Both the position numbers and the translations under genes were made by a program. Below the pieces are notes generated by a model. The model searched no databases and had not been told where the DNA came from. It saw nothing but the letters and a program-made list of their open reading frames with translations. Source: an uncultured Methanosarcinaceae archaeon (GTDB lineage Archaea; Halobacteriota; Methanosarcinia; Methanosarcinales; Methanosarcinaceae). Taken from it: DNA of 64,000 bases. Each line of letters begins with the position of its first letter. Within the stretch, counting starts at the first letter, position 1. This document shows positions 1-64,000 of the stretch, piece by piece. The stretch is taken from positions 1 to 64,000 of the forward strand of contig CAVRJG010000041.1 of assembly GCA_963721455.1 (NCBI GenBank). Reading direction: 5' to 3'.

Positions 1-760
1 CGCGTGCATCCTGTACTGGTTCCTAAAGTGATGTATCCTTCGTTACGTTTTAAGTCGTAAATGCCATGTGGAGTTACAATGCCATCTGAAAATGTATCGA
101 AATCGTGGTCATAAACCTTAACTGGCTGAGTACAATAAACTTTTCCGTCACGGTAGAAGTTGCCTATGAATTCTTTTTTTTGACATCTATACTGATAATC
201 GGATTCTTGCTTTTTGAGTACTCTTCTTTTAACTCACGAATCCTCTCAAATTGCTCATTCCTATCTTTACAATCTTTCATTGTGACGGTTTTTTGCATCT
301 TTCTCTTTGCAAAACCATGTTTCTTTAAGAGCTGCTTTACTACATGGGGACTTATGTTGTCATGCCTTTTGCTTCAAAAGCCTTTGAAATCTCCTTAAGA
401 CTCAGATTTGTCCATTTTATTTTCGTTATCCATAGGGCTTCCAGCCGTATGATCTTTTAAAATCTCAAAGAAAACTTCATCAATATTCTCGACTGTATCG
501 ATGATTTTCTTTTTACCTCCACCAGGCTTTCGAATCCTGTTATCTGGTTTTTCTATACCATTAGTGATTTCACTAATTCCAGCCATAACAGTTTGAAAAT
601 GACAGCCTAGAACACTACTTATGTGCTTCTCCAGGCTTCTCATTACCAAATTCCTTCATTGCTTTCTATGGCTGCATTTTTTTGATCTTTGATTTAAAGT
701 GTTAAGAAAACACTTTCATTTGTTTTTTACTTCCTCAGAATATTTTGTGAATATTAAAAG
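1..760 (-). pseudogene. ISAzo13-family (Rhodopirellula-type DDE) transposase, frameshifted, truncated by window edge
   Basis: Minus-strand pieces read RIRKPGGGKKK..HTAGSPM and, in another frame, NPIISIDVKKKEFIGNF..VYDHDF..PHGIYDL, which are ISAzo13-type motifs. Frames are broken near 370-420 and 650. End coordinate approximate. Confidence 0.8.
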
Positions 761-859
761 TAGTTTCCTGCATTTACAAACAAAATTTCATTAATAATAT
801 ATTATATGACAATAAAAATACTTTCAAAATTATCTGTTATCTCAAATTTATAGGTGGTT

Positions 860-1263
860 CAAGCCAAAATCAATATTGGGGATTATACACTGAAAATGGA
901 GAGTTTTATTGGTACGATTTAGGAAGTACACAGAATACAGACTCTTATTTAAAATCATTAATCAAGTTTCAAAGAGATATAGGGACAAGGATATTTCTTC
1001 TACTGGACAGGGCTACATGGCATAGATCCTCAAAGGTAAAGGAATTTTATCAAAATAATAAACATTGGTTGCAAATACTATTTTTCCCTCCAGCTATTCC
1101 AGATAAGAACCCAACAGAATATTGTTGGAAAACGACAAGAGAAGAGTTAACATCAATAAAATCATTCAAAAATATTAAAGTATTGAAAAAAGAACTGGAT
1201 GAGTTTTGGGAGAGACATATATTTACACACAAAATGTCGCATTATTTAAAATGGTGACTATAG
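860..1263 (+). pseudogene. IS630-family transposase C-terminal remnant
   Basis: ORF 1069-1257 has FFPPAIPDKNPTEYCWK (IS630 P.YSPELNP.E..W motif) with upstream LLLDRATWH. No N-terminus. Ends in GGTGACTATAG, a possible terminal repeat. Confidence 0.7.
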
Positions 1264-1363
1264 TTGTTTTTTCATTCACGGAAGTTTTTTGAAATATTCA
1301 AGTTATGCAGGCAAGGAGAGGATGCCAAAGCTTAATTAAGGGCGGGGTCTCTAATCCAATCTG

Positions 1364-3904
1364 ATGAAGCCTGAAAAACCGGAACTGCTTGCCCCGGCCG
1401 GCGGCATGGAAGCCCTTGTTGCAGCCGTAGAAAACGGAGCTGACGCTGTGTATCTCGGAGCCCGGGCTTTCAGTGCCAGGGGGTACGCCTCTAATTTCTC
1501 AGATAAAGAGCTTGAAGAAGCCATTGATTATGCTCACCTCAGAGGCGTGAAAGTATACGTAACCGTAAATACTCTACTTAAGGAAGGGGAAGTGGAAGAC
1601 GCCCTTGAACTGCTTTCCTGCCTGAGGGTAATGGGGGCAGATGCGGTTATCGTGCAGGACCTGGGGCTTATTTCCCTTGCAGGAAAATATCTGCCTGACC
1701 TTCCGCTGCATGCGAGCACACAGATGACTCTGCATAACAGCGAAGGAGTTGAGTTAGTAAAAAAATTAGGAATCGAAAGAGTTGTACTCTCGCGTGAGTC
1801 CTCGCTTGAAGAAATAAAACGGATAAAAGAAAAAACCGGGACTGAAATAGAGGTTTTCATACATGGAGCTCTCTGCATCTCCTATTCCGGGCAGTGCCTC
1901 CTGAGCAGCCTTATAGGGGGGAGGAGTGGGAACAGAGGGTACTGCGCCCAGCCGTGCCGCAAAAAATACAGGTTGTACTGTGAAGGAAAACAGATCCGAA
2001 CAAGCGGGAACTATCTTTTAAGCCCAAAAGACCTTAACACAATTTCAGGTCTGGGAGCCCTTATAGAAGCCGGGATCGAGTCTTTCAAAATAGAGGGCAG
2101 AATGAAGAGGCCGGAGTATGTTGCAGGCGTTGTCAGGATTTACCGCCGCCTGATTGACAGGTATATTGAAAATCCTTCAGGGTACTCTGTTTCCGAAGAA
2201 GAACAGGAAACGCTCACCCAGCTTTTTAATCGGGGTTTTACTCAAGGCTACTTTTTTGAAAATCCACGTTGGGAACTCATGAGCCGGGAGAATCCCCATA
2301 ACCGTGGAATTCCGGCAGGCACGGTTGTAGGGTATGACAGGATTTCAAGTCGTATCCGCGTAAAACTTTCACGCTCTCTCCGCCTGGGAGACGGAATAAT
2401 GGTCGAAAACGCCGAAACCAGTCCCGAGGATAAAGGAAAAATTATATCCTCAATGTATACCGGGAAGGGTCCTGTATACAGTGCAGGAAAGGGAGATATT
2501 ATAGAAATCCCATTTGACTCAAAAGCACCATCAGGAAGCACTGTGTACAGAACGCATGATAAGAAGCTTATGGATTCCCTCAAAAAAGAAAGCGAATCCG
2601 GAAGCTTGAGGCCTAAAATCCCTGTATCCATCACCTCAACAGTTGCATCAGGAAAGCCTGTCAGGCTTGAAATAAAGGACAGGGATTCAAACATAGTAAC
2701 AATTGAATCCGAATATCTGGTCGAGACGGCAGAAAAGCAGCCTACTTCAAAGGCTCAGATAGAAAAACAGCTCTCAAAACTCGGAAACACGCTTTTTGAG
2801 GCAGCTGAACTTCATGTGGCTACGGAAGGGGATATTTTTATTCCAATGGGGCAATTGAACGAACTGAGGACAAAAGCAATCCAGCAACTTGAAAACCTGC
2901 GGATTTCCAGGTGGAAGCGAAAACCTCTCAAAACTCCACAATTCTCCGAATCAGGAGAAAAGGCAGGACAGGATGTAGAAGAAAATGCTCCGGAAAATCT
3001 TCCGATACGTCCTATGCTCTCGGTTTCCGTGTATTCCCTTGACGGGCTTGAAGGAGCGCTTGCAGGCGGAGCAGATCGCATCTATTTCGGAGAAGGGTTT
3101 TTTAGAAGGCCGGAAACGGCAGGGCAAAAAGAAAGCTCTGCAAAAGACCTTGACATTATTTTTGAAAAAGCTGTTACGGAAGCGCGGGATGCGGGCAGGA
3201 AAATCTATTTCAGCACCCCAAAGATTGTCAAAGATTCCGAAATGAAGTCCGTGAAAAAAACTTTCTCTCGTGTCAGGAAACTGGGAGCTGACGGTATCCT
3301 TGCTTCAAACCTTGGGGTACTGGGCCTTGCAAAGGCAGAGAAAATTCCTTTTATTGCAGATAGTCCTCTGAATATCTTTAACAGCCGCACTTCTGCCTTT
3401 TTTTTGCAGGAAGGGGCCCAGATAGCTGTAGTTTCCCCGGAGCTGACGCTTGAGGAACTTAAAGGCATTGCTTCTTACGGGCCTGCGGAATGTGTTGTCC
3501 ACGGCCGCCTTGAACTGATGGAATCCGAACACTGCCTTGCAGGCGGGCTGCTCGGAAAAGATAAAGGACAGTGCAGTACCCCATGCAGGTCAGGGAACTT
3601 TACACTCGTAGACGAGAAAAATTATGAGTTTCCCCTGCTCATGGACTCTCAATGCAGAATGCATCTCCTTAACTCAAGGTCTCTCTGCATGCTCGAATAT
3701 GTTCCGGCACTTCTCGAAAGCGGAGTATCGAGCCTCAGGATAGAGACTCTCGGAATGGAAAATCCTGAAGTAGTAAGAAAAGTGACCGGGAAATACAGGG
3801 ACGCAATTGATACCTATCTTGAGGCCGGAAAACAGGAACCGGAAAAATGTGAAAGCCTTGGGAAGGGCTTTACTAAAGGGCATTATTTCAGGGGTGTGCA
3901 GTAA
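1364..3904 (+). CDS. Peptidase U32 family protein with C-terminal extension (RlhA/TrhP-like RNA hydroxylation family)
   Basis: PELLAPAG, GADAVYLG, HGALCISYSGQC, RGYCAQPCR and KIEGRMK motifs; 846 aa. Confidence 0.9.
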   Translation: MKPEKPELLAPAGGMEALVAAVENGADAVYLGARAFSARGYASNFSDKELEEAIDYAHLRGVKVYVTVNTLLKEGEVEDALELLSCLRVMGADAVIVQDLGLISLAGKYLPDLPLHASTQMTLHNSEGVELVKKLGIERVVLSRESSLEEIKRIKEKTGTEIEVFIHGALCISYSGQCLLSSLIGGRSGNRGYCAQPCRKKYRLYCEGKQIRTSGNYLLSPKDLNTISGLGALIEAGIESFKIEGRMKRPEYVAGVVRIYRRLIDRYIENPSGYSVSEEEQETLTQLFNRGFTQGYFFENPRWELMSRENPHNRGIPAGTVVGYDRISSRIRVKLSRSLRLGDGIMVENAETSPEDKGKIISSMYTGKGPVYSAGKGDIIEIPFDSKAPSGSTVYRTHDKKLMDSLKKESESGSLRPKIPVSITSTVASGKPVRLEIKDRDSNIVTIESEYLVETAEKQPTSKAQIEKQLSKLGNTLFEAAELHVATEGDIFIPMGQLNELRTKAIQQLENLRISRWKRKPLKTPQFSESGEKAGQDVEENAPENLPIRPMLSVSVYSLDGLEGALAGGADRIYFGEGFFRRPETAGQKESSAKDLDIIFEKAVTEARDAGRKIYFSTPKIVKDSEMKSVKKTFSRVRKLGADGILASNLGVLGLAKAEKIPFIADSPLNIFNSRTSAFFLQEGAQIAVVSPELTLEELKGIASYGPAECVVHGRLELMESEHCLAGGLLGKDKGQCSTPCRSGNFTLVDEKNYEFPLLMDSQCRMHLLNSRSLCMLEYVPALLESGVSSLRIETLGMENPEVVRKVTGKYRDAIDTYLEAGKQEPEKCESLGKGFTKGHYFRGVQ

Positions 3905-3940
3905 AAAATCCGGGAGTACCGGAAAAAAAGGATTTGAAGG

Positions 3941-4408
3941 ATGAAAATTATGGAAATTATGGCGAAAATGAGAGTTTCGGAACAGCGGGGCCCGAAAATA
4001 TTCCTGTCTGGCTCGATCCGCGGAGGAAGGCAACTGCTTGAAACATACCGGTTTATGTTTGATACCCTGGAAGAAGCAGGAGCTGAGGTGCTCAGCTGGC
4101 ACGTTGCGGACCCTGAACTGGAAAAAGTAGAAACGGAAATGACCGAAGAAGAGATTTACGCCAGGGATATGGGTTTGCTTGTGAAAAGCGACGCCTTAAT
4201 CGCTGAAGTTACGATACCTTCGACAGGTGTGGGTTACGAAATCTGCAGGGCGCTTGTCAAGGGAGTTCCCGTTCTCTGCCTTCACAGCCCGGATGCGGCA
4301 GTCTCGGCAATGGTGCTGGGAAATCCGGGCTCCTTACTTGAGGTACGGGCCTATCCGGACAAAGCGTCACTTAAAAAAATTATTATTGAATTTATCAAGG
4401 CTCTCTGA
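3941..4408 (+). CDS. Nucleoside 2-deoxyribosyltransferase / 2'-deoxynucleoside 5'-phosphate N-hydrolase
   Basis: [34 protein letters not shown] motifs; true start may be a downstream Met. Confidence 0.85.
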
Positions 4409-4556
4409 GGAAAAAAGCCTCAAATTAGCCTGCATTTTGAAGGAAAAGTTGTTGAATATCCTGCTCAGGCACAGTAATATAATCTTCTTTAGGTTCACAA
4501 CTGTATTATAAAACTCAATGATAATTATAAATAAGTTGAGTCCCTAACTATGATTT

Positions 4557-4814
4557 ATGGTAGTTGGAATTATAGAAATTTTAGTACTTATTCTGGCAAT
4601 TATAGTGGCCTTCGTGCTATATAAAGCACTCAAGACCGTCACCAGCCTTGCAATAAATGCAGTACTTGGGGTCTTAGTCCTGATGGTGGCAAAACTTTTG
4701 CTCGGACTTAATATCGCAATCACCTGGATAGCAGTTCTTATCTGTGCAATAGGAGGTATTTTCGGAGCACTTGTTGTAATTGTGTTGAATTATCTGAAAC
4801 TGGCCTTCGTATAA
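4557..4814 (+). CDS. Small membrane protein, BofA-like family
   Basis: 85 aa, three hydrophobic segments, AINAVLG..ICAIGGIFG pattern. Confidence 0.7.
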   Translation: MVVGIIEILVLILAIIVAFVLYKALKTVTSLAINAVLGVLVLMVAKLLLGLNIAITWIAVLICAIGGIFGALVVIVLNYLKLAFV

Positions 4815-4905
4815 CAGATAAAAACCCAAAATAAAGGCAGGGATTATCTGAAGCGATGGGCTGCATATGAATTTAAAGTTATTGAATGCCTCTGGAAAGA
4901 TAAAT

Positions 4906-5586
4906 TCAAGCTTTCCGGAAGATTCCTCTTACCATATGCCTCATGTAAGCTTCTCTCCTGAACTTTTTTTCTTTTATTGAATTTTCCAGCTCTATAATTT
5001 CGAATTCCTTGAAGAGCTCTCTTACTTCTCCTTTCGTAAAATAGTGATAAATTATTCCGTTTTGCCGGGCAAAAGTCCTTTCTTCACAAGGGATCGAAGG
5101 TTCTCCCCCGCAGCGCATATCCTCACAGCCGAAAGCCTCGAAGAAGACAAATCCGCCTTTTCTGAGCACGCGGTTGAATTCTTTGACAGCGGATTTCCTT
5201 TCTTCTGAAAAAAGATGTTGAAGTACACCATAACAGAATATTCCGTCAAAAGATTGTGATTTAAAAGGCAAATCATGAACATTTGCCCCAAGGTGTTCGG
5301 CAAACCTGCCGCTCCTTGCAAGCAGCGTCCTGGAACTGTGCAGGGCAACTAAAGAAATGTCAATTCCGACTGCAGTATAGTGCCTTGCAAGCTCTCCCAG
5401 GTATCTGCCGTTTCCAGAGCCTGCATCGAGAACCCTGGATTCGGGCAGGAGATATGCCTGTGTGACCCTGACAGATGCAGGCCCTCCCCATTTAAGGTGC
5501 GCGTATTCCTTGTCCCAGGCAAGGAAATGCTCTTTTGCAGGACTTCCCAGCGAACCTGCGCGGTTATGAGTATCCGATTTATCCAT
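4906..5586 (-). CDS. Class I SAM-dependent methyltransferase
   Basis: VLDAGSGNGR motif I, LPF..FDGI motif; starts 2 bp after the lysK stop. Confidence 0.9.
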   Translation of the reverse strand: MDKSDTHNRAGSLGSPAKEHFLAWDKEYAHLKWGGPASVRVTQAYLLPESRVLDAGSGNGRYLGELARHYTAVGIDISLVALHSSRTLLARSGRFAEHLGANVHDLPFKSQSFDGIFCYGVLQHLFSEERKSAVKEFNRVLRKGGFVFFEAFGCEDMRCGGEPSIPCEERTFARQNGIIYHYFTKGEVRELFKEFEIIELENSIKEKKFRREAYMRHMVRGIFRKA

Positions 5587-5588
5587 AC

Positions 5589-7202
5589 TTATCCGCGTTT
5601 TTCAGGGCTATAGGTCGAAGCCTCTCTGAATCTTTTTACCAGAAATTCCTTCTCAAAAGAAGATAGGAACCATCCGGCTTTGGGGCCTGAACTCTGCCCG
5701 AGTATTGAGGTGTATATGGCTTTGAAAAGATCCTTCTGGTCCAGCTGCGGAACAGGAGTGTTCAGCTTTTCCGCAATCCGCCTGTTCAGTTCCGAGCCCT
5801 CGTCTTTTGCGGAATAGACAAGCATATGGTATTCTTCTCCGCTGATTTCCCCTCTGGTTTCAATAATGGCAGCAAAGGCTGAAAGAAAAGCTTTCTGAAG
5901 CTCGGACAGGGTTGCTGCCTGCACGGGAACCTTCTCTTTTACGTTAAATTTTGCAAAAGGCGGGGCATAGAGTTCCAGCCATTTGGAAACATTATCTGCA
6001 AGTTCCCTTATGCATTTTTCATCTTCAGTGGAAATGCCTGAGCGTTTTACGATTTTCAGGATCCTGTCAAAATCTCCCCTTGCCACCTGATATATAGTTA
6101 CCATCTGCTTGAAAGGAATCTCAGGCTGGCAGATACCCGTTGCCCTGGAAAGTTCATAGACTCTCCGTTCAAAAATCCCAAGAGAAGGGTCATTTTCCCT
6201 GAACTGTGCCCTGAGCCGTTCGTATTCGTCCACCAGGGTAAGGAGAGGCTGTCCAGGGTCGAACTGGATGTGTTTTTCAGGCTTTGTTCGGATTATCAGG
6301 TAGCGAAGAACCTCAGGAGGCACAACCCCAAGCATGTCCGAAATCGAGACAACAACCCCTGTAGACGAAGACATTGCCCCTTGCTTTCCAAGCATTATCC
6401 ATTCATAGACGACAGGATATGGAGGTTCATGCCCGTAAATTTCTCTTACGATCCTCTTTCCGGTATCATAAGAGCCACCCTTTGAAGCATGGTCTTTTCC
6501 GAAAGGCTCAACTGTCACCCCAAGAACTGCCCAGCGAGCAGGCCAGTCAACGCGCCAGGTAAGCTTTCCTCCCCCGGCCATCGGCACCGTTCCGGTGTGC
6601 CCGCAGGCACAGGCATAGTCAACGGTCTCAGCCTCAAGATTAAAACCCGTAACTTTCGTGGTTGTAATTCTTCCGCATTCATCACACCTGGGATTGAAAG
6701 GACTCCAGTCAGATGCTACGGTTTTTCCTGAAACCTCTTCTAGGATTTTTGCAATGGAATCTCTTTTTACAAGGGCGGTCTTTATTGCTTCGGTGTACGT
6801 GCCTGCCCTGTACATCTCATCTGCCCTGTAGACTTTCGGAGTGATGCCCAGGCGCCTGAGGGCTTCAAGGAAAGGTTTCAGGAAATGCTCGGCATAGTTT
6901 GCGCAATCTCCGCAGGGGCAGGGAACCTCAGAGATGGGTTTTCCCACATGCTCGGCATAACTCTCGGGAAGGAAAGGGTAAACCTTGCGCAGAGGGTCAT
7001 AATTGTCAGCAATATATATAAAATCGGCATCAGTTCCCTTGTCAATGAGAGCTCTGTAAACAGCATCGGCAGTCACAACTTCTCTCATATTGCCTATATG
7101 GATGTGGCCAGAAGGAGTGATGCCTGTAGCGACAAGATGTTTGCCGTTCTTTTTTAACACGTCTTCGGCTATGACGTCTGCCCAGTGTATTGTATCAGCC
7201 AT
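5589..7202 (-). CDS. lysK: Class I lysyl-tRNA synthetase
   Basis: [17 protein letters not shown] (HIGH-like), [18 protein letters not shown] (KMSKS-like), GPKAG; start taken at MADTIHW. Confidence 0.95.
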
Positions 7203-7814
7203 AGTTCTCACCAGAATTTCCGATAAACCTGGAAGCAGGTATGAAAACAGGAAATAGAAGTCTCTTTCGTTTATCCAGATGTTGGATTCCCTGCATAATT
7301 ATCGTATCAATTAATAAACCTTGGGCTGGAAGGCAAAGAACCTGAAGCTGTTTCCATTGCGAACTCTTTGACAATAAAGGAAACGGAAGAAAACAAAAAG
7401 AAAAATCAGTTATAAAAAACAAAAAAAAGAAAAAATTTAATGGAGGTTCGAAGGCAAATTGATTCGGGAGTCTGCAGATTTACGGAGATTTAAAATGGCA
7501 CTTTACAGGGCAAATCAAGTAAATTTGATTTGCTAATAAATAAAAGCACGTAAAAATATATAAAGATTTCGCAAATGGTGGGGCGCGGTCAGAAAAATGA
7601 AAAATAATAGAACAAGCAATGTGAAAACAACCTGCCAGGGGAAAACAAGAATAAAAATTATCAGAAATAAATAAAGAACTGAGGAATATCAAAAAGAAAA
7701 AAATAACTGGTATAGAATAAAAAAACTGAAAAAACTGAAAATAGCAATAACCGAGAATACCGGAAGATAAGTTGAAAAACTCAACCGGAAATTTTCATCA
7801 AAAAATCTCTCAAG

Positions 7815-7850
7815 AATGATTCAAGAAAATGATTCAAGAAAATGATTCAA
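7815..7850. repeat. Short tandem repeat (AATGATTCAAGAA) x~3
   Basis: aatgattcaagaa aatgattcaagaa aatgattcaa, read directly. Confidence 0.7.
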
Positions 7851-8080
7851 TAAGAAATACTTGCTGGGAAGTTAGGTCAAAAGAATTCGTTAAAAATTAA
7901 AAAAGCAGGGAGGTCGCTATTATTTTATGGGAAGAACTTTTCGGACCTGCCTTCAGCCTCAATAACTGTTTTTAAGCTGTGTTTTTTCGGCAGGCCCGGA
8001 TTTATTCAGGTCTGTTCCAGGTCTGTCCTATTTCTCCCTGCTACGGAGGACAATTCAGGCTGCTACCTGAATTTTTTTCC

Positions 8081-9484
8081 TTAACGGATCTGTTTTCTGA
8101 AGAGGTTGCAGGAGTTGATCTTGACATCGAGCAACTTTTCGATGTTCATCTTTGCGGCAATACCTTTTGCAGCGCCAGGAACTGAGGTGATGACACCAAT
8201 ATCGAGTTCCTCACGCAGTTCGCGCATTACGTGCTCGTCTGACAGGTCCATGGTGTCGACGTTGAGTTTCTTTGCCACGTACTCTTTTGCTTCTTTTATC
8301 CTCATGTTCTTTGAGAACTCCATCCTTGCGACAAGGTCGCCTGCAGCCCTTATTCCGGTCATTCCGGAAGCCATAATGTGGGAAATCGGCATACCCAGCG
8401 GGTCGCCGACCCCGATCTATATGCCGTCTACGCCTGCAATTTCAACCATTGCCTTGCTGGCCCTGGTAACGGCATCGATTGGTGGAGTCTCAAGCATCGG
8501 GATTCCGCCCACGCCCATTCCCATGTCAACGTGACAGGGGATTGAAGAAGCTTCGACAGCTGCCTTCATGAAGGTAACTGCACGGGCAAGGTTCCAGGCT
8601 GAGGTCTTGCTGGTGTTGGTGTTGCACACGGGCCCGAAGACATTTGCTCCTGCCTTTGCAACCAGGGGTGCCTGCTGGTGAGGCCAGAGCCCGGCAAGGG
8701 TCACGCCGTCATACTGAAGGTTTCCGTGCATACCGAGCACCATTTCCCCGGCCATTCCGGCTTCGATGTACATGTCAGGGAATTCCTTTCGGAGGGCTTC
8801 GATTGCATGAAGAGTACCATACATATCGGCATCTCCGGCTGCGGCAGTTGTGTCAAAGTTTACGCCGTCTGCCCCGGAGGCAAAAAGCTTCTGCATGACC
8901 CATACGGTGTCTCTGGTAAGGTGTTCTGCAGCGTGTTCCATGGATTCCCAGGCTTCCTGAATCTTAAAAGCTTTCATAAGGTCGCCTGGGTTTTCGAATG
9001 GTCCGTCAGGGGTGTAATAAAGCCCCATGTTCGGCATTGCCCCGTAAAAGAGCGGGATGATCATGTTCTGCTGGCAGACTTCCATTGCCTGGCATTCGTT
9101 TGAAACCACAGGCTTTACCGGCTTGTAGCTGTAGTCGATGTGCCCGAGCTCCATTGTGTCAGCCCCAAAAGCTCTCTCGTGCATCATGCAGCCCACTAAG
9201 CGGCTTGAGGGAATGCCAACACCGCTGTTGCCCTGGTCGCCGTCAAGCCGGATTGTACCGATGTCGTGCGTCACAGGCACTTCCATGCCCTGTTCCACAC
9301 TGACTGCCTTTCCGGGCATCATCAGAATTTCTGCAAGCTTGTCGATTTCATCGGCGCTGAGGGCAGGGATCTCGCCAAGATCCGCAGCATTTGCGGTTCC
9401 GGCTTCGATCTCGCTTAAAATCTGTTCTTTGGTAAGGAAGACACGTTTACCGTCTCCCATCCTCAAAGCATATTCAGTTGCCAT
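8081..9484 (-). CDS. mtbB: Dimethylamine:corrinoid methyltransferase, 467 aa, pyrrolysine at codon 356 (TAG 8419-8417)
   Basis: ORFs 8417-9484 and 8081-8392 are in the same frame and joined by one TAG: AGVDGI-(O)[13 protein letters not shown]; N-terminus [12 protein letters not shown]. Confidence 0.97.
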
Positions 9485-9541
9485 TTATTTTCACCCTTAT
9501 ATTTTTATTAATATCAGATCTGGAAAGCTATGTTTTGGGGT

Positions 9542-9691
9542 TCAGAATTTGGATACGAAGGTTCTGGCCTGCCAGAGGGCGATTACCGCCAGAATGAGGA
9601 TCAAAACCATCCACATGCTATTTGCTGCCGGTATGAAGGAATTTGCCCAGTATGCATTGTAAGCTTCTAGAGCCACTGCTGTTTGTGTCAT
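9542..9691 (-). CDS. 49-aa single-pass membrane protein in the mtt/mtb operon (below ORF-track cutoff)
   Basis: Hand translation MTQTAVALEAYNAYWANSFIPAANSMWMVLILILAVIALWQARTFVSKF*; GGAGG SD upstream. Confidence 0.75.
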   Translation of the reverse strand: MTQTAVALEAYNAYWANSFIPAANSMWMVLILILAVIALWQARTFVSKF

Positions 9692-9705
9692 ATATTATCC
9701 TCCAA

Positions 9706-10011
9706 TTACACATATCTGAGGCAGGCATCAGAACCCCGGACTTTCCCAAAGTCTGTGATCACATACTTGTGCAGAAGGAAGCCTTTTTTATAGATTTCCT
9801 CTTCGTCGACTTTCTGCTCCACGTCCTTCAGCATCCCTCCTGAAGCCAGTTCGATGATGTCGAAGTTGATGCTGTCCCTGCCGTAGTTGCTGTTCATGCC
9901 GTACTCTTTCTGGATCTTTGAAACTATCTCATAGTTCCAGTATTCTTTCCCATCCAGGAGAAGTTCCAGGATCCTGAACTTGATAGGGCGGTTTCCAGTC
10001 ATTTCATTCAC
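9706..10011 (-). CDS. Hypothetical protein, winged-helix-like, in the mtt operon
   Basis: 101 aa, overlaps the mttP stop; ends YVITDFGK like PadR/wHTH wings. Confidence 0.75.
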   Translation of the reverse strand: MNEMTGNRPIKFRILELLLDGKEYWNYEIVSKIQKEYGMNSNYGRDSINFDIIELASGGMLKDVEQKVDEEEIYKKGFLLHKYVITDFGKVRGSDACLRYV

Positions 10012-11065
10012 CTCTCAGAGTTTCAAGCGCACTTGCTTCTTCCGTAAACATGACGAAACTGCCAATGACACAGAGAGTGCCTCCGACAAGGATAGTCCAC
10101 TGCGGGACATCTCCGAAGAAGAGGAAAATAAAGATAATAGCAAACAGCCCGTAAAGATTTCCGATACCCTGGCCTCTTCCAACCCCAATGAGCGGGAAGG
10201 ATTTGTACCAGCAGACATAACAGAAACCAAAGGTAATTCCTGCAAAGATCAGAACCAGCAGCGTAAGGGGTTCGAAGGCCTGAAGCGCAAAGGAATACAT
10301 CGGGAAACCGAAGAATGCAAGCAACGGAACAATAATAATCCACCAGATAATGTTTTCTCCAAGGAAGCGAAGAGTCAAACCGGCATCAGGCTCTGAAATA
10401 TCAAGACCTTTGCCTGCGATTGCACCTTCAATACCCCAGCCTGCAGCAGCCATCAAGCCTCCAAGATACCCGATCCACTGGACTTTGCCTGAAGAAAGTT
10501 CAGTCAGAAGCCCACCACCGAAGATCGTAATGCCTCCGAGAATGATGACTCCAATGCCCATCGCAGCTCTCTTTGAGATCTTTTCCCCGTACCAGTAGTA
10601 GGCAAGAACAGAACCTACCACAGGGTAGAGAAGAGCCGCAACAGCTGCAAATGCTCCGCCGATAAAGCCCATAGCAATAAAAGAACCTAGAATTGCCATC
10701 GGGCCTCCGAAGATAGATGCAAGGAAGAACCACTTGGAACACGGATGGAATTCCTTCATTGTTCGGAAAAGTTCCCCGTATTTGCCAAGTACTCCGTTCC
10801 AGATCATCAACGCAAGCATGACAGTAAGGGCGTTGAAAGCCGTGATCAGAACAGCAGTTACAATAAGAGCTGTACCGTCTCCGCCGGTTTCGGCAATAGC
10901 CCCGTACATTTCATCAAACGGGTTCAGTACCCAAACAACGGTTCCTGGAAGATACCAGATGCCCCAGAAAATAGCACAGAAAAAGGCCCACATATACCCT
11001 TTACTGATCTTTCTTTTGCTTTCCTGTTTTTTTAAAGCTTTCAAATCCACGAAAACTTCCTCCAT
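10004..11065 (-). CDS. mttP: Trimethylamine permease (DMT/EamA superfamily)
   Basis: 353 aa, about 10 hydrophobic segments, lies downstream of mttC. Confidence 0.85.
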   Translation of the reverse strand: MEEVFVDLKALKKQESKRKISKGYMWAFFCAIFWGIWYLPGTVVWVLNPFDEMYGAIAETGGDGTALIVTAVLITAFNALTVMLALMIWNGVLGKYGELFRTMKEFHPCSKWFFLASIFGGPMAILGSFIAMGFIGGAFAAVAALLYPVVGSVLAYYWYGEKISKRAAMGIGVIILGGITIFGGGLLTELSSGKVQWIGYLGGLMAAAGWGIEGAIAGKGLDISEPDAGLTLRFLGENIIWWIIIVPLLAFFGFPMYSFALQAFEPLTLLVLIFAGITFGFCYVCWYKSFPLIGVGRGQGIGNLYGLFAIIFIFLFFGDVPQWTILVGGTLCVIGSFVMFTEEASALETLRGE

Positions 11066-11362
11066 TTTTCAGAATACTATGGAACTCCCTCAGGAAAGGG
11101 GGTTTCCCATTCCATATTCCACAGCTTGAAATCTCTCTTTTGGTGTCATATCTCCGGGAATATTTTCAACGTTCCGTTTTTAACTGTCTTTCCTGACAGT
11201 TGTTTTGTAATAGCAGTCGTTTTATAATATTCTCGTGAATGGTATGACCTGCAAGAGCTGTTAAATCTATGTCTGCAGCTATGGGTTCGCAAAAACTGCA
11301 CAAAATAAAGTTGTGGCAGAAAATGTATTCCGGAGAACACGCTTTCTGCAGTTTGAACCGTT

Positions 11363-12013
11363 TTAAAGTAAGGCTGCCTTTACCTTGCTGACGGCATCGT
11401 TTGCGCTTTCGCCGTAGATGTCTGCGCCGATCTTGTCTGCCCAGTCCTGGGTGACGGGAGCGCCTCCGACCATAGTCTTTACCTGGCCGCGAATCCCTGC
11501 TTCTTTCAGCTGTTCCTCGATCTGGATCTGGTTGACCATGGTGGTGGTCATGAGAGCGGAGGATGCGATAACCTGGGGTTTGAGTTCCTTTGCCTTTTCG
11601 ACAAAGGTTTTGATTGGAACGTCTCTTCCAAGGTCCACAACTTTGAAACCGGCAATGTTGAGCATGGAAGCTACGATGTCCTTTCCAATGGAGTGGATAT
11701 CGCCTTCGATGGTCCCGATAACGACGGTTCCGAGGTTTTTGGTCTGAGAATTGCGCCTCTCCATTTCCGGCTTAATTACTTCTATACCTGCATTCATTGC
11801 CTCGGCGGCTGCAAGCACATGGGGAAGGAAAAGAACACCCTGTCCAAACTTTTCTCCTACTTCTTCCATGCCTGCGGTAAAGCCCTTCTCAATGAGTTCT
11901 ACCGGATCGATACCTGCTGCGAGGGCTTCTGCTGCAACTTCTGCCGCAAGTTCGTCATCGAATTCGGTGATTGCTTCTTTTGCTTTTGCAATGATTGCTT
12001 CTTTGTTTGCCAT
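11363..12013 (-). CDS. mttC: Trimethylamine corrinoid protein
   Basis: GDIHSIGK B12-binding motif, SSALMTTT, MVGGAP; follows mttB. Confidence 0.93.
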   Translation of the reverse strand: MANKEAIIAKAKEAITEFDDELAAEVAAEALAAGIDPVELIEKGFTAGMEEVGEKFGQGVLFLPHVLAAAEAMNAGIEVIKPEMERRNSQTKNLGTVVIGTIEGDIHSIGKDIVASMLNIAGFKVVDLGRDVPIKTFVEKAKELKPQVIASSALMTTTMVNQIQIEEQLKEAGIRGQVKTMVGGAPVTQDWADKIGADIYGESANDAVSKVKAALL

Positions 12014-12041
12014 TTTTAGATCTCCTGAATATCCTGTGAAA

Positions 12042-13529
12042 TTACATGCCTCTGAAGGCTTTGTCAGCTCTGTCCACGACTGCCTTCATATCTTTGAGGA
12101 GGTCTGCGTCGATCGGGATTACCTGGTGGTTCTTGAGAACGTCTACGACTTTGTCGTGTGCAGCTGCTGCAAGATCCTTTGAGCCTGCTGCTGCCCAGTC
12201 TCCGAACATGCGCCTGTCAATGAGCATGGGGTCAGAGGGATAGTTCACGAGCTGCCTGGTCTGCTTCAGGGCGAGGAAGTTATTTCCGATCCCTACTTTC
12301 TGGATGGATTCAACTGAAAGAGTCTCTTCATTGACAGGTACTCCCTGCAGAGCTTTTTTGGTCATCTTGATTATGTCATTGTCGATTACCAGCTGTTCCA
12401 TGGAGAAAGTCATGCCAAGCTCAAGCATCCCGGCACCGTAGAGGGTGTTTGCTCCGGCGAGGGCAGGAAGGAGGCAGGTCATGGTTTTCTCGTGTCCAGC
12501 CTGGTTGTCAGGGATCTTTGCATCAGACTAGGTGCCTGCCACGAAAGCGGGGAGGCCATAGAACTGGGCGAGCTTTGCGACAGATGCGCTGATCAAGCCG
12601 AGTTCGGGAGATCCGACAGGAGCAGTACCCTTCTTCAGGTCGAAGGTGGTGGTGGAACTTCCGTACCAGACTTTGGTTCCGGGCACTGTGAGCTGGGCGA
12701 GGGTGATACCGGAGAGGACTTCGGCGTTGTGGGTAACAAGGGTTCCTGCAAGGTAGACAGGAGAGGATCCGCCGGACATTGCCATACTCAGGACGTTTAC
12801 AGGGACGCCAAGGCGGGCACCCTTAATGATTACCTGGCAGGCGTTGACACTGAGCTCAAGAGGGCTGGTCGGGCAGAGGAGCATGGAGAAAATCGGCTTC
12901 CTCCTGGCTTCTTCTCCGTCGCCGCCGTAGAAGGCCTTTGCGATATCCCAGTAGTACTCGACGTTTTCGCCTACAGGGTCAATGTGGTGGAAGTGCTTTG
13001 CAGTGCTGATAAGAGGGGTGAAGGTTTCGTGGACGTCCTGGGCACCCTGGCCTGCAATATCCCTTGCAGAGACCGGGAGAGAGAAGTAGTCGATGTTTTC
13101 AGCCCAGTCACAGAGTTTTGCGATGTCTGCAATGTCCTGTTCGACGGAGTCAACGGTTACGTACTTGCCGTCCTGGTACTTGCAGACCTTCACACCGGTA
13201 CCGAAACAGGTCCAGTGAACCTTACCGCCGCATTCCTGCACAGTGTTGTATTTCTTGTCGCGGCCCCAGAGGACAAACCTGGAGGGGGCGAGCTGAAGGG
13301 CTCTTCTTACGAGATATTCAGGGATCTTTACGATCTGAGTCTTTTCGTCAACTTCACAGCCATTTTCCTTGAAGATCTTTCTTGCCTCGGGGTCAGAAAC
13401 CTGAACACCGGGGTCCATAAGAACTTCCATGGTTGCGTAGTGAATAGCTTTGAGTTCGTCAGTGGTAAAAAGATTTAATTCTACGCCATTAAGTGCGTTA
13501 AATCCTGCAACTGCATTATTTTTTGCCAT
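12042..13529 (-). CDS. mttB: Trimethylamine:corrinoid methyltransferase, 495 aa, pyrrolysine at codon 334 (TAG 12530-12528)
   Basis: [11 protein letters not shown] start with GGAGG SD; in-frame AFVAGT-(O)[17 protein letters not shown] continues into ORF 12042-12482. Confidence 0.97.
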
Positions 13530-13551
13530 TTTTGTACCTCCATAAGATAAG

Positions 13552-14193
13552 TTATAACAGCAGTTCTTTTGCCTTTGCAACAGCTTCGCTTGCGTTTTCA
13601 GCATAGCAGTCTGCACCTATCTTGTCAGCCCAGGCCTGGGTTGCGGGTGCACCGCCTACCATGACCTTTATCCTGTCCCTGAGACCTTCTTCTTTTAGGA
13701 GTTCAATTACGTCTCTCTGGCCCTGAAGGGTTGTGGTCATTAAGGCGGAAATTCCGATCATATCAGCATTTACTTCCTTTGCCTTTTCGACAAAGTTCTT
13801 GATAGGAACATCACGGCCGATATCGTATACTTCAAAGCCGGACGACTGGAGCATGGTGGATACGATGGATTTGCCAATATCATGGACATCGCCTTCTACC
13901 GTACCGTTCACAATAACGCCAACTTTCGAGCTTGAAACCCCTTCAGGCATAAGGTCCTTAAGGGCTGCAACTCCTGCAGTCATTGCGTCGGCAGCTATCA
14001 TTACATGGGGAAGGAAAAGTTTGCCTCTCTCAAAGAGAACCCCCACTTCGTTCATACCTGCTGCGAGCCCCTTTTCAATTATTTCGGAAGGTTCCAGTTC
14101 TCCTTTAGCTTTTTCAACAGCAGCGAGTACCGCGTCCTTCTTGCAGGAGATTACAGCACCTGCTAGTTCCTGAAGCAACTCTTCTTTGCTAAT
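13552..14193 (-). CDS. mtbC: Dimethylamine corrinoid protein (start uncertain: ATT 14193 or TTG 14178)
   Basis: GDVHDIGK B12 motif, SALMTTT, MVGGAP; first gene of the operon. Confidence 0.9.
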
Positions 14194-14499
14194 AATTGCA
14201 TCCTCCGTTTTAGTTTTTAAACTGTAGAGACGTCTTAACCCTGATTATCACGATTATCCATGAATATCCGGGCTGCAAACTCATGACTTTCGTTTGAAGC
14301 CATGAGATGCACAAGAAGAAACTCACGATCACCATGGGTGGGAAACCATGATCACCACAAGTGAGACAATGAAATCATGAATTTTTCATGATTATCCTGA
14401 ATGGGGTTCATGAGTGTTTTAGCAGAGGGAGTATTTTTAGTGCCATTTAAATCCCGTCTGTTAACTCATCTTTTCAGATGTCTCCAATGAAAGGTTCAT

Positions 14500-14522
14500 T
14501 TTTCTCATATAAATATTTTTGT
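14500..14522 (-). promoter_or_regulatory. Probable BRE/TATA promoter of the mtbC-mttB operon
   Basis: Minus strand reads AAAAATATTTATATGAG about 310 bp upstream of mtbC; start site not mapped. Confidence 0.45.
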
Positions 14523-15009
14523 AAAAAATTTGCAACAAAATTAGGGGTTCTATAAATAGTTTTCTATATGCTGCTTTTTAGAAGTATATTTGGGAAGAAA
14601 ACAAAATGAGATAACCCAAAAATATAAATAGTAGATATTTAAAAGTGATTTTTATAAAGTCACTTGAATAACATTAAAAGAAAGACCTTTATAAGAACTA
14701 TGGAAAATGAATCTAACATAAATAATGGAACATCTGTTTATATTTAGTTTCTTTGGGATTAATTAAGGGGAAAGCTACTGGTTTTAACCTGATTCTGACT
14801 TATTCTGGCTTATTCTGGCTCCTACATTTCAAGAAAAGAATCTGAAGATCCTTTTTAGAGAGCTCATATTCTCTATTTGCAAAGCTTCCGTACTGCCAGA
14901 CTAAACAAATCCGACAAAAAGGAAAAATTTATATAGCAATATTTCTATCGGGTCTAATTTCCCCCAGGATGTCGAAAAAAGAAAAGATATGAGGGTTATT
15001 AGGTACGCA

Positions 15010-16158
15010 TTATGAGCTATCGGATTCTCTGTAACCTGAAATGCAGAGCCTGTAAGCCCTGTTGACGAGTTCCAGCATCTTCGTATCTTCCCGCTCTATT
15101 TTTATCCCGCAGGCGAGGGAAAGGTATTCGGCAAGGTCAAAGACTTTAATTCTCTCGTCCTTCCCGGCTTCAATAAGATTCTGCATGCAGCCCCCGCAGT
15201 TCGTGATGATTATATCACAGCCCAGTTTTTCTGCAGTTCCGTAGCGGTCAGAAGCCACCTCCAGAGATTCCGAAGGATAATTGACCCTTACCCCACCACC
15301 GAAGCCGCAACAGGCTGAATTCTCAGGGGTTTTATTGGCAAGTTCAGTGCCTGGAATGTTTTCAAGTAAATTTCTTGCTTCGCGATACACTCCCATTCCT
15401 CTGGTCAGGTGGCACGGATCGTGGTAAAAGACTCTGTGATTGAGGGCAACCTCGGGAGTAAGTTTTCCTTCTCTTATTAGAAGCTCAAGGTACTGGGAAA
15501 CATGCAGAACCTGAAAATCAAGCTTTCCAAATATTCTCGGGTAAATATCCTTAAAAGCCTTGAAGCAGCCGGGACAGGCAGTTATAAGAGTTTTTGCTCC
15601 CCTTTTTCGGATTTCATCGATATTTCGCTGTCCGTTCCTACGGATAGGTCCCGGATCTCCTGCACCTGCAGATACTGCTCCGCAGCAGTATTCAATCCCG
15701 CTCAGGACAGTATAATCGACGACTGCTTTTTCCAGAAGGGCAACAGCAGCCTGTGCCATGACTTTATTGATGCAGGTTCCGGCGCAGCCAGGGAAATACA
15801 CAACAGAACCTAAGCCGTCTCCGTATGTGGGAGTTTCATCCATCTCAGCAATCTTCTTGAAGAGATTGTTTTCAGCTTCAGGGTCAACCATTGTCTGCCT
15901 GTCAGTAAGGCCATTTTCATTCACCCATTTCTGTCTGGCAGGAGAAATAAGCAATTTAATTCCCAGCCCGTCGGGGCAGGCATCAGTACAGAGCCCGCAG
16001 GTAAGACAGCGGAGCAGAGGGCCGGAATCAATGCTCTGGGTTCCTTCCAGATACCCATAAAGGAGGTCAATCAAACTGAGGTCGTTGTAGCGAGGGCAGA
16101 CCTCAAGGCACTGTCCGCATTTTGTACACTTTGCCCTGTGCTTTTCTACGATGTCCAT
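15010..16158 (-). CDS. Fe-S oxidoreductase with 2x[4Fe-4S] and two CCG domains (HdrD/GlpC-like)
   Basis: CTKCGQCLEVCP, CLTCGLCTDACP, YFPGC..CCG..CPGC, YHDPCH..CCGFGG. Confidence 0.9.
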   Translation of the reverse strand: MDIVEKHRAKCTKCGQCLEVCPRYNDLSLIDLLYGYLEGTQSIDSGPLLRCLTCGLCTDACPDGLGIKLLISPARQKWVNENGLTDRQTMVDPEAENNLFKKIAEMDETPTYGDGLGSVVYFPGCAGTCINKVMAQAAVALLEKAVVDYTVLSGIEYCCGAVSAGAGDPGPIRRNGQRNIDEIRKRGAKTLITACPGCFKAFKDIYPRIFGKLDFQVLHVSQYLELLIREGKLTPEVALNHRVFYHDPCHLTRGMGVYREARNLLENIPGTELANKTPENSACCGFGGGVRVNYPSESLEVASDRYGTAEKLGCDIIITNCGGCMQNLIEAGKDERIKVFDLAEYLSLACGIKIEREDTKMLELVNRAYRLCISGYRESDSS

Positions 16159-16440
16159 TTTTCAACTCCATATCATTTTAAACTCGTCCGACTTATCTTA
16201 TCCTTAAAGGGATCATTTAAATATCCTTCTTGACAGGGAATTATTTTGACAGGAAGTTTAAAACCTCTTTCTGGACACATTATCCCTGCCGGCCATTCTG
16301 TCAGAAAAGCCGCCCTTAAAGCTTTAAACGGATCTATAAACAGGCGATTAAAAGGCGTGGGGAAGGATCTTTCCAAAAAAGATAAGGCTAATATCCAACC
16401 ATACTATCATATTATATAATCAGTCAGTAAAAGGAAGGGA

Positions 16441-17064
16441 TTGAAAATATTCGACGACCTCAAAAACAGCTCAAGAAAGCTGATAATTCCGCTTGCCCGT
16501 TCAATACCTCTCTCTCCAAATACCCTTACTCTGCTGGGTTTTGCAGTAAGCGTGTTTGCAGGAGCGGAGTTTGCGCTGGGCAAACCTTTTGCGGGCGGGC
16601 TCCTGATTCTTTTCAGCGGGGTCTTTGATATCCTTGACGGAGGAGTCGCAAGAGCAAAAGGCAGGATCACTCCTTTCGGAGGCGTGCTTGATTCGGTTTG
16701 CGACCGCTATTCCGACGGCCTGATGTTCCTCGGAATCATAGCAGGCGCGGTGAACGGAAGGCTGATCCTCACTCCGATTCTGCAAATTGAAGGCTGGCTC
16801 TGGGCAGGTTTTGCCCTGATAGGCTCTTTTCTGGTAAGCTACACCCGCGCCCGCGCCGAGTCCGCAGGTTGCCGGAAGCTGTCTGTTGGAGTTGCCGAGC
16901 GCACGGAAAGAATGGTCATCCTGGCCCTTGGCGCCCTTTCAGGTTTCCTGGGCTGGGCTCTTGTACTGATAGCCGTATTTTCTCACATCACCATTATCCA
17001 GAGAGTCCTGCGGGCAAAAAGCATACTGAGTAATCCTTCAGAACCTGATTTTCAAAAACCATAA
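16441..17064 (+). CDS. CDP-alcohol phosphatidyltransferase (archaetidylinositol phosphate synthase-like)
   Basis: DILDGGVAR..GGVLDSVCDRYSD signature, SYTRARAE. Confidence 0.9.
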   Translation: MKIFDDLKNSSRKLIIPLARSIPLSPNTLTLLGFAVSVFAGAEFALGKPFAGGLLILFSGVFDILDGGVARAKGRITPFGGVLDSVCDRYSDGLMFLGIIAGAVNGRLILTPILQIEGWLWAGFALIGSFLVSYTRARAESAGCRKLSVGVAERTERMVILALGALSGFLGWALVLIAVFSHITIIQRVLRAKSILSNPSEPDFQKP

Positions 17065-17256
17065 TGGGTTAGATTCTACTAAAAACCAGATAACGAATTT
17101 CAGATAAAAATCTCAGAGTAAAATTAAAAAAAATAATAAAACGAAAACCCGGACTTTCTTCTACCGATACGCATTTATACTACATATTTGATTACAATAG
17201 TTGAGGATGGCAAACAAAAAAGAGAATTGCCATTGAAAAAGCACAACTTACTCTGC

Positions 17257-17334
17257 GGGGCCGTAGGGTAGCCTGGTCCATCCTGCAAGGCTGGGGGTCT
17301 TGCGACCTGAGTCCAAATCTCAGCGGCCCCACCA
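17257..17334 (+). tRNA. tRNA-Pro(GGG), CCA encoded
   Basis: GGGGCCG/CGGCCCC acceptor stem, CAAGG-CT-GGG-GG-TCTTG anticodon arm, CTGAG/CTCAG T-stem, upstream TTTATAC box. Confidence 0.93.
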
Positions 17335-17559
17335 AAATCCATATTCAGATACTACTTTTCTGCACGCTTTTACCTATTGTTACATATCATTACCAGTTTT
17401 ACAATTTCCTGTTTTGTTAGGCAAAATTTCCAGTATTCAGGTCCTTTTACTTTTTTGAGCACATTTTGAAGGCTGTAGTCAAGCTTTTTTATCGTTATTC
17501 GGCAATTTTTGAAGGCCTTGTCCACGTTTTTGAATTTGCTTTTCCTACTCCGCGCTCTC

Positions 17560-17791
17560 AACGACTGCGAAGCAGGCAGCCTTTCCAAAACAGAAAAGAA
17601 GACCTGAAAACTCAGGTCAAGGCCCTTTATGAACGCTGTACACTGAGGACGAACAGATCGAAAAGCTAAACGAGAATATGTGTAAGCAGGCGGTCCACAT
17701 TCAAATGCGGATTCCGGAGAATAACAGGCTAAACATTAAGCTGCTTCCGGAGAATTTGGAAAACAAAAAGCCACGGTGGAAGTTCTGGTAG
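17560..17791 (+). pseudogene. Remnant of a coiled-coil protein with KKPxWKFW C-terminus
   Basis: Frameshifted: ..KEDLKTQVKALYE / EDEQIEKLNENMCKQAVHIQ..LLPENLENKKPRWKFW*; no start codon. Confidence 0.45.
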
Positions 17792-18734
17792 GGCCCTACA
17801 ATCTTGCAAGGTCAATTGTCTGGACTCTTGCTTTGGTTAATTTATAGTTTGATATTAAGTGAGGTTCTTTGTTATTACTATGCTAAATGGAAGTTATATG
17901 TTGTATTTTAAATCGTGCATCGGTTTTTATTCACACACTGCATTTTCTACATCAAACTTTATACATGTATGCACAAGATTAATTATATTTTTAATTGTTT
18001 ATCGATAATAAGTTATATATTCATATAAGACCTATGTACACTTGAAACTAAAATTTCATAGAGTAAATTTGGGGGGAGTAGGTGGAAGAAACAGTATCAA
18101 AAAAAGTTACGTTCAGCAGAATCGCTCGTTGGGTTTTAGGATACTTTTTTAACTAGCTGGTCTAGGTAACGTCACAGCTGGAAATTATCTTGCAGGGATA
18201 TTTCTAATTATGGCTGTCCAGTAATTTGTCATAATCCTTATTTGTTGCAGCCTTTGAAATGAGGGCCAGGCCAGAAGTGATTAATGCACGATCAGTTGTA
18301 CTCAACTGTAGCCACTTCGTATCCTTATATTGTGGTTGGTAAGTGTTTCCTGATTAGCAATAGATGCTGTTTCTGGCGGTACTATTGTTTCTTGTGCTTC
18401 AACTGCAGCGGTGCTACTGGTTGGTGTATAAGGCGTTGCTGTAGCAGAAACCCCTGGTATCATGCCAGAGGCAAACTATCTGTTGACTCGATCGTCGCAC
18501 TTGATGAAAGCGAGAAATTCCAGGGATCTCCGCAATCCAAAACGCAAAACAAGAATATGAGTTGGGACTATCCGACTTCAACAAAGCGGGAGGGTATATG
18601 GTTTCAGGAGTAAAGAAAACGATGAACGGAGATTCAACTGGGGATATGTATTTTTTTACACAGCAGCAGACTATTTGACATCGGGAAGTTTCCACATGGA
18701 AAAGTCAGCTAGCCTGCTAAATGAATTCAGTAAT

Positions 18735-18780
18735 AGCAATACGTGAACGCGTAAAACAGCAATACGTGAATGCGTAAAAC
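18735..18780. repeat. 23-bp tandem duplication AGCAATACGTGAA(C/T)GCGTAAAAC x2
   Basis: Read directly; one mismatch. Confidence 0.85.
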
Positions 18781-18895
18781 ACCACGTGATATAAATACAG
18801 GGTCGGAAGCGGGGGCTAGCCAACCATAGCGGACTATGCCGGCACCTCTTCAGTTCTATAAGCTTATTTTTAAGCATTTTAATTTTGGGTCGTGG

Positions 18896-18990
18896 GGGAG
18901 TTATTGAAAACCATAAGCACTAGAATCTCTTTTCATTTTCCGCAAATATGGGGGATATGCTCGTTTTTTCAGGATTGGTCAATAACTCAC
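18896..18990. mobile_element. MITE-like element (~95 bp), TIR GAGTTATTGA/TCAATAACTC
   Basis: Inverted repeats at 18898-18907 and 18979-18988; about 75 bp recur as reverse complement at 60876-60951. Confidence 0.7.
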
Positions 18991-20157
18991 GGACAAGACC
19001 TAATGTTCTTGTCTTCAAAAAGGTGAGGATATTTCTCTTTAAGTGAGTTGAAAAGCTCTTTGTCTAATTTTGTATCTTAAAATGTTTCCACTTTCGACAG
19101 CTGTTCAATTGTTAATTGGTGAGCCCTATTTTTGCCTAAGATTCAGTTTTACAAGTGGACCCCGGGCAATTCAGGGAAACCGGAAAACGACGAACTAACC
19201 GCATCACAGACAGCAGACGCTTTTCAAAGACAATCCCAGGATTCACTTTCTGGAGAAATAAGAATCACACTCCGGAGGACACGCACCTAACAACATTTTC
19301 ATCATAGAACATGTCGGCTTACTCACAGAACATTGAGCTTCCCGACTACCCGTCCCGTAAATAGGCTCATGATAATGCCTTATATAAATACAATCGCCTT
19401 TTTCAGACATAATAACACTCCGATTTTAATTAACATTATTTCCATTTTTATTTATACACTACACAATATAATAAATGGTTTCATAAATACTTATTCCCAC
19501 ACAAACACAGAAAAGAAAACAAAAACCAAAAAACAACCAAAAACAAAATAACCCGGCTCTTATACGGATAGGTCAGCTAACCTAAAGGCATGGTAGAAAA
19601 ACGGCATACTCGCAGCGAGTGCGAGCACTCACTTATTGTGATCTATATCTGGTTTTCTGTGCTCATAGTGAAAATAGAAAGACATTGAAAAGTTCTATTT
19701 GAACAATTGGCTAGTTATCATATTAAATCATATTAACGCATTCTTCCATTTGACCGATAGTACACATTTTATTTTACTCTTTTAAAAGTAGTTCGTTTTC
19801 TCGATTATTCTGTAACATCTGGGAATACATATGGGATTATCGATTTCATTCCCATAAAACACAAAATAAGATTAAGAAACACATAGCTATGTTAAAAGAT
19901 TCCTGTTTACTCGATCTCGTTTTTACTCCTTCTTCTCCAGGCAATCCGGCAGGCTATTTCCCAAAGAAATTTAAGGAAGCCTGTCTTATCACATGGGAGA
20001 TTATATAATTAAAGTTCATTGGTCATCGGTTAACGACTTTTATGCACAACTTCGAATACCAGGTACAGCGATTTTCCAACATAATTCTTAGATCTATTAC
20101 ATAAAAAATAATACTTTTTGGCGTTTCGCACCTTAACCGAATCCACATGAATTAGAG

Positions 20158-20358
20158 TTATTTATCTTCCTTCTCCTTTTCTCGCTTATAATTCTCCTTG
20201 ATTTTCTCGATCATTTCCTCATTAGCTTCAATAACGAAGGCTCCGACATACCCGCATTCCTTGCAGTGGTAAACCGCACCTGCATACCCGCCAACTTCAT
20301 AGTATATATCTGCGTTCCCGCAGACAGGACAGACTTCAATTAGTTTTTCCCGACTCAG
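20158..20358 (-). CDS. 66-aa zinc-ribbon protein with CTG start (missed by ORF track)
   Basis: (M)SREKLIEVCPVCGNADIYYEVGGYAGAVYHCKECGYVGAFVIEANEEMIEKIKENYKREKEKEDK*; AAAGGAGG SD 8 nt upstream of CTG. Confidence 0.8.
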   Translation of the reverse strand: MSREKLIEVCPVCGNADIYYEVGGYAGAVYHCKECGYVGAFVIEANEEMIEKIKENYKREKEKEDK

Positions 20359-20706
20359 AGTAATTTCCTCCTTTGAGATACCTTACAGTATCGAATTGTT
20401 AATTATATATAAGAAGGATGATTTTAATAAAGATATAGTATTTATTAACCAGTATCCAGGGAATTTAAAATGCGAATAAAAGAAACACGGACACAATTCT
20501 TCCGTGCTTCCCATGTCTTCCGTGGTGTATATTTCGTGGTTATAGAACATAGAGTGAATTTTGCCATGCCCGCCGATATTTTCCGTGTGCGTGAATCCGA
20601 AGCTAATTAAACGTAGGTATTTACGTTCGAAACCGGTTTGAAATATAACTGCACACCAATTCTCAATTTCACACCAGAACAATTCAAGGCTTACAGTGAG
20701 TAAAAA

Positions 20707-23412
20707 ATGACTGAAATGATGACCCCTGCAATGCGCCAGTACTATGAAGCCAAGCAGGCACACCCTGACGCCCTGATCTTCTTCCGTATGGGGGACTTCT
20801 ACGAGTCCTTTGGGGAAGACGCAAAAACGATTGCCAAAGAGCTTGAGATTACACTGACAGCCCGGGGAAAGGACAAATCCGGGGAAAAAATGCCGCTTGC
20901 AGGAATTCCCTACCATGCTATTGACACTTACCTGCCGAGGCTCATAAACAAAGGATATAAAGTGGCTATCTGCGAACAACTCGAAGACCCGAAACAGGCA
21001 AAAGGAGTTGTAAAGCGGGGGGTTGTCAGGGTAGTCACGCCTGGCACGGCAATTGATTCTTCCATGTTTTCGGATGCCTCGAACAATTATCTCATGGCAG
21101 TCGCAGGGAGAGAAGTCGGAAAGTCCGGAAAAAATACCGAAAAGGAAATAGAAATCGAACTTGGAGTCTCCTTCCTGGACATTTCTACAGGGGAATTTCT
21201 TACAACACAGTTTCGGGACTCGGAGAGCTTTGAAAAGCTCCTGAGCGAACTTGCCCGCATGCGCCCTTCAGAATGTATTCTGCCCCCGTCCCTTTACAGA
21301 AATTCAGACTTTGTAGGCAGGTTGAAAGATCAGACCATTGTTCAGGAGTTTGCCCCTGAGATTTCTGGGGCCGGGGAAGCCGGAGAAAGGCTAAAAACCC
21401 ATTTCAAGGTTGCAACCCTTGAAGGCATGGGCTGTGAGAAACTGGATTTTGCAGTGTATTCTGCCTGGGCTGCCCTGGAATATGCACAGACCACGCAGAT
21501 GCGGGACCTTACTCATATCAATACGCTGCGTACGTACTCTAATTCCGAGTTTATGATCCTGGACTCGGTAACCCTGCGCAATCTCGAAATCGTGAAAAAT
21601 GTGCGAGACGAGGGGGACGAAAATTCCCTTTACCGCATTCTAAACTGTACAAAAACGCCTATGGGGAGCCGTACCCTGAAAAAATGGTTTTTAAAGCCCC
21701 TGCTTTCCGTAGAAAAAATTAATCTTCGGCTCGATGCCGTAGAAGAACTGGCAGCAACCCCCCTGCTCCGCTACGATCTCCGGAACTGGCTTTCAGAGGT
21801 TAGGGATATAGAACGCCTCGTAGGCAGGGTAGTATATGGAAACTCAAGCGCAAGGGACCTCATAGCCCTGAAAAAGTCCCTGGACGCCTTACCTCCTGTC
21901 CGGGATTCCCTGATGGAAAAAATCGGATCTGAACTATTAAAAGAGATTGCCGATGGGCTTGCAGCCTTTTCCGAACTTGAAAATCTGGCTGAGATGATCG
22001 GAAAAACAATAGTCGACGAGCCTCCTGTCTCGGTCAGGGAAGGGGGCATGATAAAGCCAGGATACAGTGCAGAACTTGATGAGCTCAGAGACATTGCCAG
22101 CAACAGCAAGCGGTGGATTGCAGTTTTTCAGCAGAAAGAGAAAGAGAAAAGCGGGATAAAGTCCCTGAAGGTTGGATACAACAAGGTCTTTGGGTATTAT
22201 ATCGAAATAACCAATGCCAACAGCAGCCAGGTGCCTGAAGACTACATCAGAAAACAGACCCTGGCAAATGCAGAGCGCTTTTTCACGCCTGAACTCAAGG
22301 AAAAAGAAAGCCTAATCCTGACAGCCAATGACAAAGCAAAGGCTCTCGAATACGAAATCTTTATGAAAATCACGCAGACTCTTTCAGCTCATTCGAGAGA
22401 ACTCCAGGAAACAGCCGAGAGGATAGGAGTTCTTGATGTCCTTACAGACCTGGCTGAGATTGCAGAAAATAACAGTTACATCCGGCCTCAGCTTACAGAC
22501 GACTGCAAGATCCTTATCCGGGATGGAAGGCATCCAGTAGTTGAAAATGCTCTACCGGGAGGTTTTGTCCCCAACGACACCGAAATGGACTGCAAGGAAA
22601 ACCAGTTTTTGCTGGTAACAGGCCCGAATATGGCAGGAAAGTCCACCTATATGCGTCAGACTGCCCTCATAGCTATTATGGCGCAGACAGGTGCTTTTGT
22701 CCCTGCATCCCATGCCTCCATAGGGATTATTGACCAGGTCTTTACAAGAATAGGGGCTTTCGATGACCTTGCAAGCGGACAGAGTACTTTTATGGTGGAA
22801 ATGGTCGAGCTTGCAAATATCCTGAACAATGCAAGCCCCAGAAGCCTTGTCCTTCTTGACGAAATCGGCAGGGGAACCAGTACTTATGATGGGTACAGCA
22901 TCGCAAAATCTGTTGTCGAGTTCCTGCATAACAGGGGGAAAGTCGGAGTAAGGGCGCTATTTGCAACCCATTACCACCAGCTCACAGCCCTTGAAGAGAA
23001 ATTGAAAAGGGTCAAAAATTACCATATCGCAGTAAAAGAAGAAGGCCATGAACTTGTATTCCTGCGAAAAATCGTGCCAGGGGCAACAGACAGGAGTTAC
23101 GGGATCCACGTTGCAAGGCTTGCAGGAGTCCCGGAAAAGGTTATCGAAAGGGCAAACGAAATTCTCAAGGAACTCGAAAAGGAAAACTTGCTTGAGGATG
23201 CCGAAGACAGCGAGAACGGAAAAAAAAGAAAAAGCAAAGCAACAGCACGCTATACACAGATGATGCTTTTTGACCCCGGAAGTGGCGCAGATTCTGCACA
23301 GGCAAGCAGGTCTGGTCCTGTGGAAGCAGCTCTGAGAATATTGAACGTGGAAGAAATGACGCCCATAGAAGCCCTGAATAAGCTCCACGAATTGAAAAGG
23401 CTGCTCGATTAA
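20707..23412 (+). CDS. mutS: DNA mismatch repair protein MutS
   Basis: TPAMRQY..FFRMGDFYE, TGPNMAGKSTYMRQ, STFMVEM, DEIGRGT, ATHYH, SYGIHVA. Confidence 0.98.
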   Translation: MTEMMTPAMRQYYEAKQAHPDALIFFRMGDFYESFGEDAKTIAKELEITLTARGKDKSGEKMPLAGIPYHAIDTYLPRLINKGYKVAICEQLEDPKQAKGVVKRGVVRVVTPGTAIDSSMFSDASNNYLMAVAGREVGKSGKNTEKEIEIELGVSFLDISTGEFLTTQFRDSESFEKLLSELARMRPSECILPPSLYRNSDFVGRLKDQTIVQEFAPEISGAGEAGERLKTHFKVATLEGMGCEKLDFAVYSAWAALEYAQTTQMRDLTHINTLRTYSNSEFMILDSVTLRNLEIVKNVRDEGDENSLYRILNCTKTPMGSRTLKKWFLKPLLSVEKINLRLDAVEELAATPLLRYDLRNWLSEVRDIERLVGRVVYGNSSARDLIALKKSLDALPPVRDSLMEKIGSELLKEIADGLAAFSELENLAEMIGKTIVDEPPVSVREGGMIKPGYSAELDELRDIASNSKRWIAVFQQKEKEKSGIKSLKVGYNKVFGYYIEITNANSSQVPEDYIRKQTLANAERFFTPELKEKESLILTANDKAKALEYEIFMKITQTLSAHSRELQETAERIGVLDVLTDLAEIAENNSYIRPQLTDDCKILIRDGRHPVVENALPGGFVPNDTEMDCKENQFLLVTGPNMAGKSTYMRQTALIAIMAQTGAFVPASHASIGIIDQVFTRIGAFDDLASGQSTFMVEMVELANILNNASPRSLVLLDEIGRGTSTYDGYSIAKSVVEFLHNRGKVGVRALFATHYHQLTALEEKLKRVKNYHIAVKEEGHELVFLRKIVPGATDRSYGIHVARLAGVPEKVIERANEILKELEKENLLEDAEDSENGKKRKSKATARYTQMMLFDPGSGADSAQASRSGPVEAALRILNVEEMTPIEALNKLHELKRLLD

Positions 23413-23436
23413 GGAGGTCAAGAATATTTAATGGAC

Positions 23437-23488
23437 TTTTTAAATGGCTTTTAAATTACTTTTAAATGGCTTTTAAATGGCTTTTAAA
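23437..23488. repeat. 11-bp tandem repeat TTTTAAATGGC (~4 copies) between mutS and mutL
   Basis: ttttaaatggc ttttaaattac ttttaaatggc ttttaaatggc ttttaaa. Confidence 0.8.
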
Positions 23489-23532
23489 GGGCATCTAAAG
23501 GGTATCGAAATGATTTTTTACAGGATGTTCAA

Positions 23533-25587
23533 ATGATATTTTTCTGGTCTGGACGGAGTAAAGGAATGATGAAAGAACATATTGAAGTGAAGGGGAAAGT
23601 GCAGGGAAATAAAATCCGAATCCTTGATAAGGATACGATAAACAAAATTGCAGCAGGAGAAGTAATAGAACGCCCTGCATCCGTAGTAAAGGAGCTGATA
23701 GATAACTCAGTCGATGCAGGAGCTACCGACATCCGGATCGAGGTTGAAAAAGGCGGAAAAAACTCTATCCTTGTCCGGGACAATGGTTGCGGAATGAGCA
23801 GGGATGATGCTCTTCTTGCATACAAAAAGCACGCAACGAGCAAACTCACGCGGATCGAAGATCTGGATACTGTTTCTACAATGGGTTTCAGGGGAGAAGC
23901 TCTTTCCTCTATTACAGCCATTGCAAAGGTGGAAATCCTTACCCGGCCCCTGGAAGAAATTACAGGCACTAAGATAGTAATCCATGGGGGAAAGGTACTG
24001 GATACCTCGGATGCAGGCGTGGCTCCAGGCACTTCAGTGTACTTAAAAGACCTGTTTTATAACACTCCTGCAAGGCGGAAATACTTGAAAAGTGACCGTA
24101 CGGAACTTGCTCATATTACCGATACCGTCACGCAGCTTGCCCTGGCAAATCCGGATATTTCCTTTACCCTGTTAAGTGAAGGAAAACCGGTCATCAGAAA
24201 CGCGGGATCCAGCGATCCTTTTAAGAGTATTGTGAATCTCCTGGGGCCAGATACTGCTCGTTCAATGCTCCCCCTGGAATACAGTACCGAAGACTTTGAG
24301 ATTCGGGGATACATCTCAAAGCCCGAAACCACCAGAGGAGAAAGTGACCAGCTTTTCCTTTTCGTAAACACCCGCCCAGTAGCTTCAAGAGCTATCAGTA
24401 AATCTATTCGCGAAGGATACTACACCAAGATCCCAAAAGGACGCTATCCTGTGGCAGTACTCTCCCTTATTCTTGATCCCGGAGAGGTGGATGTGAATGT
24501 GCACCCCCGCAAAGCCGAGGTCCGCTTCAGCCGGGAAAAAGAGCTTGGGAACGTGGTCACATTTGCGATTGAGGAGGTTCTCTCCGGACATGCTCTCGTA
24601 CCCGAGATCAGGGAAAAAAGGGACCGGGTTTCTCAGAAAACCTTCGAAGTTTCAGGTTCTTCAGGCAGATTGCAGGTATCAGAATCTCCGGAAACCTTCC
24701 AAAAAAAGGTAGCTGGAAAGGAAACAGAGGTTTCGGGAAAAGCCGGGGTTCTTGAAAGCGGCAAAATCCTGAGAGAAAAGGCTGAAACCTACACCTATCC
24801 AGTAAAAGATACCGAAAGAAAGTTAAAAAAATCCGAGCGCTTCCTGGACTTTACCGGAGAGGGGGGAGCGCAGGAAATCCTGAGAGAAAAAGAGCAGGAT
24901 AGTAAAAAAGAGGCGGAAAAACAGAAAGAAAAAGAGAAAGACGGAGAGGGGGAAAGGGGAAAAATAAATACAGAAGAGAGGCAAAAGCCGAAACAAAAAC
25001 CAAATACGGACCCTCTCGAAGACCTGCGGATTATAGGGCAGGTCTCTAAACTGTATATCCTTGCCGAAAAAGGAGAAGACCTTGTGCTTATTGACCAGCA
25101 TGCAGCTCACGAGAGAATCCTTTATGAGCAGGTTTTGAAAATGAAACAGTCCAGGGTACAGGAGCTGATAACTCCTGTAACCATAGACCTTACCCCTAAA
25201 GAAAAAGTGCTCATGGAAGAATACATTCCTTATCTGGAAGAGTGCGGCTTCGGGATCTCGGAGTTCGGGGATAATACCTACGTGGTTACCTTCGTGCCTG
25301 AGGTCTTCGGGCGGCTTGAGAATCCGGAAGTTGTCCATGACGTAGTCTCTGACCTTCTAGCTTCAGGAAAAGTTAAAAAGGATACAGGGATTTCGGAAAA
25401 AGTCTGCAAGACGCTTGCATGCAGGGCAGCAATCAAAGGGGGAGCAGCCTGTAACCCCAGGCAGATGGAAGAGCTGATAGAACAGCTCAAAAAGGCTGAA
25501 AATCCCTACTCCTGCCCTCATGGAAGGCCCACTGTGGTCACATTTACGAAAGGAGAACTGGACCGTATGTTTGCAAGGGTCCAGTAA
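23533..25587 (+). CDS. mutL: DNA mismatch repair endonuclease MutL (start may be slightly downstream)
   Basis: KIAAGEVIERP, GFRGEAL, DVNVHP, DQHAAHERILYE, ACRAAIK, CPHGRP. Confidence 0.97.
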   Translation: MIFFWSGRSKGMMKEHIEVKGKVQGNKIRILDKDTINKIAAGEVIERPASVVKELIDNSVDAGATDIRIEVEKGGKNSILVRDNGCGMSRDDALLAYKKHATSKLTRIEDLDTVSTMGFRGEALSSITAIAKVEILTRPLEEITGTKIVIHGGKVLDTSDAGVAPGTSVYLKDLFYNTPARRKYLKSDRTELAHITDTVTQLALANPDISFTLLSEGKPVIRNAGSSDPFKSIVNLLGPDTARSMLPLEYSTEDFEIRGYISKPETTRGESDQLFLFVNTRPVASRAISKSIREGYYTKIPKGRYPVAVLSLILDPGEVDVNVHPRKAEVRFSREKELGNVVTFAIEEVLSGHALVPEIREKRDRVSQKTFEVSGSSGRLQVSESPETFQKKVAGKETEVSGKAGVLESGKILREKAETYTYPVKDTERKLKKSERFLDFTGEGGAQEILREKEQDSKKEAEKQKEKEKDGEGERGKINTEERQKPKQKPNTDPLEDLRIIGQVSKLYILAEKGEDLVLIDQHAAHERILYEQVLKMKQSRVQELITPVTIDLTPKEKVLMEEYIPYLEECGFGISEFGDNTYVVTFVPEVFGRLENPEVVHDVVSDLLASGKVKKDTGISEKVCKTLACRAAIKGGAACNPRQMEELIEQLKKAENPYSCPHGRPTVVTFTKGELDRMFARVQ

Positions 25588-25844
25588 AACTGGCTGCGGC
25601 CCGGGAAAATTAATCGGTTCGGTTTTTCTCCGTGTTTTCCGGTTATTTTAGAGTCAGATGAACATATATTCCAAAGAGGAATTTGTTTCAGAGTGGTTAG
25701 AATACGCGATTCGTAGATCGGATGTATAGAGATTAGATAGGGGGTATATAGGCAATATATTCGCGATCAATCGACATACTTCTATATTGAAAAACGGCAC
25801 TGAGTTTCCTATATATTTATATAATATAACTTAAGATGTAGTGA

Positions 25845-26025
25845 TGGATGTCAGGCGCGTACTGACATCTTAATAGGCATCATTCCACAAAGCTATTTTT
25901 CACACACCAACCCCAAACCCAAATCCCAAAAAGGAACGTATCCCCAATAGTTCCATATTCCAGGAAAAACCCCAATTTCCACAAAAACAACCCCCCCACT
26001 CCTGGAATGATGCCACCTCTTTTCT
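25845..26025 (+). ncRNA. Candidate ~180-nt structured sRNA with C-rich single-stranded loop
   Basis: TATA-like TTTATATA at ~25815; hairpin 25847-25869; perfect 12-bp long-range stem 25876-25887/26003-26014; oligo-T end; no ORF. Confidence 0.55.
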
Positions 26026-26215
26026 ATAATTCTGCAATCTGTTTCTTTCCGGACAGCCTTCTTTTACACCTCGTGCTGTTGAGATTACATCGCAACTCCC
26101 AGAAAATCTCCGATTTCCTGTGATCCCGAAGCGAAATTCGGGCGGAAATCAATTGGGCTCTTTTCCGATTTTCACGTCAATACATTTATAATAAAAAACC
26201 TCCGAGTATTCTTCC

Positions 26216-27235
26216 ATGATAGATCCTGTTAACAATTTCAAGATCCCTGAAGATTGGATTGTCCGTACCGGGCTGCCCAGGGAAGAGCTTGAAACAAAAG
26301 TAGCATCCGGGATGATTGTGGTTCTGAGTGACGGGTCTGTCCTCAAACGAGGGTACACTACAGGAACTACAGCCAGTGCTGCTGCAAAAGCCGCTGTCCT
26401 TTCTCTTAAGAAAACGGTCGACTGCGTATCCGTCCCGACTCCTGTGGGACTGAGGGCCCACCTCGATGTCAGCGAATCCTCTCCAGGGCGTGCAGTTGTA
26501 AAAAAGATTGGGAATGACCACGAATCCGATATTACCCGGGGGCTTGAGTTTGTGGGTGAAGCCAGGGAAGCCGAAGGAGTCCGAATTTACGGAGGAAAAG
26601 GCATAGGAATTGTTCGAAGGGACGGGCTCCAGGTTCCTCGAGACCAGCCAGCTATTAACCCAAAACCAATGGGACAGATAAAAGCCGCAGTGCAGGAAGC
26701 TGTAGAGGAACTGGGCCTGAGAGGAGCAGAGGTTACAATCTCAATTCCTGACGGGGAAAGGGTCGGAAAGGAGACTCTGAACAGCAGGATAGGGGTGGAA
26801 GGCGGGATTTCTGTTCTTGGGAGCACGGGTTTTGTTGAGCCCTGGAACGACCACCTCGGAGAGATGAAAGGAGACCTTATTCGCTGTACGGACAGAGTGG
26901 TCCTGACTACAGGCCGGATAGGGATGCGTTACTCTTACATGCTTTTTCCTGATTATACAGTCGTTATGGTCGGAAGCAGGATCTCAGAAGGGCTTGATTA
27001 TGCATCGGGGGATATCATTATCTGCGGGCTTCCGGGCCTTGTCCTTAAATGGGGGAACCCGGACATGCTTGAAGGCAGCGGATACGTAACTGTCGTCGAG
27101 ATGCTTGAAAAGGCGCCTGAACACGAGCGCCTGAAAGAAGCCTTCGAGATGGCAATCGAGAAAGGGAAAGGCGCAAGAATTGTTGTGATCGACAGGGACG
27201 GGTCTGTCCTGATGGACAGCAAAAGTGAGAGTTAA
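26216..27235 (+). CDS. cbiD: Cobalt-precorrin-5B C1-methyltransferase
   Basis: [46 protein letters not shown]. Confidence 0.95.
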
Positions 27236-27389
27236 ACGAAAAACTGAAGAATTATACTGGAAAAGCTGAAGAATTAAAATGAATAAGCTGAAAAAATTTC
27301 ATAGTAAATTTTACAGTAAATTTCACAGTTAAATCCAGACCATGAAAGCGAAATTAATAAAACTTAACAGGTAAAGGGGAAGAAAATTA

Positions 27390-27977
27390 ATGATTGTGGT
27401 AGGAGTCGGAGTCGGGCCCGGAATGCTCACGGAAGAAGGAATAAAGGCGATAAGGAAAGCATCTGTGGTTTATGGCGCAAAAAGAGCCCTTGAACTCGCA
27501 CAGGAGTATATTACCTGCGAAGCAAAACCGATTAAGGACTATAAGTCGCTTCACCTCCTGCCGGTAGACGCAGTTGTCTTATCCACAGGAGACCCCATGT
27601 TTTCAGGGCTCGGGAAATTTGCAGGGGAAAAAGATACCGTGATTCCAGGGATTTCTTCAATGCAGGTGGCATGTGCGCGTACGAAAGTGAACCTGACCAA
27701 CCTCTGTGCAATCACAGCCCACGGCAGGGACTTTGAGCCAGCAAAAGCCGAACTGATCCGGGAACTAAGGAACGGGAGAAATATCTTCCTGCTGCCGGAA
27801 GAAACATTCGGCTCCCTTGAGGTTGCAGAGGTACTGAAAGAGCTGGGTATAGAAGCCGAACTTTACACCTGCGAAAACCTCGGTTATCCTGAAGAAAGGA
27901 TCGCAAAAGGCACGCCTGAAAATCCGCCTGTTCCCGAAACAATTCTCTACGGGTTGCTTGTAGTGCAAAAAAGGTAA
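27390..27977 (+). CDS. cbiE: Cobalt-precorrin-7 C5-methyltransferase
   Basis: VVGVGVGPG, LSTGDPMFSGLG, IPGISSMQVACAR, AHGR, CENLGYPEERI. Confidence 0.9.
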   Translation: MIVVGVGVGPGMLTEEGIKAIRKASVVYGAKRALELAQEYITCEAKPIKDYKSLHLLPVDAVVLSTGDPMFSGLGKFAGEKDTVIPGISSMQVACARTKVNLTNLCAITAHGRDFEPAKAELIRELRNGRNIFLLPEETFGSLEVAEVLKELGIEAELYTCENLGYPEERIAKGTPENPPVPETILYGLLVVQKR

Positions 27978-28042
27978 ACATAGTTTCAAAGTCAAAAATG
28001 ATTTAGATCTGTCGAGAGGTTGAATCCAGGAAACCCCTAAAC

Positions 28043-28147
28043 CCGATAGAACCTGTGAATCCGATAGAACCCATGAATCCGGTGGAGCGAATAGAGCCTG
28101 TGAATCCGATAGAACCCATGAATCCGGTGGAGCGAATAGAGCCTGTG
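28043..28147. repeat. Intergenic tandem repeat: 45-bp unit x2 built from 18-bp subunits
   Basis: CCTGTGAATCCGATAGAACCCATGAATCCGGTGGAGCGAATAGAG repeated between the convergent cbiE and peptidase genes. Confidence 0.85.
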
Positions 28148-28247
28148 CATCGGCTGGAACAGGTGAAATGATTGAAAACCGGGACCGAAAATTGTAACAG
28201 GAAAAATCAAATAACAATTTTCGGAGATAATTTGATTCTGCCTTTAT

Positions 28248-29012
28248 TCAGCCTACCATCAGGCGCATGACAGTATAAAAAATCAAATCCCCGAAAATGA
28301 CAGCAGTTATAAAGCCCGCTGTAATTGAAAGCATGAACGGCAAGCCGGGAGTAACCCAGATATCTTTTTCAATCAATCCTTTTTTCAGATACTCTTCAAG
28401 TTCTGGCCTCTGGTTTGCATCGAAGTTAAGCCCTGTCCGCGCAAACCCTCTTTTGAGACTTCCGCTTTCGTCAAGCTCAAACCTCTCAAGCAGGCCAAGG
28501 TGTTTCTTATATTTCAGAGAAGAGACCTCAGTTCTGTATCCTATGAACATGTAAAGAGGTGTTTTGACCATCTCAGGCGAGAAATGCAGGAGGTTGTAGC
28601 AGAACATTCCGAGGGGAACAAGGGTCGTCAGCAGGAGAGCATTTCCCAGGACCGTGAAAGTAAAAAGCCCTAAAGGAGGGAGCCCGAACAGGGGATATAC
28701 TTTTCCTGAAAAACTAAAAACCGGGTAGGAAGGAAAAAGGATGGAAAGCACTATCAGCCCTTTTGCATCGCCGCCCCCGAAAGCTCCAAGCTGGAAGAGG
28801 ATATAAACCACAGTAAAAACAACAACTCCCGAAAAAAGAAGAGGTATAAGGTGGGAAATTCCTCCGATAAAAAGTTCATAGAGTACAAAAACGGACCCTG
28901 AAGTAAGCATGTATTTCCAGACTTTATTTGAGACCCTGCGGGAATCCAGGTCCGAATAACACGAATACAGCAAAAATGGCATGCTGAAGAGGATTTTGAG
29001 GATTTCTATCAT
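28248..29012 (-). CDS. A24 prepilin/prearchaellin peptidase (FlaK/PibD family)
   Basis: YSDLDSRRVSN, FGGGDAK catalytic motif, IWVTPGLPFM. Confidence 0.9.
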   Translation of the reverse strand: MIEILKILFSMPFLLYSCYSDLDSRRVSNKVWKYMLTSGSVFVLYELFIGGISHLIPLLFSGVVVFTVVYILFQLGAFGGGDAKGLIVLSILFPSYPVFSFSGKVYPLFGLPPLGLFTFTVLGNALLLTTLVPLGMFCYNLLHFSPEMVKTPLYMFIGYRTEVSSLKYKKHLGLLERFELDESGSLKRGFARTGLNFDANQRPELEEYLKKGLIEKDIWVTPGLPFMLSITAGFITAVIFGDLIFYTVMRLMVG

Positions 29013-29299
29013 TTCTACCCTGCACTGAAATTAGTTTTATAGTTATTCACATTTATCACTTATTTACTTTATTGATCGTGTGGAAACTTCTCCGGTAAAC
29101 CGGCTGAGATTTCAATCATAAAATGAAAACATTCCGGGATGTAAACCAGGGCTGAAAACCAGGGAAAAGAAAAAACATAAAAAATAATCACATAACATGT
29201 CAGGGAAGCCCCCAATATGGTTAACAAGCGATAAGCTTATACATAAGAAGTTCTATTTTATGGTTGCTTAACCCTTATTAATTTTCAAATGCAATCTAT

Positions 29300-29373
29300 G
29301 GGCTCGTGGTCTAGACGGTTATGACGTCGCCTTCACACGGCGGAGGTCCTGAGTTCGAATCTCAGCGGGCCCA
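29300..29373 (+). tRNA. tRNA-Val(CAC), integration target
   Basis: GGGCTCG/CGGGCCC acceptor stem, TCGCC-TT-CAC-AC-GGCGG anticodon arm, GAGTTCGAATCTC T-arm. Confidence 0.96.
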
Positions 29374-29451
29374 CTACTTCTCTTTTTTGTCTTTGTTTTC
29401 CTTATATGGTTTCAATCATCTCTTGGTTTTTAATTGATTGCTTTTAACTGT

Positions 29452-29560
29452 GAGCCCATCCCAAAACCGATTTTATTTTTGGTATCGATAAGAATTTTAG
29501 AACAATTTTCGTAACCGGAAACTAGATTGACTATTGCGAATTGAATTTTGGGATGGGCTC
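29452..29560. mobile_element. 109-bp MITE, 15-bp perfect TIR GAGCCCATCCCAAAA, 3-bp TGT flanks
   Basis: gagcccatcccaaaa ... ttttgggatgggctc with TGT on both sides. Confidence 0.75.
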
Positions 29561-29638
29561 TGTAAAAGATTAGCAAACATATACTTTTTAACATGGCTCT
29601 TAAAATGAAAACGCGGCGTATAAATAGCCACAGAAACA

Positions 29639-31291
29639 ATGAACACTAGCATGGAAAACTTAAGGTGTCATTGCTGTGGAAATGATTTATACATTAAGGA
29701 AATGAATGAAAACGGATATATTTTATTTTGCCCTTATTGTTTGGATTTGGTTCCAATAGACAAAAGTAAATCACTGGATCTACTTAAAAATTATTCAAAT
29801 AATGTAAGAAAGGTTGCTTCTGAATGTCTTAGCTCATTTTCAAAAGAAAAAATCATTAAAGATTTTATGAATTTTAGAGAAATTACTTTTAAAGATGAAG
29901 AAGCTATTAATTTTAACCTAAAACGGTGTATAATTTCAACATTAATTATTGGAGATTGTTTAAAAAATACTTCAGGAAGAAATTATACTAACTGTGTACC
30001 TTATAATTTTGAGGATTTGTATTTCTTTTACGAAAAGTTATATTTTGCTAATAATTCTATTGTTGAAATAGAAGAGGGCTTTTCTAGTATTTTTCCTTCA
30101 TCAGAAAAACTAAATGAATTAATTCCCCAAATTAGAAAAATATCTTTTGAATTTGAAAGAAAGGAATATTGCTACATTCCTAAGCAAATTTGGCAATACT
30201 ACAACAATACACTAGAATTCAGTACTTTATTATCTTCACACTTAAGAAAAAATCATTCTTTATTTAAGCAAATAGAGAAAAACAGGAAAACAAATGAAAA
30301 AATAACGAAACTTAATTTAAAATGCCAAAGAGCTACAAAGTGGCAGAAGAAGAAAATATATAACGAAATAGAGTTGCTTAAAAAAGAAAAAATATATTCA
30401 TTATTAGAAATGATTTATAATGGTTTTCATGCTGTATATTTAGATGCGGAAATTTTTTCTTTTAAGGAACTTCAGGAAATTGACTTAGAAGGGCCAGTTT
30501 CTAAAATCATAGGAAGTTTAATCGCTTACAAAAAAGGAAACTCTATTAGGTATGAAGACAGTCCACTTTATTATGAAATAACTTTTGAGGGATTTAGAAA
30601 AATATGCGAAGGTTGTAATGTAAATGTGGATATGTGCTATGATTTATTAGTATCATCCGAAATGCATTGTAAAGAGTTCCCTCTGCTCATCGAAATAAAC
30701 TCAACAATCTTTATTTGTCCAGAATTTTTAACTTTTATATGGTCCTTTATTAAATTTAAATATAACAGCAAGAGTTTTAAAGATGAAACTGGAACGTTGC
30801 TGGGAAAAAATTTTGAAACTGAAGTAGAAGAATTATTCAGATCGCAGGGATTCAGATTAGAACATCCAATTCATAAAAATAATAAGTTAACAGATAAAAA
30901 AATATCTTTTAATGATAATTCTGGGAAAAATTTAAAGTTCGAAATTGACCTAATTCCATATAACGATAAGTTCATTTTTGTTGTTGAATGTAAAAGATAC
31001 AACTTAAAACCAAATTATATTTACGAAAAGGAGAGAAGACTAAGATTTTGTGGAAATAAAGGAATTAAAGACGAAATTAACAACAAACATATTCATAGAA
31101 TTAATTATATTAAAGCAAATTATGGTGAATTTGGCTTTAATTCTGAAAAGGAAGTTAAAGGACTAATAGTGACATACGTTAAAGAAGAATTTAGCAACTA
31201 CCACGGGGTAGATGTTGTAGCATTCTCTGAATTATCAAATTATTTGAAATCTTTTACTTTAACTTTAAAAATCTTAAATAATAAAAAATAG
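29639..31291 (+). CDS. Hypothetical protein: N-terminal Zn ribbon, C-terminal PD-(D/E)XK nuclease-like domain
   Basis: CHCC..CPYC; GKNFETEVEELF..FEIDLIP..FVVECKRY; very AT-rich. Confidence 0.7.
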   Translation: MNTSMENLRCHCCGNDLYIKEMNENGYILFCPYCLDLVPIDKSKSLDLLKNYSNNVRKVASECLSSFSKEKIIKDFMNFREITFKDEEAINFNLKRCIISTLIIGDCLKNTSGRNYTNCVPYNFEDLYFFYEKLYFANNSIVEIEEGFSSIFPSSEKLNELIPQIRKISFEFERKEYCYIPKQIWQYYNNTLEFSTLLSSHLRKNHSLFKQIEKNRKTNEKITKLNLKCQRATKWQKKKIYNEIELLKKEKIYSLLEMIYNGFHAVYLDAEIFSFKELQEIDLEGPVSKIIGSLIAYKKGNSIRYEDSPLYYEITFEGFRKICEGCNVNVDMCYDLLVSSEMHCKEFPLLIEINSTIFICPEFLTFIWSFIKFKYNSKSFKDETGTLLGKNFETEVEELFRSQGFRLEHPIHKNNKLTDKKISFNDNSGKNLKFEIDLIPYNDKFIFVVECKRYNLKPNYIYEKERRLRFCGNKGIKDEINNKHIHRINYIKANYGEFGFNSEKEVKGLIVTYVKEEFSNYHGVDVVAFSELSNYLKSFTLTLKILNNKK

Positions 31292-32025
31292 CAGTAAATT
31301 GGATTAAAATACTAAATTTTTTCTTAAGACTTTGATTAAAATTTTGGTAGCTTCTGTCATTCATCAGATTTTTCGAAAAGGGCCGGATACTTTTCTCTTA
31401 ATAGTATGAGGATCTTTTCATCTAATTTCACTATCATAAAATGTATTCACTTTGAAAACTTGGTTAGGTGATAAACCTTTTCAACTCCTTCAAGGTTAGC
31501 TTTGATAAGCTAAGCCTCAACAAGATCAGCTTCTTGAAAGATTTGTATAATCAATTTAGGAATCGCTAAAGAATAACTTCACATTTCAAATTCGGGAATT
31601 ACTTTACAATTCCATTTCCGCGAATAATCGTCGAATACGATTTTCATGGTTTCCTGAACTTTTCACTTACTGTTCTTGCCTTTGCATAAACTGTATTTTT
31701 GATAGTCGATAACATTTTTACTCCTGTTGATGTAGAAGTCTTATCAATAAGGCTTTTCTACGCCACGTGATAAATACATAGCAATAGCAACACCATCTGA
31801 GCAAGCACGGTAACATGTTTCAGCACTAAGCTCTGTGTAATATTAAATTGGTACTTGAAGATATGAGGAATACTGAGCCATTTTGAATGTTCAGATCACG
31901 AATTTCCGACAACTAAGTTTTTTGTAAAGCTTCCTTAAATATACTTCTTTCCTTGGAAATGTTTACAAGTCCGTTATCAGCTAAAGTTAAAACTCTAGAA
32001 TTGGAGTGCTTATGGTGATAAATTT

Positions 32026-32534
32026 ATGGCAAAAAGAAGATTGAAGTTTCCATCAGTTATGATGACATTCCTACGAAACTAGCTTGTAAATTTATTCGGA
32101 AAGATTCTGAATTCCTACAGGAACAAGTTATCAAACAAACAATTAATCTGTTATACACAAATGAGTTTAAAGGCCCTCTTGAAGAATTCCAAGAAGCTTT
32201 GGATCATTACATGTTGAAACAGTATGAAGATACAATTCATAAGTCAAATAAGGCATTTGAGAGCACAATGAAATCTGTTTTAACGAAACTAAACATTAGT
32301 TTCAGCCCAGATGATACTGCCGAAACGCTTTTAGAACGGCTAATAAAAAAAGAATTCATTTATAAATATACAAAGTCCTTATTTATGGGTCTACCTATGA
32401 TAAGGAACAAACAAGGTGGTCATGGACAAGGAATAGACCCTAAAGAAGTTAATCAAAGTTATGCAGAGTTGACATTAAACTTAGCTGGAACATTTATTGT
32501 GTTTCTGGTAACCAGATATCAAGAATTGAAATAA
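32026..32534 (+). pseudogene. Abortive-infection C-terminal (Abi_C/AbiJ-like) domain fragment
   Basis: I.KSNKAFESTMK..IRNKQGGHGQG..AELTLNLAGT, a HEPN-like RN-x4-H pattern; upstream frame disrupted. Confidence 0.6.
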
Positions 32535-32696
32535 TTAGTTTTAGTCAATATATGACTCTGTTTCAAAATCTAGTGATTAATCATTGAGCGTGAAGCTTTT
32601 ACAACTCCTGTTTTCAGGCAAGTCTAACTTTTTGGGAGCCAATTAGAGGTTTCAGTGAAATTTTAAGGACTTATGTAGCTTAATGTGCAAAATGAA

Positions 32697-32741
32697 GCCT
32701 TCACACGGCGGAGGTCCTGAGTTCGAATCTCAGCGGGCCCA
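32697..32741 (+). repeat. tRNA-Val 3' half copy 1 (att site), 45 bp identical
   Basis: GCCTTCACACGGCGGAGGTCCTGAGTTCGAATCTCAGCGGGCCCA equals 29329-29373. Confidence 0.97.
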
Positions 32742-32854
32742 CTCTTCATTTTTGTCTTTATTTTTGGTCTTAAGAGTATATAGAACACCTTTTCTGACTT
32801 TTTGAAAAAACAAATTAGACCAGATTATAGAATCCTATCAATCACAGCTAAAAC

Positions 32855-33205
32855 TTACTTTTTATAACCAAACTTTTTATCGTACTTTTTATGATCAATT
32901 ATGTCAAGAACTAATACAATTATTTCAATACCTGAACTTCCTGCTGTAAGCGTGTAAAGCATCCTCCAGAAATTAGGGAGTTCCACTCTAAACAGATTCG
33001 TTATTTCATATTTGGTTTTGTATTCGGCAGGAATCAGTTTTTTGGCAATTGGTTGCCCATAGTGGATATTCTCCTTTAGAAGTTCCACTTTCTGAAGGAA
33101 AGCATTAAGGATTATCTCTTCCTGCTTTGATTCTGGTGCCTTACTCAGGAGAGAATTATATGCATTTGCGGCCTCCGGGGTCAGGATCACTCGAACAGAT
33201 TTCAT
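32855..33205 (-). CDS. RelE/ParE-like type II toxin
   Basis: 116 aa, VILTPEA..NLFRVELPNFWRMLYT..IIDHKKYDK; ATGA overlap with the upstream gene. Confidence 0.6.
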   Translation of the reverse strand: MKSVRVILTPEAANAYNSLLSKAPESKQEEIILNAFLQKVELLKENIHYGQPIAKKLIPAEYKTKYEITNLFRVELPNFWRMLYTLTAGSSGIEIIVLVLDIIDHKKYDKKFGYKK

Positions 33206-33480
33206 AGTTCAAGTCCCTGAACCACTGCCTTTCTCAGGTTTTCATTCCTGCTGTGAATCCAGGTTACTCCCTTAAGCCCGACAGCAATTTTATTGCTCTG
33301 CTCCAGATAGTCCAGAATAACCATCAGAGTATTATGATTTACCTGTCTTGGCAACATTTTTTTGAGTTCAGCAACTGTTACAACGCTGTTAGGGCTGTTT
33401 TTCAGAGTGTCTTCGACCATAAGAATAGTATTAAGAGTTGGGGAAGGCTTTGCTTTATCAGAACTTAGTGCTTCTGCCAT
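33202..33480 (-). CDS. Small winged-helix-like protein, putative antitoxin
   Basis: 92 aa, PTLNTILMVE..ELKKMLP..ILDYLEQSNKI; translationally coupled to the toxin-like gene. Confidence 0.6.
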   Translation of the reverse strand: MAEALSSDKAKPSPTLNTILMVEDTLKNSPNSVVTVAELKKMLPRQVNHNTLMVILDYLEQSNKIAVGLKGVTWIHSRNENLRKAVVQGLEL

Positions 33481-33810
33481 TTATATTTCTCCAGTAGATT
33501 TGTAACAGTTTTAACGTTTCGCTTTTCAGAGATGATTGCGTAATAAAAAGTTATTGATTAATAACTAATTGATATTTACAGATACTTATGTTTTCCGGAG
33601 TAAGATTTTTTGGGTTATTTTAATTTTCACTTATCAGAATATAGAAAAAGTTAGAGTAAGAAAGAGACAACAAACGATTGTTAATATGGCACTTCAAATC
33701 AATTAATGAATTTTTGTTTAGTAACTAATTTTGAAACTTGTCTTTTAACCTTGATAATAAAAAGGCGGTGAAAACAAAAAATATAAGGGAGTAATACTAT
33801 AGAAAGATTT

Positions 33811-36101
33811 ATGATAAGTATTAAACCTAGTAATTTTTTTATTTCTCTACTTTTATTTATATTGTTTTCTTCAGCAAATTGTTCAGGTGCAATTATCAAT
33901 GTAGGCCCAGGAACTTCCTTTCACCCTACAGGCTCAAACGACGAAACTGTTATTAACGCTGCCATACAATCAGCGAATTCAGGTGACACTGTACAGCTTG
34001 CATCAACCACATTTCACATAAGTTCACCCATAATCATGAAATCAGGGGTAACTCTTAACGGAAATGGGATTGGTGCGACAGTAATCTATTGTGACAATCC
34101 TGGCTCTAATTTTGCAACTAAAAATATTATTAACTGTGAAGGTATTTCTGATATTGAAATTTCAAATTTCTTAATTGATGGTGGTTGGGAATCATTAAGC
34201 GTAATGCATGCAGCAAGCAACAAGTATAGGGAGTATGAAAAAGGAGTTTATTTGGCTGGATGTTCAAATGTAGTTATTCACGACTTAAAAATGCAATACA
34301 GTATGGGTGACTTTATTATCTGTAAAAAAAATACCAGCAATGTTCAAGTTTATAATACAGTGTGTAAACCTGGTCATGACAGTTTTGATGCATGGTCAGC
34401 CGGTAATGGAATTTCAATATTTAATAATTGCTGGGGCACTTTTATAAATTCTTGCATTAAAATTCATAATACGAAAAACGTTCAAATTTACAAGAATACT
34501 TTCTATACCGACACTGGTTCTGGCAATGCTGGTGTAGAAGTAATGGGAGGTAATGTAACAGGCCTTAATATTTGTAATAATATATTTTCAACACTTCAAT
34601 TAAATACAATTTATCAAGACCTCAGCTGATGGTGCTTGTTCAGGCAGAGGTACTGTTTCAAATAATATATTCTATAACAGTCCTGCATATAATGGAATTA
34701 GTGGTATGAATATTAAATCAACTGGCAATATAGTAACCAGCTCCTATTCATGCTCCAGGGGTACAAAAGATTATGGATATGTTGCAGACAATGGTACAAG
34801 AAATTTGCCTGTTTACAATGGTTCCGTGGTACCTTCTGTTACTTTTCCAACTAATTGCAGTACAATTTCAACTGTTAACGGATATGTAAGTATAAGCTGG
34901 ACATATTTAAATGCAACCAGTTATTCTATCAATGTATATAATAGTACATCAAAATTCGATTCTTCTCACTTAATATATAGTCTTAACACTTCACAAACAT
35001 CTGCAAATGTACCAATTAAGCTACAATGGATCGTTTGCTATAAGAATCGGTGCACATGATGACGTTCATAATTTGTGGGTATACAACAGTCCTGTAAGTT
35101 TGTTCACAGTAAGTGGCAAAAAATCGGCTACAGTTTATTCCGGTATATTTGGATATTTAACAGATGCAACTACAGGTCAACCTATTCAGAGTGCTGTAAT
35201 AACATTATCAAATAATACGTGGAATTGTACTCAAATTACTGATGTTGATGGGCTTTACCAATTCACTTTGAACAGTGGAAAAGGCACGTATTGTTTAACT
35301 GCTTCAGCAACAGGCTATCTTAACAGTCCTGAATTACCAGTAAATATGACAGGTATAAATACAGAAATGAATTTGAAAAGGACTGAAGCACCTGATTATT
35401 GTGCACCACACTATGTACAATTATATGTTTCTACTGATTCAAATGAGAGGATTCCTGGGTGTGAGGTTCAGATTTATGCACCAAATAATGACCCACGTAA
35501 TGAAAAACCGAATTTTTGTGCCTGGACAAATAAAGACGGTAGAGCAAGTTTCCATTTGACTCAAGATGTCACATATAAAATTGTAACAATTACTCTAGAT
35601 GGACAAAAGTACACCAGCACATTGACACCTGATCTGGATCAATATACCATTACAATACCTTCAGGTGCCACATCTGAAATACCTGCAATGAAGACTGTGA
35701 TCAGTGTAAATTGCACATATAAACAGATAAACAATACAGCAGCTTATATTAATGCAAGCTATTGTGATTCTTCATCACAGTCCAGCAACCTGACTTTTGT
35801 ACTGGGTACTATGAGTGATGGAAAAACATTTGTACCTTGTGGAATCTCAGGTACTAATGACAACGTAAGTAACCCTATAGGAGTGGTAACTGATTCTTTT
35901 ATAGTCACTAACTACCCTGGAAAAACATACACTGTGAGAATTACTGCGCAGTCTCAAACTTATGGTACTGTATGTGATACTGTTAATGTATCATTTCCAG
36001 GTAGTAATGTACTATATGCAGGGTCTAATATGAATTATTTCTGTGTTTTAATCTTAATTATTGCAGGACTGATATTGTCAAAAACTCGTAAGGCACATTA
36101 A
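33811..36101 (+). pseudogene. Secreted beta-helix / carboxypeptidase-regulatory-like surface protein, split by two frameshifts
   Basis: Three consecutive ORFs 33811-34629, 34706-35059 and 35007-36101: signal peptide, pectin-lyase-like repeats, GYLTDATTGQPI..TDVDGLYQF, C-terminal TM anchor. Confidence 0.75.
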
Positions 36102-36231
36102 TCATCTGTGCCTTATTATGAATTTTTCATTTTATGGAACAGTGTTCTGGTGATTTGATTCCTCATTTAATGAGATAGAAAGGTCTACAGCATTTGGCTC
36201 GTCGATAACGGTGCAGATGTCGCATGTTCCA

Positions 36232-36276
36232 GCCTTCACAAGGCGGAGGTCCTGAGTTTGAATCTCAGCAGGCCCA
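36232..36276 (+). repeat. tRNA-Val 3' half copy 2 (att site), 3 mismatches
   Basis: GCCTTCACAAGGCGGAGGTCCTGAGTTTGAATCTCAGCAGGCCCA. Confidence 0.95.
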
Positions 36277-36454
36277 TTTTTTATTATCCTTATTTTCCGA
36301 TTCTAAGTGCGTAAAGAGCTTTTTTCCAGATGTTCAACTCTTGATTCGAGGTCAGCTTTTTCTTTTGTTGATCTTTATACTCGCTTCGAATTGTGAGCAC
36401 TTTTGAAGTCTCCTGTGTTGCAATGTCAAGTTTTTCTTGGAGATTCCTGCCAGC

Positions 36455-36610
36455 TCATCTCTGTATTAATCCCGAGAAGCATAACATTTCAGTTAATATC
36501 TCATCAGGCTGAACTTCTCGTGGATCATTAAGATATAGCTCATGTACAGGACCAGCAATTCTTTTTCCACATCGTTTTGCGTTTTTCTGTATCTTATTTG
36601 CGAATTCCAA
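36455..36610 (-). pseudogene. GyrI-like effector-binding domain C-terminal fragment
   Basis: IAGPVHELYLNDPREVQPDEILTE motif only. Confidence 0.6.
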
Positions 36611-36749
36611 AATAACTGAATTCATCGAGCATGAAAGTTTTGCCGTTAAATTTTCTGTAAGTTTTACGTATAATACCGCCATGAGAAACTTTTGAAGCTA
36701 AATGAAAGCTGTTAAAATCACATTATTTTGCACTCTTGCTAATATATCC

Positions 36750-37154
36750 TTAAATTGCCTTAACCCACGTCCTCCCATCCCATTTTTTCCAGTGCATTAT
36801 TATCATAGCACGGTTTAACAGAAGTTCTTCTCCCGAGTCAATGAAATCGTTTCCATTCTTGAGCCCATGTTCGAAAGTATATCTAAGGCGTCCGGAATAC
36901 CATTCTAAAAACTGTAAGAATGCTTCGAATTCCGATATCTTCAGATTCTGCATAAAGAATTCAATGCATATTTTTTGTAGCTGGTCCTGTCTCGGTAGCC
37001 AGAAATAATTAATTGAGTTATTTCCGGGATAGAGTAAAACCTCAACTTCTTCAGAAACAGGATTATAAACAAAATCTCCTGGTTGGAAAACCCATTTTCT
37101 TTGAATTTCCTTCGCTGATTCGCACATTTTGATATATTTTTCTGATGTATCCAC
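36750..37154 (-). CDS. Hypothetical protein
   Basis: 134-aa ORF with GTG start and GAGGA SD; WLPRQDQLQ motif, WDGRTW end. Confidence 0.7.
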   Translation of the reverse strand: MDTSEKYIKMCESAKEIQRKWVFQPGDFVYNPVSEEVEVLLYPGNNSINYFWLPRQDQLQKICIEFFMQNLKISEFEAFLQFLEWYSGRLRYTFEHGLKNGNDFIDSGEELLLNRAMIIMHWKKWDGRTWVKAI

Positions 37155-37293
37155 TTAACCATCCTCAGAAACCATCACTCACACAACAGTTAAAAGGCAT
37201 ATCCGAGCTAACTGAAAGTATTCGATCTCAAATGGTTCTTTAATAAGTCTCGCTAAAAGAAGAACAAGCTCTATTTTCTATTCCTGCCTTCAA

Positions 37294-37530
37294 TCATCCT
37301 TGATTCTTATTTTTAAGTTTCTCAAGCAGGCTCGATGCTCTTTCCTTAGCATCCTCAGTCTCCTGCGCATCTATGTCAATGGTAATATCCAGAATGTCCC
37401 CTTCTTTACTTTCAGAGGGCAGTAAAAAAAGAGGGATATTGATTTTAATTGTTTCTTTATCCCTCACAAGCAAGACCGCAACGCCTTCTTCGATCCTGTC
37501 TAATGTAACTTTAAAACTCTCCATAATCAT
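37294..37530 (-). CDS. DUF3006 family protein
   Basis: LDRIEEGVAVL..LP..KEGDIL..ETEDAKER; overlaps the stop of the MBL gene. Confidence 0.85.
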   Translation of the reverse strand: MIMESFKVTLDRIEEGVAVLLVRDKETIKINIPLFLLPSESKEGDILDITIDIDAQETEDAKERASSLLEKLKNKNQG

Positions 37531-38813
37531 CTATCCAGTTTTGAGACCAGCTTTCCACTATCATCGTAGAGAGATGCTGTGTCACCACCGTTGTTCCATA
37601 TAGGATTGTCTAATTGCCAGTAAAGCTCAGTAGCTGAGTTTGTGCCCTTTCCAGTAAATACAGTTACGGTGGTTCCTGCATTCAGGGTGTAAGACAGAAA
37701 CGTATAGGTATGTTTATTGCCTTCATCTTCAATTTTCCAGCCGTTCAAGGAAACTGGAGAAGACCCCGTGTTTGATATCTGAACCCATTCATCTTGAAGA
37801 TTCAGGTCGCTCACATAAACAGTCGATTCCGCAGAACCTGGAGTTTTCGACTCTTTAGTTGTTGAATCTGTAGAAGTGTAAGCTCCGCTTCTACTGGAGA
37901 TAGTCCCGGTTTTTTCAGTTGTTACAGTATAAGTTGATCCGTCTGTTGTAACTATGATTGTGCCACCCAGATCCGTTCTATATACTGTTGAAGCCTTCTG
38001 CAGTCTATCAAGGATCTCATCATGAGGATGCCCATAGTCATTTCCTGCTCCAACTTCGATTATACTTACTTCAGGACTTACAGCTGAAATAAAGGCTTCT
38101 CCGCTGCCGGATGTGCTTGCATGATGTCCGACCTTAAGGATATCAGAATCTACATCGTACCCAGCTTCCATTATGTTTTCCTCTGATTCCAGACCTGCAT
38201 CTCCCATGAGCAAAAACGAAGTGTCGCCATACGTTACTTTGAGAACCACGGAGTTTTCATTCAGCTCGTCGGAGTATGCGCTTGCAGGATTCAGCACTTC
38301 GATATCAACAGCAGGGTCAAAATCAATTGTCTGACCAGCCCTAACTACCTCAAAAGGAATATTCTTTGTATCAATAGTGGTCAGCATATTCTCGTAAGTT
38401 TTAGAAGTATGAGGGTATCCACTGTCAACAAAATGTTCTACCTGGAAGTTGTTAAGAATATCGTTCATCCCGCCGATATGATCAGAATGCGGATGAGTTG
38501 CAACTACATAATCCAGTGTTGAAATTCCCTGGTCCTGCAAGTAAGCTGTGACAACTTTTCCCTGGTCACTTTCTCCTGAGTCAACTAACATGGATTTTCC
38601 ATCAATCTCCAGGAGGATTGAGTCTCCTTGACCAACATCCAGGAAATGCACTGTAAGGTTCTGGCCTGATTGAGTGACGGTATTTTGAGTAGTTGTAGGA
38701 CTCGTTTGTTCCGAAGCTGTTTCAAAAGGAGTTTCTTTTGGATCTGTACATCCGGCTGCAATGAGTACCAGGGTCAGGCAGAAGATTGTGGCAGTCAGTT
38801 GTGAGGGTTTCAT
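37527..38813 (-). CDS. ComEC-type metallo-beta-lactamase lipoprotein with C-terminal lamin-tail domain
   Basis: Lipobox IAAGC; FLDVGQGDS, THPHSDHIGG, NENSVV, GDA, KVGHH, YGHPH; EWVQI.N..LNGWKI..IWNNGGD. Confidence 0.9.
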   Translation of the reverse strand: MKPSQLTATIFCLTLVLIAAGCTDPKETPFETASEQTSPTTTQNTVTQSGQNLTVHFLDVGQGDSILLEIDGKSMLVDSGESDQGKVVTAYLQDQGISTLDYVVATHPHSDHIGGMNDILNNFQVEHFVDSGYPHTSKTYENMLTTIDTKNIPFEVVRAGQTIDFDPAVDIEVLNPASAYSDELNENSVVLKVTYGDTSFLLMGDAGLESEENIMEAGYDVDSDILKVGHHASTSGSGEAFISAVSPEVSIIEVGAGNDYGHPHDEILDRLQKASTVYRTDLGGTIIVTTDGSTYTVTTEKTGTISSRSGAYTSTDSTTKESKTPGSAESTVYVSDLNLQDEWVQISNTGSSPVSLNGWKIEDEGNKHTYTFLSYTLNAGTTVTVFTGKGTNSATELYWQLDNPIWNNGGDTASLYDDSGKLVSKLDR

Positions 38814-39292
38814 TAATATATTAATGCGTCAGAGGTATTAGAAACTTGCATTGAGCTCTCTTAAAACTTATTTTGTTCTTAAAAGCTACAAAGATGAAAA
38901 TTAAAACCAAAAAGGAGTGCTTTAGACTTATATTTTTAGAATTCTATTCGATCTCAAATCCTTCTATACTAATGCAAGTGGTCTACCTTTTCTTCTCTTG
39001 CATTCTATAACTACAGAGATCTTATGGATGTAAAAAAGTTACAAACTATATTGTATGGATATTGGGAAATTCATTAACTCGTGGTAGCGGATAGCGAGAT
39101 TAGCCTTTAAGTCTCAAAACTATTGATTTTCTAACCTCCTATTTACAATGACAGCCAACAAATATTGAACGTTTAATTGGTCTCCCCCACCCACACGGCT
39201 TATTACGGATTATCTTCTCATTACTCGCCGACGCAGATTCGGCATAATAGTCTTCCTTTCTTCATCAGGATCTAAATATACTTTGCACAGTT

Positions 39293-39323
39293 GAGGTCCT
39301 GAGTTCGAATCTCAGCGGGCCCA
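39293..39323 (+). repeat. tRNA-Val 3' copy 3 (att site), 31 bp identical
   Basis: GAGGTCCTGAGTTCGAATCTCAGCGGGCCCA, followed by CCTACTTCTCTTTTTTGTC resembling the flank of the intact tRNA. Confidence 0.95.
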
Positions 39324-39803
39324 CCTACTTCTCTTTTTTGTCATTATTTCCTGATTCTAAGAAAACATATACCTCTTTTTCTAATGCTTTAATCAGTGCT
39401 TCAAGGTTAGATTTTTTTCTTCTGGTTGTGCAACTTTGTTCGCCATTAAACTCTTCATCAAGGGAAAGCGCATAAATAGGCTTTGTACTCTATATAGTTA
39501 TTGTTATATCTATATAGTTATATTGAAAAATGTGGGCTTAATGCCTCTATTGACAGATTGTAAGCTTTATAGATATTATTTAGGTAAACGGGACTTTAAA
39601 AGTCCTCTTAATCAGATAGCTCTTTTTGATGTGTAAGTGAATAAATAAACGCCTGTTTTATCCCGAAATAATTTCTCTCTTTGAAATTCTTATCTTACAA
39701 TTATACTCAGGTACAGACGATGAACACAAGCCCCTGATATACTATTGAAAATTTATTTATGTGTTGGAGTTTATATTATAGGATTAAAGGATTATAGGAG
39801 ATA

Positions 39804-39995
39804 ATGCGAATGGATGCAGCAACACAACATAAAATAGATGATAAACTGAAAGCCATACAGGCGAATGAGAAGAAGATAAGGGACGAGACTAAGAAAAAGG
39901 GCGAAGCTGAGAAAAAGATAAAAGAGTACAATGCAGCTAATGGTGTGCTTAGAAAAGAAATCAGTAAGTTAAAGGAAGAATCGAGCAAGAAGTGA
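39804..39995 (+). CDS. Small Lys/Glu-rich coiled-coil protein
   Basis: 63 aa; GGAG SD; shares an upstream element with the ORF at 40414. Confidence 0.6.
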   Translation: MRMDAATQHKIDDKLKAIQANEKKIRDETKKKGEAEKKIKEYNAANGVLRKEISKLKEESSKK

Positions 39996-40413
39996 TAAAC
40001 AGGCTAAGCTTCAGTTAAGTAACTCCCCAAACCGCAAACTGGCAGGCAGGCATCATAAGTAATTAATCAAACATAATAACGTATTTACATATGTAAGTCG
40101 TATCATTATTCATGAAACTTGTCGATTTTTCTAATAAGTATAATAATTTTAAAACCCGGCTTGATGTTAATGTAACTTCGCTCAGTAACCATTTCAGTGA
40201 CTCCCATAATGTCGAAACACTTGGTGTTACGCTAGCTACTGTGGGTATATTATGTTATTACATTCTTCAAAAAATTCAGGAACGAAATAAAGGCTAGAAA
40301 TAAAAGCTAAACCACAATCAACCCCAAGCCAGCCCTCTCTCCACAATTGAAAATTTATTTATGTGTTGGGGTTTATGCATTATACTAAGTAAAAAGTAAT
40401 AAGAGGTGAAATA

Positions 40414-40656
40414 GTGCAAGCAGTTGCAGAAAAGCAGATAGAAGTCAAGAAAAAAGAATTAGAAGCTGTGAGGAAAGAGTTTGCTAAAAAAGAGGATGAA
40501 TTAAAACGACTAGAGGCAGAGAAGAAAATTGCAGATCATAGGCAAAAAGCGGAACTTAATAAACAGGTACAAGCAATTACAAATGAGTTGAAGAATATGA
40601 GTGAAGCCCTCAAAAAGATGGATAAATCCGTCAAAAAAAGGGAGAGTAAGAAATAG
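40414..40656 (+). CDS. Small Lys/Glu-rich coiled-coil protein
   Basis: 80 aa; GAGGTG SD with GTG start. Confidence 0.65.
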   Translation: MQAVAEKQIEVKKKELEAVRKEFAKKEDELKRLEAEKKIADHRQKAELNKQVQAITNELKNMSEALKKMDKSVKKRESKK

Positions 40657-40920
40657 GGGCTATCTTTTATTAGCGTGCCTATCCCAAAAGACGGTGAACG
40701 TCTTTGCACGTACAACCTGTCATAACGACATACAAAATACCGTTCATTAACTTTCTCATATCTGCACGTGGCCTTCCTGTGTGTGGTTTTTGTGGAGGAA
40801 GATAAGGTTCTATGGATTTCCATAGAACCTCATAGATTTCACGGAATGACATAAAAGTAAATTTATAATTCCAACATAATCTTAGTTTCGGGATAAGCTC
40901 AATTTTAGAAATTCATTATT

Positions 40921-41376
40921 TCATCGTTGTACATTAATATGCATTACTGCTTTGCTCACTTGACCCTCAGCGTTTTTTATTCTTAAATAAACTTTATACC
41001 TTCCTGGTTCTTTGAATGGATGTACAGGGTTCTTCAAAATTGATGTAGTTTTATCTCCAAAGCCCCAGAAGTATGTAAGTCGCCCATATTTCTTACCCCA
41101 TATGTATGGAACTGGTTTCCCGATACTCGTATCTGTGAATCTTATTGTCAATGGTCTATTTGGGTCATGAGTTGCAGTAAAAGCAGCAATAAGATTTGGG
41201 GCAACGACTTCAGGGTTAGATTTAATCGTTGTTGTATCATACATTGTTGTATCATACATTGTTGTATCCGTATTTGTATCGTCATTCGCAAGTGCTGCAA
41301 TTGCAGTCACAGATAATAAAATAATACTGATTAAAACTATACCTATTGTTTGCTTTAGTTTCATATGATTCCCCAC
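40921..41376 (-). CDS. Secreted PKD-domain protein
   Basis: Signal peptide, DTTMY repeats, FTDTS.G..WGFGD..KNPVH.F..PG.YKVYL. Confidence 0.8.
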   Translation of the reverse strand: MGNHMKLKQTIGIVLISIILLSVTAIAALANDDTNTDTTMYDTTMYDTTTIKSNPEVVAPNLIAAFTATHDPNRPLTIRFTDTSIGKPVPYIWGKKYGRLTYFWGFGDKTTSILKNPVHPFKEPGRYKVYLRIKNAEGQVSKAVMHINVQR

Positions 41377-42023
41377 CTTAAATTTTCTTTATAATCAGTA
41401 CTTACTGTTCCTTTTTTACGGTCTTGCCATTTGTCAATTTTAATTTAAACAATTCTATTTTATATAAGTTATCAGCCGGATAAGAATTGTTGCACAAGTG
41501 AAGATTACAAAATACAGTAGAATAAGAGTATTTTTGCACAATCAGCAGAAAAGGTATATAAGCTGTTAGACATGTGGAGTTAGTTCTGAGGTAACATTCA
41601 ATTCTGTGAATTCATGGATGAAAGGATATATAACTGCTCTCCAAGAAATTGAAAGTAAATATACTCTATACATTCTTAAAGAATAAACTGTGCAGATGAT
41701 TGAGACTCTCATCTGGACAGCAATATTGATATTCTCCGCATGTAAACAGATAAAGGTTTGTTATAAATGGTTGAATACGAAATAAAGGAATTTAATCAAA
41801 ATGAGTAATGGGGAAGGGACTGATCATATACTCCTTTCCCTTCATTTTGACAAAACACATACTAAATTATAATAAAATTAAACAATAAATATAGAGTTGG
41901 TACCAAAACTCATTTTCAATCCTGGTCAATGGGATTTTTAGGATTCCTTTCACGATCTGAAGCTCGATTGGTCACTTGAAATGCGGGAACCGGAGAAGTA
42001 AATTTTGAGTTTTGGGATGAGCT

Positions 42024-43186
42024 GATGGTCCATCTTTATCCGATTGATGTTTTAAAACACCTGAATGTCAGCAGTTCCTTTAAAGTCCATTTTGACTTCG
42101 CAATTCCTGCCTCTCTCGCAGGTGTATTTTTGCATTCAACCCCTCTTTCATCTTTGTACTTTAATCCTCCATGACCTCTACAGAAGTTAAAATGCGTGCA
42201 ATAGAGCTTCATTTGGCTTTCTAACCACTCTTTCGCTTTTGAAAACCCTATTGTTTTTCTTGAAACTCTGTTGTTATCCTGCCTAAAAGTCAGGTTTTGT
42301 CTTTCAAGTAAAGTTGTTGAGATTTCGCTTTGTTCAATGTCTTCTCCAAAGATGATTTTCTTCTCTACTTTCTCAAGTACTCCATTTACTCTAGTTTTGA
42401 CTACCTGTGCATACTTCAAATCATCAGAGGGAACGATTTTTGGTTTCCTTGGTCTTCCTCTTTTCCCAGTTCTTGGAAACTCTCTCAAAACTCCAAATTG
42501 TTTTAATAGAGCTTCCCTATAGAATTTCAGTCCATCTGTGACAAAAAGAGGGATTTTATCTGAAAGATGTTTATCGATTAATTCAACCAGCTTGTCTGCA
42601 ACATACTGTTTTCTTGGACCTATTATAAAATCAAGTATTAGCCTACAACCTGGTACAAAAGCTACCCACATCCAGGGCCCATCGTCTTCATAATCTTTCA
42701 TTCTTGGAACTATTTTTTTTGGATTATAATCCATAATTCGTCCATTTCTACCTTTGACACATCCACGTTCTTCATCAGAGTATCATTTACTTTATCGCAT
42801 TGTTCAGCTGCACGAGCTAACCATCGTTTTACACTGGCAGATTCTACCTCTAAAACATCGGCAATGGCTTCGATGCTCATTCCTTTCATAGACATCTTTA
42901 AAGCTAAATCGATAGTTTGCTCATCTTTGCGAAGATCATGATAAAAAGTGCCTGTATGGTCATTGAATACTTTGCCGCAGTGGCGGCAAAGATATCTTCT
43001 TGTTTTTTCTCCACGGCTTATGTAAGTTCCATTTCCAATAACATTGCCTTGATTAGTAAGCCCATAGAGCTTACAGTCTTTATTCGGACAGGCAACGTTA
43101 ATGAATTGTGGTTTTGGACCTCTTTTCCCCATAATATAAACATAGGATTCTCATATATAATATCAATCAGATACAAATTGACTATC
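42024..43186 (-). mobile_element. Complete IS1-family element (1163 bp) with 8-bp target duplication GATGAGCT
   Basis: Imperfect 28-bp TIRs GATGGTCCATCTTTATCCGATTGATGTT / GATAGTCAATTTGTATCTGATTGATATT; TSD at 42016-42023 and 43187-43194. Confidence 0.9.
42036..43132 (-). CDS. IS1 transposase, two overlapping ORFs joined by a frameshift at an A8 run (~42713-42720)
   Basis: OrfA has Zn finger CPN..C..CRHC, HTH and EMDELW; OrfB has VTDGL..LERQNLTFRQ; CAAAAAAAATAG slippery site. Confidence 0.85.
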
Positions 43187-43560
43187 GATGAGCTCATAAT
43201 TTAAAAATCCACATGGTAGCTTAATGCACCATAAGTTAACAGTTTATTAACAGGTATGAACCGTCCAGCCTGAGCTAATAGATTAACAGTCCACGAATAA
43301 TGCCCTGTTCATGGATTTCTTGCATGTGGTCAGTTCAAATCCTTCAAATTATGAAAGTTACTTTATAAAAAAGAAAATTCCATCAAATTCGTATTTCACC
43401 TAATTTCCATACATTAGCAAACAAAAGCTCATAAGCTAAATTGATTTGGATTACGTCTGAGTTATGTTAGACAATATTCTTACTCTTAATGAATCCTGTC
43501 TATTGATATCGATTTATCCATTCCGTCTGACTTGTCTACTATTTTTGCCCCTTTCTTTCA

Positions 43561-43719
43561 TTCAGTCTTTTGATGCTTTTTTAAGATTCTCAAGAATGCT
43601 TGATACGCTCTCTTTTGCATCCTCTGTCTCTTTTGTATCTCTGGAAATGGTAATATCCAGAATGTCCCCTTCTTTGCTTTCAGCAGGCAGTAAGAAAAGA
43701 GAAATCTTGATTTTAATTG
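43561..43719 (-). pseudogene. 5'-truncated second DUF3006 copy
   Basis: IKIKISLFLLPAESKEGDILDITISRDTKETEDAKESVSSILENLK; DNA visibly similar to 37310-37451. Confidence 0.8.
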
Positions 43720-43998
43720 CCCCATTATATTAGTTTCGGGATAGGCTCATTAGAAAAAGTAGGGTTATATGATAATATAATTGAAATGAAAATTGTAGGA
43801 TGCCCGAAAAATTATGAAGTAATAGAGACAGAGAAGAATGTGGCTGATAGTATTAAAGAAGGAATTATGTCGTTCCTTGGTATTATAATTTTTATATTGC
43901 TGATAATTTCTGTCGCATAAATGATATACTATGGTGCACCTACCGAGGATCTTTTTGAACCATAAATGATGATGGGATTTTATTCCTTAAAAACTGGG

Positions 43999-46290
43999 TT
44001 ATATTAGAAAAATGGAATGTTGTTTCAAATTAGCTACTGGAAATAGTGGTTCAGGTTCTGGGATGATTGCAATTCCCCCAGGAGAGACCTCGATATTCAC
44101 TGTTGCTGAGACAGTATCGTTTGAGGTGTCAATTACAGAAATATTGTTGCTATAATTGTTTTCATAACTGCCCTTGACTACCACGTATACCTTTTTTCCA
44201 TCAGGTGTGACTGCAATTTCTTTAGGATACTTTCCTACATTCAATGTGGTTACAACTTTTCTTGTAGATGTATCAATTACAGAGACAAAGCCATCTTCGC
44301 CAGCCACATATACTTTTGTTCCTGTTGGATTGACTACAACTTCATTGAGGTCTTCTTCTTACATCCACCGTAGCTATAACGGTATTTGTAGCTGTATCAA
44401 TGACAGAGACATAGTAGTAGGTTGTCACATATACCTTTGTTCCATCAGGTGTGACTGCAACTCCCCAAGGATGTTCACCTACAGGTACTGTAGCTATAAC
44501 AGTATTTGTTGCAGTATCAATTACAGATGTGGTATTGCCAGGGATAGAAAAGTTGCCATAGTTAGTCACATATGCCTTTTTTCCATCTGGGGTTACTGCA
44601 ATTCCCATATGGGTATTTCCTACAGGCACAGTGGCTTTAACAGTGGTTGTGTCAGTGTCAATTACAGAAACATTATTGCTGCCACTATTAGTCACATATA
44701 CCTTTTTTCCATCAGGACTGATTGCAACTCTATAGGGATCAGATCCCACTTTCACAGTGTCTGTAACAGTATTTGTTGCAGTATCAATTACGGAGACATT
44801 AACGCCCCAACGGTCAGCCACATATGCTGTTTTTCCATTAGGTGTGACTGCAATTCCATAAGGCCCACGTCCTACTTTCACAGATGTTATAACTAATCCT
44901 GTGGCTGTATCAATTACAGAGAATGCACCATCATTCGTAATGTATACAAATGGCCACGTGGATGAAACCCTTTTTTCAACGCTTATGTTAGCAAGTTTGG
45001 AATTAGTATTGAGTCCATTGCTAGCTGTCAAATTAACTGTATAGTTTCCTGAAGTCTTGTACGCATATACAGGATTTTGTTTTGTGGAATCTAATACCCC
45101 ATCACCATCAAAGTCCCAGTTCCACACAACTGCGTTTTTTGAAAGATCTGTAAACTTAACAACAAGAGGTGCAGTACCGTTAGTGACACTGGCTGTAAAG
45201 TTAGCAGTTGGGATAACTGAATTTTGAGACTGGACATCGATACAAGAGGTAAATAGTCAAATTTGTCCTCATAGACGTTATAAGGATCCTCATAGATTTT
45301 ATAAGGCAGGTCTCCAATCCCATTTCCATCCAAATCCACGCAGATCTGGGAGAATCCAGTTCCATCTGGCTTTGCCCAGAAGTTGCCTCCGATGTAAGGG
45401 CCACCGACAATATTACTGCCTGAAGCAAGTGAACTGTTCCAGGTATTTCCCCCTTCACAAGGTCCAAACCTTACGTTTAGACTATTGTTAAAATAATTAT
45501 TGTAGATTTTTTCTACGACCATTATTTTCTTTATCAAAAATCCCGCACTCTGCACAGGACGTTATTGTATTGTTGATTATACCAACATCACAACCATCTT
45601 CTAATTCAATCCCTACATTACAGTTTAATATTGTATTATTGTCAATTACTGAACTTGTTTGGGCAAGCTAATTCCATAATCGCAGTCAGTAATCCTGTTA
45701 TTACGAATATCTGCCAGCCTGATCCCATTCAGTAATACCAGTGGAGCAATTTGAGATTGTATTACCTGATACTGTATTATTTATTCCACAGCAGTCAATA
45801 AATATACCTTCTTTGCCGTTAGAGATTTTGTTTTCGGCTATTAAATTACCTGATATCTCGGATCCCAGAAGTAATAGAACCATTTTCAATGGTATTACCT
45901 GTCACATTATTCATATCGCCATAAACGTTGATTGAACCGTTTTCATAACCCTTACTGGCTCCTGTTATATTTAAACCACTGATCGTTGTAGCATTAGCTG
46001 TTATCAGAAAGGTACTTTCACTTTCATTCAGCGGTTTTACCTGCACATCTCCATTGTTTGATTCTGACCTGATAGTTAGACCTTTTACATTGACAAGAAC
46101 GTTTTCAGTATAAGTTCCAGACCTCACGATTATTATGTCCCCTGTTACAGAATTATTCACAGCTTCCTGAATTGACACGAAATCAGCTTCAGAATTATCA
46201 TCTACCGTAATTTCCCTTGCTGATGCAGTAGCTGACATGGAAACTAAGAAAATCGAAAATCAAAAATGTTGAAGTTAATCTTATTGAGCA
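43999..46290 (-). pseudogene. Cell-surface protein with NosD/beta-helix, PKD and YVTN beta-propeller repeats, multiple frameshifts
   Basis: Fragments 45846-46238, 45701-45889, 45091-45555, 44342-45127 and 43999-44307 read as one Methanosarcina surface protein (SIQEAVN, GGNFWAKPDG, WDFDGDG, YVTN/VSVIDTATN). Confidence 0.85.
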
Positions 46291-47070
46291 TAGCTTCTCT
46301 TTATTCCTCATTATTCCCCCAAATGAATTTATTTAATCTTTAACAAATAAGCCTTAATATTACTCATTATTCTCTATTTGTATTAAGAAATTGGAATAAA
46401 GAAAAAAAGAAGAGAAAGTTTACTTTTCCAATGCTCTTATAGTTAAACAGGTATCTGAAAGGCAAAAAATATATCTTTCAAATCTGACAAAAACAAGGTA
46501 AATTCACCCGACGGTTAGATTTGATAATTGACTCTCTACTTGATTCTGATTTACTCTGGTTTATTTTTTCCTTAAAAATCCGAGAAACATATTCCTAAAA
46601 GCCATATTATATTCAACCTGAAAGAGGAAAAGGTAGTGGTAATTGATATGAACATATCTGTATCATGCCTGTTACTGGAAACTACCCCCCTTTTGAAAGT
46701 TCAGAATGGAAATGCGTATATCCCTGTCCTGATTATTTCGTGCAAAAAAGGTAATGCCAACCATAGGGGAATTATTAATCAAAATTAATTTTAAGTTCAT
46801 CACTAGATTTTGGCATTGTGTCAAAAAAGCAAAGGATTAATATGCCTCCATGGGCTAATTGTAAGCCATATTGTCCTTTTTTTTGAAATTGGCGCTCTAA
46901 ATCCCTTTTGAGATATGAAACTAAATTAAAGTAAAACTAATTTTGCCAATAATAATGTTTAAAATAGGTCTTTTTTGAGGTCGGGTCGATTGACCCGCTA
47001 TTATTTCGTGTCAGCTGGGACCGGCGTTCTGCTATCGGAACTGCACCCTTTTTCTGAATCGGAGGCTAAA

Positions 47071-47117
47071 TCGCCTTTACATGATGGAGGTCCTGAGTTC
47101 GAATCTCAGCGGGCCCA
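47071..47117 (+). repeat. tRNA-Val 3' half copy 4 (att site)
   Basis: TCGCCTTTACATGATGGAGGTCCTGAGTTCGAATCTCAGCGGGCCCA; 4 mismatches, all in the anticodon part. Confidence 0.95.
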
Positions 47118-47288
47118 CTTTTGTTTTTTCCGATTATAAGAGCTTATAGAGCTTTTTTTCCAACTGCTCAATTCTTGCTTCAAGGTCAGATTTTTCTTCG
47201 GGTTGTATAACTTTAAGTTCACAGTTAAGCTCTTCTTCAAGAGCAATTAAATAAACAGGTTTACTATTTTACTAAGAGGAAAACAACA

Positions 47289-47873
47289 ATGACTGAAATG
47301 ACTGAAAAAGAAAAAGCATCCCAGGCTTTATTATTTAATGCAATTTATGATAAAGAGCTGAATGATGAACGAGATTATTGTAAAGCACTTTGCTACGAAT
47401 ATAATCAGCTTCATCCCGCAAAAATTGGGGAAAGGACATCTTTAATTCAGAAACTTTTTGGCAAAACCAGGGGCTCTTTTCTTATTGAGCCGCCATTTAT
47501 ATGCGACTACGGTTACAACATCAAAATAGGAAGCAATTTCTTTGCAAATCACAACTGTATCATCCTTGACGGAGCAAAGGTTGTTTTTGGTGATAATGTG
47601 ATGATTGCTCCACACTGTGGCTTCTATACAGATGGACATCCGCTTGATGCAGAACGTCGTAACGCAGGACTGGAGTATGCTTATCCAATTAAAGTCGGCA
47701 GCAATGTATGGATAGGCGGTAATGTTGTCGTACTGCCTGGGGTAACTATCGGAGATAATACTGTTATCGGAGCTGGAAGTGTTGTGACAAAAGATATTCC
47801 GCCTGGCGTTGTTGCCGTTGGGAATCCTTGCAGGGTTATTCGTGAGATTATCGATGAAGATAAGAAGTTTTAA
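47289..47873 (+). CDS. Sugar (maltose/galactoside) O-acetyltransferase
   Basis: IEPPF.CDYGYNI, VWIGG..LPGVTIG..GAGSVVTKD..GNPC hexapeptide repeats. Confidence 0.92.
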   Translation: MTEMTEKEKASQALLFNAIYDKELNDERDYCKALCYEYNQLHPAKIGERTSLIQKLFGKTRGSFLIEPPFICDYGYNIKIGSNFFANHNCIILDGAKVVFGDNVMIAPHCGFYTDGHPLDAERRNAGLEYAYPIKVGSNVWIGGNVVVLPGVTIGDNTVIGAGSVVTKDIPPGVVAVGNPCRVIREIIDEDKKF

Positions 47874-48142
47874 TCCTTATTTTTGTGAGTCTGGCTCTCG
47901 AATTTAAATGTAAATCAAAAATATGTGCATTACAGTCTCAATTCAACTACTATAACCCAAGCTATTATCAAAGAAACAAATCTAATAAACCGTTTGATTT
48001 CGCTCTGTGAATCTTTTTTTAAGCTTCTAAATTACTATTTTCTCAATTACGGATAACACTCTCCCTATTTCATACTCTGTTTCTTTTATACTTCTGACAA
48101 TGGTAATATACAGAATATTTTCCTTCTCTGCTTCTATACAGC

Positions 48143-48186
48143 CCTTCATACGGCGGAGGTCCTGAGTTCGAATCTCAGCGGGCGCA
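48143..48186 (+). repeat. tRNA-Val 3' half copy 5 (distal att site)
   Basis: CCTTCATACGGCGGAGGTCCTGAGTTCGAATCTCAGCGGGCGCA; 2 mismatches. Confidence 0.95.
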
Positions 48187-48321
48187 CTTCTGTTTTTACA
48201 GATTCCTTTTTTCAAATTCCGCATTATTTTTAGTAAAGTATACTTCCAGGCAGTATACTTTTTACGTCCCCCCAGCCGTAAAAACAAAATGAAAACTTTT
48301 TGATCACACTCACTGATTAAA

Positions 48322-48819
48322 TTATTTCTTTTGCTCAATGTATCGGGATTTAGCTTCCTGAAGTATAGTGACTGCTGTTTCGAGGCCTTTCCAACCGAAA
48401 ACGTTCACGTGTTTGCCCTCTAATTTCTTGTAATTTTGGAAGAAGTGAGTAATTTCCTTAAATAGATGAGGCGGAACATGGTCAACGGTCTCAATATAAT
48501 TCCACATGGGATCATTCTTTGGAACGCAGAGTATTTTTTGATCTCTTCCTTTATCATCTTCCATGTCAAATAGTGCCACAAGATGTACGTCTATTACACA
48601 ACCTGGAAAGGTAGGTTCCCAGGTTAAAACCATAGCATCTAAAGGGTCACCGTCAAGGGCCAGGGTATCGGGGAAAAAACCGTAATCTGAAGGATATACC
48701 ATTGAAGAAGAAAGCATTCTGTCGTATTTAATCACTTTCTTTTCTTTATCATACTCGTATTTATTTCGGCTTCCTTTTGGAATCTCGATAAGTACACTTT
48801 CAACCTGTCGTTCAGTCAT
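48322..48819 (-). CDS. ppa: Inorganic pyrophosphatase, family I
   Basis: IEIPKGS..KYE, YP.DYGF, DGDPLD, HFF..YK. Confidence 0.93.
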   Translation of the reverse strand: MTERQVESVLIEIPKGSRNKYEYDKEKKVIKYDRMLSSSMVYPSDYGFFPDTLALDGDPLDAMVLTWEPTFPGCVIDVHLVALFDMEDDKGRDQKILCVPKNDPMWNYIETVDHVPPHLFKEITHFFQNYKKLEGKHVNVFGWKGLETAVTILQEAKSRYIEQKK

Positions 48820-49083
48820 GCAAGAACTTCCTGCTTATTGATAGTTATTATAATACTGTTTCTTAATGATTGCAACTATTTATGCGCTCATAGATTATGT
48901 GTCCTGACAGGGTTATACTATTAAAACATGACCTCATGTGTTAATTTTCTTGACATCTGAAAGGAGAGATACAGGAAAATTGATTTGAAATATTCTTTTG
49001 GTACCTTTGATAAGAATGAGGTAAGATAATGTGCAACCTCTGCATCTGCAATCACATTGTGTTCATCGGGAAATTTTTAACAA

Positions 49084-49158
49084 TAAGGCGGGAAGTTCCC
49101 TTCCTCGACAGCTTCCGGCGAAGACAGAAAGCGGCAGGTGGGGATAAAATCCGTTAAC
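49084..49158. mobile_element. Possible isolated IS200/IS605-type end
   Basis: GC-rich GGCGGGAAGTTCCCTTCCTC..GGTGGGGATAAAATCCG in AT-rich DNA; recalled resemblance only, no tnp gene nearby. Confidence 0.3.
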
Positions 49159-49839
49159 TTCTACAATAGTTGTTATATCATTCGTTCCTTTCTTATCCCT
49201 ACAAAGCCTTCTGCATATTGTTTATCGTATTTTTGGCCTGTATAAATTACAGGTATACACACACAACAAAAATAGATAGGCACGATCAAGGTGATTTGAA
49301 GAGAATTTACAAATTAGTTACGGTATTATATTCATTTAACGGGACACAATTTATAAATTTCAATCATTCTTTTAGTTGATCTCACCCGCGAACGAGAGTG
49401 CTAAGTAGGATATTTCAGCCCCTGAAAAAAGTCTCAAATTCTAATGAACTTCCAGATCAACTGCAATTAAGGCGTTTTTAAAAAGATGAAGTTTTGACAC
49501 TAAAAAGTAATGTCATTCAGGTTAATTAAAAAAAATTAAGTTATCAAATGCCTATTTTTGAGGACAATCTCAAAGATCTGAATAATTTAATCAGTTTTTT
49601 GAAGAAAATATAGCAGGAAAAATAGTAAAAATCAAAGCAAAAATAGAAATCCAATTTGTGGAAAGTGGGATCTATTTCATTTTCGGCTTTTTTCGGTTAA
49701 TTTCAGGAAATTAGCAGAAGCAGAAGAGCCAGATGACTATTTAAAAAATAATGGGACTGTAAGATAAATATTTATAGTCAGTATAAGTAGTTTATATTAA
49801 TTTAAAAACGTAAAAAAAATTATACAGTGGGGAAAAAAC

Positions 49840-50247
49840 ATGAAAATTAGAGTCGTTAGTTCAAGAGAAGAAATCTTCACACTTAACCCTAATGAACGTG
49901 TTGTTCATCTGGCTTTCAGACCATCGAACAAGGATGTCTTTTCACTGGTTGAAACCTGTCCGAAAATCGATGTAATTCAGTTACCTAAATCTTATATGAG
50001 TACGGTCTCAAAATCCATAGAAATGTTCCTTGAGATGCAGAAAATCCAGCTTATCGAAGGAGATGTCTGGGGCCACAGGAAAGACATTAACGAATACTAC
50101 AATATTCCATCCTCAGTGATTGATAAGATAAAGGAGATGAAAACTGAAGGTAAATCCAGTGAGGATATCGAGACAAAGGTTTCAAGGGAAAGCAAACTCA
50201 ATCCTGAAATGATCGCTTATATCATGAGCAAAGAAGCTCCTGCTTGA
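49840..50247 (+). CDS. DUF1699 family protein
   Basis: MKIRVVSSREEI..VHLAFRPSN..GDVWGHRKD. Confidence 0.88.
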   Translation: MKIRVVSSREEIFTLNPNERVVHLAFRPSNKDVFSLVETCPKIDVIQLPKSYMSTVSKSIEMFLEMQKIQLIEGDVWGHRKDINEYYNIPSSVIDKIKEMKTEGKSSEDIETKVSRESKLNPEMIAYIMSKEAPA

Positions 50248-51131
50248 ATTCGTGCAGGGACATGCCCTTAAATTCGCTCTTTACTGGAGATAGACCCTAC
50301 AGAAAGATATTGCATCTTTCAAGAAAACCGCATTCGTGATCTAATCTCCAGCTTAAATTTTCCATTTATAAAGGCCCTGGAAAATTCCCTGACTTGAAAT
50401 TTAGCTTATATTTTTCATCTCAGGGAGATTTTACCTTTTTATCTCAGGAAGGCTCCCTATTTTTTATCTGGAATCTTTGAAATTTTAAATCTTTTAATCT
50501 TTGCAACTATTCGGACTGCTCAAAAGCAGTTTGAGCTGGTAACTTGGGCCGGTTATATCTCTGTGTTGGACTCGCGCATTTTGATCTCCTGACCATAGGA
50601 CCCGTCTCTGTCAAGGATGACAATTCTCAGGAACCCTCCTTTTTTCAGTTCCAGAGCACAAATTAAATGTCCTGCCGTTTTCAACAGGGAGACCCTCGGG
50701 ATTTCTATGGCCGTGGACCTGGTATGTATTCTCATTCGTGTTTTCGTTGAAACTTGCAGCAACCGCTTTTAAAAGTGAGCTGTGTTGTCAATTCTCCCCA
50801 AAAACCTCTGGTTTGGAAAATTTGTTCAAAGGTCGATAATTTTTCCCTGTTCCTGATTTTCTGTTCCAATTCTTGTTTTAATTAACCTGCTTACACTAAT
50901 AATTCCTGAGTTAATATTACTATTGATTTTTATAATGGTTAATTAGATAATTTTATGGTATCTATTTGAGAATAGACACGGGAAATCTTTGAAAATAGAT
51001 ACGTGGGAGAATCGTGAATAAGGGGTTGTGCGAAACGTGAGTGGAATCTGGCAATTGCCTTCTTGACGGGCACGCCCACGAGAAAAGACTCAGGCGTGCG
51101 GGAACCCCTGCAGATTTTTGTGGTGAAAGAT

Positions 51132-52613
51132 ATGGCAAACCGGAAGGAAACTGGTTATACTCTGCCTGGCAGGGCAGAATCATACTGGCTAGCAACCACC
51201 CCTGAATCAAATTATCCTGTTCTTCCAGGGGACATTCGCGTTGACGTGGCGATAATTGGGGGTGGAATAGTCGGAATCACCTCGGCTTTCCTTTTAAAGG
51301 AAGCAGGAGTATCCGTCGCAGTGATCGAGGCAGACAGGATCATAAAAGGGGTTACCGGCTATACGACTGCAAAAATCACATCCCAGCATAACCTGATCTA
51401 TAACAGACTGATCTCGGAATTAGGAAGAGGACAGGCGAAACAGTACGCCGAATCTAACCAGGCGGCAATCGAGAAGATTGAGTATATAGTTCGCTCATGG
51501 GACATATCCTGCGACTTTGCTCACAAGCCAGCATATGTCTATGCAAGTTCTGAAGATTCTGCACAGAGGATTCTGGATGAAGTTCGGGCAGCCAGAAGCC
51601 TGGGGCTTCCAGCCTCGTTTGAAGGCAACCTGCCGTTACCTTTTGAAACGTACGGTTCAGTCCGCTTTAGCCACCAGGCCCAGTTTCATCCTCGAAAATA
51701 CCTGTGTGCCCTTGCCAGAAAAATTCAGGATAATGGTTGCCATATCTTTGAAAAAACAAGGGCACTGGGAATAGAAGGAGGGGAGCCCGTGGTTATAAAA
51801 ACTGATAGGGGAACCGTAAGAGCAGAAAATGTCATTCAGGCAACGCATTTCCCGATTGTAGATAAGCCTGGAGAGTTATTCAAAAAACTGTACCAATCAA
51901 TGTCATATGTGCTTGGAATGCGTATTGAAGAGACATTCCCGGATGGGATGTTTATTAATGCCGAGGAGCCGGCACGGTCCCTGCGCTCCCAGCCTGCAGA
52001 CGGAGGTGAACTGGTACTTGCAGCTGGCAGCGGGCATCCGACAGGGCATGGAAATTCAGCACATGAGCACTACAGGCATCTTGAGGATTGGGCCAGATCG
52101 ATTTATAAAGTACGGTCTATCGATTACCGTTGGTCGACTGAGGACGTCATGTCTGACGATAACGTACCACTTATCGGCAAGCTTACTCCGGACAGTGAGC
52201 ACTCCTATGTGGCAACCGGATTCCAGAAGTGGGGCATGACGACAGGCACTGCTGCAGCAATGATTCTCACGGATACGATTCTTGGCAGGGGTAATCCCTG
52301 GACTGAGGTATACGATCCTTCAAGATCCAAACAGGTATCCCCATTCGCTGTCCAGGAAGAGATCTCCAGAATTGAACCCGGTCAGGGCATTGTTATTGAA
52401 AAAGGAGGGGAAAAGGTGGCAGTATACCGGGACCCGCAGGGTGTACTTTATACCTTTAATCCTGCCTGCAGGCACATGGGATGCTTTGTCTCCTGGAATG
52501 ATGCTGAGAAAACCTGGGACTGCCCCTGTCACGGTTCCCGCTATAATGCCAGAGGAGAAGTAATTCAAAGTCCTGCAGTTTATGGGCTTCTGGAGAAGAA
52601 GGTAAAGGAGTAA
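51132..52613 (+). CDS. FAD-dependent oxidoreductase with C-terminal Rieske domain (YhfW-like)
   Basis: IIGGGIVG, GF.KWGMT, CRHMGC..CPCHGS; ATG at 51132 with GGTGA SD. Confidence 0.9.
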   Translation: MANRKETGYTLPGRAESYWLATTPESNYPVLPGDIRVDVAIIGGGIVGITSAFLLKEAGVSVAVIEADRIIKGVTGYTTAKITSQHNLIYNRLISELGRGQAKQYAESNQAAIEKIEYIVRSWDISCDFAHKPAYVYASSEDSAQRILDEVRAARSLGLPASFEGNLPLPFETYGSVRFSHQAQFHPRKYLCALARKIQDNGCHIFEKTRALGIEGGEPVVIKTDRGTVRAENVIQATHFPIVDKPGELFKKLYQSMSYVLGMRIEETFPDGMFINAEEPARSLRSQPADGGELVLAAGSGHPTGHGNSAHEHYRHLEDWARSIYKVRSIDYRWSTEDVMSDDNVPLIGKLTPDSEHSYVATGFQKWGMTTGTAAAMILTDTILGRGNPWTEVYDPSRSKQVSPFAVQEEISRIEPGQGIVIEKGGEKVAVYRDPQGVLYTFNPACRHMGCFVSWNDAEKTWDCPCHGSRYNARGEVIQSPAVYGLLEKKVKE

Positions 52614-53579
52614 AACAGGTATCAATGAGGGTGAAGAGACTAAGGCAAGGAGAAGATAAATGAACGGAAAAAAATGGTCTTGCAATTTCAGCCCTATCTG
52701 CACATATTGATAAATGACCACCGGATTCCATGATGGTCTGTCTAAATTTTTAGTAGACTCTCTCAGAAGTTAGCTACGTATATTTATCTCAGATTAACTC
52801 TCTAAGTCGCGTAAATAATCCAATAAGCTCTTTTTGAATATTTTTCTGTATTTTTTCCGATAATTCAAGTGGACTGAATCAGGTTATTATGGAAGTAAAA
52901 ATACAACCATTATCTCCAATTCAATTTTTCGTCACCACTTAATTTTGAGGGCATGCTGTACTATATTTATAATGTAATTCTTCGTAACCTTTCTCACCCC
53001 CTTATTTTGTCACTCATAACATATTCTTTTAGTAATTCCCAATCCGGAAGTTTCTTCTTACGTAAAATTTCCCCAATATCTGTACCACACACCTTCTAAT
53101 TTCTACTAACTTTTGTATTCTATTCGATTCTTTATCCGCCAACCAAGCTGGTCAAGAAAAATTTTTTCTATATAGTATTTTTCAAACCGTCCATGAATAC
53201 GGATATGAGGTTGTAAGTGAAAAGAATTTCGTTGTAGATTCTAAACTTCTTCTCATATAGAAAAACGTGAAGCGTAGACTGAAAAAATTTTCAATCCATA
53301 ATTCGAATTCTCTCAATTCACACAATAATTGCTCAAAATCCTGTTTTTTCATACCCCCAAAAACCCGTGACAATCTAAAATAAACGTGTACTGTATAAAT
53401 TTCATTATTAAAATACCAAAAATATTTTATAATAGGATCGCATAAACCTTGGATGTCAACTCAGGAATTCAATGATAGATGAATGAAAACTTCTTAAAAA
53501 CAGAGTTGAACTGGCTAAAGGCCGTGATTAATTAAAACAGGAGGTATTGACCAGAGGAAATAACGTCCTGTGGTCAGTA

Positions 53580-53878
53580 ACAGATTTTGATTGGTAGAAG
53601 CCAAAGCTTCTCATGTCCGGCCACCTCCAATGACAGTCCCTAGAGAGTGATTGGAGAGTGGAGACTCTGTGTGCAACGTGTCCGCCCCACATAAATCGCA
53701 GAGAACCGAATTGGATAGGTTCAAAAATATTACAAAGACGTAATATAGATTTTTGAATTACCGTATAGAGCCGACTAATTAGATATTCGGTATAGAGCCG
53801 ACTTGATTAGATAGTTCGGAAAAAAGTATTACGAATACGTAATAAGGAATTTTGAGAATTATTTGGGGAAAAGTATAC
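53580..53878 (+). repeat. Structured ~300-bp non-coding element, copy A (leader of the beta-helix gene)
   Basis: Direct repeat of 55139-55436; internal hairpins and palindromes. Confidence 0.85.
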
Positions 53879-53941
53879 TATTACCCTATAAATTTTTAGT
53901 TTACCTAATCCCCTATAAAAACCCAACCCAAAGGTGATACG

Positions 53942-54829
53942 ATGCTAAAAAGACAACTAGGAACCCTATTCCTGGTAACATGCCTTATTTTAACAACCGT
54001 ACCGGCTGTATTAGGCGGTCAGGACACACAAACAGTAACTGTTGCCGGAGATGGAAGCGGAGACTTCAACTGTGATGGAAAAGACGATCACGTCCAGATT
54101 AATCAGGCCCTTGATTATGCAGCAAAGAATCCAGGCACAACTGTCCACCTTAAAGGCCCATTCACATATGTTATAGGCGATTCTCTTCTGATAGGCAGCA
54201 ACACAATCCTTGAAGGAGATTCCGGTACAACAATTAAACTTGCCTCAGGATTATCTGTCTGGGGTGGGCGCAAGGTTAGTATTGCAAACGAAAAAGCTAT
54301 GCTTATGATTAAAGGCGATTCTGCAACCGATGTTACAATAAGAAGCTTAACTGTTGATGGTAGTCAGAGCGACTATTATCCTAGTGTCAAGCTTGGAACT
54401 TCCTGTTATAATATGGCAACTTTAATAGGTTGCAATGGGTTAACAATTCGGAATGTTACATTCAAGAATGGATGTAACGATGCCATGCTCATTTCAAAAT
54501 CTAGCAATGTAATGATAGATACAGTAACTGTAAACAAATGTGGGCATGATGGTGTATATGCCTATAATGTAAATGGCATTACAGTTAAGAATTGTAAATT
54601 TATTAACCGGACTAATTCATCCTGTCGATTCTATACTGTTACCGATGGAGTGTTTGCAAATAACGACTGTACTACATCTGGCGGTGGATATGCAGGCTTA
54701 GAATTAGAAGGAACTGTTAAAAACATAGAAGTTTATGGCAACAATTTCCATGATTTAGCTGGTCCTGCAATAGCACACGTGAATACAAAAGAATCTAATG
54801 TAAACATTCATGATAATGTGATCGCTTGA
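53942..54829 (+). CDS. Secreted right-handed parallel beta-helix protein (disaggregatase-related N-terminus)
   Basis: Signal peptide, VAGDGSGDFNCDGKDDHVQINQAL, VHLKGPFTY, beta-helix repeats. Confidence 0.88.
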   Translation: MLKRQLGTLFLVTCLILTTVPAVLGGQDTQTVTVAGDGSGDFNCDGKDDHVQINQALDYAAKNPGTTVHLKGPFTYVIGDSLLIGSNTILEGDSGTTIKLASGLSVWGGRKVSIANEKAMLMIKGDSATDVTIRSLTVDGSQSDYYPSVKLGTSCYNMATLIGCNGLTIRNVTFKNGCNDAMLISKSSNVMIDTVTVNKCGHDGVYAYNVNGITVKNCKFINRTNSSCRFYTVTDGVFANNDCTTSGGGYAGLELEGTVKNIEVYGNNFHDLAGPAIAHVNTKESNVNIHDNVIA

Positions 54830-54861
54830 TCCCATAAGCTAGCATTGCAAAGAAGAATGTC

Positions 54862-54904
54862 TATTCTTAAGCACAGTCTGGTTCAGGTTATGTGCTTAAG
54901 AATA
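54862..54904 (+). terminator. 14-bp perfect stem-loop downstream of the beta-helix gene
   Basis: TATTCTTAAGCACA-N15-TGTGCTTAAGAATA. Confidence 0.55.
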
Positions 54905-55138
54905 ACATAATAACCAACAAAAGAGCGGGTTCGGAGTACATAAAATGAACTTCGGGCACTCATTTTTTCTCCCTGCAGAATAACTCTACAGAAATGCAGG
55001 CGGAGACTCTAACGGCGTCCAGCCTCATCTTCGGACATAAAGGCACAGACCCGCAGGATGCTGACAGAAGCAATACCATTAAAGTCAATTTCTCAGCCAT
55101 TGGCATGGGAGCCTTCTGACACATAATAACATCCATTA

Positions 55139-55436
55139 CAAATTTTGATTTATGGAAGCTAAAGCTTCTTATATCCGGCCCCTCCAACAACCATCACTAG
55201 AACAGCGATATTGAAGAGTGGAGACTCTGCATAACGTATCCGCCCCACATAAATCGCAGAGAACCGAATTGGATAGGTTCAAAAATATTACGCAGACGTA
55301 ATAAGTATTTTGAAAACCCGTATAGAGCCGACTTGATTGGAGAATTCGATATAACCCTACCTGATTAGATAGTTCGGAAAAAAGTATTACGAGTACGTAA
55401 TATGGAATTTTGAGAAATATTTGGGAAAAAGTATAT
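55139..55436 (+). repeat. Structured ~300-bp non-coding element, copy B (no intact gene downstream)
   Basis: Direct repeat of 53580-53878. Confidence 0.85.
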
Positions 55437-56834
55437 ATTGCTTTATAATCGTAACTATTCAGCTCACGCAAAACAACCTCGATAGCCATCTTTACAAAAT
55501 CCGATGGGCAAATTTCTCTGAATTGATTTTATTTAATTGTTGGCTATTGATTACGTTTTTTCATTTTTTACCAGTTAGTAATCAGACTTCTCTGTTTTTT
55601 AAAATCAATATCAACCAACTAATTTTGGTAGGCTGAATAGTTACCATATTTTTAAGATTATACTACTTCCCTGATGACACGGAAGATATTGTCATACTGT
55701 ACGATGGCGAGAGAGCTACCCAGGATACACTCATGACAGAATATAAGGAACTTGCGAGCCATTACACATCAGTCGGAATATACACAGGCTATTCTTCAAA
55801 TACTCCTCCAACAGCTTCTTATGAATGTATTATGGGTGCAGCTCCGAATACGGGGTATATCCTGCACGTAACAAATATCTGATAAGGAGGGTTGACAGTA
55901 GATTGATATTTTTGAAATGGCGAGTATGGGTTATTCACCAAGAGTCAGACTGCTCTGGAGTCAGGAGCAATGAGGGGCAAAAGGAGTTCTCGGAGAAGGG
56001 AGAAAAGGGGAATTGAACTCTTTACTTTCATTTCATATACCGCGGTATGCCAACTTTAAAATTTTTTATGCCAAACTATTTTTTGCTTAAAAAGAATTTT
56101 TTGTATAATTAATTTAAAATAATTTATGTTCTTATTATATTATGGAGTTGGGAAGTGAAATTAGGTATTCTACCACATAAATAAAAGAATCTCCTGGAGG
56201 CAACTGATCCTTCTTCGAATCGATGTGCTTGGCGGAGCATAATATTCGGAGAGACTGTATTGGGGGATACAGTAAACGGATGCAGTGCCTCTGGTCTATT
56301 TCTCGTATTTTTATTACTGTTCTTTTGCCCTATTTTTTTCATGCTCCTTGTTGAGTTTGCTTCAAAGCTAATATTGGCTTGAAAACATAACTTCTTCATG
56401 TTTCTTTTTATGAGATTTAAGGAAAGAGGTTTATTGAATACATAGTTCTCGATTTCTGTAGATCCACGGTATTCTCTTCTGTTCGAAATCAATAATTCTG
56501 CTTAGCAGCCGATCTATCTGAAGCTGCAGCTTCATAATTATTCTCCTTTTTTTAATCCGTTGTGCCCGGAACTCTTACTTTTTTTATTTTAAAATACATT
56601 CTGGCTGCTGTATGAGCATCCTACAATACCTTTCGTTGTTGAATCTTTAGGGAGTAAAATTTAGTTACTAGCGATAATTTTTGAGTTTATCTATCTTTTG
56701 CCGGAGCTTGTGCCTGAAATTGGGAAAAACGGATTCCTCTTCTTAATTTATTTTATATATATCCTAAATTTTATATAGTGTTCTTCCTTTATAGATTGTT
56801 AATCTTGAATTTTCTTTTATCTATAATCTGTGGG

Positions 56835-58928
56835 GTGTCCAGAATAGATATTAGTAAAAAGGTTTTTATAATAACCATTTTAATTTTTGCAATTCTTATT
56901 GCTGCATTTACGTTTTCCCATAATATGCAGCTTTCAAACTTTTTGGAGCTTGAACAGGCGGGCACATTGGATAATGTTGGGAGGGTACAGAATGCCGTTT
57001 CTACACAGCAGGGGTATCTTGATTATATAGTCCAGGATTGGGCCTGCTGGAATGATACCTACCAGTTCATTGACGATAGAAACCAGCAGTACATAGATGT
57101 AAACCTTCAGAACCAGACGCTTGCCGGAATCAACGTTGACATTATGCTTTTTGTAAATGATTCCGGATCTCTTATCTACGCAAAATCGATAGATGTTAAT
57201 ACTGCAATGGAAAGGCCGGTTCCTGAAGAGCTTCTCAAAATGGTGGAAGACGGTACTCTTCTCACAAAATCTAAAGACGGCAACATAAGCGGTTTTGTTT
57301 TGCTCGATCAGGACCCCATGTTTATTGCCTGCCATCCCATCCTGACGACAAAGTACCAGGGGCCTGTAAAGGGCACCCTGATTTTCGGGAGATACTTTGA
57401 CAGCACTCTTCTCGACTCTTTCAAAGAGGTTACCCGCTCTTCCCTTGTGATGTACAGGGTCGATAGAGATATGCCTCCTGATTTTCAGGAAAAACTTCCT
57501 ACATTTTCCGGGCATGCTGGAAGGCCTGTGGTCGAGCCCCTTAGCGAAGATAAAATAGCAGGTTATTTTGAATTGAATGACACTTCAGGCAAGCCTGCCC
57601 TTATTATGAGAGCGGACTTTCCGAGAGAACTCTATTTGCATGGCGAGAAAACCCTGAATAATATGTATTTCTTCCTTTTGCTAACCGGCCTTATGACCGG
57701 GGTTGGAGTTAAATTTGTGCTTGACAGGCTATTCATTTCAAGGTTGAGAGGAATTGACAATTTCGTTACACGGGTCCGGTCGGAAAAAGACCTTTCCAAA
57801 AGATTATCTCTTAAAGATAATGATGAACTTTACCGCCTTTCAAGGGAAATAAACGGGATGTTAAATGAAATCGATCTTGCAGAACAGGAATTAAAAGCAC
57901 AGGAACGGGAAAAGAAAGTTCTGCTCGACTGTCTGAACGAACTTGTTTTTTTCGTAAACCCCCAGCTTAATATCATCTGGGCAAACAAGGCTGCCCTTGA
58001 ATATCTGCAGATAAGCCTTGAAAAAGCAGCGGGCGTATGCCTTAAAGCTACTTCGGGAACAAGCGGCCCGTTATCCGATTACCTTCAGCTTGAGCAGATC
58101 TTTGTAACAGGCAATAAAAAGTCAGGGGAATTTACCGCAAAAGACGGCAGGACCTGGTTTGTCCAGGCAATCCCGGTAACCGAGGAGGATGGAAAGATTA
58201 TAGGGGTCCTGGAAATGTTCAGGGATATTACGGAAAAGACGAAAGTCGAGCAGCTGCGGAAGAAAGAGATCAACCATAGAATTAAAAACAACCTGCAGAT
58301 AGTTTCGTCTTTGCTTGATCTTCAAGCCGAAAAGTTCAGTGACCGAAAAGTCATTGAAGCTTTTAAGGAAAGTGAAAGCCGCATTTTATCGATGTCTCTT
58401 ATACACCAGGAACTTTACGAATCCGGAAAACTGGACTCCCTTGATTTTTCGTCCTATCTTCGTAAACTGATAACAGATCTTCTCAAATCATACGATACTG
58501 AAAATGGCAAAATCCGGGTAAATCTCGATGTCAGCAGCGTTTTCCTTGGGGTTGATACTGCCGTTTCTCTGGGCATCCTAATAAATGAACTGTTTACAAA
58601 CTCTTTCAAATATGCTTTTCCAGCAGGAGCCGGCGGAGAAATCAATATATCCCTGACCAGAGAAAAATCCGCGGAAGAAGCAAATGAAAACAAAGCCCGA
58701 GGCAAAATTCTCTCTGAAAGTCTCGCAAAAATTCGCGAGGAAAATGAAAACTACAAGCTTATTTTTGAAGATAACGGAAGAGGATTTCCAGAAGGATTCG
58801 ATTTCAGGAACTCGGAAACGCTGGGTTTGCAGCTTGTAAATGCCCTTGTAGATCAGATAGATGGCAGCCTCGATCTGGAAAAGGGGAAGGGCACGAAGTT
58901 TATTATTAAATTCAAGAATGAGATTTAA
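56835..58928 (+). CDS. Membrane sensor histidine kinase (CHASE4-HAMP-PAS-HisKA_2-HATPase)
   Basis: DWACWNDTY (CHASE4), DELYRL..IN.ML (HAMP), EINHRIKNNLQ, NELFTNSFKYAF, DNGRG, LGLQLV; start uncertain (56778 or 56835). Confidence 0.9.
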   Translation: MSRIDISKKVFIITILIFAILIAAFTFSHNMQLSNFLELEQAGTLDNVGRVQNAVSTQQGYLDYIVQDWACWNDTYQFIDDRNQQYIDVNLQNQTLAGINVDIMLFVNDSGSLIYAKSIDVNTAMERPVPEELLKMVEDGTLLTKSKDGNISGFVLLDQDPMFIACHPILTTKYQGPVKGTLIFGRYFDSTLLDSFKEVTRSSLVMYRVDRDMPPDFQEKLPTFSGHAGRPVVEPLSEDKIAGYFELNDTSGKPALIMRADFPRELYLHGEKTLNNMYFFLLLTGLMTGVGVKFVLDRLFISRLRGIDNFVTRVRSEKDLSKRLSLKDNDELYRLSREINGMLNEIDLAEQELKAQEREKKVLLDCLNELVFFVNPQLNIIWANKAALEYLQISLEKAAGVCLKATSGTSGPLSDYLQLEQIFVTGNKKSGEFTAKDGRTWFVQAIPVTEEDGKIIGVLEMFRDITEKTKVEQLRKKEINHRIKNNLQIVSSLLDLQAEKFSDRKVIEAFKESESRILSMSLIHQELYESGKLDSLDFSSYLRKLITDLLKSYDTENGKIRVNLDVSSVFLGVDTAVSLGILINELFTNSFKYAFPAGAGGEINISLTREKSAEEANENKARGKILSESLAKIREENENYKLIFEDNGRGFPEGFDFRNSETLGLQLVNALVDQIDGSLDLEKGKGTKFIIKFKNEI

Positions 58929-59230
58929 ATTGATGGTAAGAAGCATACCGGAGAAGTGATAACTTTACAGCTATTAGAACCTTCCAACCCTGGTTGCTTA
59001 AATTTTATTCCTTTTTTTTATTTTTAAGATCAACAGTAAATAGGAATCGTGGAAAGAGATTCATACCGGTCTAGCAGCTCTGGGAAATTAAAGTAAAAAT
59101 AAAAAAGTAAAAATAAAAAAGTAAAAATTTCAGGTAAATTTATAGGCTTTTTTCTGCCAGTTTTTACTTTTCGTCCCTTATTTTAGACAATAGTAAAAAA
59201 ATATTGTAAATATGAATATTTATTAGCTTG

Positions 59231-59911
59231 TTATCTTTCCTCCAGTAGATATCTTTTAAACCAGTCACCGGCTAAACGGGCAACTTCTTCTAACGCTCCC
59301 TGCTCTTCAAAAAGATGGGTGGCGCCCGGAACAATCTTCAATTCTTTTTCCATTATAACCATTCTGTCTAAAGCCCACCGGTTCAGGTCGATTACCTGAG
59401 TGTCTCTTCCGCCTACAATAAACAACGTCGGTGCCTTTACATACATCAATGCACTTTCAGCAAGGTCAGGCCGTCCTCCTCTGGAAACCACTGCTTTTAC
59501 GGTATCAGACTGTTCTCCTGCAGCTATGAGTGCGGCTGCAGCACCTGTACTTGCCCCAAAGTAACCAAGATTAAGTTTTTTAGTATCCTGCCTATCTAAA
59601 AGCCATCTTGTTGTATCAATAAGCCGCTTTGAAAGCATGTTAATATCAAAACGGAGATCGCGTGTTATCATGTCGATTCTCTCTTCTTCTACTGTCAGGA
59701 GATCAAATAAAAGGGTTGCAAGCCCATTTCTCTGAAGTTCCTGTGCAACGTACTGGTTGCGTGGGCTATGGCGGCTGCTTCCGCTCCCGTGCACAAAAAC
59801 GACAATTCCCTTTGCTTCTTCAGGAATATCCAGGTTTCCATCAAGATAAATTGAGCCACTTGGAATGCGGACTCCTGCATTCCTTTTACCCGTATCCGGT
59901 GATTCGCTCAT
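59231..59911 (-). CDS. Dienelactone hydrolase-family alpha/beta hydrolase
   Basis: HGSGSSRHSPRN, GYFGASTG, SRGGRPDL, GATHLFEE. Confidence 0.9.
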   Translation of the reverse strand: MSESPDTGKRNAGVRIPSGSIYLDGNLDIPEEAKGIVVFVHGSGSSRHSPRNQYVAQELQRNGLATLLFDLLTVEEERIDMITRDLRFDINMLSKRLIDTTRWLLDRQDTKKLNLGYFGASTGAAAALIAAGEQSDTVKAVVSRGGRPDLAESALMYVKAPTLFIVGGRDTQVIDLNRWALDRMVIMEKELKIVPGATHLFEEQGALEEVARLAGDWFKRYLLEER

Positions 59912-59978
59912 ATTAACCCCCCAAAAGACTTTATTATAAACCACAGGTCTGCAAGTGAGTAAACATCAGGTTTGCCTC

Positions 59979-60632
59979 TTACTTCGCCGGAAGGCTCCTT
60001 GCCTTATCCAGCAGTTCACAGACTTCTTCGTCGGCAGTTTGACTGAAATTCCCATACCAGGCTCCGACCCCATAGAACGGTTCAGGTGTAGCAACACATA
60101 TTACTTCATCGACCTCTTTTTCAAAGAACCTGCATGTATCAGGTGCAGCCGTAGGAACTGCAACCACTATTTTAGCCGGGTTTTTAGTTTTAAGGGCAGC
60201 AGCCGCTGCACGCATTGTTGCGCCTGTCGCAAGCCCGTCATCTATCAAAATTACAGTCGAGCCGCTTATTTGCGGTTTGGGCCTATTCCCACGATAAGTG
60301 CGTTCCCTGCGTTCAAGTTCCCTGAGCTCATTCGCAGCTACCGTATCAATTACCCTTTCGGGTATCTGAAAAGACCTGACCACATCTTCATTCAACACCC
60401 GGATATTGTCAGAGGCAATCGCTCCCATTGCCAGCTCTTCATTTCCGGGTACTCCTAACTTCCGCACTATAAAAACATCCATTTTTACATTCAGTTCCTT
60501 TGCAACTTCAAAAGCTACCGGGACCCCACCACGCGGAAGCGCCAGTATAAGTACATCTGGACGGTTTGCATACTTTGAAAGTTCTTTTGCCAGCTTTCTT
60601 CCTGCATCGACTCTATCTTTAAAAAGTGCCAT
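59979..60632 (-). CDS. Phosphoribosyltransferase family protein
   Basis: FKDRVDAG, LPRGGVPVA, VILIDDGLATGAT. Confidence 0.92.
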   Translation of the reverse strand: MALFKDRVDAGRKLAKELSKYANRPDVLILALPRGGVPVAFEVAKELNVKMDVFIVRKLGVPGNEELAMGAIASDNIRVLNEDVVRSFQIPERVIDTVAANELRELERRERTYRGNRPKPQISGSTVILIDDGLATGATMRAAAAALKTKNPAKIVVAVPTAAPDTCRFFEKEVDEVICVATPEPFYGVGAWYGNFSQTADEEVCELLDKARSLPAK

Positions 60633-60875
60633 TAGCCCCTTCAACCCCCATATTGAACTGGATTAATTGATAAGATAAGCTCTGTTAATTTATAGTATAT
60701 ATTTTCAAAGCTTTAAATATATAGATTATAAATTTAAGTTTAAACTATTATATAATTGCGATTTTGATACAATAGAGGCCAGGTGAAAGCAAAACTTTAA
60801 AAATATTATTCTATTTTCAGGTGACTTGCCTGTTTTGTAGCGGAGAGTAATATCTTGTTAAATTCATCTTAAGTT

Positions 60876-60951
60876 AAAAACGAGTATGTCCCCCCGTATT
60901 TGCGGAAAATGAAAAGGGATTCTCATGATTATGGTTTTCAATAACTCACCC
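60876..60951. repeat. Partial inverted copy of the MITE at 18896-18990
   Basis: Reverse complement reads GAGTTATTGAAAACCATAA..GAATC.CTTTTCATTTTCCGCAAATA.GGGGG. Confidence 0.8.
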
Positions 60952-61169
60952 AACGACCGAATCCGGCCTTTTGTGTATTATTGTGTCTTTACTCAGTTTG
61001 TTTTTTTGTTCCTGCTGAGGTATATGAATTCTTTTTTGGGACTTCTTAATTGTTCTCTACTCTCATGGGCATAATTATTTAATTTCAGGTCACCAGTATA
61101 ATTCAGATATATCCTGCTGAACTCTTTTTTCGCGCCCTCATTTGAATAAGTTCTCCTAAAGGTAACTAT

Positions 61170-61805
61170 ATGAAACGCAACACAAAGGAATGGAAAGAAA
61201 AAAGGGCCGAGTTTCTCAAAGGCAAAACCTGTGCGTGGTGCGGGTCTTCCGATTCCCTGTGCATCCATACTCCCAGGGCTTTTTCTCCGGCACACGTCAG
61301 CTCCGAGATTTATAGTGCTGCATATGCCAGGTTCAGGGAAGTTTATAGGGAAAAATACCAGAAATTTGATTGCATGTCAACTGGCAAGCACCGTCATAAA
61401 AGCCACCCTGCCTGGCATAAAGCCTCGACAGTGCATAAAACCGAGCCTGACCATACTGACCTTGAAGAACAGTGTATTGAAGTGCTTGTAGAAGACTCAG
61501 GAGAAGGAAACTTCAAAAAGCTTTATCATGAATGGCTTGAAGAAAGCGGAATTAAAGAGCTGATTGAAGAAGAGATTAAAAAAGCAGGGGAAGAATGCGA
61601 GTCTCTGACAAACGCAATTGCACTTTGCAAACGCTGTCATTTTGCAAGCCTCAGGGGTATGAATCTCTGCCCTGTATGCAGGAATAAATATAAGTCCTTA
61701 AACTATGAGACCTGCTTTGATTGCCTGCCAAAAGAGAAAAAGGAGGAAGTTCTGGCAAGGCAAAAAAGAGAATTTTCCGGAGAATTCAGGGCAGATTCCC
61801 TATAA
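61170..61805 (+). CDS. Cys-rich hypothetical protein, split HNH-like zinc-binding motifs
   Basis: EWKEKR..CAWCG..LCIH ... LCKRCH..CPVC..CFDC. Confidence 0.7.
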   Translation: MKRNTKEWKEKRAEFLKGKTCAWCGSSDSLCIHTPRAFSPAHVSSEIYSAAYARFREVYREKYQKFDCMSTGKHRHKSHPAWHKASTVHKTEPDHTDLEEQCIEVLVEDSGEGNFKKLYHEWLEESGIKELIEEEIKKAGEECESLTNAIALCKRCHFASLRGMNLCPVCRNKYKSLNYETCFDCLPKEKKEEVLARQKREFSGEFRADSL

Positions 61806-61846
61806 ATCGTTTTTCGGCATGTATAATTTCTGGAAATATCTTTTTT

Positions 61847-62065
61847 TCAGAGAAGAGCCCAACCACTTCCTCCACAGGCCCTGCAAGTCCCTATTTCCAG
61901 GCATCCGGCCCCATTGCAGAGAGGACATGTTATTGCAGGCTGGGCAACGAGCACATCTCCCTGCCCTCCGCAAGCTTCACAAGTTCCACTTTCAGCATGT
62001 CCGGTTCCGCTACAAAGAGAGCATTTTTCCGGAGCGTATTCGGTATCTATATACGTATGAAACAT
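61847..62065 (-). CDS. Stand-alone DnaJ-type zinc finger protein
   Basis: Four CxxCxGxG repeats in 72 aa. Confidence 0.8.
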   Translation of the reverse strand: MFHTYIDTEYAPEKCSLCSGTGHAESGTCEACGGQGDVLVAQPAITCPLCNGAGCLEIGTCRACGGSGWALL

Positions 62066-62234
62066 CTTACCACCTTCAAAGATCCGATTGCAAAAATATT
62101 ATCTGAAAAATCCTTTTGATACCTATTTTCGGCGTTCTGGGTTAAAAGATCTTGCAAAAAGATAAAAAGGAAAAAGTTATAACTGAATTGGCGGCTTTTC
62201 TTTTCTTTCAGTATCGGTGGGCTTTTCTCATCGG

Positions 62235-62600
62235 TGCCCCTAAAATATTTCATTATTTTTTGCAGCAAGTACGATACAAGGAGACAAGGTCATCAATATT
62301 GCTGGAGAGCACCCTGGGAAGATTGAAGAGTTAATGATCGATCCCGAAGATGGGAGAGTCGCATATTCAGTACTCTCTTTTGGAGGATTCCCGGATATTG
62401 GAAATAAACTGTTTGCTATCCCCGGGGAAGCTCTTCCAGTGAGGCCGCATGAGTACGTTTTCGCCCTTAATATTAGCAAGGAATCCTGGAAAAGGCAGAA
62501 GGCTTTGATAAGGATCACTGGCTTACGACTGACCGTGAGTGGCTTTCTTGCATGTACAGTTACTGTGGATACCAGCCTTAATGGCAGGTAGAGGTGCCGG
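62235..62600 (+). pseudogene. PRC-barrel protein remnant
   Basis: GDKVINIAGEHPGKIEELMIDPEDGRVAYSVLSFGGF..KLFAIP; frameshift near 62495, no clear start. Confidence 0.7.
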
Positions 62601-62715
62601 GGCAGACAGAGACAACGAGAGAGAAAATAGAAAGGAAACTTTAAATATACTCGGGAGACCTGCTGTCATGTCTCCCAGAGCTTAGAGTCTCTTCAGGACT
62701 TTTAATTTTTACTGG

Positions 62716-63855
62716 TTATGCTTTACGAAATAATTTTTCTTTTTCTGTCAAAAGAGTTGCAAGTAGCGATTTTTTAATTTCTACCGCATTATTGGGGCAG
62801 AGTTCGCGACAGCAGTAACATAAAATACACTTCTCGCGATTGATCCTGAAGCTTCCGTCTTCAAGCCGTTCCACAGCATGGGGGGAGCAGTTCAAATAGC
62901 AAGCTCCGCAGCGGGTACATTTTTTCCTGTTGATCCTGGGATAAATGTTATAATATTTGCCGAGGCTGCGGGTCAGAAAAGTAGGAGCTGTGCTGACTCC
63001 TCCGCTGGATTGTTTGAATTTCATTTTGACTTCTTTCAAAGGCGTTCCGACCACAACCGGACACTGGTTTCCGAAGCCTTTTTTGATGGCGCCTGCAGTT
63101 GTGGGTATCCTCAAGGGATCAAAGCCAATCAGTTCCGCAGCAACGATATCCAGGGAAACACAATCCGGGCTTGCCAGGATTACACCGGAATTTACAGGCT
63201 TTCCATGAGAAGGTCCATTTCCTTCCATGCCCATAACCCCATCCATGACTGCAAAGGCGGGCCTGATAGCAGAGTATACGTCTGCAACAGCTTCCCCAAA
63301 AAGGTCTCTTTTTCCAAGAAGATGCATTTCTTTGCGGCATTTCAGGGGAAGGGCCCCGAAAAAGTTCTTGACCGCGCCTGTGTAATAGGTAAGTTCATGA
63401 GTTTTCAATTTTGGAAGAGATATCACTACATCGGCTTCAAGGACAGGATTTGCAATGTATAATTTGCGGAATTGCAGGGGGTCAGGAATATCTACCAGGG
63501 TAAAGCCCGCAGTTTCGAAATTTACTACCTGGGCCCCGGCCTTTCGGGCAGATTCCTCTATGCCTGAAGTTTTCAGGGCTTTTGAGGTGGTTCCTGGCCT
63601 TGAGATTCCAGCTCCGTCTCCGACTACAGGCTTTCCTCCTGCCTGAAGCACGAACTCGCACATCGAGGCTACTATGGAGGGATGAGTGGTTGCTGCACTC
63701 TCTGGAGGGCTGGCTGCAAGAATATTTGGTTTCAGAAGTACGCGGTCTCCTGAATGGATTACGTTTTCAAGGCCTCCGAGCAGGTCCAGAGCTTCTGCTA
63801 TTGCTCTTTTTGTGTCAGAATAATCAGGGCAGCGGACTATGGAGACTTTACTCAC
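62716..63855 (-). CDS. DUF362 protein with C-terminal 2x[4Fe-4S] ferredoxin domain
   Basis: VLLKPN, TTHP, SLPKLKTH, GAVKN, MEGNGP; CTRCGAC..C and CILCYCCRELCP. Confidence 0.92.
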   Translation of the reverse strand: MSKVSIVRCPDYSDTKRAIAEALDLLGGLENVIHSGDRVLLKPNILAASPPESAATTHPSIVASMCEFVLQAGGKPVVGDGAGISRPGTTSKALKTSGIEESARKAGAQVVNFETAGFTLVDIPDPLQFRKLYIANPVLEADVVISLPKLKTHELTYYTGAVKNFFGALPLKCRKEMHLLGKRDLFGEAVADVYSAIRPAFAVMDGVMGMEGNGPSHGKPVNSGVILASPDCVSLDIVAAELIGFDPLRIPTTAGAIKKGFGNQCPVVVGTPLKEVKMKFKQSSGGVSTAPTFLTRSLGKYYNIYPRINRKKCTRCGACYLNCSPHAVERLEDGSFRINREKCILCYCCRELCPNNAVEIKKSLLATLLTEKEKLFRKA

Positions 63856-64000
63856 GGCTGGAAAATAAATGGGCTTATTATTAAATTCCTTTCCGGTCCG
63901 AGTTCATTTGCCTTTTTTCTCGAACTTTTTTCTTAACTTTTTCTTTTATCGGTTTTTAATCCCTATCATGGAATCTATTTCTTCAGCTATGTTTTCGAGT

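Follow-up and report, generated by a model that had tools for sequence, protein, structure and literature searches.

A tandem array of tRNA-Val(CAC)-derived repeats in a Methanosarcinaceae archaeon, probably a pile of decayed elements with an SSV-type integrase

Introduction

Behind the tRNA-Val(CAC) gene of an uncultured Methanosarcinaceae archaeon lies a row of partial copies of this gene, separated by small groups of other genes. Which process has built this row, and are its units able to move? The first-pass annotation, made from the sequence alone, regarded them as integrase-less cassettes. We analysed the locus in the window, i.e. the whole stretch of 64,000 nucleotides (assembly GCA_963721455.1, contig CAVRJG010000041.1, positions 1 to 64,000; genome G000), and in genomes of the same genus. 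The row probably consists of decayed integrative elements, stacked in tandem and all belonging to one family with a tyrosine integrase of the SSV type ("suicidal", PF16795).

Results

The tRNA gene and its partial copies

According to ARAGORN, the tRNA gene at 29300..29374 is the sole Val-CAC gene of the genome; it is also the single Rfam tRNA match within 28000-50000. The features bordering the units are listed below, att copies being scored against the 46-nt 3' half of tRNA-Val(CAC).

28248..29012, minus strand: flaK, FlaK-type preflagellin/archaellin peptidase, core gene of the left flank (Pfam Peptidase_A24, Arc_PepC_II)
29300..29374, plus strand: intact tRNA-Val(CAC), attB site (ARAGORN; Rfam tRNA, 61.3 bits)
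32697..32742, plus strand: att copy 1 (46/46 versus the tRNA 3' half)
36232..36276, plus strand: att copy 2 (42/45)
39293..39324, plus strand: att copy 3 (32/32, 3' part only; the upstream 14 nt diverged)
47086..47118, plus strand: att copy 4 (33/33, 3' part only)
48143..48183, plus strand: att copy 5 (40/41)
48322..48819, minus strand: ppa, inorganic pyrophosphatase, right flank here (Pfam, E 5e-56)

A 24-nt core is present six times on the plus strand of the window (29343, 32711, 36246, 39293, 47087, 48156), against a chance expectation of 0 in 100 shuffles; in the rest of the genome, it occurs free of mismatches only in both tRNA-Val(GAC) genes. The tRNA gene and the five partial copies on the same strand, as first described, are upheld by ARAGORN, Rfam and this comparison with shuffles, and the original end points reproduce segment lengths of 3368, 3535, 3047, 7794 and 1069 bp (units c1 to c5). 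The proximal copy is indeed perfect and the distal ones are mismatched or shortened; decay does not, however, increase steadily with distance. All 59 genomes of the genus gave a match to flaK beside the tRNA. At the other flank, ppa itself may be inside the array; genome G002 has an att copy beyond ppa.

Integrase stubs beside the att copies

We compared the flanks of the att copies by tblastn with Int(N) and Int(C), the two parts of the split integrase of the related genome G012 (see below).

32580..32633, minus strand: int(C) stub, right end of c1 (Int(C) residues 24-41, 89% over 18 aa, E 2e-5 in the window)
32743..32851, minus strand: int(N) stub, left end of c2 (Int(N) residues 69-121, 45%, E 2e-7, the match being partly att-coded)
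36277..36359, minus strand: int(N) stub, left end of c3 (residues 77-120, 52%, E 1e-6)
39325..39483, minus strand: int(N) stub, left end of c4 (residues 54-118, E 4e-12)
47119..47262, minus strand: int(N) stub, left end of c5 (residues 54-85, 72%, E 3e-10 without the att-coded part)
48975..49067, minus strand: weak int(C)-like stub past ppa (residues 179-209, 55%, E 7e-5 in the window, 0.004 in the genome)

The units, whose stubs the first-pass annotation had overlooked, are therefore not simply integrase-less: an int(N) stub on the minus strand stands behind four of the five att copies and starts four of the five units, and an int(C) stub of 18 residues precedes att copy 1, thus ending c1. 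Without its att-coded part, the c4 stub still matches residues 54-92 (64%, E 1e-11). The c3 stub becomes weak (E 0.13, query Int(N) residues 1-100); its DNA is 77-81% identical by blastn to int(N) DNA located behind the tRNA in relatives. In c1, a pentapeptide-gene remnant and the int(C) stub follow each other in the same order as in G012.

The same pattern is found over the genus, as judged from partial stretches of 26 of its 59 genomes. At least one extra att copy is present in 19 of these 26 and a stub behind the tRNA gene in 21, int(N) being retained at 30 of 48 att copies and int(C) at 3 of 48. Random decay leaves this imbalance unexplained, and such lopsided survival of stubs across a genus is possibly new. 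The stubs do not cluster according to the module that they precede; the history of the array is therefore mosaic.

Complete elements with a split integrase in related species

Three related species carry full elements at tRNA-Val(CAC), 15.8 kb long in G012, 15.5 kb in G007 and 29.0 kb in G019. In G012, the distal att copy directly adjoins an ORF of 297 aa matching PF16795 (E 1.9e-36); an antisense ORF of 122 aa extends into the tRNA. When the two sides are joined across att, the frame is open in all three full elements, over 437 aa in G012, 409 aa in G007 and 424 aa in G019. Int(C) of G012 matches the catalytic-domain structures of SSV1 integrase (3vcf, 4dks, 3uxu). The gene split in all three full elements and the stubs described above support the earlier supposition that the att copies were left as scars by integrating tyrosine-integrase elements.

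These findings bear on the possibility that the repeats were left by classical, unsplit tyrosine integrases of the lambda type, as in bacterial tRNA islands. Islands often stand in tandem at tRNA genes, and PF00589-type fragments do exist elsewhere in the genome, one of them directly downstream of tRNA-Thr on contig C45. All eight weak PF00589 matches of the genome (three with in-frame stops; longest open frame 294 aa) are, however, on contigs other than that of the window, and the sequence adjacent to att matches int(N) of the PF16795 integrase that is split in every full element. An unsplit-integrase origin is contradicted by the stubs and the split gene, and we regard it as very improbable.

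A cognate integrase was expected elsewhere in the same genome; the profile search found no PF16795 match there at E<=1. Strong matches (E<=1e-36) are present in 7 of 59 genus genomes. Since its own genome is devoid of an integrase of this family, the array is incapable of moving itself.

The first-pass annotation had named, as the case against its own proposal, that the segments are remnants of large integrase-bearing islands. This is largely what we see, given the integrase stubs, the split-integrase elements of 15.5-29 kb in relatives and the c3 cargo inside one of them: homologues of its metallo-beta-lactamase and DUF3006 genes (65-75%) are located within the 29-kb element of G019. Att-bounded modularity was nevertheless seen. 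Units c2, c4 and c5 may also descend from large elements; the int(N) stub is the only sign of this, and none of their cargo was found in the full elements examined.

Observed are the tRNA-derived repeats with their stubs, a split integrase in relatives, no integrase of the family in the own genome, and varied module orders; from these we infer the following succession of events. The element family has its attachment site inside its own integrase gene, and each time tRNA-Val(CAC) or an earlier att copy was the target, insertion would have split this gene, leaving int(N) beside the left att and int(C) beside the right one. Subsequent deletions would have stripped int(C) and most of the backbone, and the units that persisted would hold a few cargo genes besides att and the int(N) stub. 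The array contains direct repeats, namely att copies of 32-46 nt plus stubs of 80-160 nt, via which units would have been lost, duplicated, re-ordered and swapped between species; the recombining agent may have been homologous recombination or an integrase carried by a visiting element.

Units recur in different order in other species

Units c2, c3 and c5 were found in other species of the genus, inside the same array, which has up to five att copies in relatives. The orders of modules are as follows.

G000 (window): c1-c2-c3-c4-c5
G015: c5-c3-..-c2
G017: c3-..-c2
G045: X-c4-c5-c3
G024: c5-c2
G002: c2-att-ppa-att

Att-bounded units thus recur in different order across species and always in the tRNA-Val array, in agreement with the earlier proposal. 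Could these orders be static, each resulting from a species' own insertions and random deletions, with the units neither moving nor being exchanged afterwards? Such a scar field agrees with the integrase stubs and broken genes in the units, with the strain-specific c1 and its perfect att, and with the identities of most modules, which are roughly parallel to those of core genes. Units c2, c3 and c5, however, are orthologous (84-98% identity) and their relative order is reversed between G000 and G015, which insertions and deletions alone cannot produce. The c5 phylogeny is also discordant with that of flaK. We consider a static array improbable.

The acetyltransferase gene of c5 is present in 17 of 59 genus genomes. 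All 14 genomes that have c5 on the flaK contig place it downstream of the tRNA, at a distance of 0.1-24 kb; of the 13 relatives mapped, 12 have c5 within the array of att copies and int(N) stubs. Among the relatives in the gene tree, c5 is 0.1-2 kb from flaK in 11 of 13, 7.5 kb in G035 and 9 kb in G045. The c5 and flaK trees are in conflict (p-AU 0.011 and 4e-71, for groups chosen after the trees had been seen).

This distribution and the tree conflict would suit an integron-like platform, in which att plus int(N) stub serves as the working site of small non-autonomous cassettes, which the integrases of visiting suicidal-integrase elements would regularly excise as circles and put back into one att copy or another, making the array a place of gene exchange for the whole genus. 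Att-bounded units down to about 1 kb (c5) do occupy different ranks in different species, and the preservation of att and stub with int(C) missing fits att-stub-cargo as the mobile unit. Integrases with strong PF16795 matches exist in the genus, in the seven genomes mentioned above, and for integrases of this class experiments have demonstrated excision in trans, according to the available text of PMC8371274. Against this stand the absence of a PF16795 integrase from the own genome, the presence of genes on both strands, many of them broken, and the borders of the sole recent horizontal exchange mapped. Between G000 and G024, c5 is 96-100% identical over 47258-47887 only, identity falling to about 75% in the stub and about 80% at the right end; this exchange is therefore gene-bounded and not, as had been predicted, exactly att to att. 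Duplication followed by differential loss could also alter the order: there are three DUF3006 copies or remnants in the array (c3, c4, c5), and G045 has a partial duplicate of c5. A working platform thus appears unlikely to us.

Comparison with known systems

Archaeal "gene capture" by SSV-type integrases was reportedly described by She et al. in 2001. In the accessible parts of PMC8371274 and PMC7253208, PF16795 is a marker of suicidal integrases, five of them already known from Methanosarcinales; excision of an element with a split integrase requires that a complete integrase be provided, and in-trans excision by a related integrase is given as shown for SSV2 and, with TKV4 as the excised element, for pTN3. 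As far as these parts go, the pile of decayed elements favoured here shares with SSV-type capture the att site inside the integrase gene, insertion at the tRNA 3' end with int(N) and int(C) at opposite ends, trapping of the element without a complete integrase, and the PF16795 catalytic domain. It differs in its host, a mesophilic methanogen, and in the almost invariable loss of int(C) while int(N) stubs persist. Several tandem remnants at one tRNA also set it apart, tandem integrations being 0 among 73 integrases (5 from Methanosarcinales) in the consulted portion of Badel et al. 2020 (PMC7253208); the tandem arrangement is thus possibly new relative to that survey of suicidal integrases.

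By analogy, the units are best read as a putative archaeal counterpart of bacterial CIMEs and of gene capture. CIMEs (cis-mobilizable elements), as defined in the available text of PMC5704250, are likewise decayed, have lost integration genes but kept attL and attR, line up one after another at the 3' end of their target gene and could in principle be mobilized by an incoming relative; tandem accretion of this kind is reportedly known from ICESt1/ICESt3 of Streptococcus thermophilus. Unlike these bacterial elements, the tRNA-Val array is archaeal, has a self-splitting integrase and no conjugation module, and mobilization here is hypothetical.

Bacterial tandem tRNA islands resemble the array in the reuse of one tRNA and in borders marked by duplicated tRNA 3' ends; the integrase class and the outcome of tandem insertion differ. 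By the logic of fig. 8A of Badel et al., as far as seen in PMC7253208, tandem insertion would here rebuild an integrase gene at an internal int(C)-att-int(N) junction.

Integrons also consist of short units between recombination sites, with content and order varying among relatives. The tRNA-Val array, however, has no resident intI, attI, Pc promoter or attC sites; it has direct repeats derived from the tRNA as its sites, and genes in both orientations, many of them pseudogenes. With no defining integron feature present, the initial description as functionally integron-like is not supported.

Cargo of the units

The list of cargo given originally is largely correct by ORFs and Pfam, and the units contain, as stated, neither an integrase nor a replication, capsid or conjugation gene in intact form by ORFs and profile searches.

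29639..31291, plus strand: c1, ORF of 550 aa with weakly NERD nuclease-like C-terminus (Pfam NERD E 5.5e-4, below cut-off)
31356..31542, no strand assigned: c1, pentapeptide-repeat gene remnant (blastn 72-77% to genes of G017, G025, G009, G005)
32199..32534, plus strand: c1, Abi_C/DUF7014 fragment, 111 aa (Pfam DUF7014 4.9e-16, Abi_C 7.8e-7)
32855..33480, minus strand: c2, overlapping gene pair, 116+92 aa (ORFs; toxin-antitoxin-like by layout only)
33811..36101, plus strand: c2, pectate-lyase-like surface protein with CarboxypepD_reg and Big_1 (Pfam; ORFs of 272, 117 and 364 aa)
36455..37154, minus strand: c3, GyrI-like fragment (75 aa) and ORF of 134 aa with no family assigned (ORFs, Pfam, NCBIfam)
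37294..38813, minus strand: c3, DUF3006 and secreted ComEC-like metallo-beta-lactamase with lamin-tail domain (Pfam)
39804..41376, no strand assigned: c4 left, short coiled-coil ORFs, IS4/5 DUF4096 fragment, PKD protein (ORFs, Pfam)
~42024..43186, minus strand: IS1-family insertion sequence within c4, 1163 bp (Pfam DDE_Tnp_IS1)
43570..43719, no strand assigned: c4, second DUF3006 gene, remnant (82% to 37300-37451)
43999..46238, minus strand: c4 right, broken NosD/PKD/YVTN beta-propeller surface protein (Pfam)
47289..47873, plus strand: c5, maltose/galactoside O-acetyltransferase-type gene, 194 aa (Pfam Mac, Hexapep)
48040..48133, no strand assigned: c5 right end, third DUF3006-like remnant (74% to 43587-43679)

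Unit c1 is nearly absent both from relatives (almost zero blastn matches) and from metagenome contigs (depth about 0 over 29664-32319 in four runs), and its 550-aa ORF has no match in PADLOC or NCBIfam. Pentapeptide-repeat genes, named by Pfam, are located near int(C) or att copies in relatives. For the c2 gene pair, the label "toxin-antitoxin pair" finds no match in Pfam, NCBIfam or PADLOC; a paralogous pair (83-91%) is at C41:120514-121070, and the pair is also in the arrays of G001, G005 and G024 (91-92%). The c2 surface protein, three ORFs here, is one ORF of 762-800 aa in seven relatives.

The c3 metallo-beta-lactamase has an NCBIfam ComEC_Rec2 match below cut-off. Two more copies of the c3 metallo-beta-lactamase and DUF3006 genes are present in the own genome, on contigs that also bear weak PF00589 integrase-like matches. 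The IS1 insert in c4 is real, with a size of about 1163 bp instead of 1171, its ends being set from a 92% copy on C15. In G045, the ORFs of the NosD/PKD/YVTN surface protein are longer (480 and 372 aa). The c5 acetyltransferase has an NCBIfam match below cut-off, and in G006 and G057 c5 continues straight into DUF3006 and metallo-beta-lactamase genes where the window has the remnant at 48040..48133.

Copies of the tRNA-Val(CAC) 3' half

An intact tRNA-Val(CAC) gene is located at 29300-29374 (ARAGORN), and Rfam recognizes no other RNA between 28000 and 50000. Five units follow it downstream, named c1 to c5 outward, each ended by a copy of the tRNA 3' half (att copy 1 to 5). A 24-nt core is found six times on the plus strand, at 29343 within the tRNA gene and once in each att copy, whereas 100 shuffled sequences gave an expectation of zero. 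Evidently, the stack of att copies is real, and the spacings between them are those reported in the first-pass annotation. Over the whole genome of the window (G000; 73 contigs, 98.5% complete), the mismatch-free core occurs outside the array in two tRNA-Val(GAC) genes only.

Copies of the tRNA 3' half compared with the 46-nt 3' half of tRNA-Val(CAC)
Core at 32711, plus strand: att copy 1, 46/46 identical, full length
Core at 36246, plus strand: att copy 2, 42/45
Core at 39293, plus strand: att copy 3, 32/32, 3' part only, 14 nt upstream diverged
Core at 47087, plus strand: att copy 4, 33/33, 3' part only, 14 nt upstream diverged
Core at 48156, plus strand: att copy 5, 40/41

The cargo is broadly as first described, namely a 550-aa ORF with an Abi_C fragment (c1), a pair of 116- and 92-aa ORFs with a surface protein (c2), MBL and DUF3006 genes (c3), PKD, YVTN and NosD fragments with an IS1 copy (c4) and an acetyltransferase gene (c5), but several assignments have to be corrected. 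The c2 pair, formerly called a TA pair, matches no family in Pfam, PADLOC or NCBIfam. The c2 surface protein gene is a pseudogene of three ORFs in the window, the counterpart in seven relatives being one ORF of 762-800 aa, and the NERD match of the 550-aa ORF falls under Pfam's threshold. Neither PADLOC nor NCBIfam gave a name to this ORF or to the 134-aa ORF of c3.

Other repeats were also noticed. A second copy of the 116+92 aa pair is found elsewhere on the contig of the window, beyond its limits (G000:C41:120514-121070; 83-91% protein identity). Immediately left of the IS1 copy, about 120-140 nt (41885-42024) recur many times at 70-85% elsewhere in the genome (contigs C26, C38, C39, C64 and others), perhaps as a small MITE-like repeat. 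Two further pairs of direct repeats, 11391-11899 with 13580-14085 (69-71%) and 53580-53891 with 55138-55448 (84%), are unrelated to the att array.

Integrase remnants at the att copies

The att copies remain alike for 80-160 nt past their tRNA-derived part, and the same stretch matches the DNA that directly follows the tRNA in congeneric species. Suicidal (SSV-type) integrases carry att inside their own gene, which is split upon integration into int(N) and int(C) (PMC8371274, PMC7253208). Searching the window by tblastn with the integrase protein of a related genome, G012, revealed the following.

int(N) stubs in the window
32851-32693, minus strand: stub after att copy 1, Int(N) residues 69-121
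36359-36231, minus strand: stub after att copy 2, Int(N) residues 77-120
39483-39277, minus strand: stub after att copy 3, Int(N) residues 54-118
47262-47072, minus strand: stub after att copy 4, Int(N) residues 54-120

An antisense int(N) reading into att, a feature of suicidal integrases, is present at four of the five att copies; directly after tRNA-Val(CAC) itself no int(N) stub was found in the window. When att-coded residues are left out, the stubs of c4 and c5 remain significant (E 1e-11 and 3e-10), that of c3 drops to E 0.13 and that of c2 is no longer detected. The other half of the gene is represented by an 18-aa int(C) stub immediately upstream of att copy 1 (residues 24-41, 89%) and a weak 31-aa one past ppa, the pyrophosphatase gene on the right flank of the array (residues 179-209, 55%). 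The int(C) catalytic domain at the distal att is absent from the window, where the PF16795 profile search gave no match and tblastn detected the two stubs only. In the array, direct repeats of a tRNA part are arranged as those bounding a suicidal-integrase element. The units had been taken for integrase-less cassettes; since int(N) and int(C) stubs flank their att copies, this is not an inherent property. The units descend from elements whose integrase, once split, was largely deleted.

Complete elements in related genomes

Full elements next to the same tRNA allow us to see what has been lost. In G012, a 297-aa PF16795 ORF ('archaeal phage integrase', E 1.9e-36) abuts the distal att and a 122-aa antisense ORF enters the tRNA. 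The Int(C) so encoded matches the catalytic domains of SSV1 integrase (PDB 3vcf, 4dks, 3uxu; E 3e-5), and the stubs of the window are homologous to int(N), its partner. In all three full elements int(C) at the distal att is complete with its catalytic domain, and the two halves rejoin in frame across att.

Full elements at tRNA-Val(CAC) in relatives
G012: 15,809 bp from the tRNA to an att copy identical over 48 nt; rejoined halves form a single open frame of 437 aa
G007: 15.5 kb; rejoined frame of 409 aa
G019: 29.0 kb; rejoined frame of 424 aa

Unsplit PF16795 genes were also seen in chromosomes of relatives (L034 of G015:C8, 3159-4668; L033 of G007, 2943-5095; L029 of G025:C61, 3874-5103). 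They keep a Val-like att core with two mismatches inside the gene, and two have tRNA-Leu(CAG) at a distance of 0.2-1 kb; the G025:C61 gene encodes 410 aa. These genes may reflect a target switch or a non-suicidal insertion mode.

Among the 59 genomes of the genus compared, PF16795 matches at E<=0.001 occur in 23, strong ones (E<=1e-36) at nine places in 7 genomes. The genome of the window itself has none at E<=1, and tblastn of this genome with Int(C) returned the two stubs of the window only; the cognate integrase supposed to reside elsewhere in the genome was thus not found by either search. The PF00589 profile was set aside, as it misses the family concerned, for which PF16795 is the right model. 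It gives eight weak matches in the genome, all on other contigs; three are interrupted by in-frame stops, and no open frame among them exceeds 294 aa.

Unit content and order across the genus

All 59 genomes have the flaK gene, left flank of the tRNA, together with the tRNA, and 49 have a ppa match; the interval between flaK-tRNA and ppa spans 2.7-23 kb where both lie close together on one contig. Stretches from 27 genomes were mapped for att copies, integrase stubs and modules, 26 of them forming the census and G019 being mapped separately; because the mapped stretches are limited, census counts are lower bounds. At least 19 of the 26 genomes contain one or more extra att copies, with five each in G000, G009 and G024 and four in G001. 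An int(N) stub follows the tRNA gene in 21 of 26 genomes and stands right of 30 of 48 non-tRNA att copies. Only three of the 48 have part of int(C) on their left within 1.3 kb: two belong to the full elements in G012 and G007, and one is the 18-aa stub of the window.

Order of modules from the tRNA outward
G000 (the window): c1-c2-c3-c4-c5-ppa
G015: c5-c3-..-c2-att-..-ppa
G017: c3-att-..-c2-att
G022: c5-att-..-c3
G045: X-att-c4-att-c5-att-c3-..-ppa
G024: ..-att-c5-att-c2-att-..
G001: 116+92 aa pair alone, then att-..-att-c5-att
G002: c2-att-ppa-att

The units are indeed att-bounded and variable, and their order differs among genomes of the genus. Unit c5 is present in 17 of 59 genomes. Whenever it shares a contig with flaK (14 of 14), it is located 0.1-24 kb downstream of the tRNA, and in 12 of 13 mapped relatives it lies within an array of att copies and int(N) stubs; its place in G008 and G039 was judged by tRNA distance alone.

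In G002, ppa is flanked by att copies (L009, G002:C46, 177-225). The G000 and G002 sequences are collinear to about 49039, beyond which G002 has an att copy and G000 other sequence with a weak int(C)-like stub (48975-49067). Several genomes have ppa distant from tRNA-Val, and some have two or three ppa matches. For these reasons, a ppa copy may be a captured unit.

Re-ordering, exchange and decay

Two observations favour movement or exchange of units. Orthologous units stand in reversed rank, c2-c3-c5 in G000 versus c5-c3-c2 in G015, which is impossible by insertions and deletions alone. Furthermore, G024 groups with G000 and G045 in the c5 gene tree (support 98/95) and joins G001, G010 and G036 in the flaK tree (100/100); c5 and flaK data each reject the clade of the other (p-AU 0.011 and 4e-71, the groups having been named post hoc from the trees).

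Such changes could come from a true cassette exchange, in which the att core with its 80-160 nt int(N) stub would form a working recombination site and tRNA-Val(CAC) a genus-wide exchange site, with suicidal integrases acting in trans to excise small non-autonomous units of att, stub and cargo, shift their rank and transfer them from one species to another. Systematic absence of int(C) would then be the price of stability, since int(C) and int(N) meeting at an internal att would restore an active integrase. We nevertheless consider so clean a mechanism improbable. The near-identical tract of G000 and G024 (96-100%) covers 47258-47887 only, the c5 gene itself, with about 75% in the stub and about 80% at the right end; this exchange was therefore not att-to-att. 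Three copies or remnants of DUF3006 in the window and a partial c5 duplicate in G045 make duplication followed by differential loss another possible route to re-ordering. In G006 and G057, no att separates c5 from c3, the two being fused at a DUF3006 remnant, as a deletion between homologous copies would leave them. Finally, grouping of the 170-nt stubs did not reflect which module comes next: the c5 stub of G000, for instance, shares 89% identity both with the c5 stub of G045 and with a G017 stub of another module.

Sequencing runs were also compared (24 listed, all metagenomes as contigs, containing at most 0.28 of the sampled words), of which runs X1-X4 have short contigs of relatives. One metagenome contig skips c2 and links 32746 to 36440, perhaps across other sequence, and those of X3 and X4 connect 32578 with 46785. 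Contigs of all four runs skip 47888-48065, a 178-nt part of c5. This segment is single-copy in G000 and missing from G015, G022, G035 and G045.

Discussion

The history that we regard as most likely, and hold with fair confidence, is one of serial suicidal-integrase insertions, loss of int(C) and backbone, and recombination of the CIME-like units left behind. Elements would insert serially into the tRNA or into existing att copies and then lose int(C) and most of their backbone. The remaining units, immobile alone, could recombine via the direct repeats of att and stub, either by homologous recombination or by the integrase of a visiting element. Where two units stand in tandem, the left one's int(C), att and the right one's int(N) would together restore an integrase gene, and arrays without the catalytic half would persist. 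According to Badel et al. (PMC7253208), tandems of suicidal-integrase elements should excise efficiently and were never seen. If only arrays lacking the catalytic half last, the asymmetry between int(N) and int(C) is partly explained; the rarity of even short int(C) stubs is not.

In its function, the locus appears to resemble bacterial CIMEs and tandem accretion. A CIME, as defined in PMC5704250, has lost integration and transfer genes and kept attL and attR, and this combination is found in the window. CIMEs can further be mobilized when a related element enters beside them, a property that the units may in principle share. The locus also fits archaeal 'gene capture' by suicidal integrases. 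An integron, to which the array had been likened, is different. It has intI beside the array, whereas the contig of the window has no PF00589 or PF16795 match; its cassettes end in attC imperfect inverted repeats, whereas here direct copies of the tRNA 3' half are joined to an int(N) stub; and its cassettes are promoterless and co-oriented from Pc, whereas here c1, the c2 surface gene and c5 lie on the plus strand and c3 and c4 on the minus strand, several being broken. With none of the tested features (resident integrase, attC, co-oriented cassettes) present, what stands of the first-pass interpretation is att-bounded, variable units without an integrase of their own; as to kind, they are decayed suicidal-integrase elements.

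It is puzzling how elements can survive and evolve when insertion destroys their own integrase. In the main survey (PMC7253208), 73 suicidal integrases, five of them from Methanosarcinales, include no tandem insertion, and its model was built on the instability of tandems. Relative to that survey and the literature searched, tandem piles of this class and the genus-wide asymmetry of int(N) and int(C) seem new. Here, piles occur in a mesophilic methanogen, in the window and in counterparts, at least 19 of 26 genus genomes being concerned. Loss of int(C) at nearly every internal junction fits the instability model. Literature searches returned no description of the Methanosarcina tRNA-Val array; the supplementary tables of PMC7253208, with the five Methanosarcinales integrases and their targets, lay outside these searches and may bear on it. 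At this locus, ordinary-looking genes (acetyltransferase, secreted nuclease-like MBL, surface proteins, perhaps ppa) are fixed and re-sorted beside a tRNA. Genetic tools exist for some Methanosarcina species, which should make a direct test of mobilization in trans feasible.

Origin of the units

For c2, c4 and c5, the int(N) stub is the one indication of an origin in a large element. Judged by its genes, c3 is a remnant of such an element: counterparts of its MBL and DUF3006 genes (65-75%) were found within the 29-kb element of G019, a homology limited to these genes and uninformative on the origin of the c3 ends. Two further MBL+DUF3006 copies in the genome share contigs C34 and C45 with weak PF00589 integrase-like matches. 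In the C45 island (G000:C45:53400-66106), PF00589-type integrase fragments (229- and 78-aa frames) come directly after tRNA-Thr(CGT), with the pair 10 kb further on; in the C34 island (G000:C34:2-9652), the pair is near a 197-aa integrase-like frame.

Unit c1 is probably also a remnant of a large element, as it has a pentapeptide-gene remnant and an int(C) stub in the same order as in G012. Relatives and the four metagenome runs hardly contain it; together with its perfect att copy, this makes c1 look like the most recent arrival.

Follow-up and report, generated by a model that had tools for sequence, protein, structure and literature searches.

How did several related short stretches of DNA come to lie directly behind repeated copies of one tRNA end? 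The question is raised by a contig of an uncultured Methanosarcinaceae archaeon (GCA_963721455.1, CAVRJG010000041.1), of which a stretch of 64,000 nucleotides, here called the window, was analysed. Its tRNA-Val(CAC) gene ends in a 46-nt sequence (29329-29374) that serves as the left end of an array of att sequences (repeat family D2, mapped by blastn). Five further copies of the tRNA 3' end, 32-46 nt long, complete the array:

29300..29374, plus strand: tRNA-Val(CAC), predicted by ARAGORN
32697..32742, plus strand: att copy 1, identical to the tRNA at 46/46 nt
36232..36276, plus strand: att copy 2, 93% identical over 45 nt
39293..39324, plus strand: att copy 3, 32/32 nt
47086..47118, plus strand: att copy 4, 33/33 nt
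48142..48187, plus strand: att copy 5, 97.6% identical over 41 nt

The array spans 18 kb and all att copies have a single orientation, while the genes among them are oriented in both directions. The copies differ in length (46, 45, 32, 33 and 41 nt) and in their left extension. The extension of copy 4 is similar to the anticodon arm of tRNA-Val(TAC), and the left side of copy 5 is adjoined by a DUF3006 gene fragment. The cargo comprises defence-like genes, surface-protein genes, an acetyltransferase gene and the only pyrophosphatase gene detected in the genome. A sequence-only reading of the window had described copy 5 as abutting core DNA, which is doubtful.

That reading had also reported related DNA to the right of copies 2, 3 and 4, and alignment bore this out. 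The right flanks of copies 2 and 4 are 83.6% identical over 73 nt (blastn E = 1e-14) and those of copies 3 and 4 are 73.4% identical over 143 nt (E = 2e-13); blastn found no additional copy of this sequence across the 3.94-Mb genome. The peptides quoted for copies 4, 3 and 2 were reproduced. Using nhmmer with a 294-position DNA profile made from 14 genes of relatives, designated Int(N) and described below, and blastn for the shortest trace, we placed the following vestiges:

29375..29398, minus strand: trace of an Int(N) tail, about 24 nt, directly 3' of the tRNA (blastn)
32743..32810, minus strand: marginal Int(N) 3' vestige at copy 1, about 50 nt (nhmmer E = 0.1)
36277..36384, minus strand: frameshifted Int(N) 3' vestige at copy 2 (profile positions 203-288 of 294)
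39325..39504, minus strand: Int(N) 3' vestige at copy 3 (profile positions 139-292)
47119..47286, minus strand: Int(N) 3' vestige at copy 4 (profile positions 128-277)

The vestige at copy 4 (47124-47273) gave an nhmmer E of 2.7e-35 and a protein profile E of 5.8e-20, and has a stop codon ahead of att. At copy 3 (39330-39483) the values were 1.9e-27 and 2.1e-14, and the alignment contains a compensated 2-nt frameshift. The copy 2 vestige (36280-36364, nhmmer E = 2.9e-13) is divided at the protein level between two frames, one piece in each (E = 0.0066 and 0.045). Shorter matches had been claimed beside the tRNA and copy 1, and these held up only in part. The trace at the tRNA is identical at 24/25 nt to the start of the copy 3 vestige (39326-39349; blastn E = 0.003-0.013) and can be aligned to the beginning of a longer vestige that genome G013 has at this tRNA; taken alone, it is not significant in a DNA or protein profile search. 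At copy 1, the match (32750-32797, profile positions 238-286) has the expected place, strand and profile end and ranks fourth among the nhmmer matches in the whole window, at E = 0.1. Neither short match is significant in a protein-level profile search (E = 33 and 84). The peptide quoted for copy 1 turned out to mix two frames, frame 2 reading EKVFYILLRPKIKTKMK and another reading LKTKNKDKNE. To the right of copy 5, nhmmer returned no match at E <= 10, in agreement with the earlier remark that this copy lacks a vestige. By eye, about 16/20 of the first 20 nt at copy 5 agree with copy 4, which we did not count as evidence.

The gene behind these vestiges is preserved in relatives. The vestige peptide finds matches in 34/59 genomes of the genus Methanosarcina at E <= 1e-3 and in 52/59 at E <= 1 (counts from the match table), the best being open frames of 95-145 aa. 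In 14/19 retrieved loci, att is preceded by an ORF of about 98 codons that begins with Met. The frame stays open into the tRNA 3' end, read as its reverse complement, in 16/19 loci, and ends at or before att in 3/19. The gene does point at att, as had been claimed. Int(N) had no match in Pfam or PHROG. Two structure models, both of low confidence (pLDDT 51.6 and 52.6), predict a beta-rich start and one long helix; the part retained in the window includes this predicted helix, which is consistent with the coiled coil proposed earlier.

The other half of the gene was found at the far end of the element. In genome G007, the element starts at tRNA-Val(TAC), followed by an Int(N) ORF ending in ESGPAEIRTQDPRRVKAMS. 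A second att copy lies 11.5 kb away, and a 346-aa ORF, Int(C), reads SGPAEIRTQDPRRVKAVFDK out of it; the element also encodes a 1009-aa primase-like protein. The 346-aa ORF matches PF16795 (E = 5.9e-39; 134 bits, cut-off 27), the phrog_5127 integrase (E = 1.3e-40) and, at E = 1e-7, PDB entries 3uxu, 3vcf and 4dks, which are listed as 'probable integrase' and which we take to be the SSV1 integrase. A FIQGR...HY stretch inside the 3uxu alignment is invariant in 7/7 Int(C) sequences. All seven uninterrupted Int(C) frames examined (7/7) read through the att-coded peptide. Both halves, separated by 9.4-28.9 kb, are present in seven genomes, and in 7/7 of these they read att in one common frame; this holds also for an element that sits in a different tRNA and uses a different frame. 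Elements with both integrase halves measure 9-29 kb, and a tRNA and an att copy flank the elements in G007, G012, G008 and G040. The gene is thus the integrase of the element family, as the sequence-only reading had supposed, since its frame in relatives continues into the PF16795 catalytic domain. The vestiges had, however, been assigned to the C-terminus of this integrase; judged by sequence comparison, they are instead the 3' ends of Int(N), corresponding roughly to residues 45-98 in a protein ~410 residues long. Because the frame continues through att into a catalytic half at the element's other end, the tyrosine-recombinase C-terminus that had been expected beside the tRNA is not what the relatives show.

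Might the ORF of about 98 codons be a separate small gene, such as a DNA-binding regulator or an excision factor, whose read-through into att is accidental? The Met start in 14/19 loci and the 3/19 ORFs that reach a stop at att or earlier would fit this, as would the several-fold greater number of long Int(N) frames in the genus compared with intact Int(C) frames. Two of the three frames through att are open by chance, so read-through alone is weak evidence; what carries the argument is that the frames of the two halves match. It is this match, kept even with a different tRNA and frame, that a separate gene leaves unaccounted for. Int(C) frames, moreover, begin inside att, with neither an upstream domain nor a start of their own, and the literature defines the PF16795 family by exactly such a split. 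Contiguous Int(N)-att-Int(C) frames also exist: one of 410 aa in G025, which has no proper start, and one in metagenome locus L105 of 406 aa, whose ATG lies upstream of a frameshift at about codon 4. These may be tandem junctions and not attP, and the analysis found no free circular form whose integrase gene runs clean and uninterrupted from start to stop. We consider a separate gene very improbable.

Remnants of the catalytic half are present in the window as well:

32571..32707, minus strand: 5' vestige of Int(C), carrying a frameshift and stops, to the left of att copy 1 (nhmmer E = 5.1e-8)
36135..36230, minus strand: 5' vestige of Int(C), in the att frame, to the left of att copy 2 (BLASTP)
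48922..49077, minus strand: internal Int(C) fragment from the catalytic-domain region, beyond the pyrophosphatase gene (profiles and BLASTP)

The vestige at copy 1 covers positions 19-155 of the Int(C) DNA profile, and its peptide KKLDLPENRSCKSFTLND matches Int(C) of G012. The one at copy 2 is identical at 16/29 residues to Int(C) of L033 (BLASTP E = 1e-9). The internal fragment, of 51 aa, was recovered by the family protein profile (E = 7.6e-7) and by nhmmer (E = 1.6e-12), and matches residues 228-258 of the G007 Int(C) (BLASTP E = 7e-8). The genome contains no PF16795 match anywhere and neither an intact Int(C) nor another Int(N), and no integrase ORF lies within 28200-49500. On the last point and the missing PF16795 match, we rejected an integron. 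Like integron arrays, the locus has short cassettes separated by a recurring recombination site, and relatives differ in which whole cassettes they have; unlike them, it has no adjoining integrase gene or attI-type site, its genes point both ways, and its repeats are tRNA-derived att copies with integrase scraps.

We favour, at a probability of roughly 0.9, the reading that the related stretches are decayed 3' ends of the int(N) part of an SSV-type PF16795 integrase gene, split by integration of elements that were then trapped and decayed. In the free element, the attachment site would lie inside the integrase ORF, and recombination with the 3' part of tRNA-Val would split the gene. Int(N), about 98 codons long, would remain to the right of the tRNA or att copy, pointing towards it, while Int(C) with the catalytic domain would move to the far end of the element, where it would start within the following att copy with the frame unchanged. 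Several element variants would have inserted at tRNA-Val or at att copies already present. Their own integrase being broken by integration, they would have been trapped, and deletion may then have removed the replication genes and most of int, leaving att copies, int scraps and assorted cargo. The sequence comparisons themselves show the homology, a common frame across att, the integrase family, the separate origins of the vestiges and the lack of an integrase in this genome. How the events followed one another, that decay resulted from trapping, and that neutral decay left only att-proximal pieces are inferences. The array points to at least five separate insertions at this tRNA-Val, probably six. 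Neutral decay alone does not predict that Int(N) 3' vestiges are far commoner than Int(C) 5' vestiges, a comparison affected by lower sensitivity of the Int(C) profile in the poorly conserved 5' region.

Separate insertions have to be weighed against local duplication of a single att-plus-flank unit, which would also place the copies in one 18-kb array and one orientation. Against this, each of the vestiges at copies 4, 3 and 2 is more similar to Int(N) genes from elsewhere in the genus (78, 72 and 75% nucleotide identity) than to the other two (66-72%), which indicates different element variants and independent arrival. The att lengths and left extensions differ, and individual cassettes are common to different relatives; the copy 4 vestige with the acetyltransferase gene, for example, is also present in G035 (90.7%) and G045 (95%). 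Local duplication is hardly credible on these comparisons. The cassettes had earlier been ascribed to one element family; they do have one integrase family in common, and they arrived independently.

The sequence-only reading had explained the retained att-proximal part by selection for cis-acting sites, for example integrase arm sites. Retention does look one-sided in five arrays, where Int(N) sequence lies right of 15/22 att sites (nhmmer E < 1e-3) and Int(C) sequence left of 2/17 copies only, or 3 counting one found by eye. This asymmetry may, however, be partly a detection effect, because the Int(C) profile is weak in the variable 5' region. The starts of the vestiges cluster near profile positions 116-145 and 200-238, but several of these come from one shared cassette. 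Synonymous entropy at two-fold codons is 0.37 in codons 61-95 (n = 13) against 0.61 in codons 1-60 (n = 20); with a Mann-Whitney p of 0.064 among 13 related sequences, the difference is not significant and gives no clear evidence of DNA-level constraint beyond coding in intact Int(N). The vestiges have no fixed length (about 24 to 170 nt), and none is present at copy 5. The copy 2 vestige is orthologous to an Int(N) that G035 retains at full length, and its truncation shows loss in steps. Int(C) vestiges flank att too, so arm sites are unnecessary to explain retention, and the genome has no integrase to use them. According to Badel et al. 2020 (PMC7253208), the pT26-2, SSV2 and pTN3 integrases need no outside sites for recombination between short att substrates. 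Lambda-like arm-type sites are similar in the one-sided retention of sequence beside a core att, but the relatives of this enzyme characterised there need only the shared att. The proposal found no clear support, and we regard it as improbable.

The decay of self-splitting integrases proposed here resembles several known systems. In SSV1/SSV2-type (type I, 'suicidal') integrases of PF16795, as here, attP lies within the integrase ORF, insertion takes place in the 3' part of a tRNA, and int(N) and int(C) come to lie at opposite ends, the split on integration being described in a review (PMC8371274). The catalytic half in relatives agrees with this type in its PF16795 and PDB matches. The hosts, however, belong to the mesophilic methanogens rather than the Sulfolobales, the Int(N) part, of about 98 codons, has no sequence match to library families, and the elements encode the 1009-aa primase-like protein instead of fusellovirus genes. 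The pT26-2-like suicidal integrases are alike in superfamily, self-splitting and tRNA targets. Badel et al. (PMC7253208) list five integrases from mesophilic Methanosarcinales in their widest data set and report that tandem insertions were never observed in their data sets; here, by contrast, one tRNA has five extra att copies, and relatives have two to five. In Sulfolobus islandicus, Jaubert et al. 2013 (PMC3718332) describe intN fragments that overlap or adjoin tRNA targets as the sole trace of old integrations, with remnants common to several strains. In that crenarchaeon the fragments occur singly, at several tRNAs, whereas the window contains a series of fragments at successive att copies of one tRNA, plus Int(C) scraps. 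IntN fragments beside tRNAs are thus already described in Sulfolobus, and it is the tandem array that is less usual.

Under the self-splitting reading, an unexplained repeat becomes a dated record of old insertions at one methanogen tRNA-Val, all of whose inserted elements are now dead. An unannotated Int(N) ORF reading into a tRNA would offer a simple annotation marker for such Methanosarcina elements. Elements with this type of integrase do accumulate in tandem at a single site, which bears on the possible rescue of trapped elements. A bolder proposal, which we hold to be doubtful, is that the tRNA-Val locus is a standing gene-capture array in which any att copy can take in a new element or cassette, whole cassettes come, go or move by att x att recombination when a related element provides integrase in trans, and a resident Int(N) beside the target att rejoins the Int(C) of a newcomer. 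If so, such rejoining through att would restore the self-splitting integrase ORF while still integrated, would give a reason for Int(N) outlasting Int(C), and would document the tandem reconstitution that Badel et al. (PMC7253208) modelled but reported as never observed.

ARAGORN places tRNA-Val(CAC) at 29300-29374 of the window, and the last 32-46 nt of this gene recur five times, in att copies ending at 32742, 36276, 39324, 47118 and 48187 (c1 to c5). A mismatch count allowing up to 9 mismatches of 29 found no extra degenerate copies. The DNA to the right of c2, c3 and c4 is related, as a sequence-only reading had proposed. By blastn, c2 aligned with c4 at 83.6% over 73 nt (E 1e-14) and c3 with c4 at 73.4% over 143 nt (E 2e-13), with no additional copy of these flanks across the 3.94-Mb genome. 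The minus-strand peptides reported for copies 4, 3 and 2 were reproduced, while the one quoted for copy 1 mixed two frames. We then searched with profiles of the N-terminal (Int(N)) and catalytic (Int(C)) fragments of an integrase gene split at att. Both profiles were made from relatives without the att-coded part, so att itself cannot produce a match.

Integrase remnants in the window (Int(N) positions refer to a profile of 294)
about 29375-29398: Int(N) trace at the tRNA; no nhmmer match, protein E 84 (not significant)
32571-32707: Int(C) vestige left of copy 1; nhmmer E 5e-8
32750-32797: Int(N) vestige at c1, profile 238-286; nhmmer E 0.1, protein E 33 (not significant)
36135-36230: Int(C) vestige left of copy 2; BLASTP E 1e-9 to Int(C) of the type found in genome G019
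36280-36364: Int(N) vestige at c2, profile 203-288; nhmmer E 2.9e-13, protein E 0.0066 and 0.045 (two frames)
39330-39483: Int(N) vestige at c3, profile 139-292; nhmmer E 1.9e-27, protein E 2.1e-14
47124-47273: Int(N) vestige at c4, profile 128-277; nhmmer E 2.7e-35, protein E 5.8e-20
c5: no Int(N) coordinates or profile positions; no nhmmer match, no protein match
48922-49077: internal Int(C) catalytic-domain piece; E 7.6e-7, 1.6e-12 and 7e-8

The blastn and nhmmer E-values rule out chance likeness of AT-rich DNA as the source of the similarity. Copy 5 had been described as lacking a vestige, and neither nhmmer nor the protein profile matched Int(N) to its right. All Int(N) and Int(C) vestiges in the window are broken by stops and frameshifts. 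The trace at the tRNA has 24 of 25 nt in common with the c3 vestige and lines up with the beginning of a longer vestige in genome G013. It was probably shortened by a dispersed MITE-like repeat of ~100 nt just right of the tRNA (29442-29542), which has dozens of copies at 70-80% identity on many contigs of the genome.

The peptide beside copy 3 matched 52 of the 59 genomes of the genus at E <= 1 and 34 at E <= 1e-3 (the latter counted from the table), its best matches being open frames of 95-145 aa. Among 19 loci fetched from relatives, 14 contain an ORF of about 98 codons with a Met start. It starts MKLLGKSK.. and has a beta-rich first half, then ..GKPVYVISLDEEFNGELKV.., a helix (..SDLEARIEALEKEVY..) and a K/E-rich tail. 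The open frame continues into the reverse complement of the tRNA 3' end in 16/19 loci, for example as ..SGPAEIRTQDLRRVKATS. By comparison with these ORFs in the relatives' loci, the window vestiges are the small ORF's final 30-55 codons. Int(N) has no family in Pfam or PHROGs, and the ESM Atlas holds only a "hypothetical protein" cluster with 70 archaeal members. AlphaFold2 models were of low confidence (pLDDT 51.6 for a 410-aa contiguous frame, 52.6 for Int(N) alone) and were used for secondary structure only; they predict two or three strands and one long helix in Int(N), and a disordered linker that takes in the att-coded residues.

The identity of the ORF emerged from genome G007, in which tRNA-Val(TAC) is followed by the ~98-codon ORF, a 1009-aa primase-domain protein, a few small genes and an att copy 11.5 kb away. 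From this distant copy a 346-aa minus-strand ORF exits in the same frame as Int(N) (SGPAEIRTQDPRRVKAVFDK..). It matches the "Archaeal phage integrase" family PF16795 (134 bits where the cut-off is 27; E 5.9e-39), the integrase family phrog_5127 (E 1.3e-40) and PDB entries 3uxu, 3vcf and 4dks (E about 1e-7). Its residues 94-344 align with positions 121-349 of 355 of the phrog_5127 profile, which thus expects an N-terminal part that the 346-aa ORF lacks. All seven uninterrupted Int(C) frames extracted start within the att-coded peptide. Int(N) and Int(C) share the att frame in seven genomes with both halves on one contig, 9.4-28.9 kb apart (G007, G012, G015, G019, G024, G025 and G038). The frames agree in G019 as well, although a different tRNA is targeted there (frame ..CDSN.GPPPCEG..). 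The vestige had been read as an integrase C-terminus: it does belong to an integrase gene, but to its front half, Int(N). A search of Methanosarcina with the copy 3 peptide leads to the integrase gene, though by way of a small ORF that enters the tRNA or att, not a C-terminus. The 1009-aa protein of G007 (L021 8194-11223) carries an archaeo-eukaryotic primase domain (PF22548, E 1e-16) and is probably the replication protein of complete elements; the window's genome retains nothing of it.

The two halves also occur joined. Genome G025 has a 410-aa Int(N)-att-Int(C) frame with no stop, only the first ~seven codons being missing (L030:1501-2730, minus strand). A metagenome scan returned 20 loci, one of which (L105:1677-2897, plus strand) has a contiguous open frame of 406 aa, its ATG lying one frameshift upstream at about codon 4. 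In G035 a full-length Int(N) continues through att into an Int(C) scrap (L096:12806-13189, minus strand). Two scans of viral contigs found no free element with an unbroken integrase gene.

We asked whether the vestiges of the window could derive from one another by local duplication. Each has a higher identity to Int(N) from another genome than to the other two vestiges, which rules this out: 78% (L011/L013) versus 66-72% for c4, 72% (L003) versus 66-68% for c3 and 75% (L002) versus 68-72% for c2. By these identities the c2, c3 and c4 vestiges represent separate arrivals, in line with the independence of the cassettes claimed earlier. The att copies themselves are unlike one another in length and left extensions. 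In copy 4 (47075-47118) this extension, TCGCCTTTACA.., corresponds to the anticodon arm of tRNA-Val(TAC) instead of that of the CAC gene, which suggests that its element had used, or was adapted to, that isoacceptor gene.

Syntenic tRNA-Val(CAC) arrays in G013 (4 att sites), G009 (5 and one more degenerate), G035 (4) and G045 (3) show stages of decay. The c4 vestige and an acetyltransferase gene are common to G035 (90.7%) and G045 (95%), and the profile start (128) is identical there, so the truncation is old and was inherited with the cassette. The c2 region is 83.7% identical to the first att site of G035, where Int(N) is full length (profile 1-292, E 5e-84); c2 is therefore a further-shortened copy.

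An integrase hidden in the cassettes was ruled out: Pfam searches of 20 array ORFs, genome-wide tblastn and nhmmer, and a PF16795 search all came back empty. PF16795 has no match in the genome (98.5% complete, 73 contigs), tblastn and nhmmer found in it neither an intact Int(C) nor an Int(N) beyond the array, and none of its three remaining tRNA-Val genes has a vestige.

Int(N) remnants outnumber Int(C) remnants. In five arrays (G000, the window's own genome, and G013, G009, G035 and G045; att sites with <=5 mismatches of 29), nhmmer at E < 1e-3 found Int(N) to the right of 15/22 att sites and Int(C) to the left of 2/17 att copies; a third Int(C), at c2, was recognized only by eye and BLASTP. 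In the genus as a whole, too, long Int(N) frames are several times commoner than near-full-length Int(C): roughly thirty Int(N) frames reach 95 aa or more, against nine Int(C) places at E < 1e-100, spread over seven genomes, of which six places have no stop. Six of the 7 sequences behind the Int(C) profile belong to one subtype, and conservation is poor over the first 50 codons of that profile; the excess may partly be a detection effect of this profile. What remains of it could reflect that the split leaves promoter and start with Int(N) and deprives Int(C) of them.

Retention of the att-proximal part had been attributed to a needed cis site, such as integrase arm sites. We compared third-position entropy at conserved two-fold codons between two parts of the Int(N) gene, using 13 distinct intact copies: codons 1-60 gave 0.61 (n=20) and codons 61-95 gave 0.37 (n=13). 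The difference (Mann-Whitney p 0.064) is drawn from related sequences in which E codons are nearly always GAA. Constraint near att is thus at most a weak trend. Vestige length varies, one att copy has no vestige, and Badel 2020 (PMC7253208) reports for characterised suicidal integrases that short att substrates recombine unaided, with arm nucleotides "not crucial" for that of pT26-2. The cis-site proposal finds no clear support. As a simpler account, scraps beside a surviving att would be whatever the last deletion spared. A deletion removing att would also erase the landmark by which a cassette is recognized, and only att-proximal scraps would be seen for this reason. The K/E-rich tail of Int(N) appears on the plus strand as a T-rich run directly after the tRNA, which at the first copy could have a role in forming the 3' end of the tRNA.

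At the right edge, copy 5 was thought to abut core DNA. It is followed by an inorganic pyrophosphatase gene (48322-48819, Pfam E 5e-56) and then the Int(C) fragment. This block (about 48229-49077) recurs as a unit in G045, G035, G022, G006 and G002, with att copies on both flanks in G002 (L066). Recurrence and flanking att copies in relatives make the description of copy 5 as abutting core DNA too simple; a mobile block follows it. In G002 and G013 (L093) the block stands directly after a homologue of the second cassette (86% and 90% nt), and the 11.9 kb with cassettes 3-5 are absent. In G040 (L025) the gene has the tRNA on one side and a degenerate att on the other. The place of the block in the array thus varies between genomes, and the pyrophosphatase gene looks like part of a sixth, older remnant. 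It was detected as a single copy in the window's genome, and 17/58 other genomes have two or more matches.

The cassettes carry varied cargo. The first (29639-32534) encodes a 550-aa protein that weakly resembles a NERD nuclease (E 5.5e-4, below cut-off) and, along with it, a 111-aa DUF7014/Abi_C protein; the two may form a defence pair. Two overlapping small minus-strand ORFs at 32855-33480, of 116 and 92 aa and without a Pfam match, resemble a toxin-antitoxin-type pair; they share 90-95% protein identity with a G011 pair near an att-like copy (L026 1351-1907), and the same contig has a second, incomplete copy at about 120442-120520. An intact DUF3006 gene (37294-37530) adjoins a metallo-beta-lactamase/lamin-tail gene, and two decayed fragments of the DUF3006 family (75-79% nt) lie at 43587-43663 and 48040-48116, the latter abutting copy 5. 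An insertion sequence within the fourth cassette is indicated by two overlapping ORFs at 42036-43132, which have weak matches to IS1 transposase and helix-turn-helix families. A surface-protein gene (43999-46238; PKD, beta-propeller and NosD repeats) is split into several ORFs, and its 121-126-nt tandem repeats are the source of repeat families D1, D3, D4 and D8.

Splitting of the integrase gene on integration is given as the defining behaviour of SSV-type "suicidal" integrases (PMC8371274; Makarova 2014), and the relatives' Int(N) and Int(C), split at att, share it. Split PF16795 integrases, trapped elements and "gene capture" are described as established (PMC8371274; PMC7253208; PMC3718332), and "intN fragments" beside tRNA genes, like the remnants here, are tabulated for Sulfolobus islandicus (PMC3718332). 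Badel 2020 (PMC7253208) lists five Methanosarcinales integrases; the papers retrieved on Methanosarcina and SSV-type integrases did not deal with such arrays. The array is a known phenomenon in a modestly unusual arrangement. Badel 2020 also states that tandem insertions were never seen in its data sets, and models gene reconstitution in tandem. Arrays like that of the window, together with the contiguous frames of G025 and L105, are natural, though decayed, cases of this tandem geometry.
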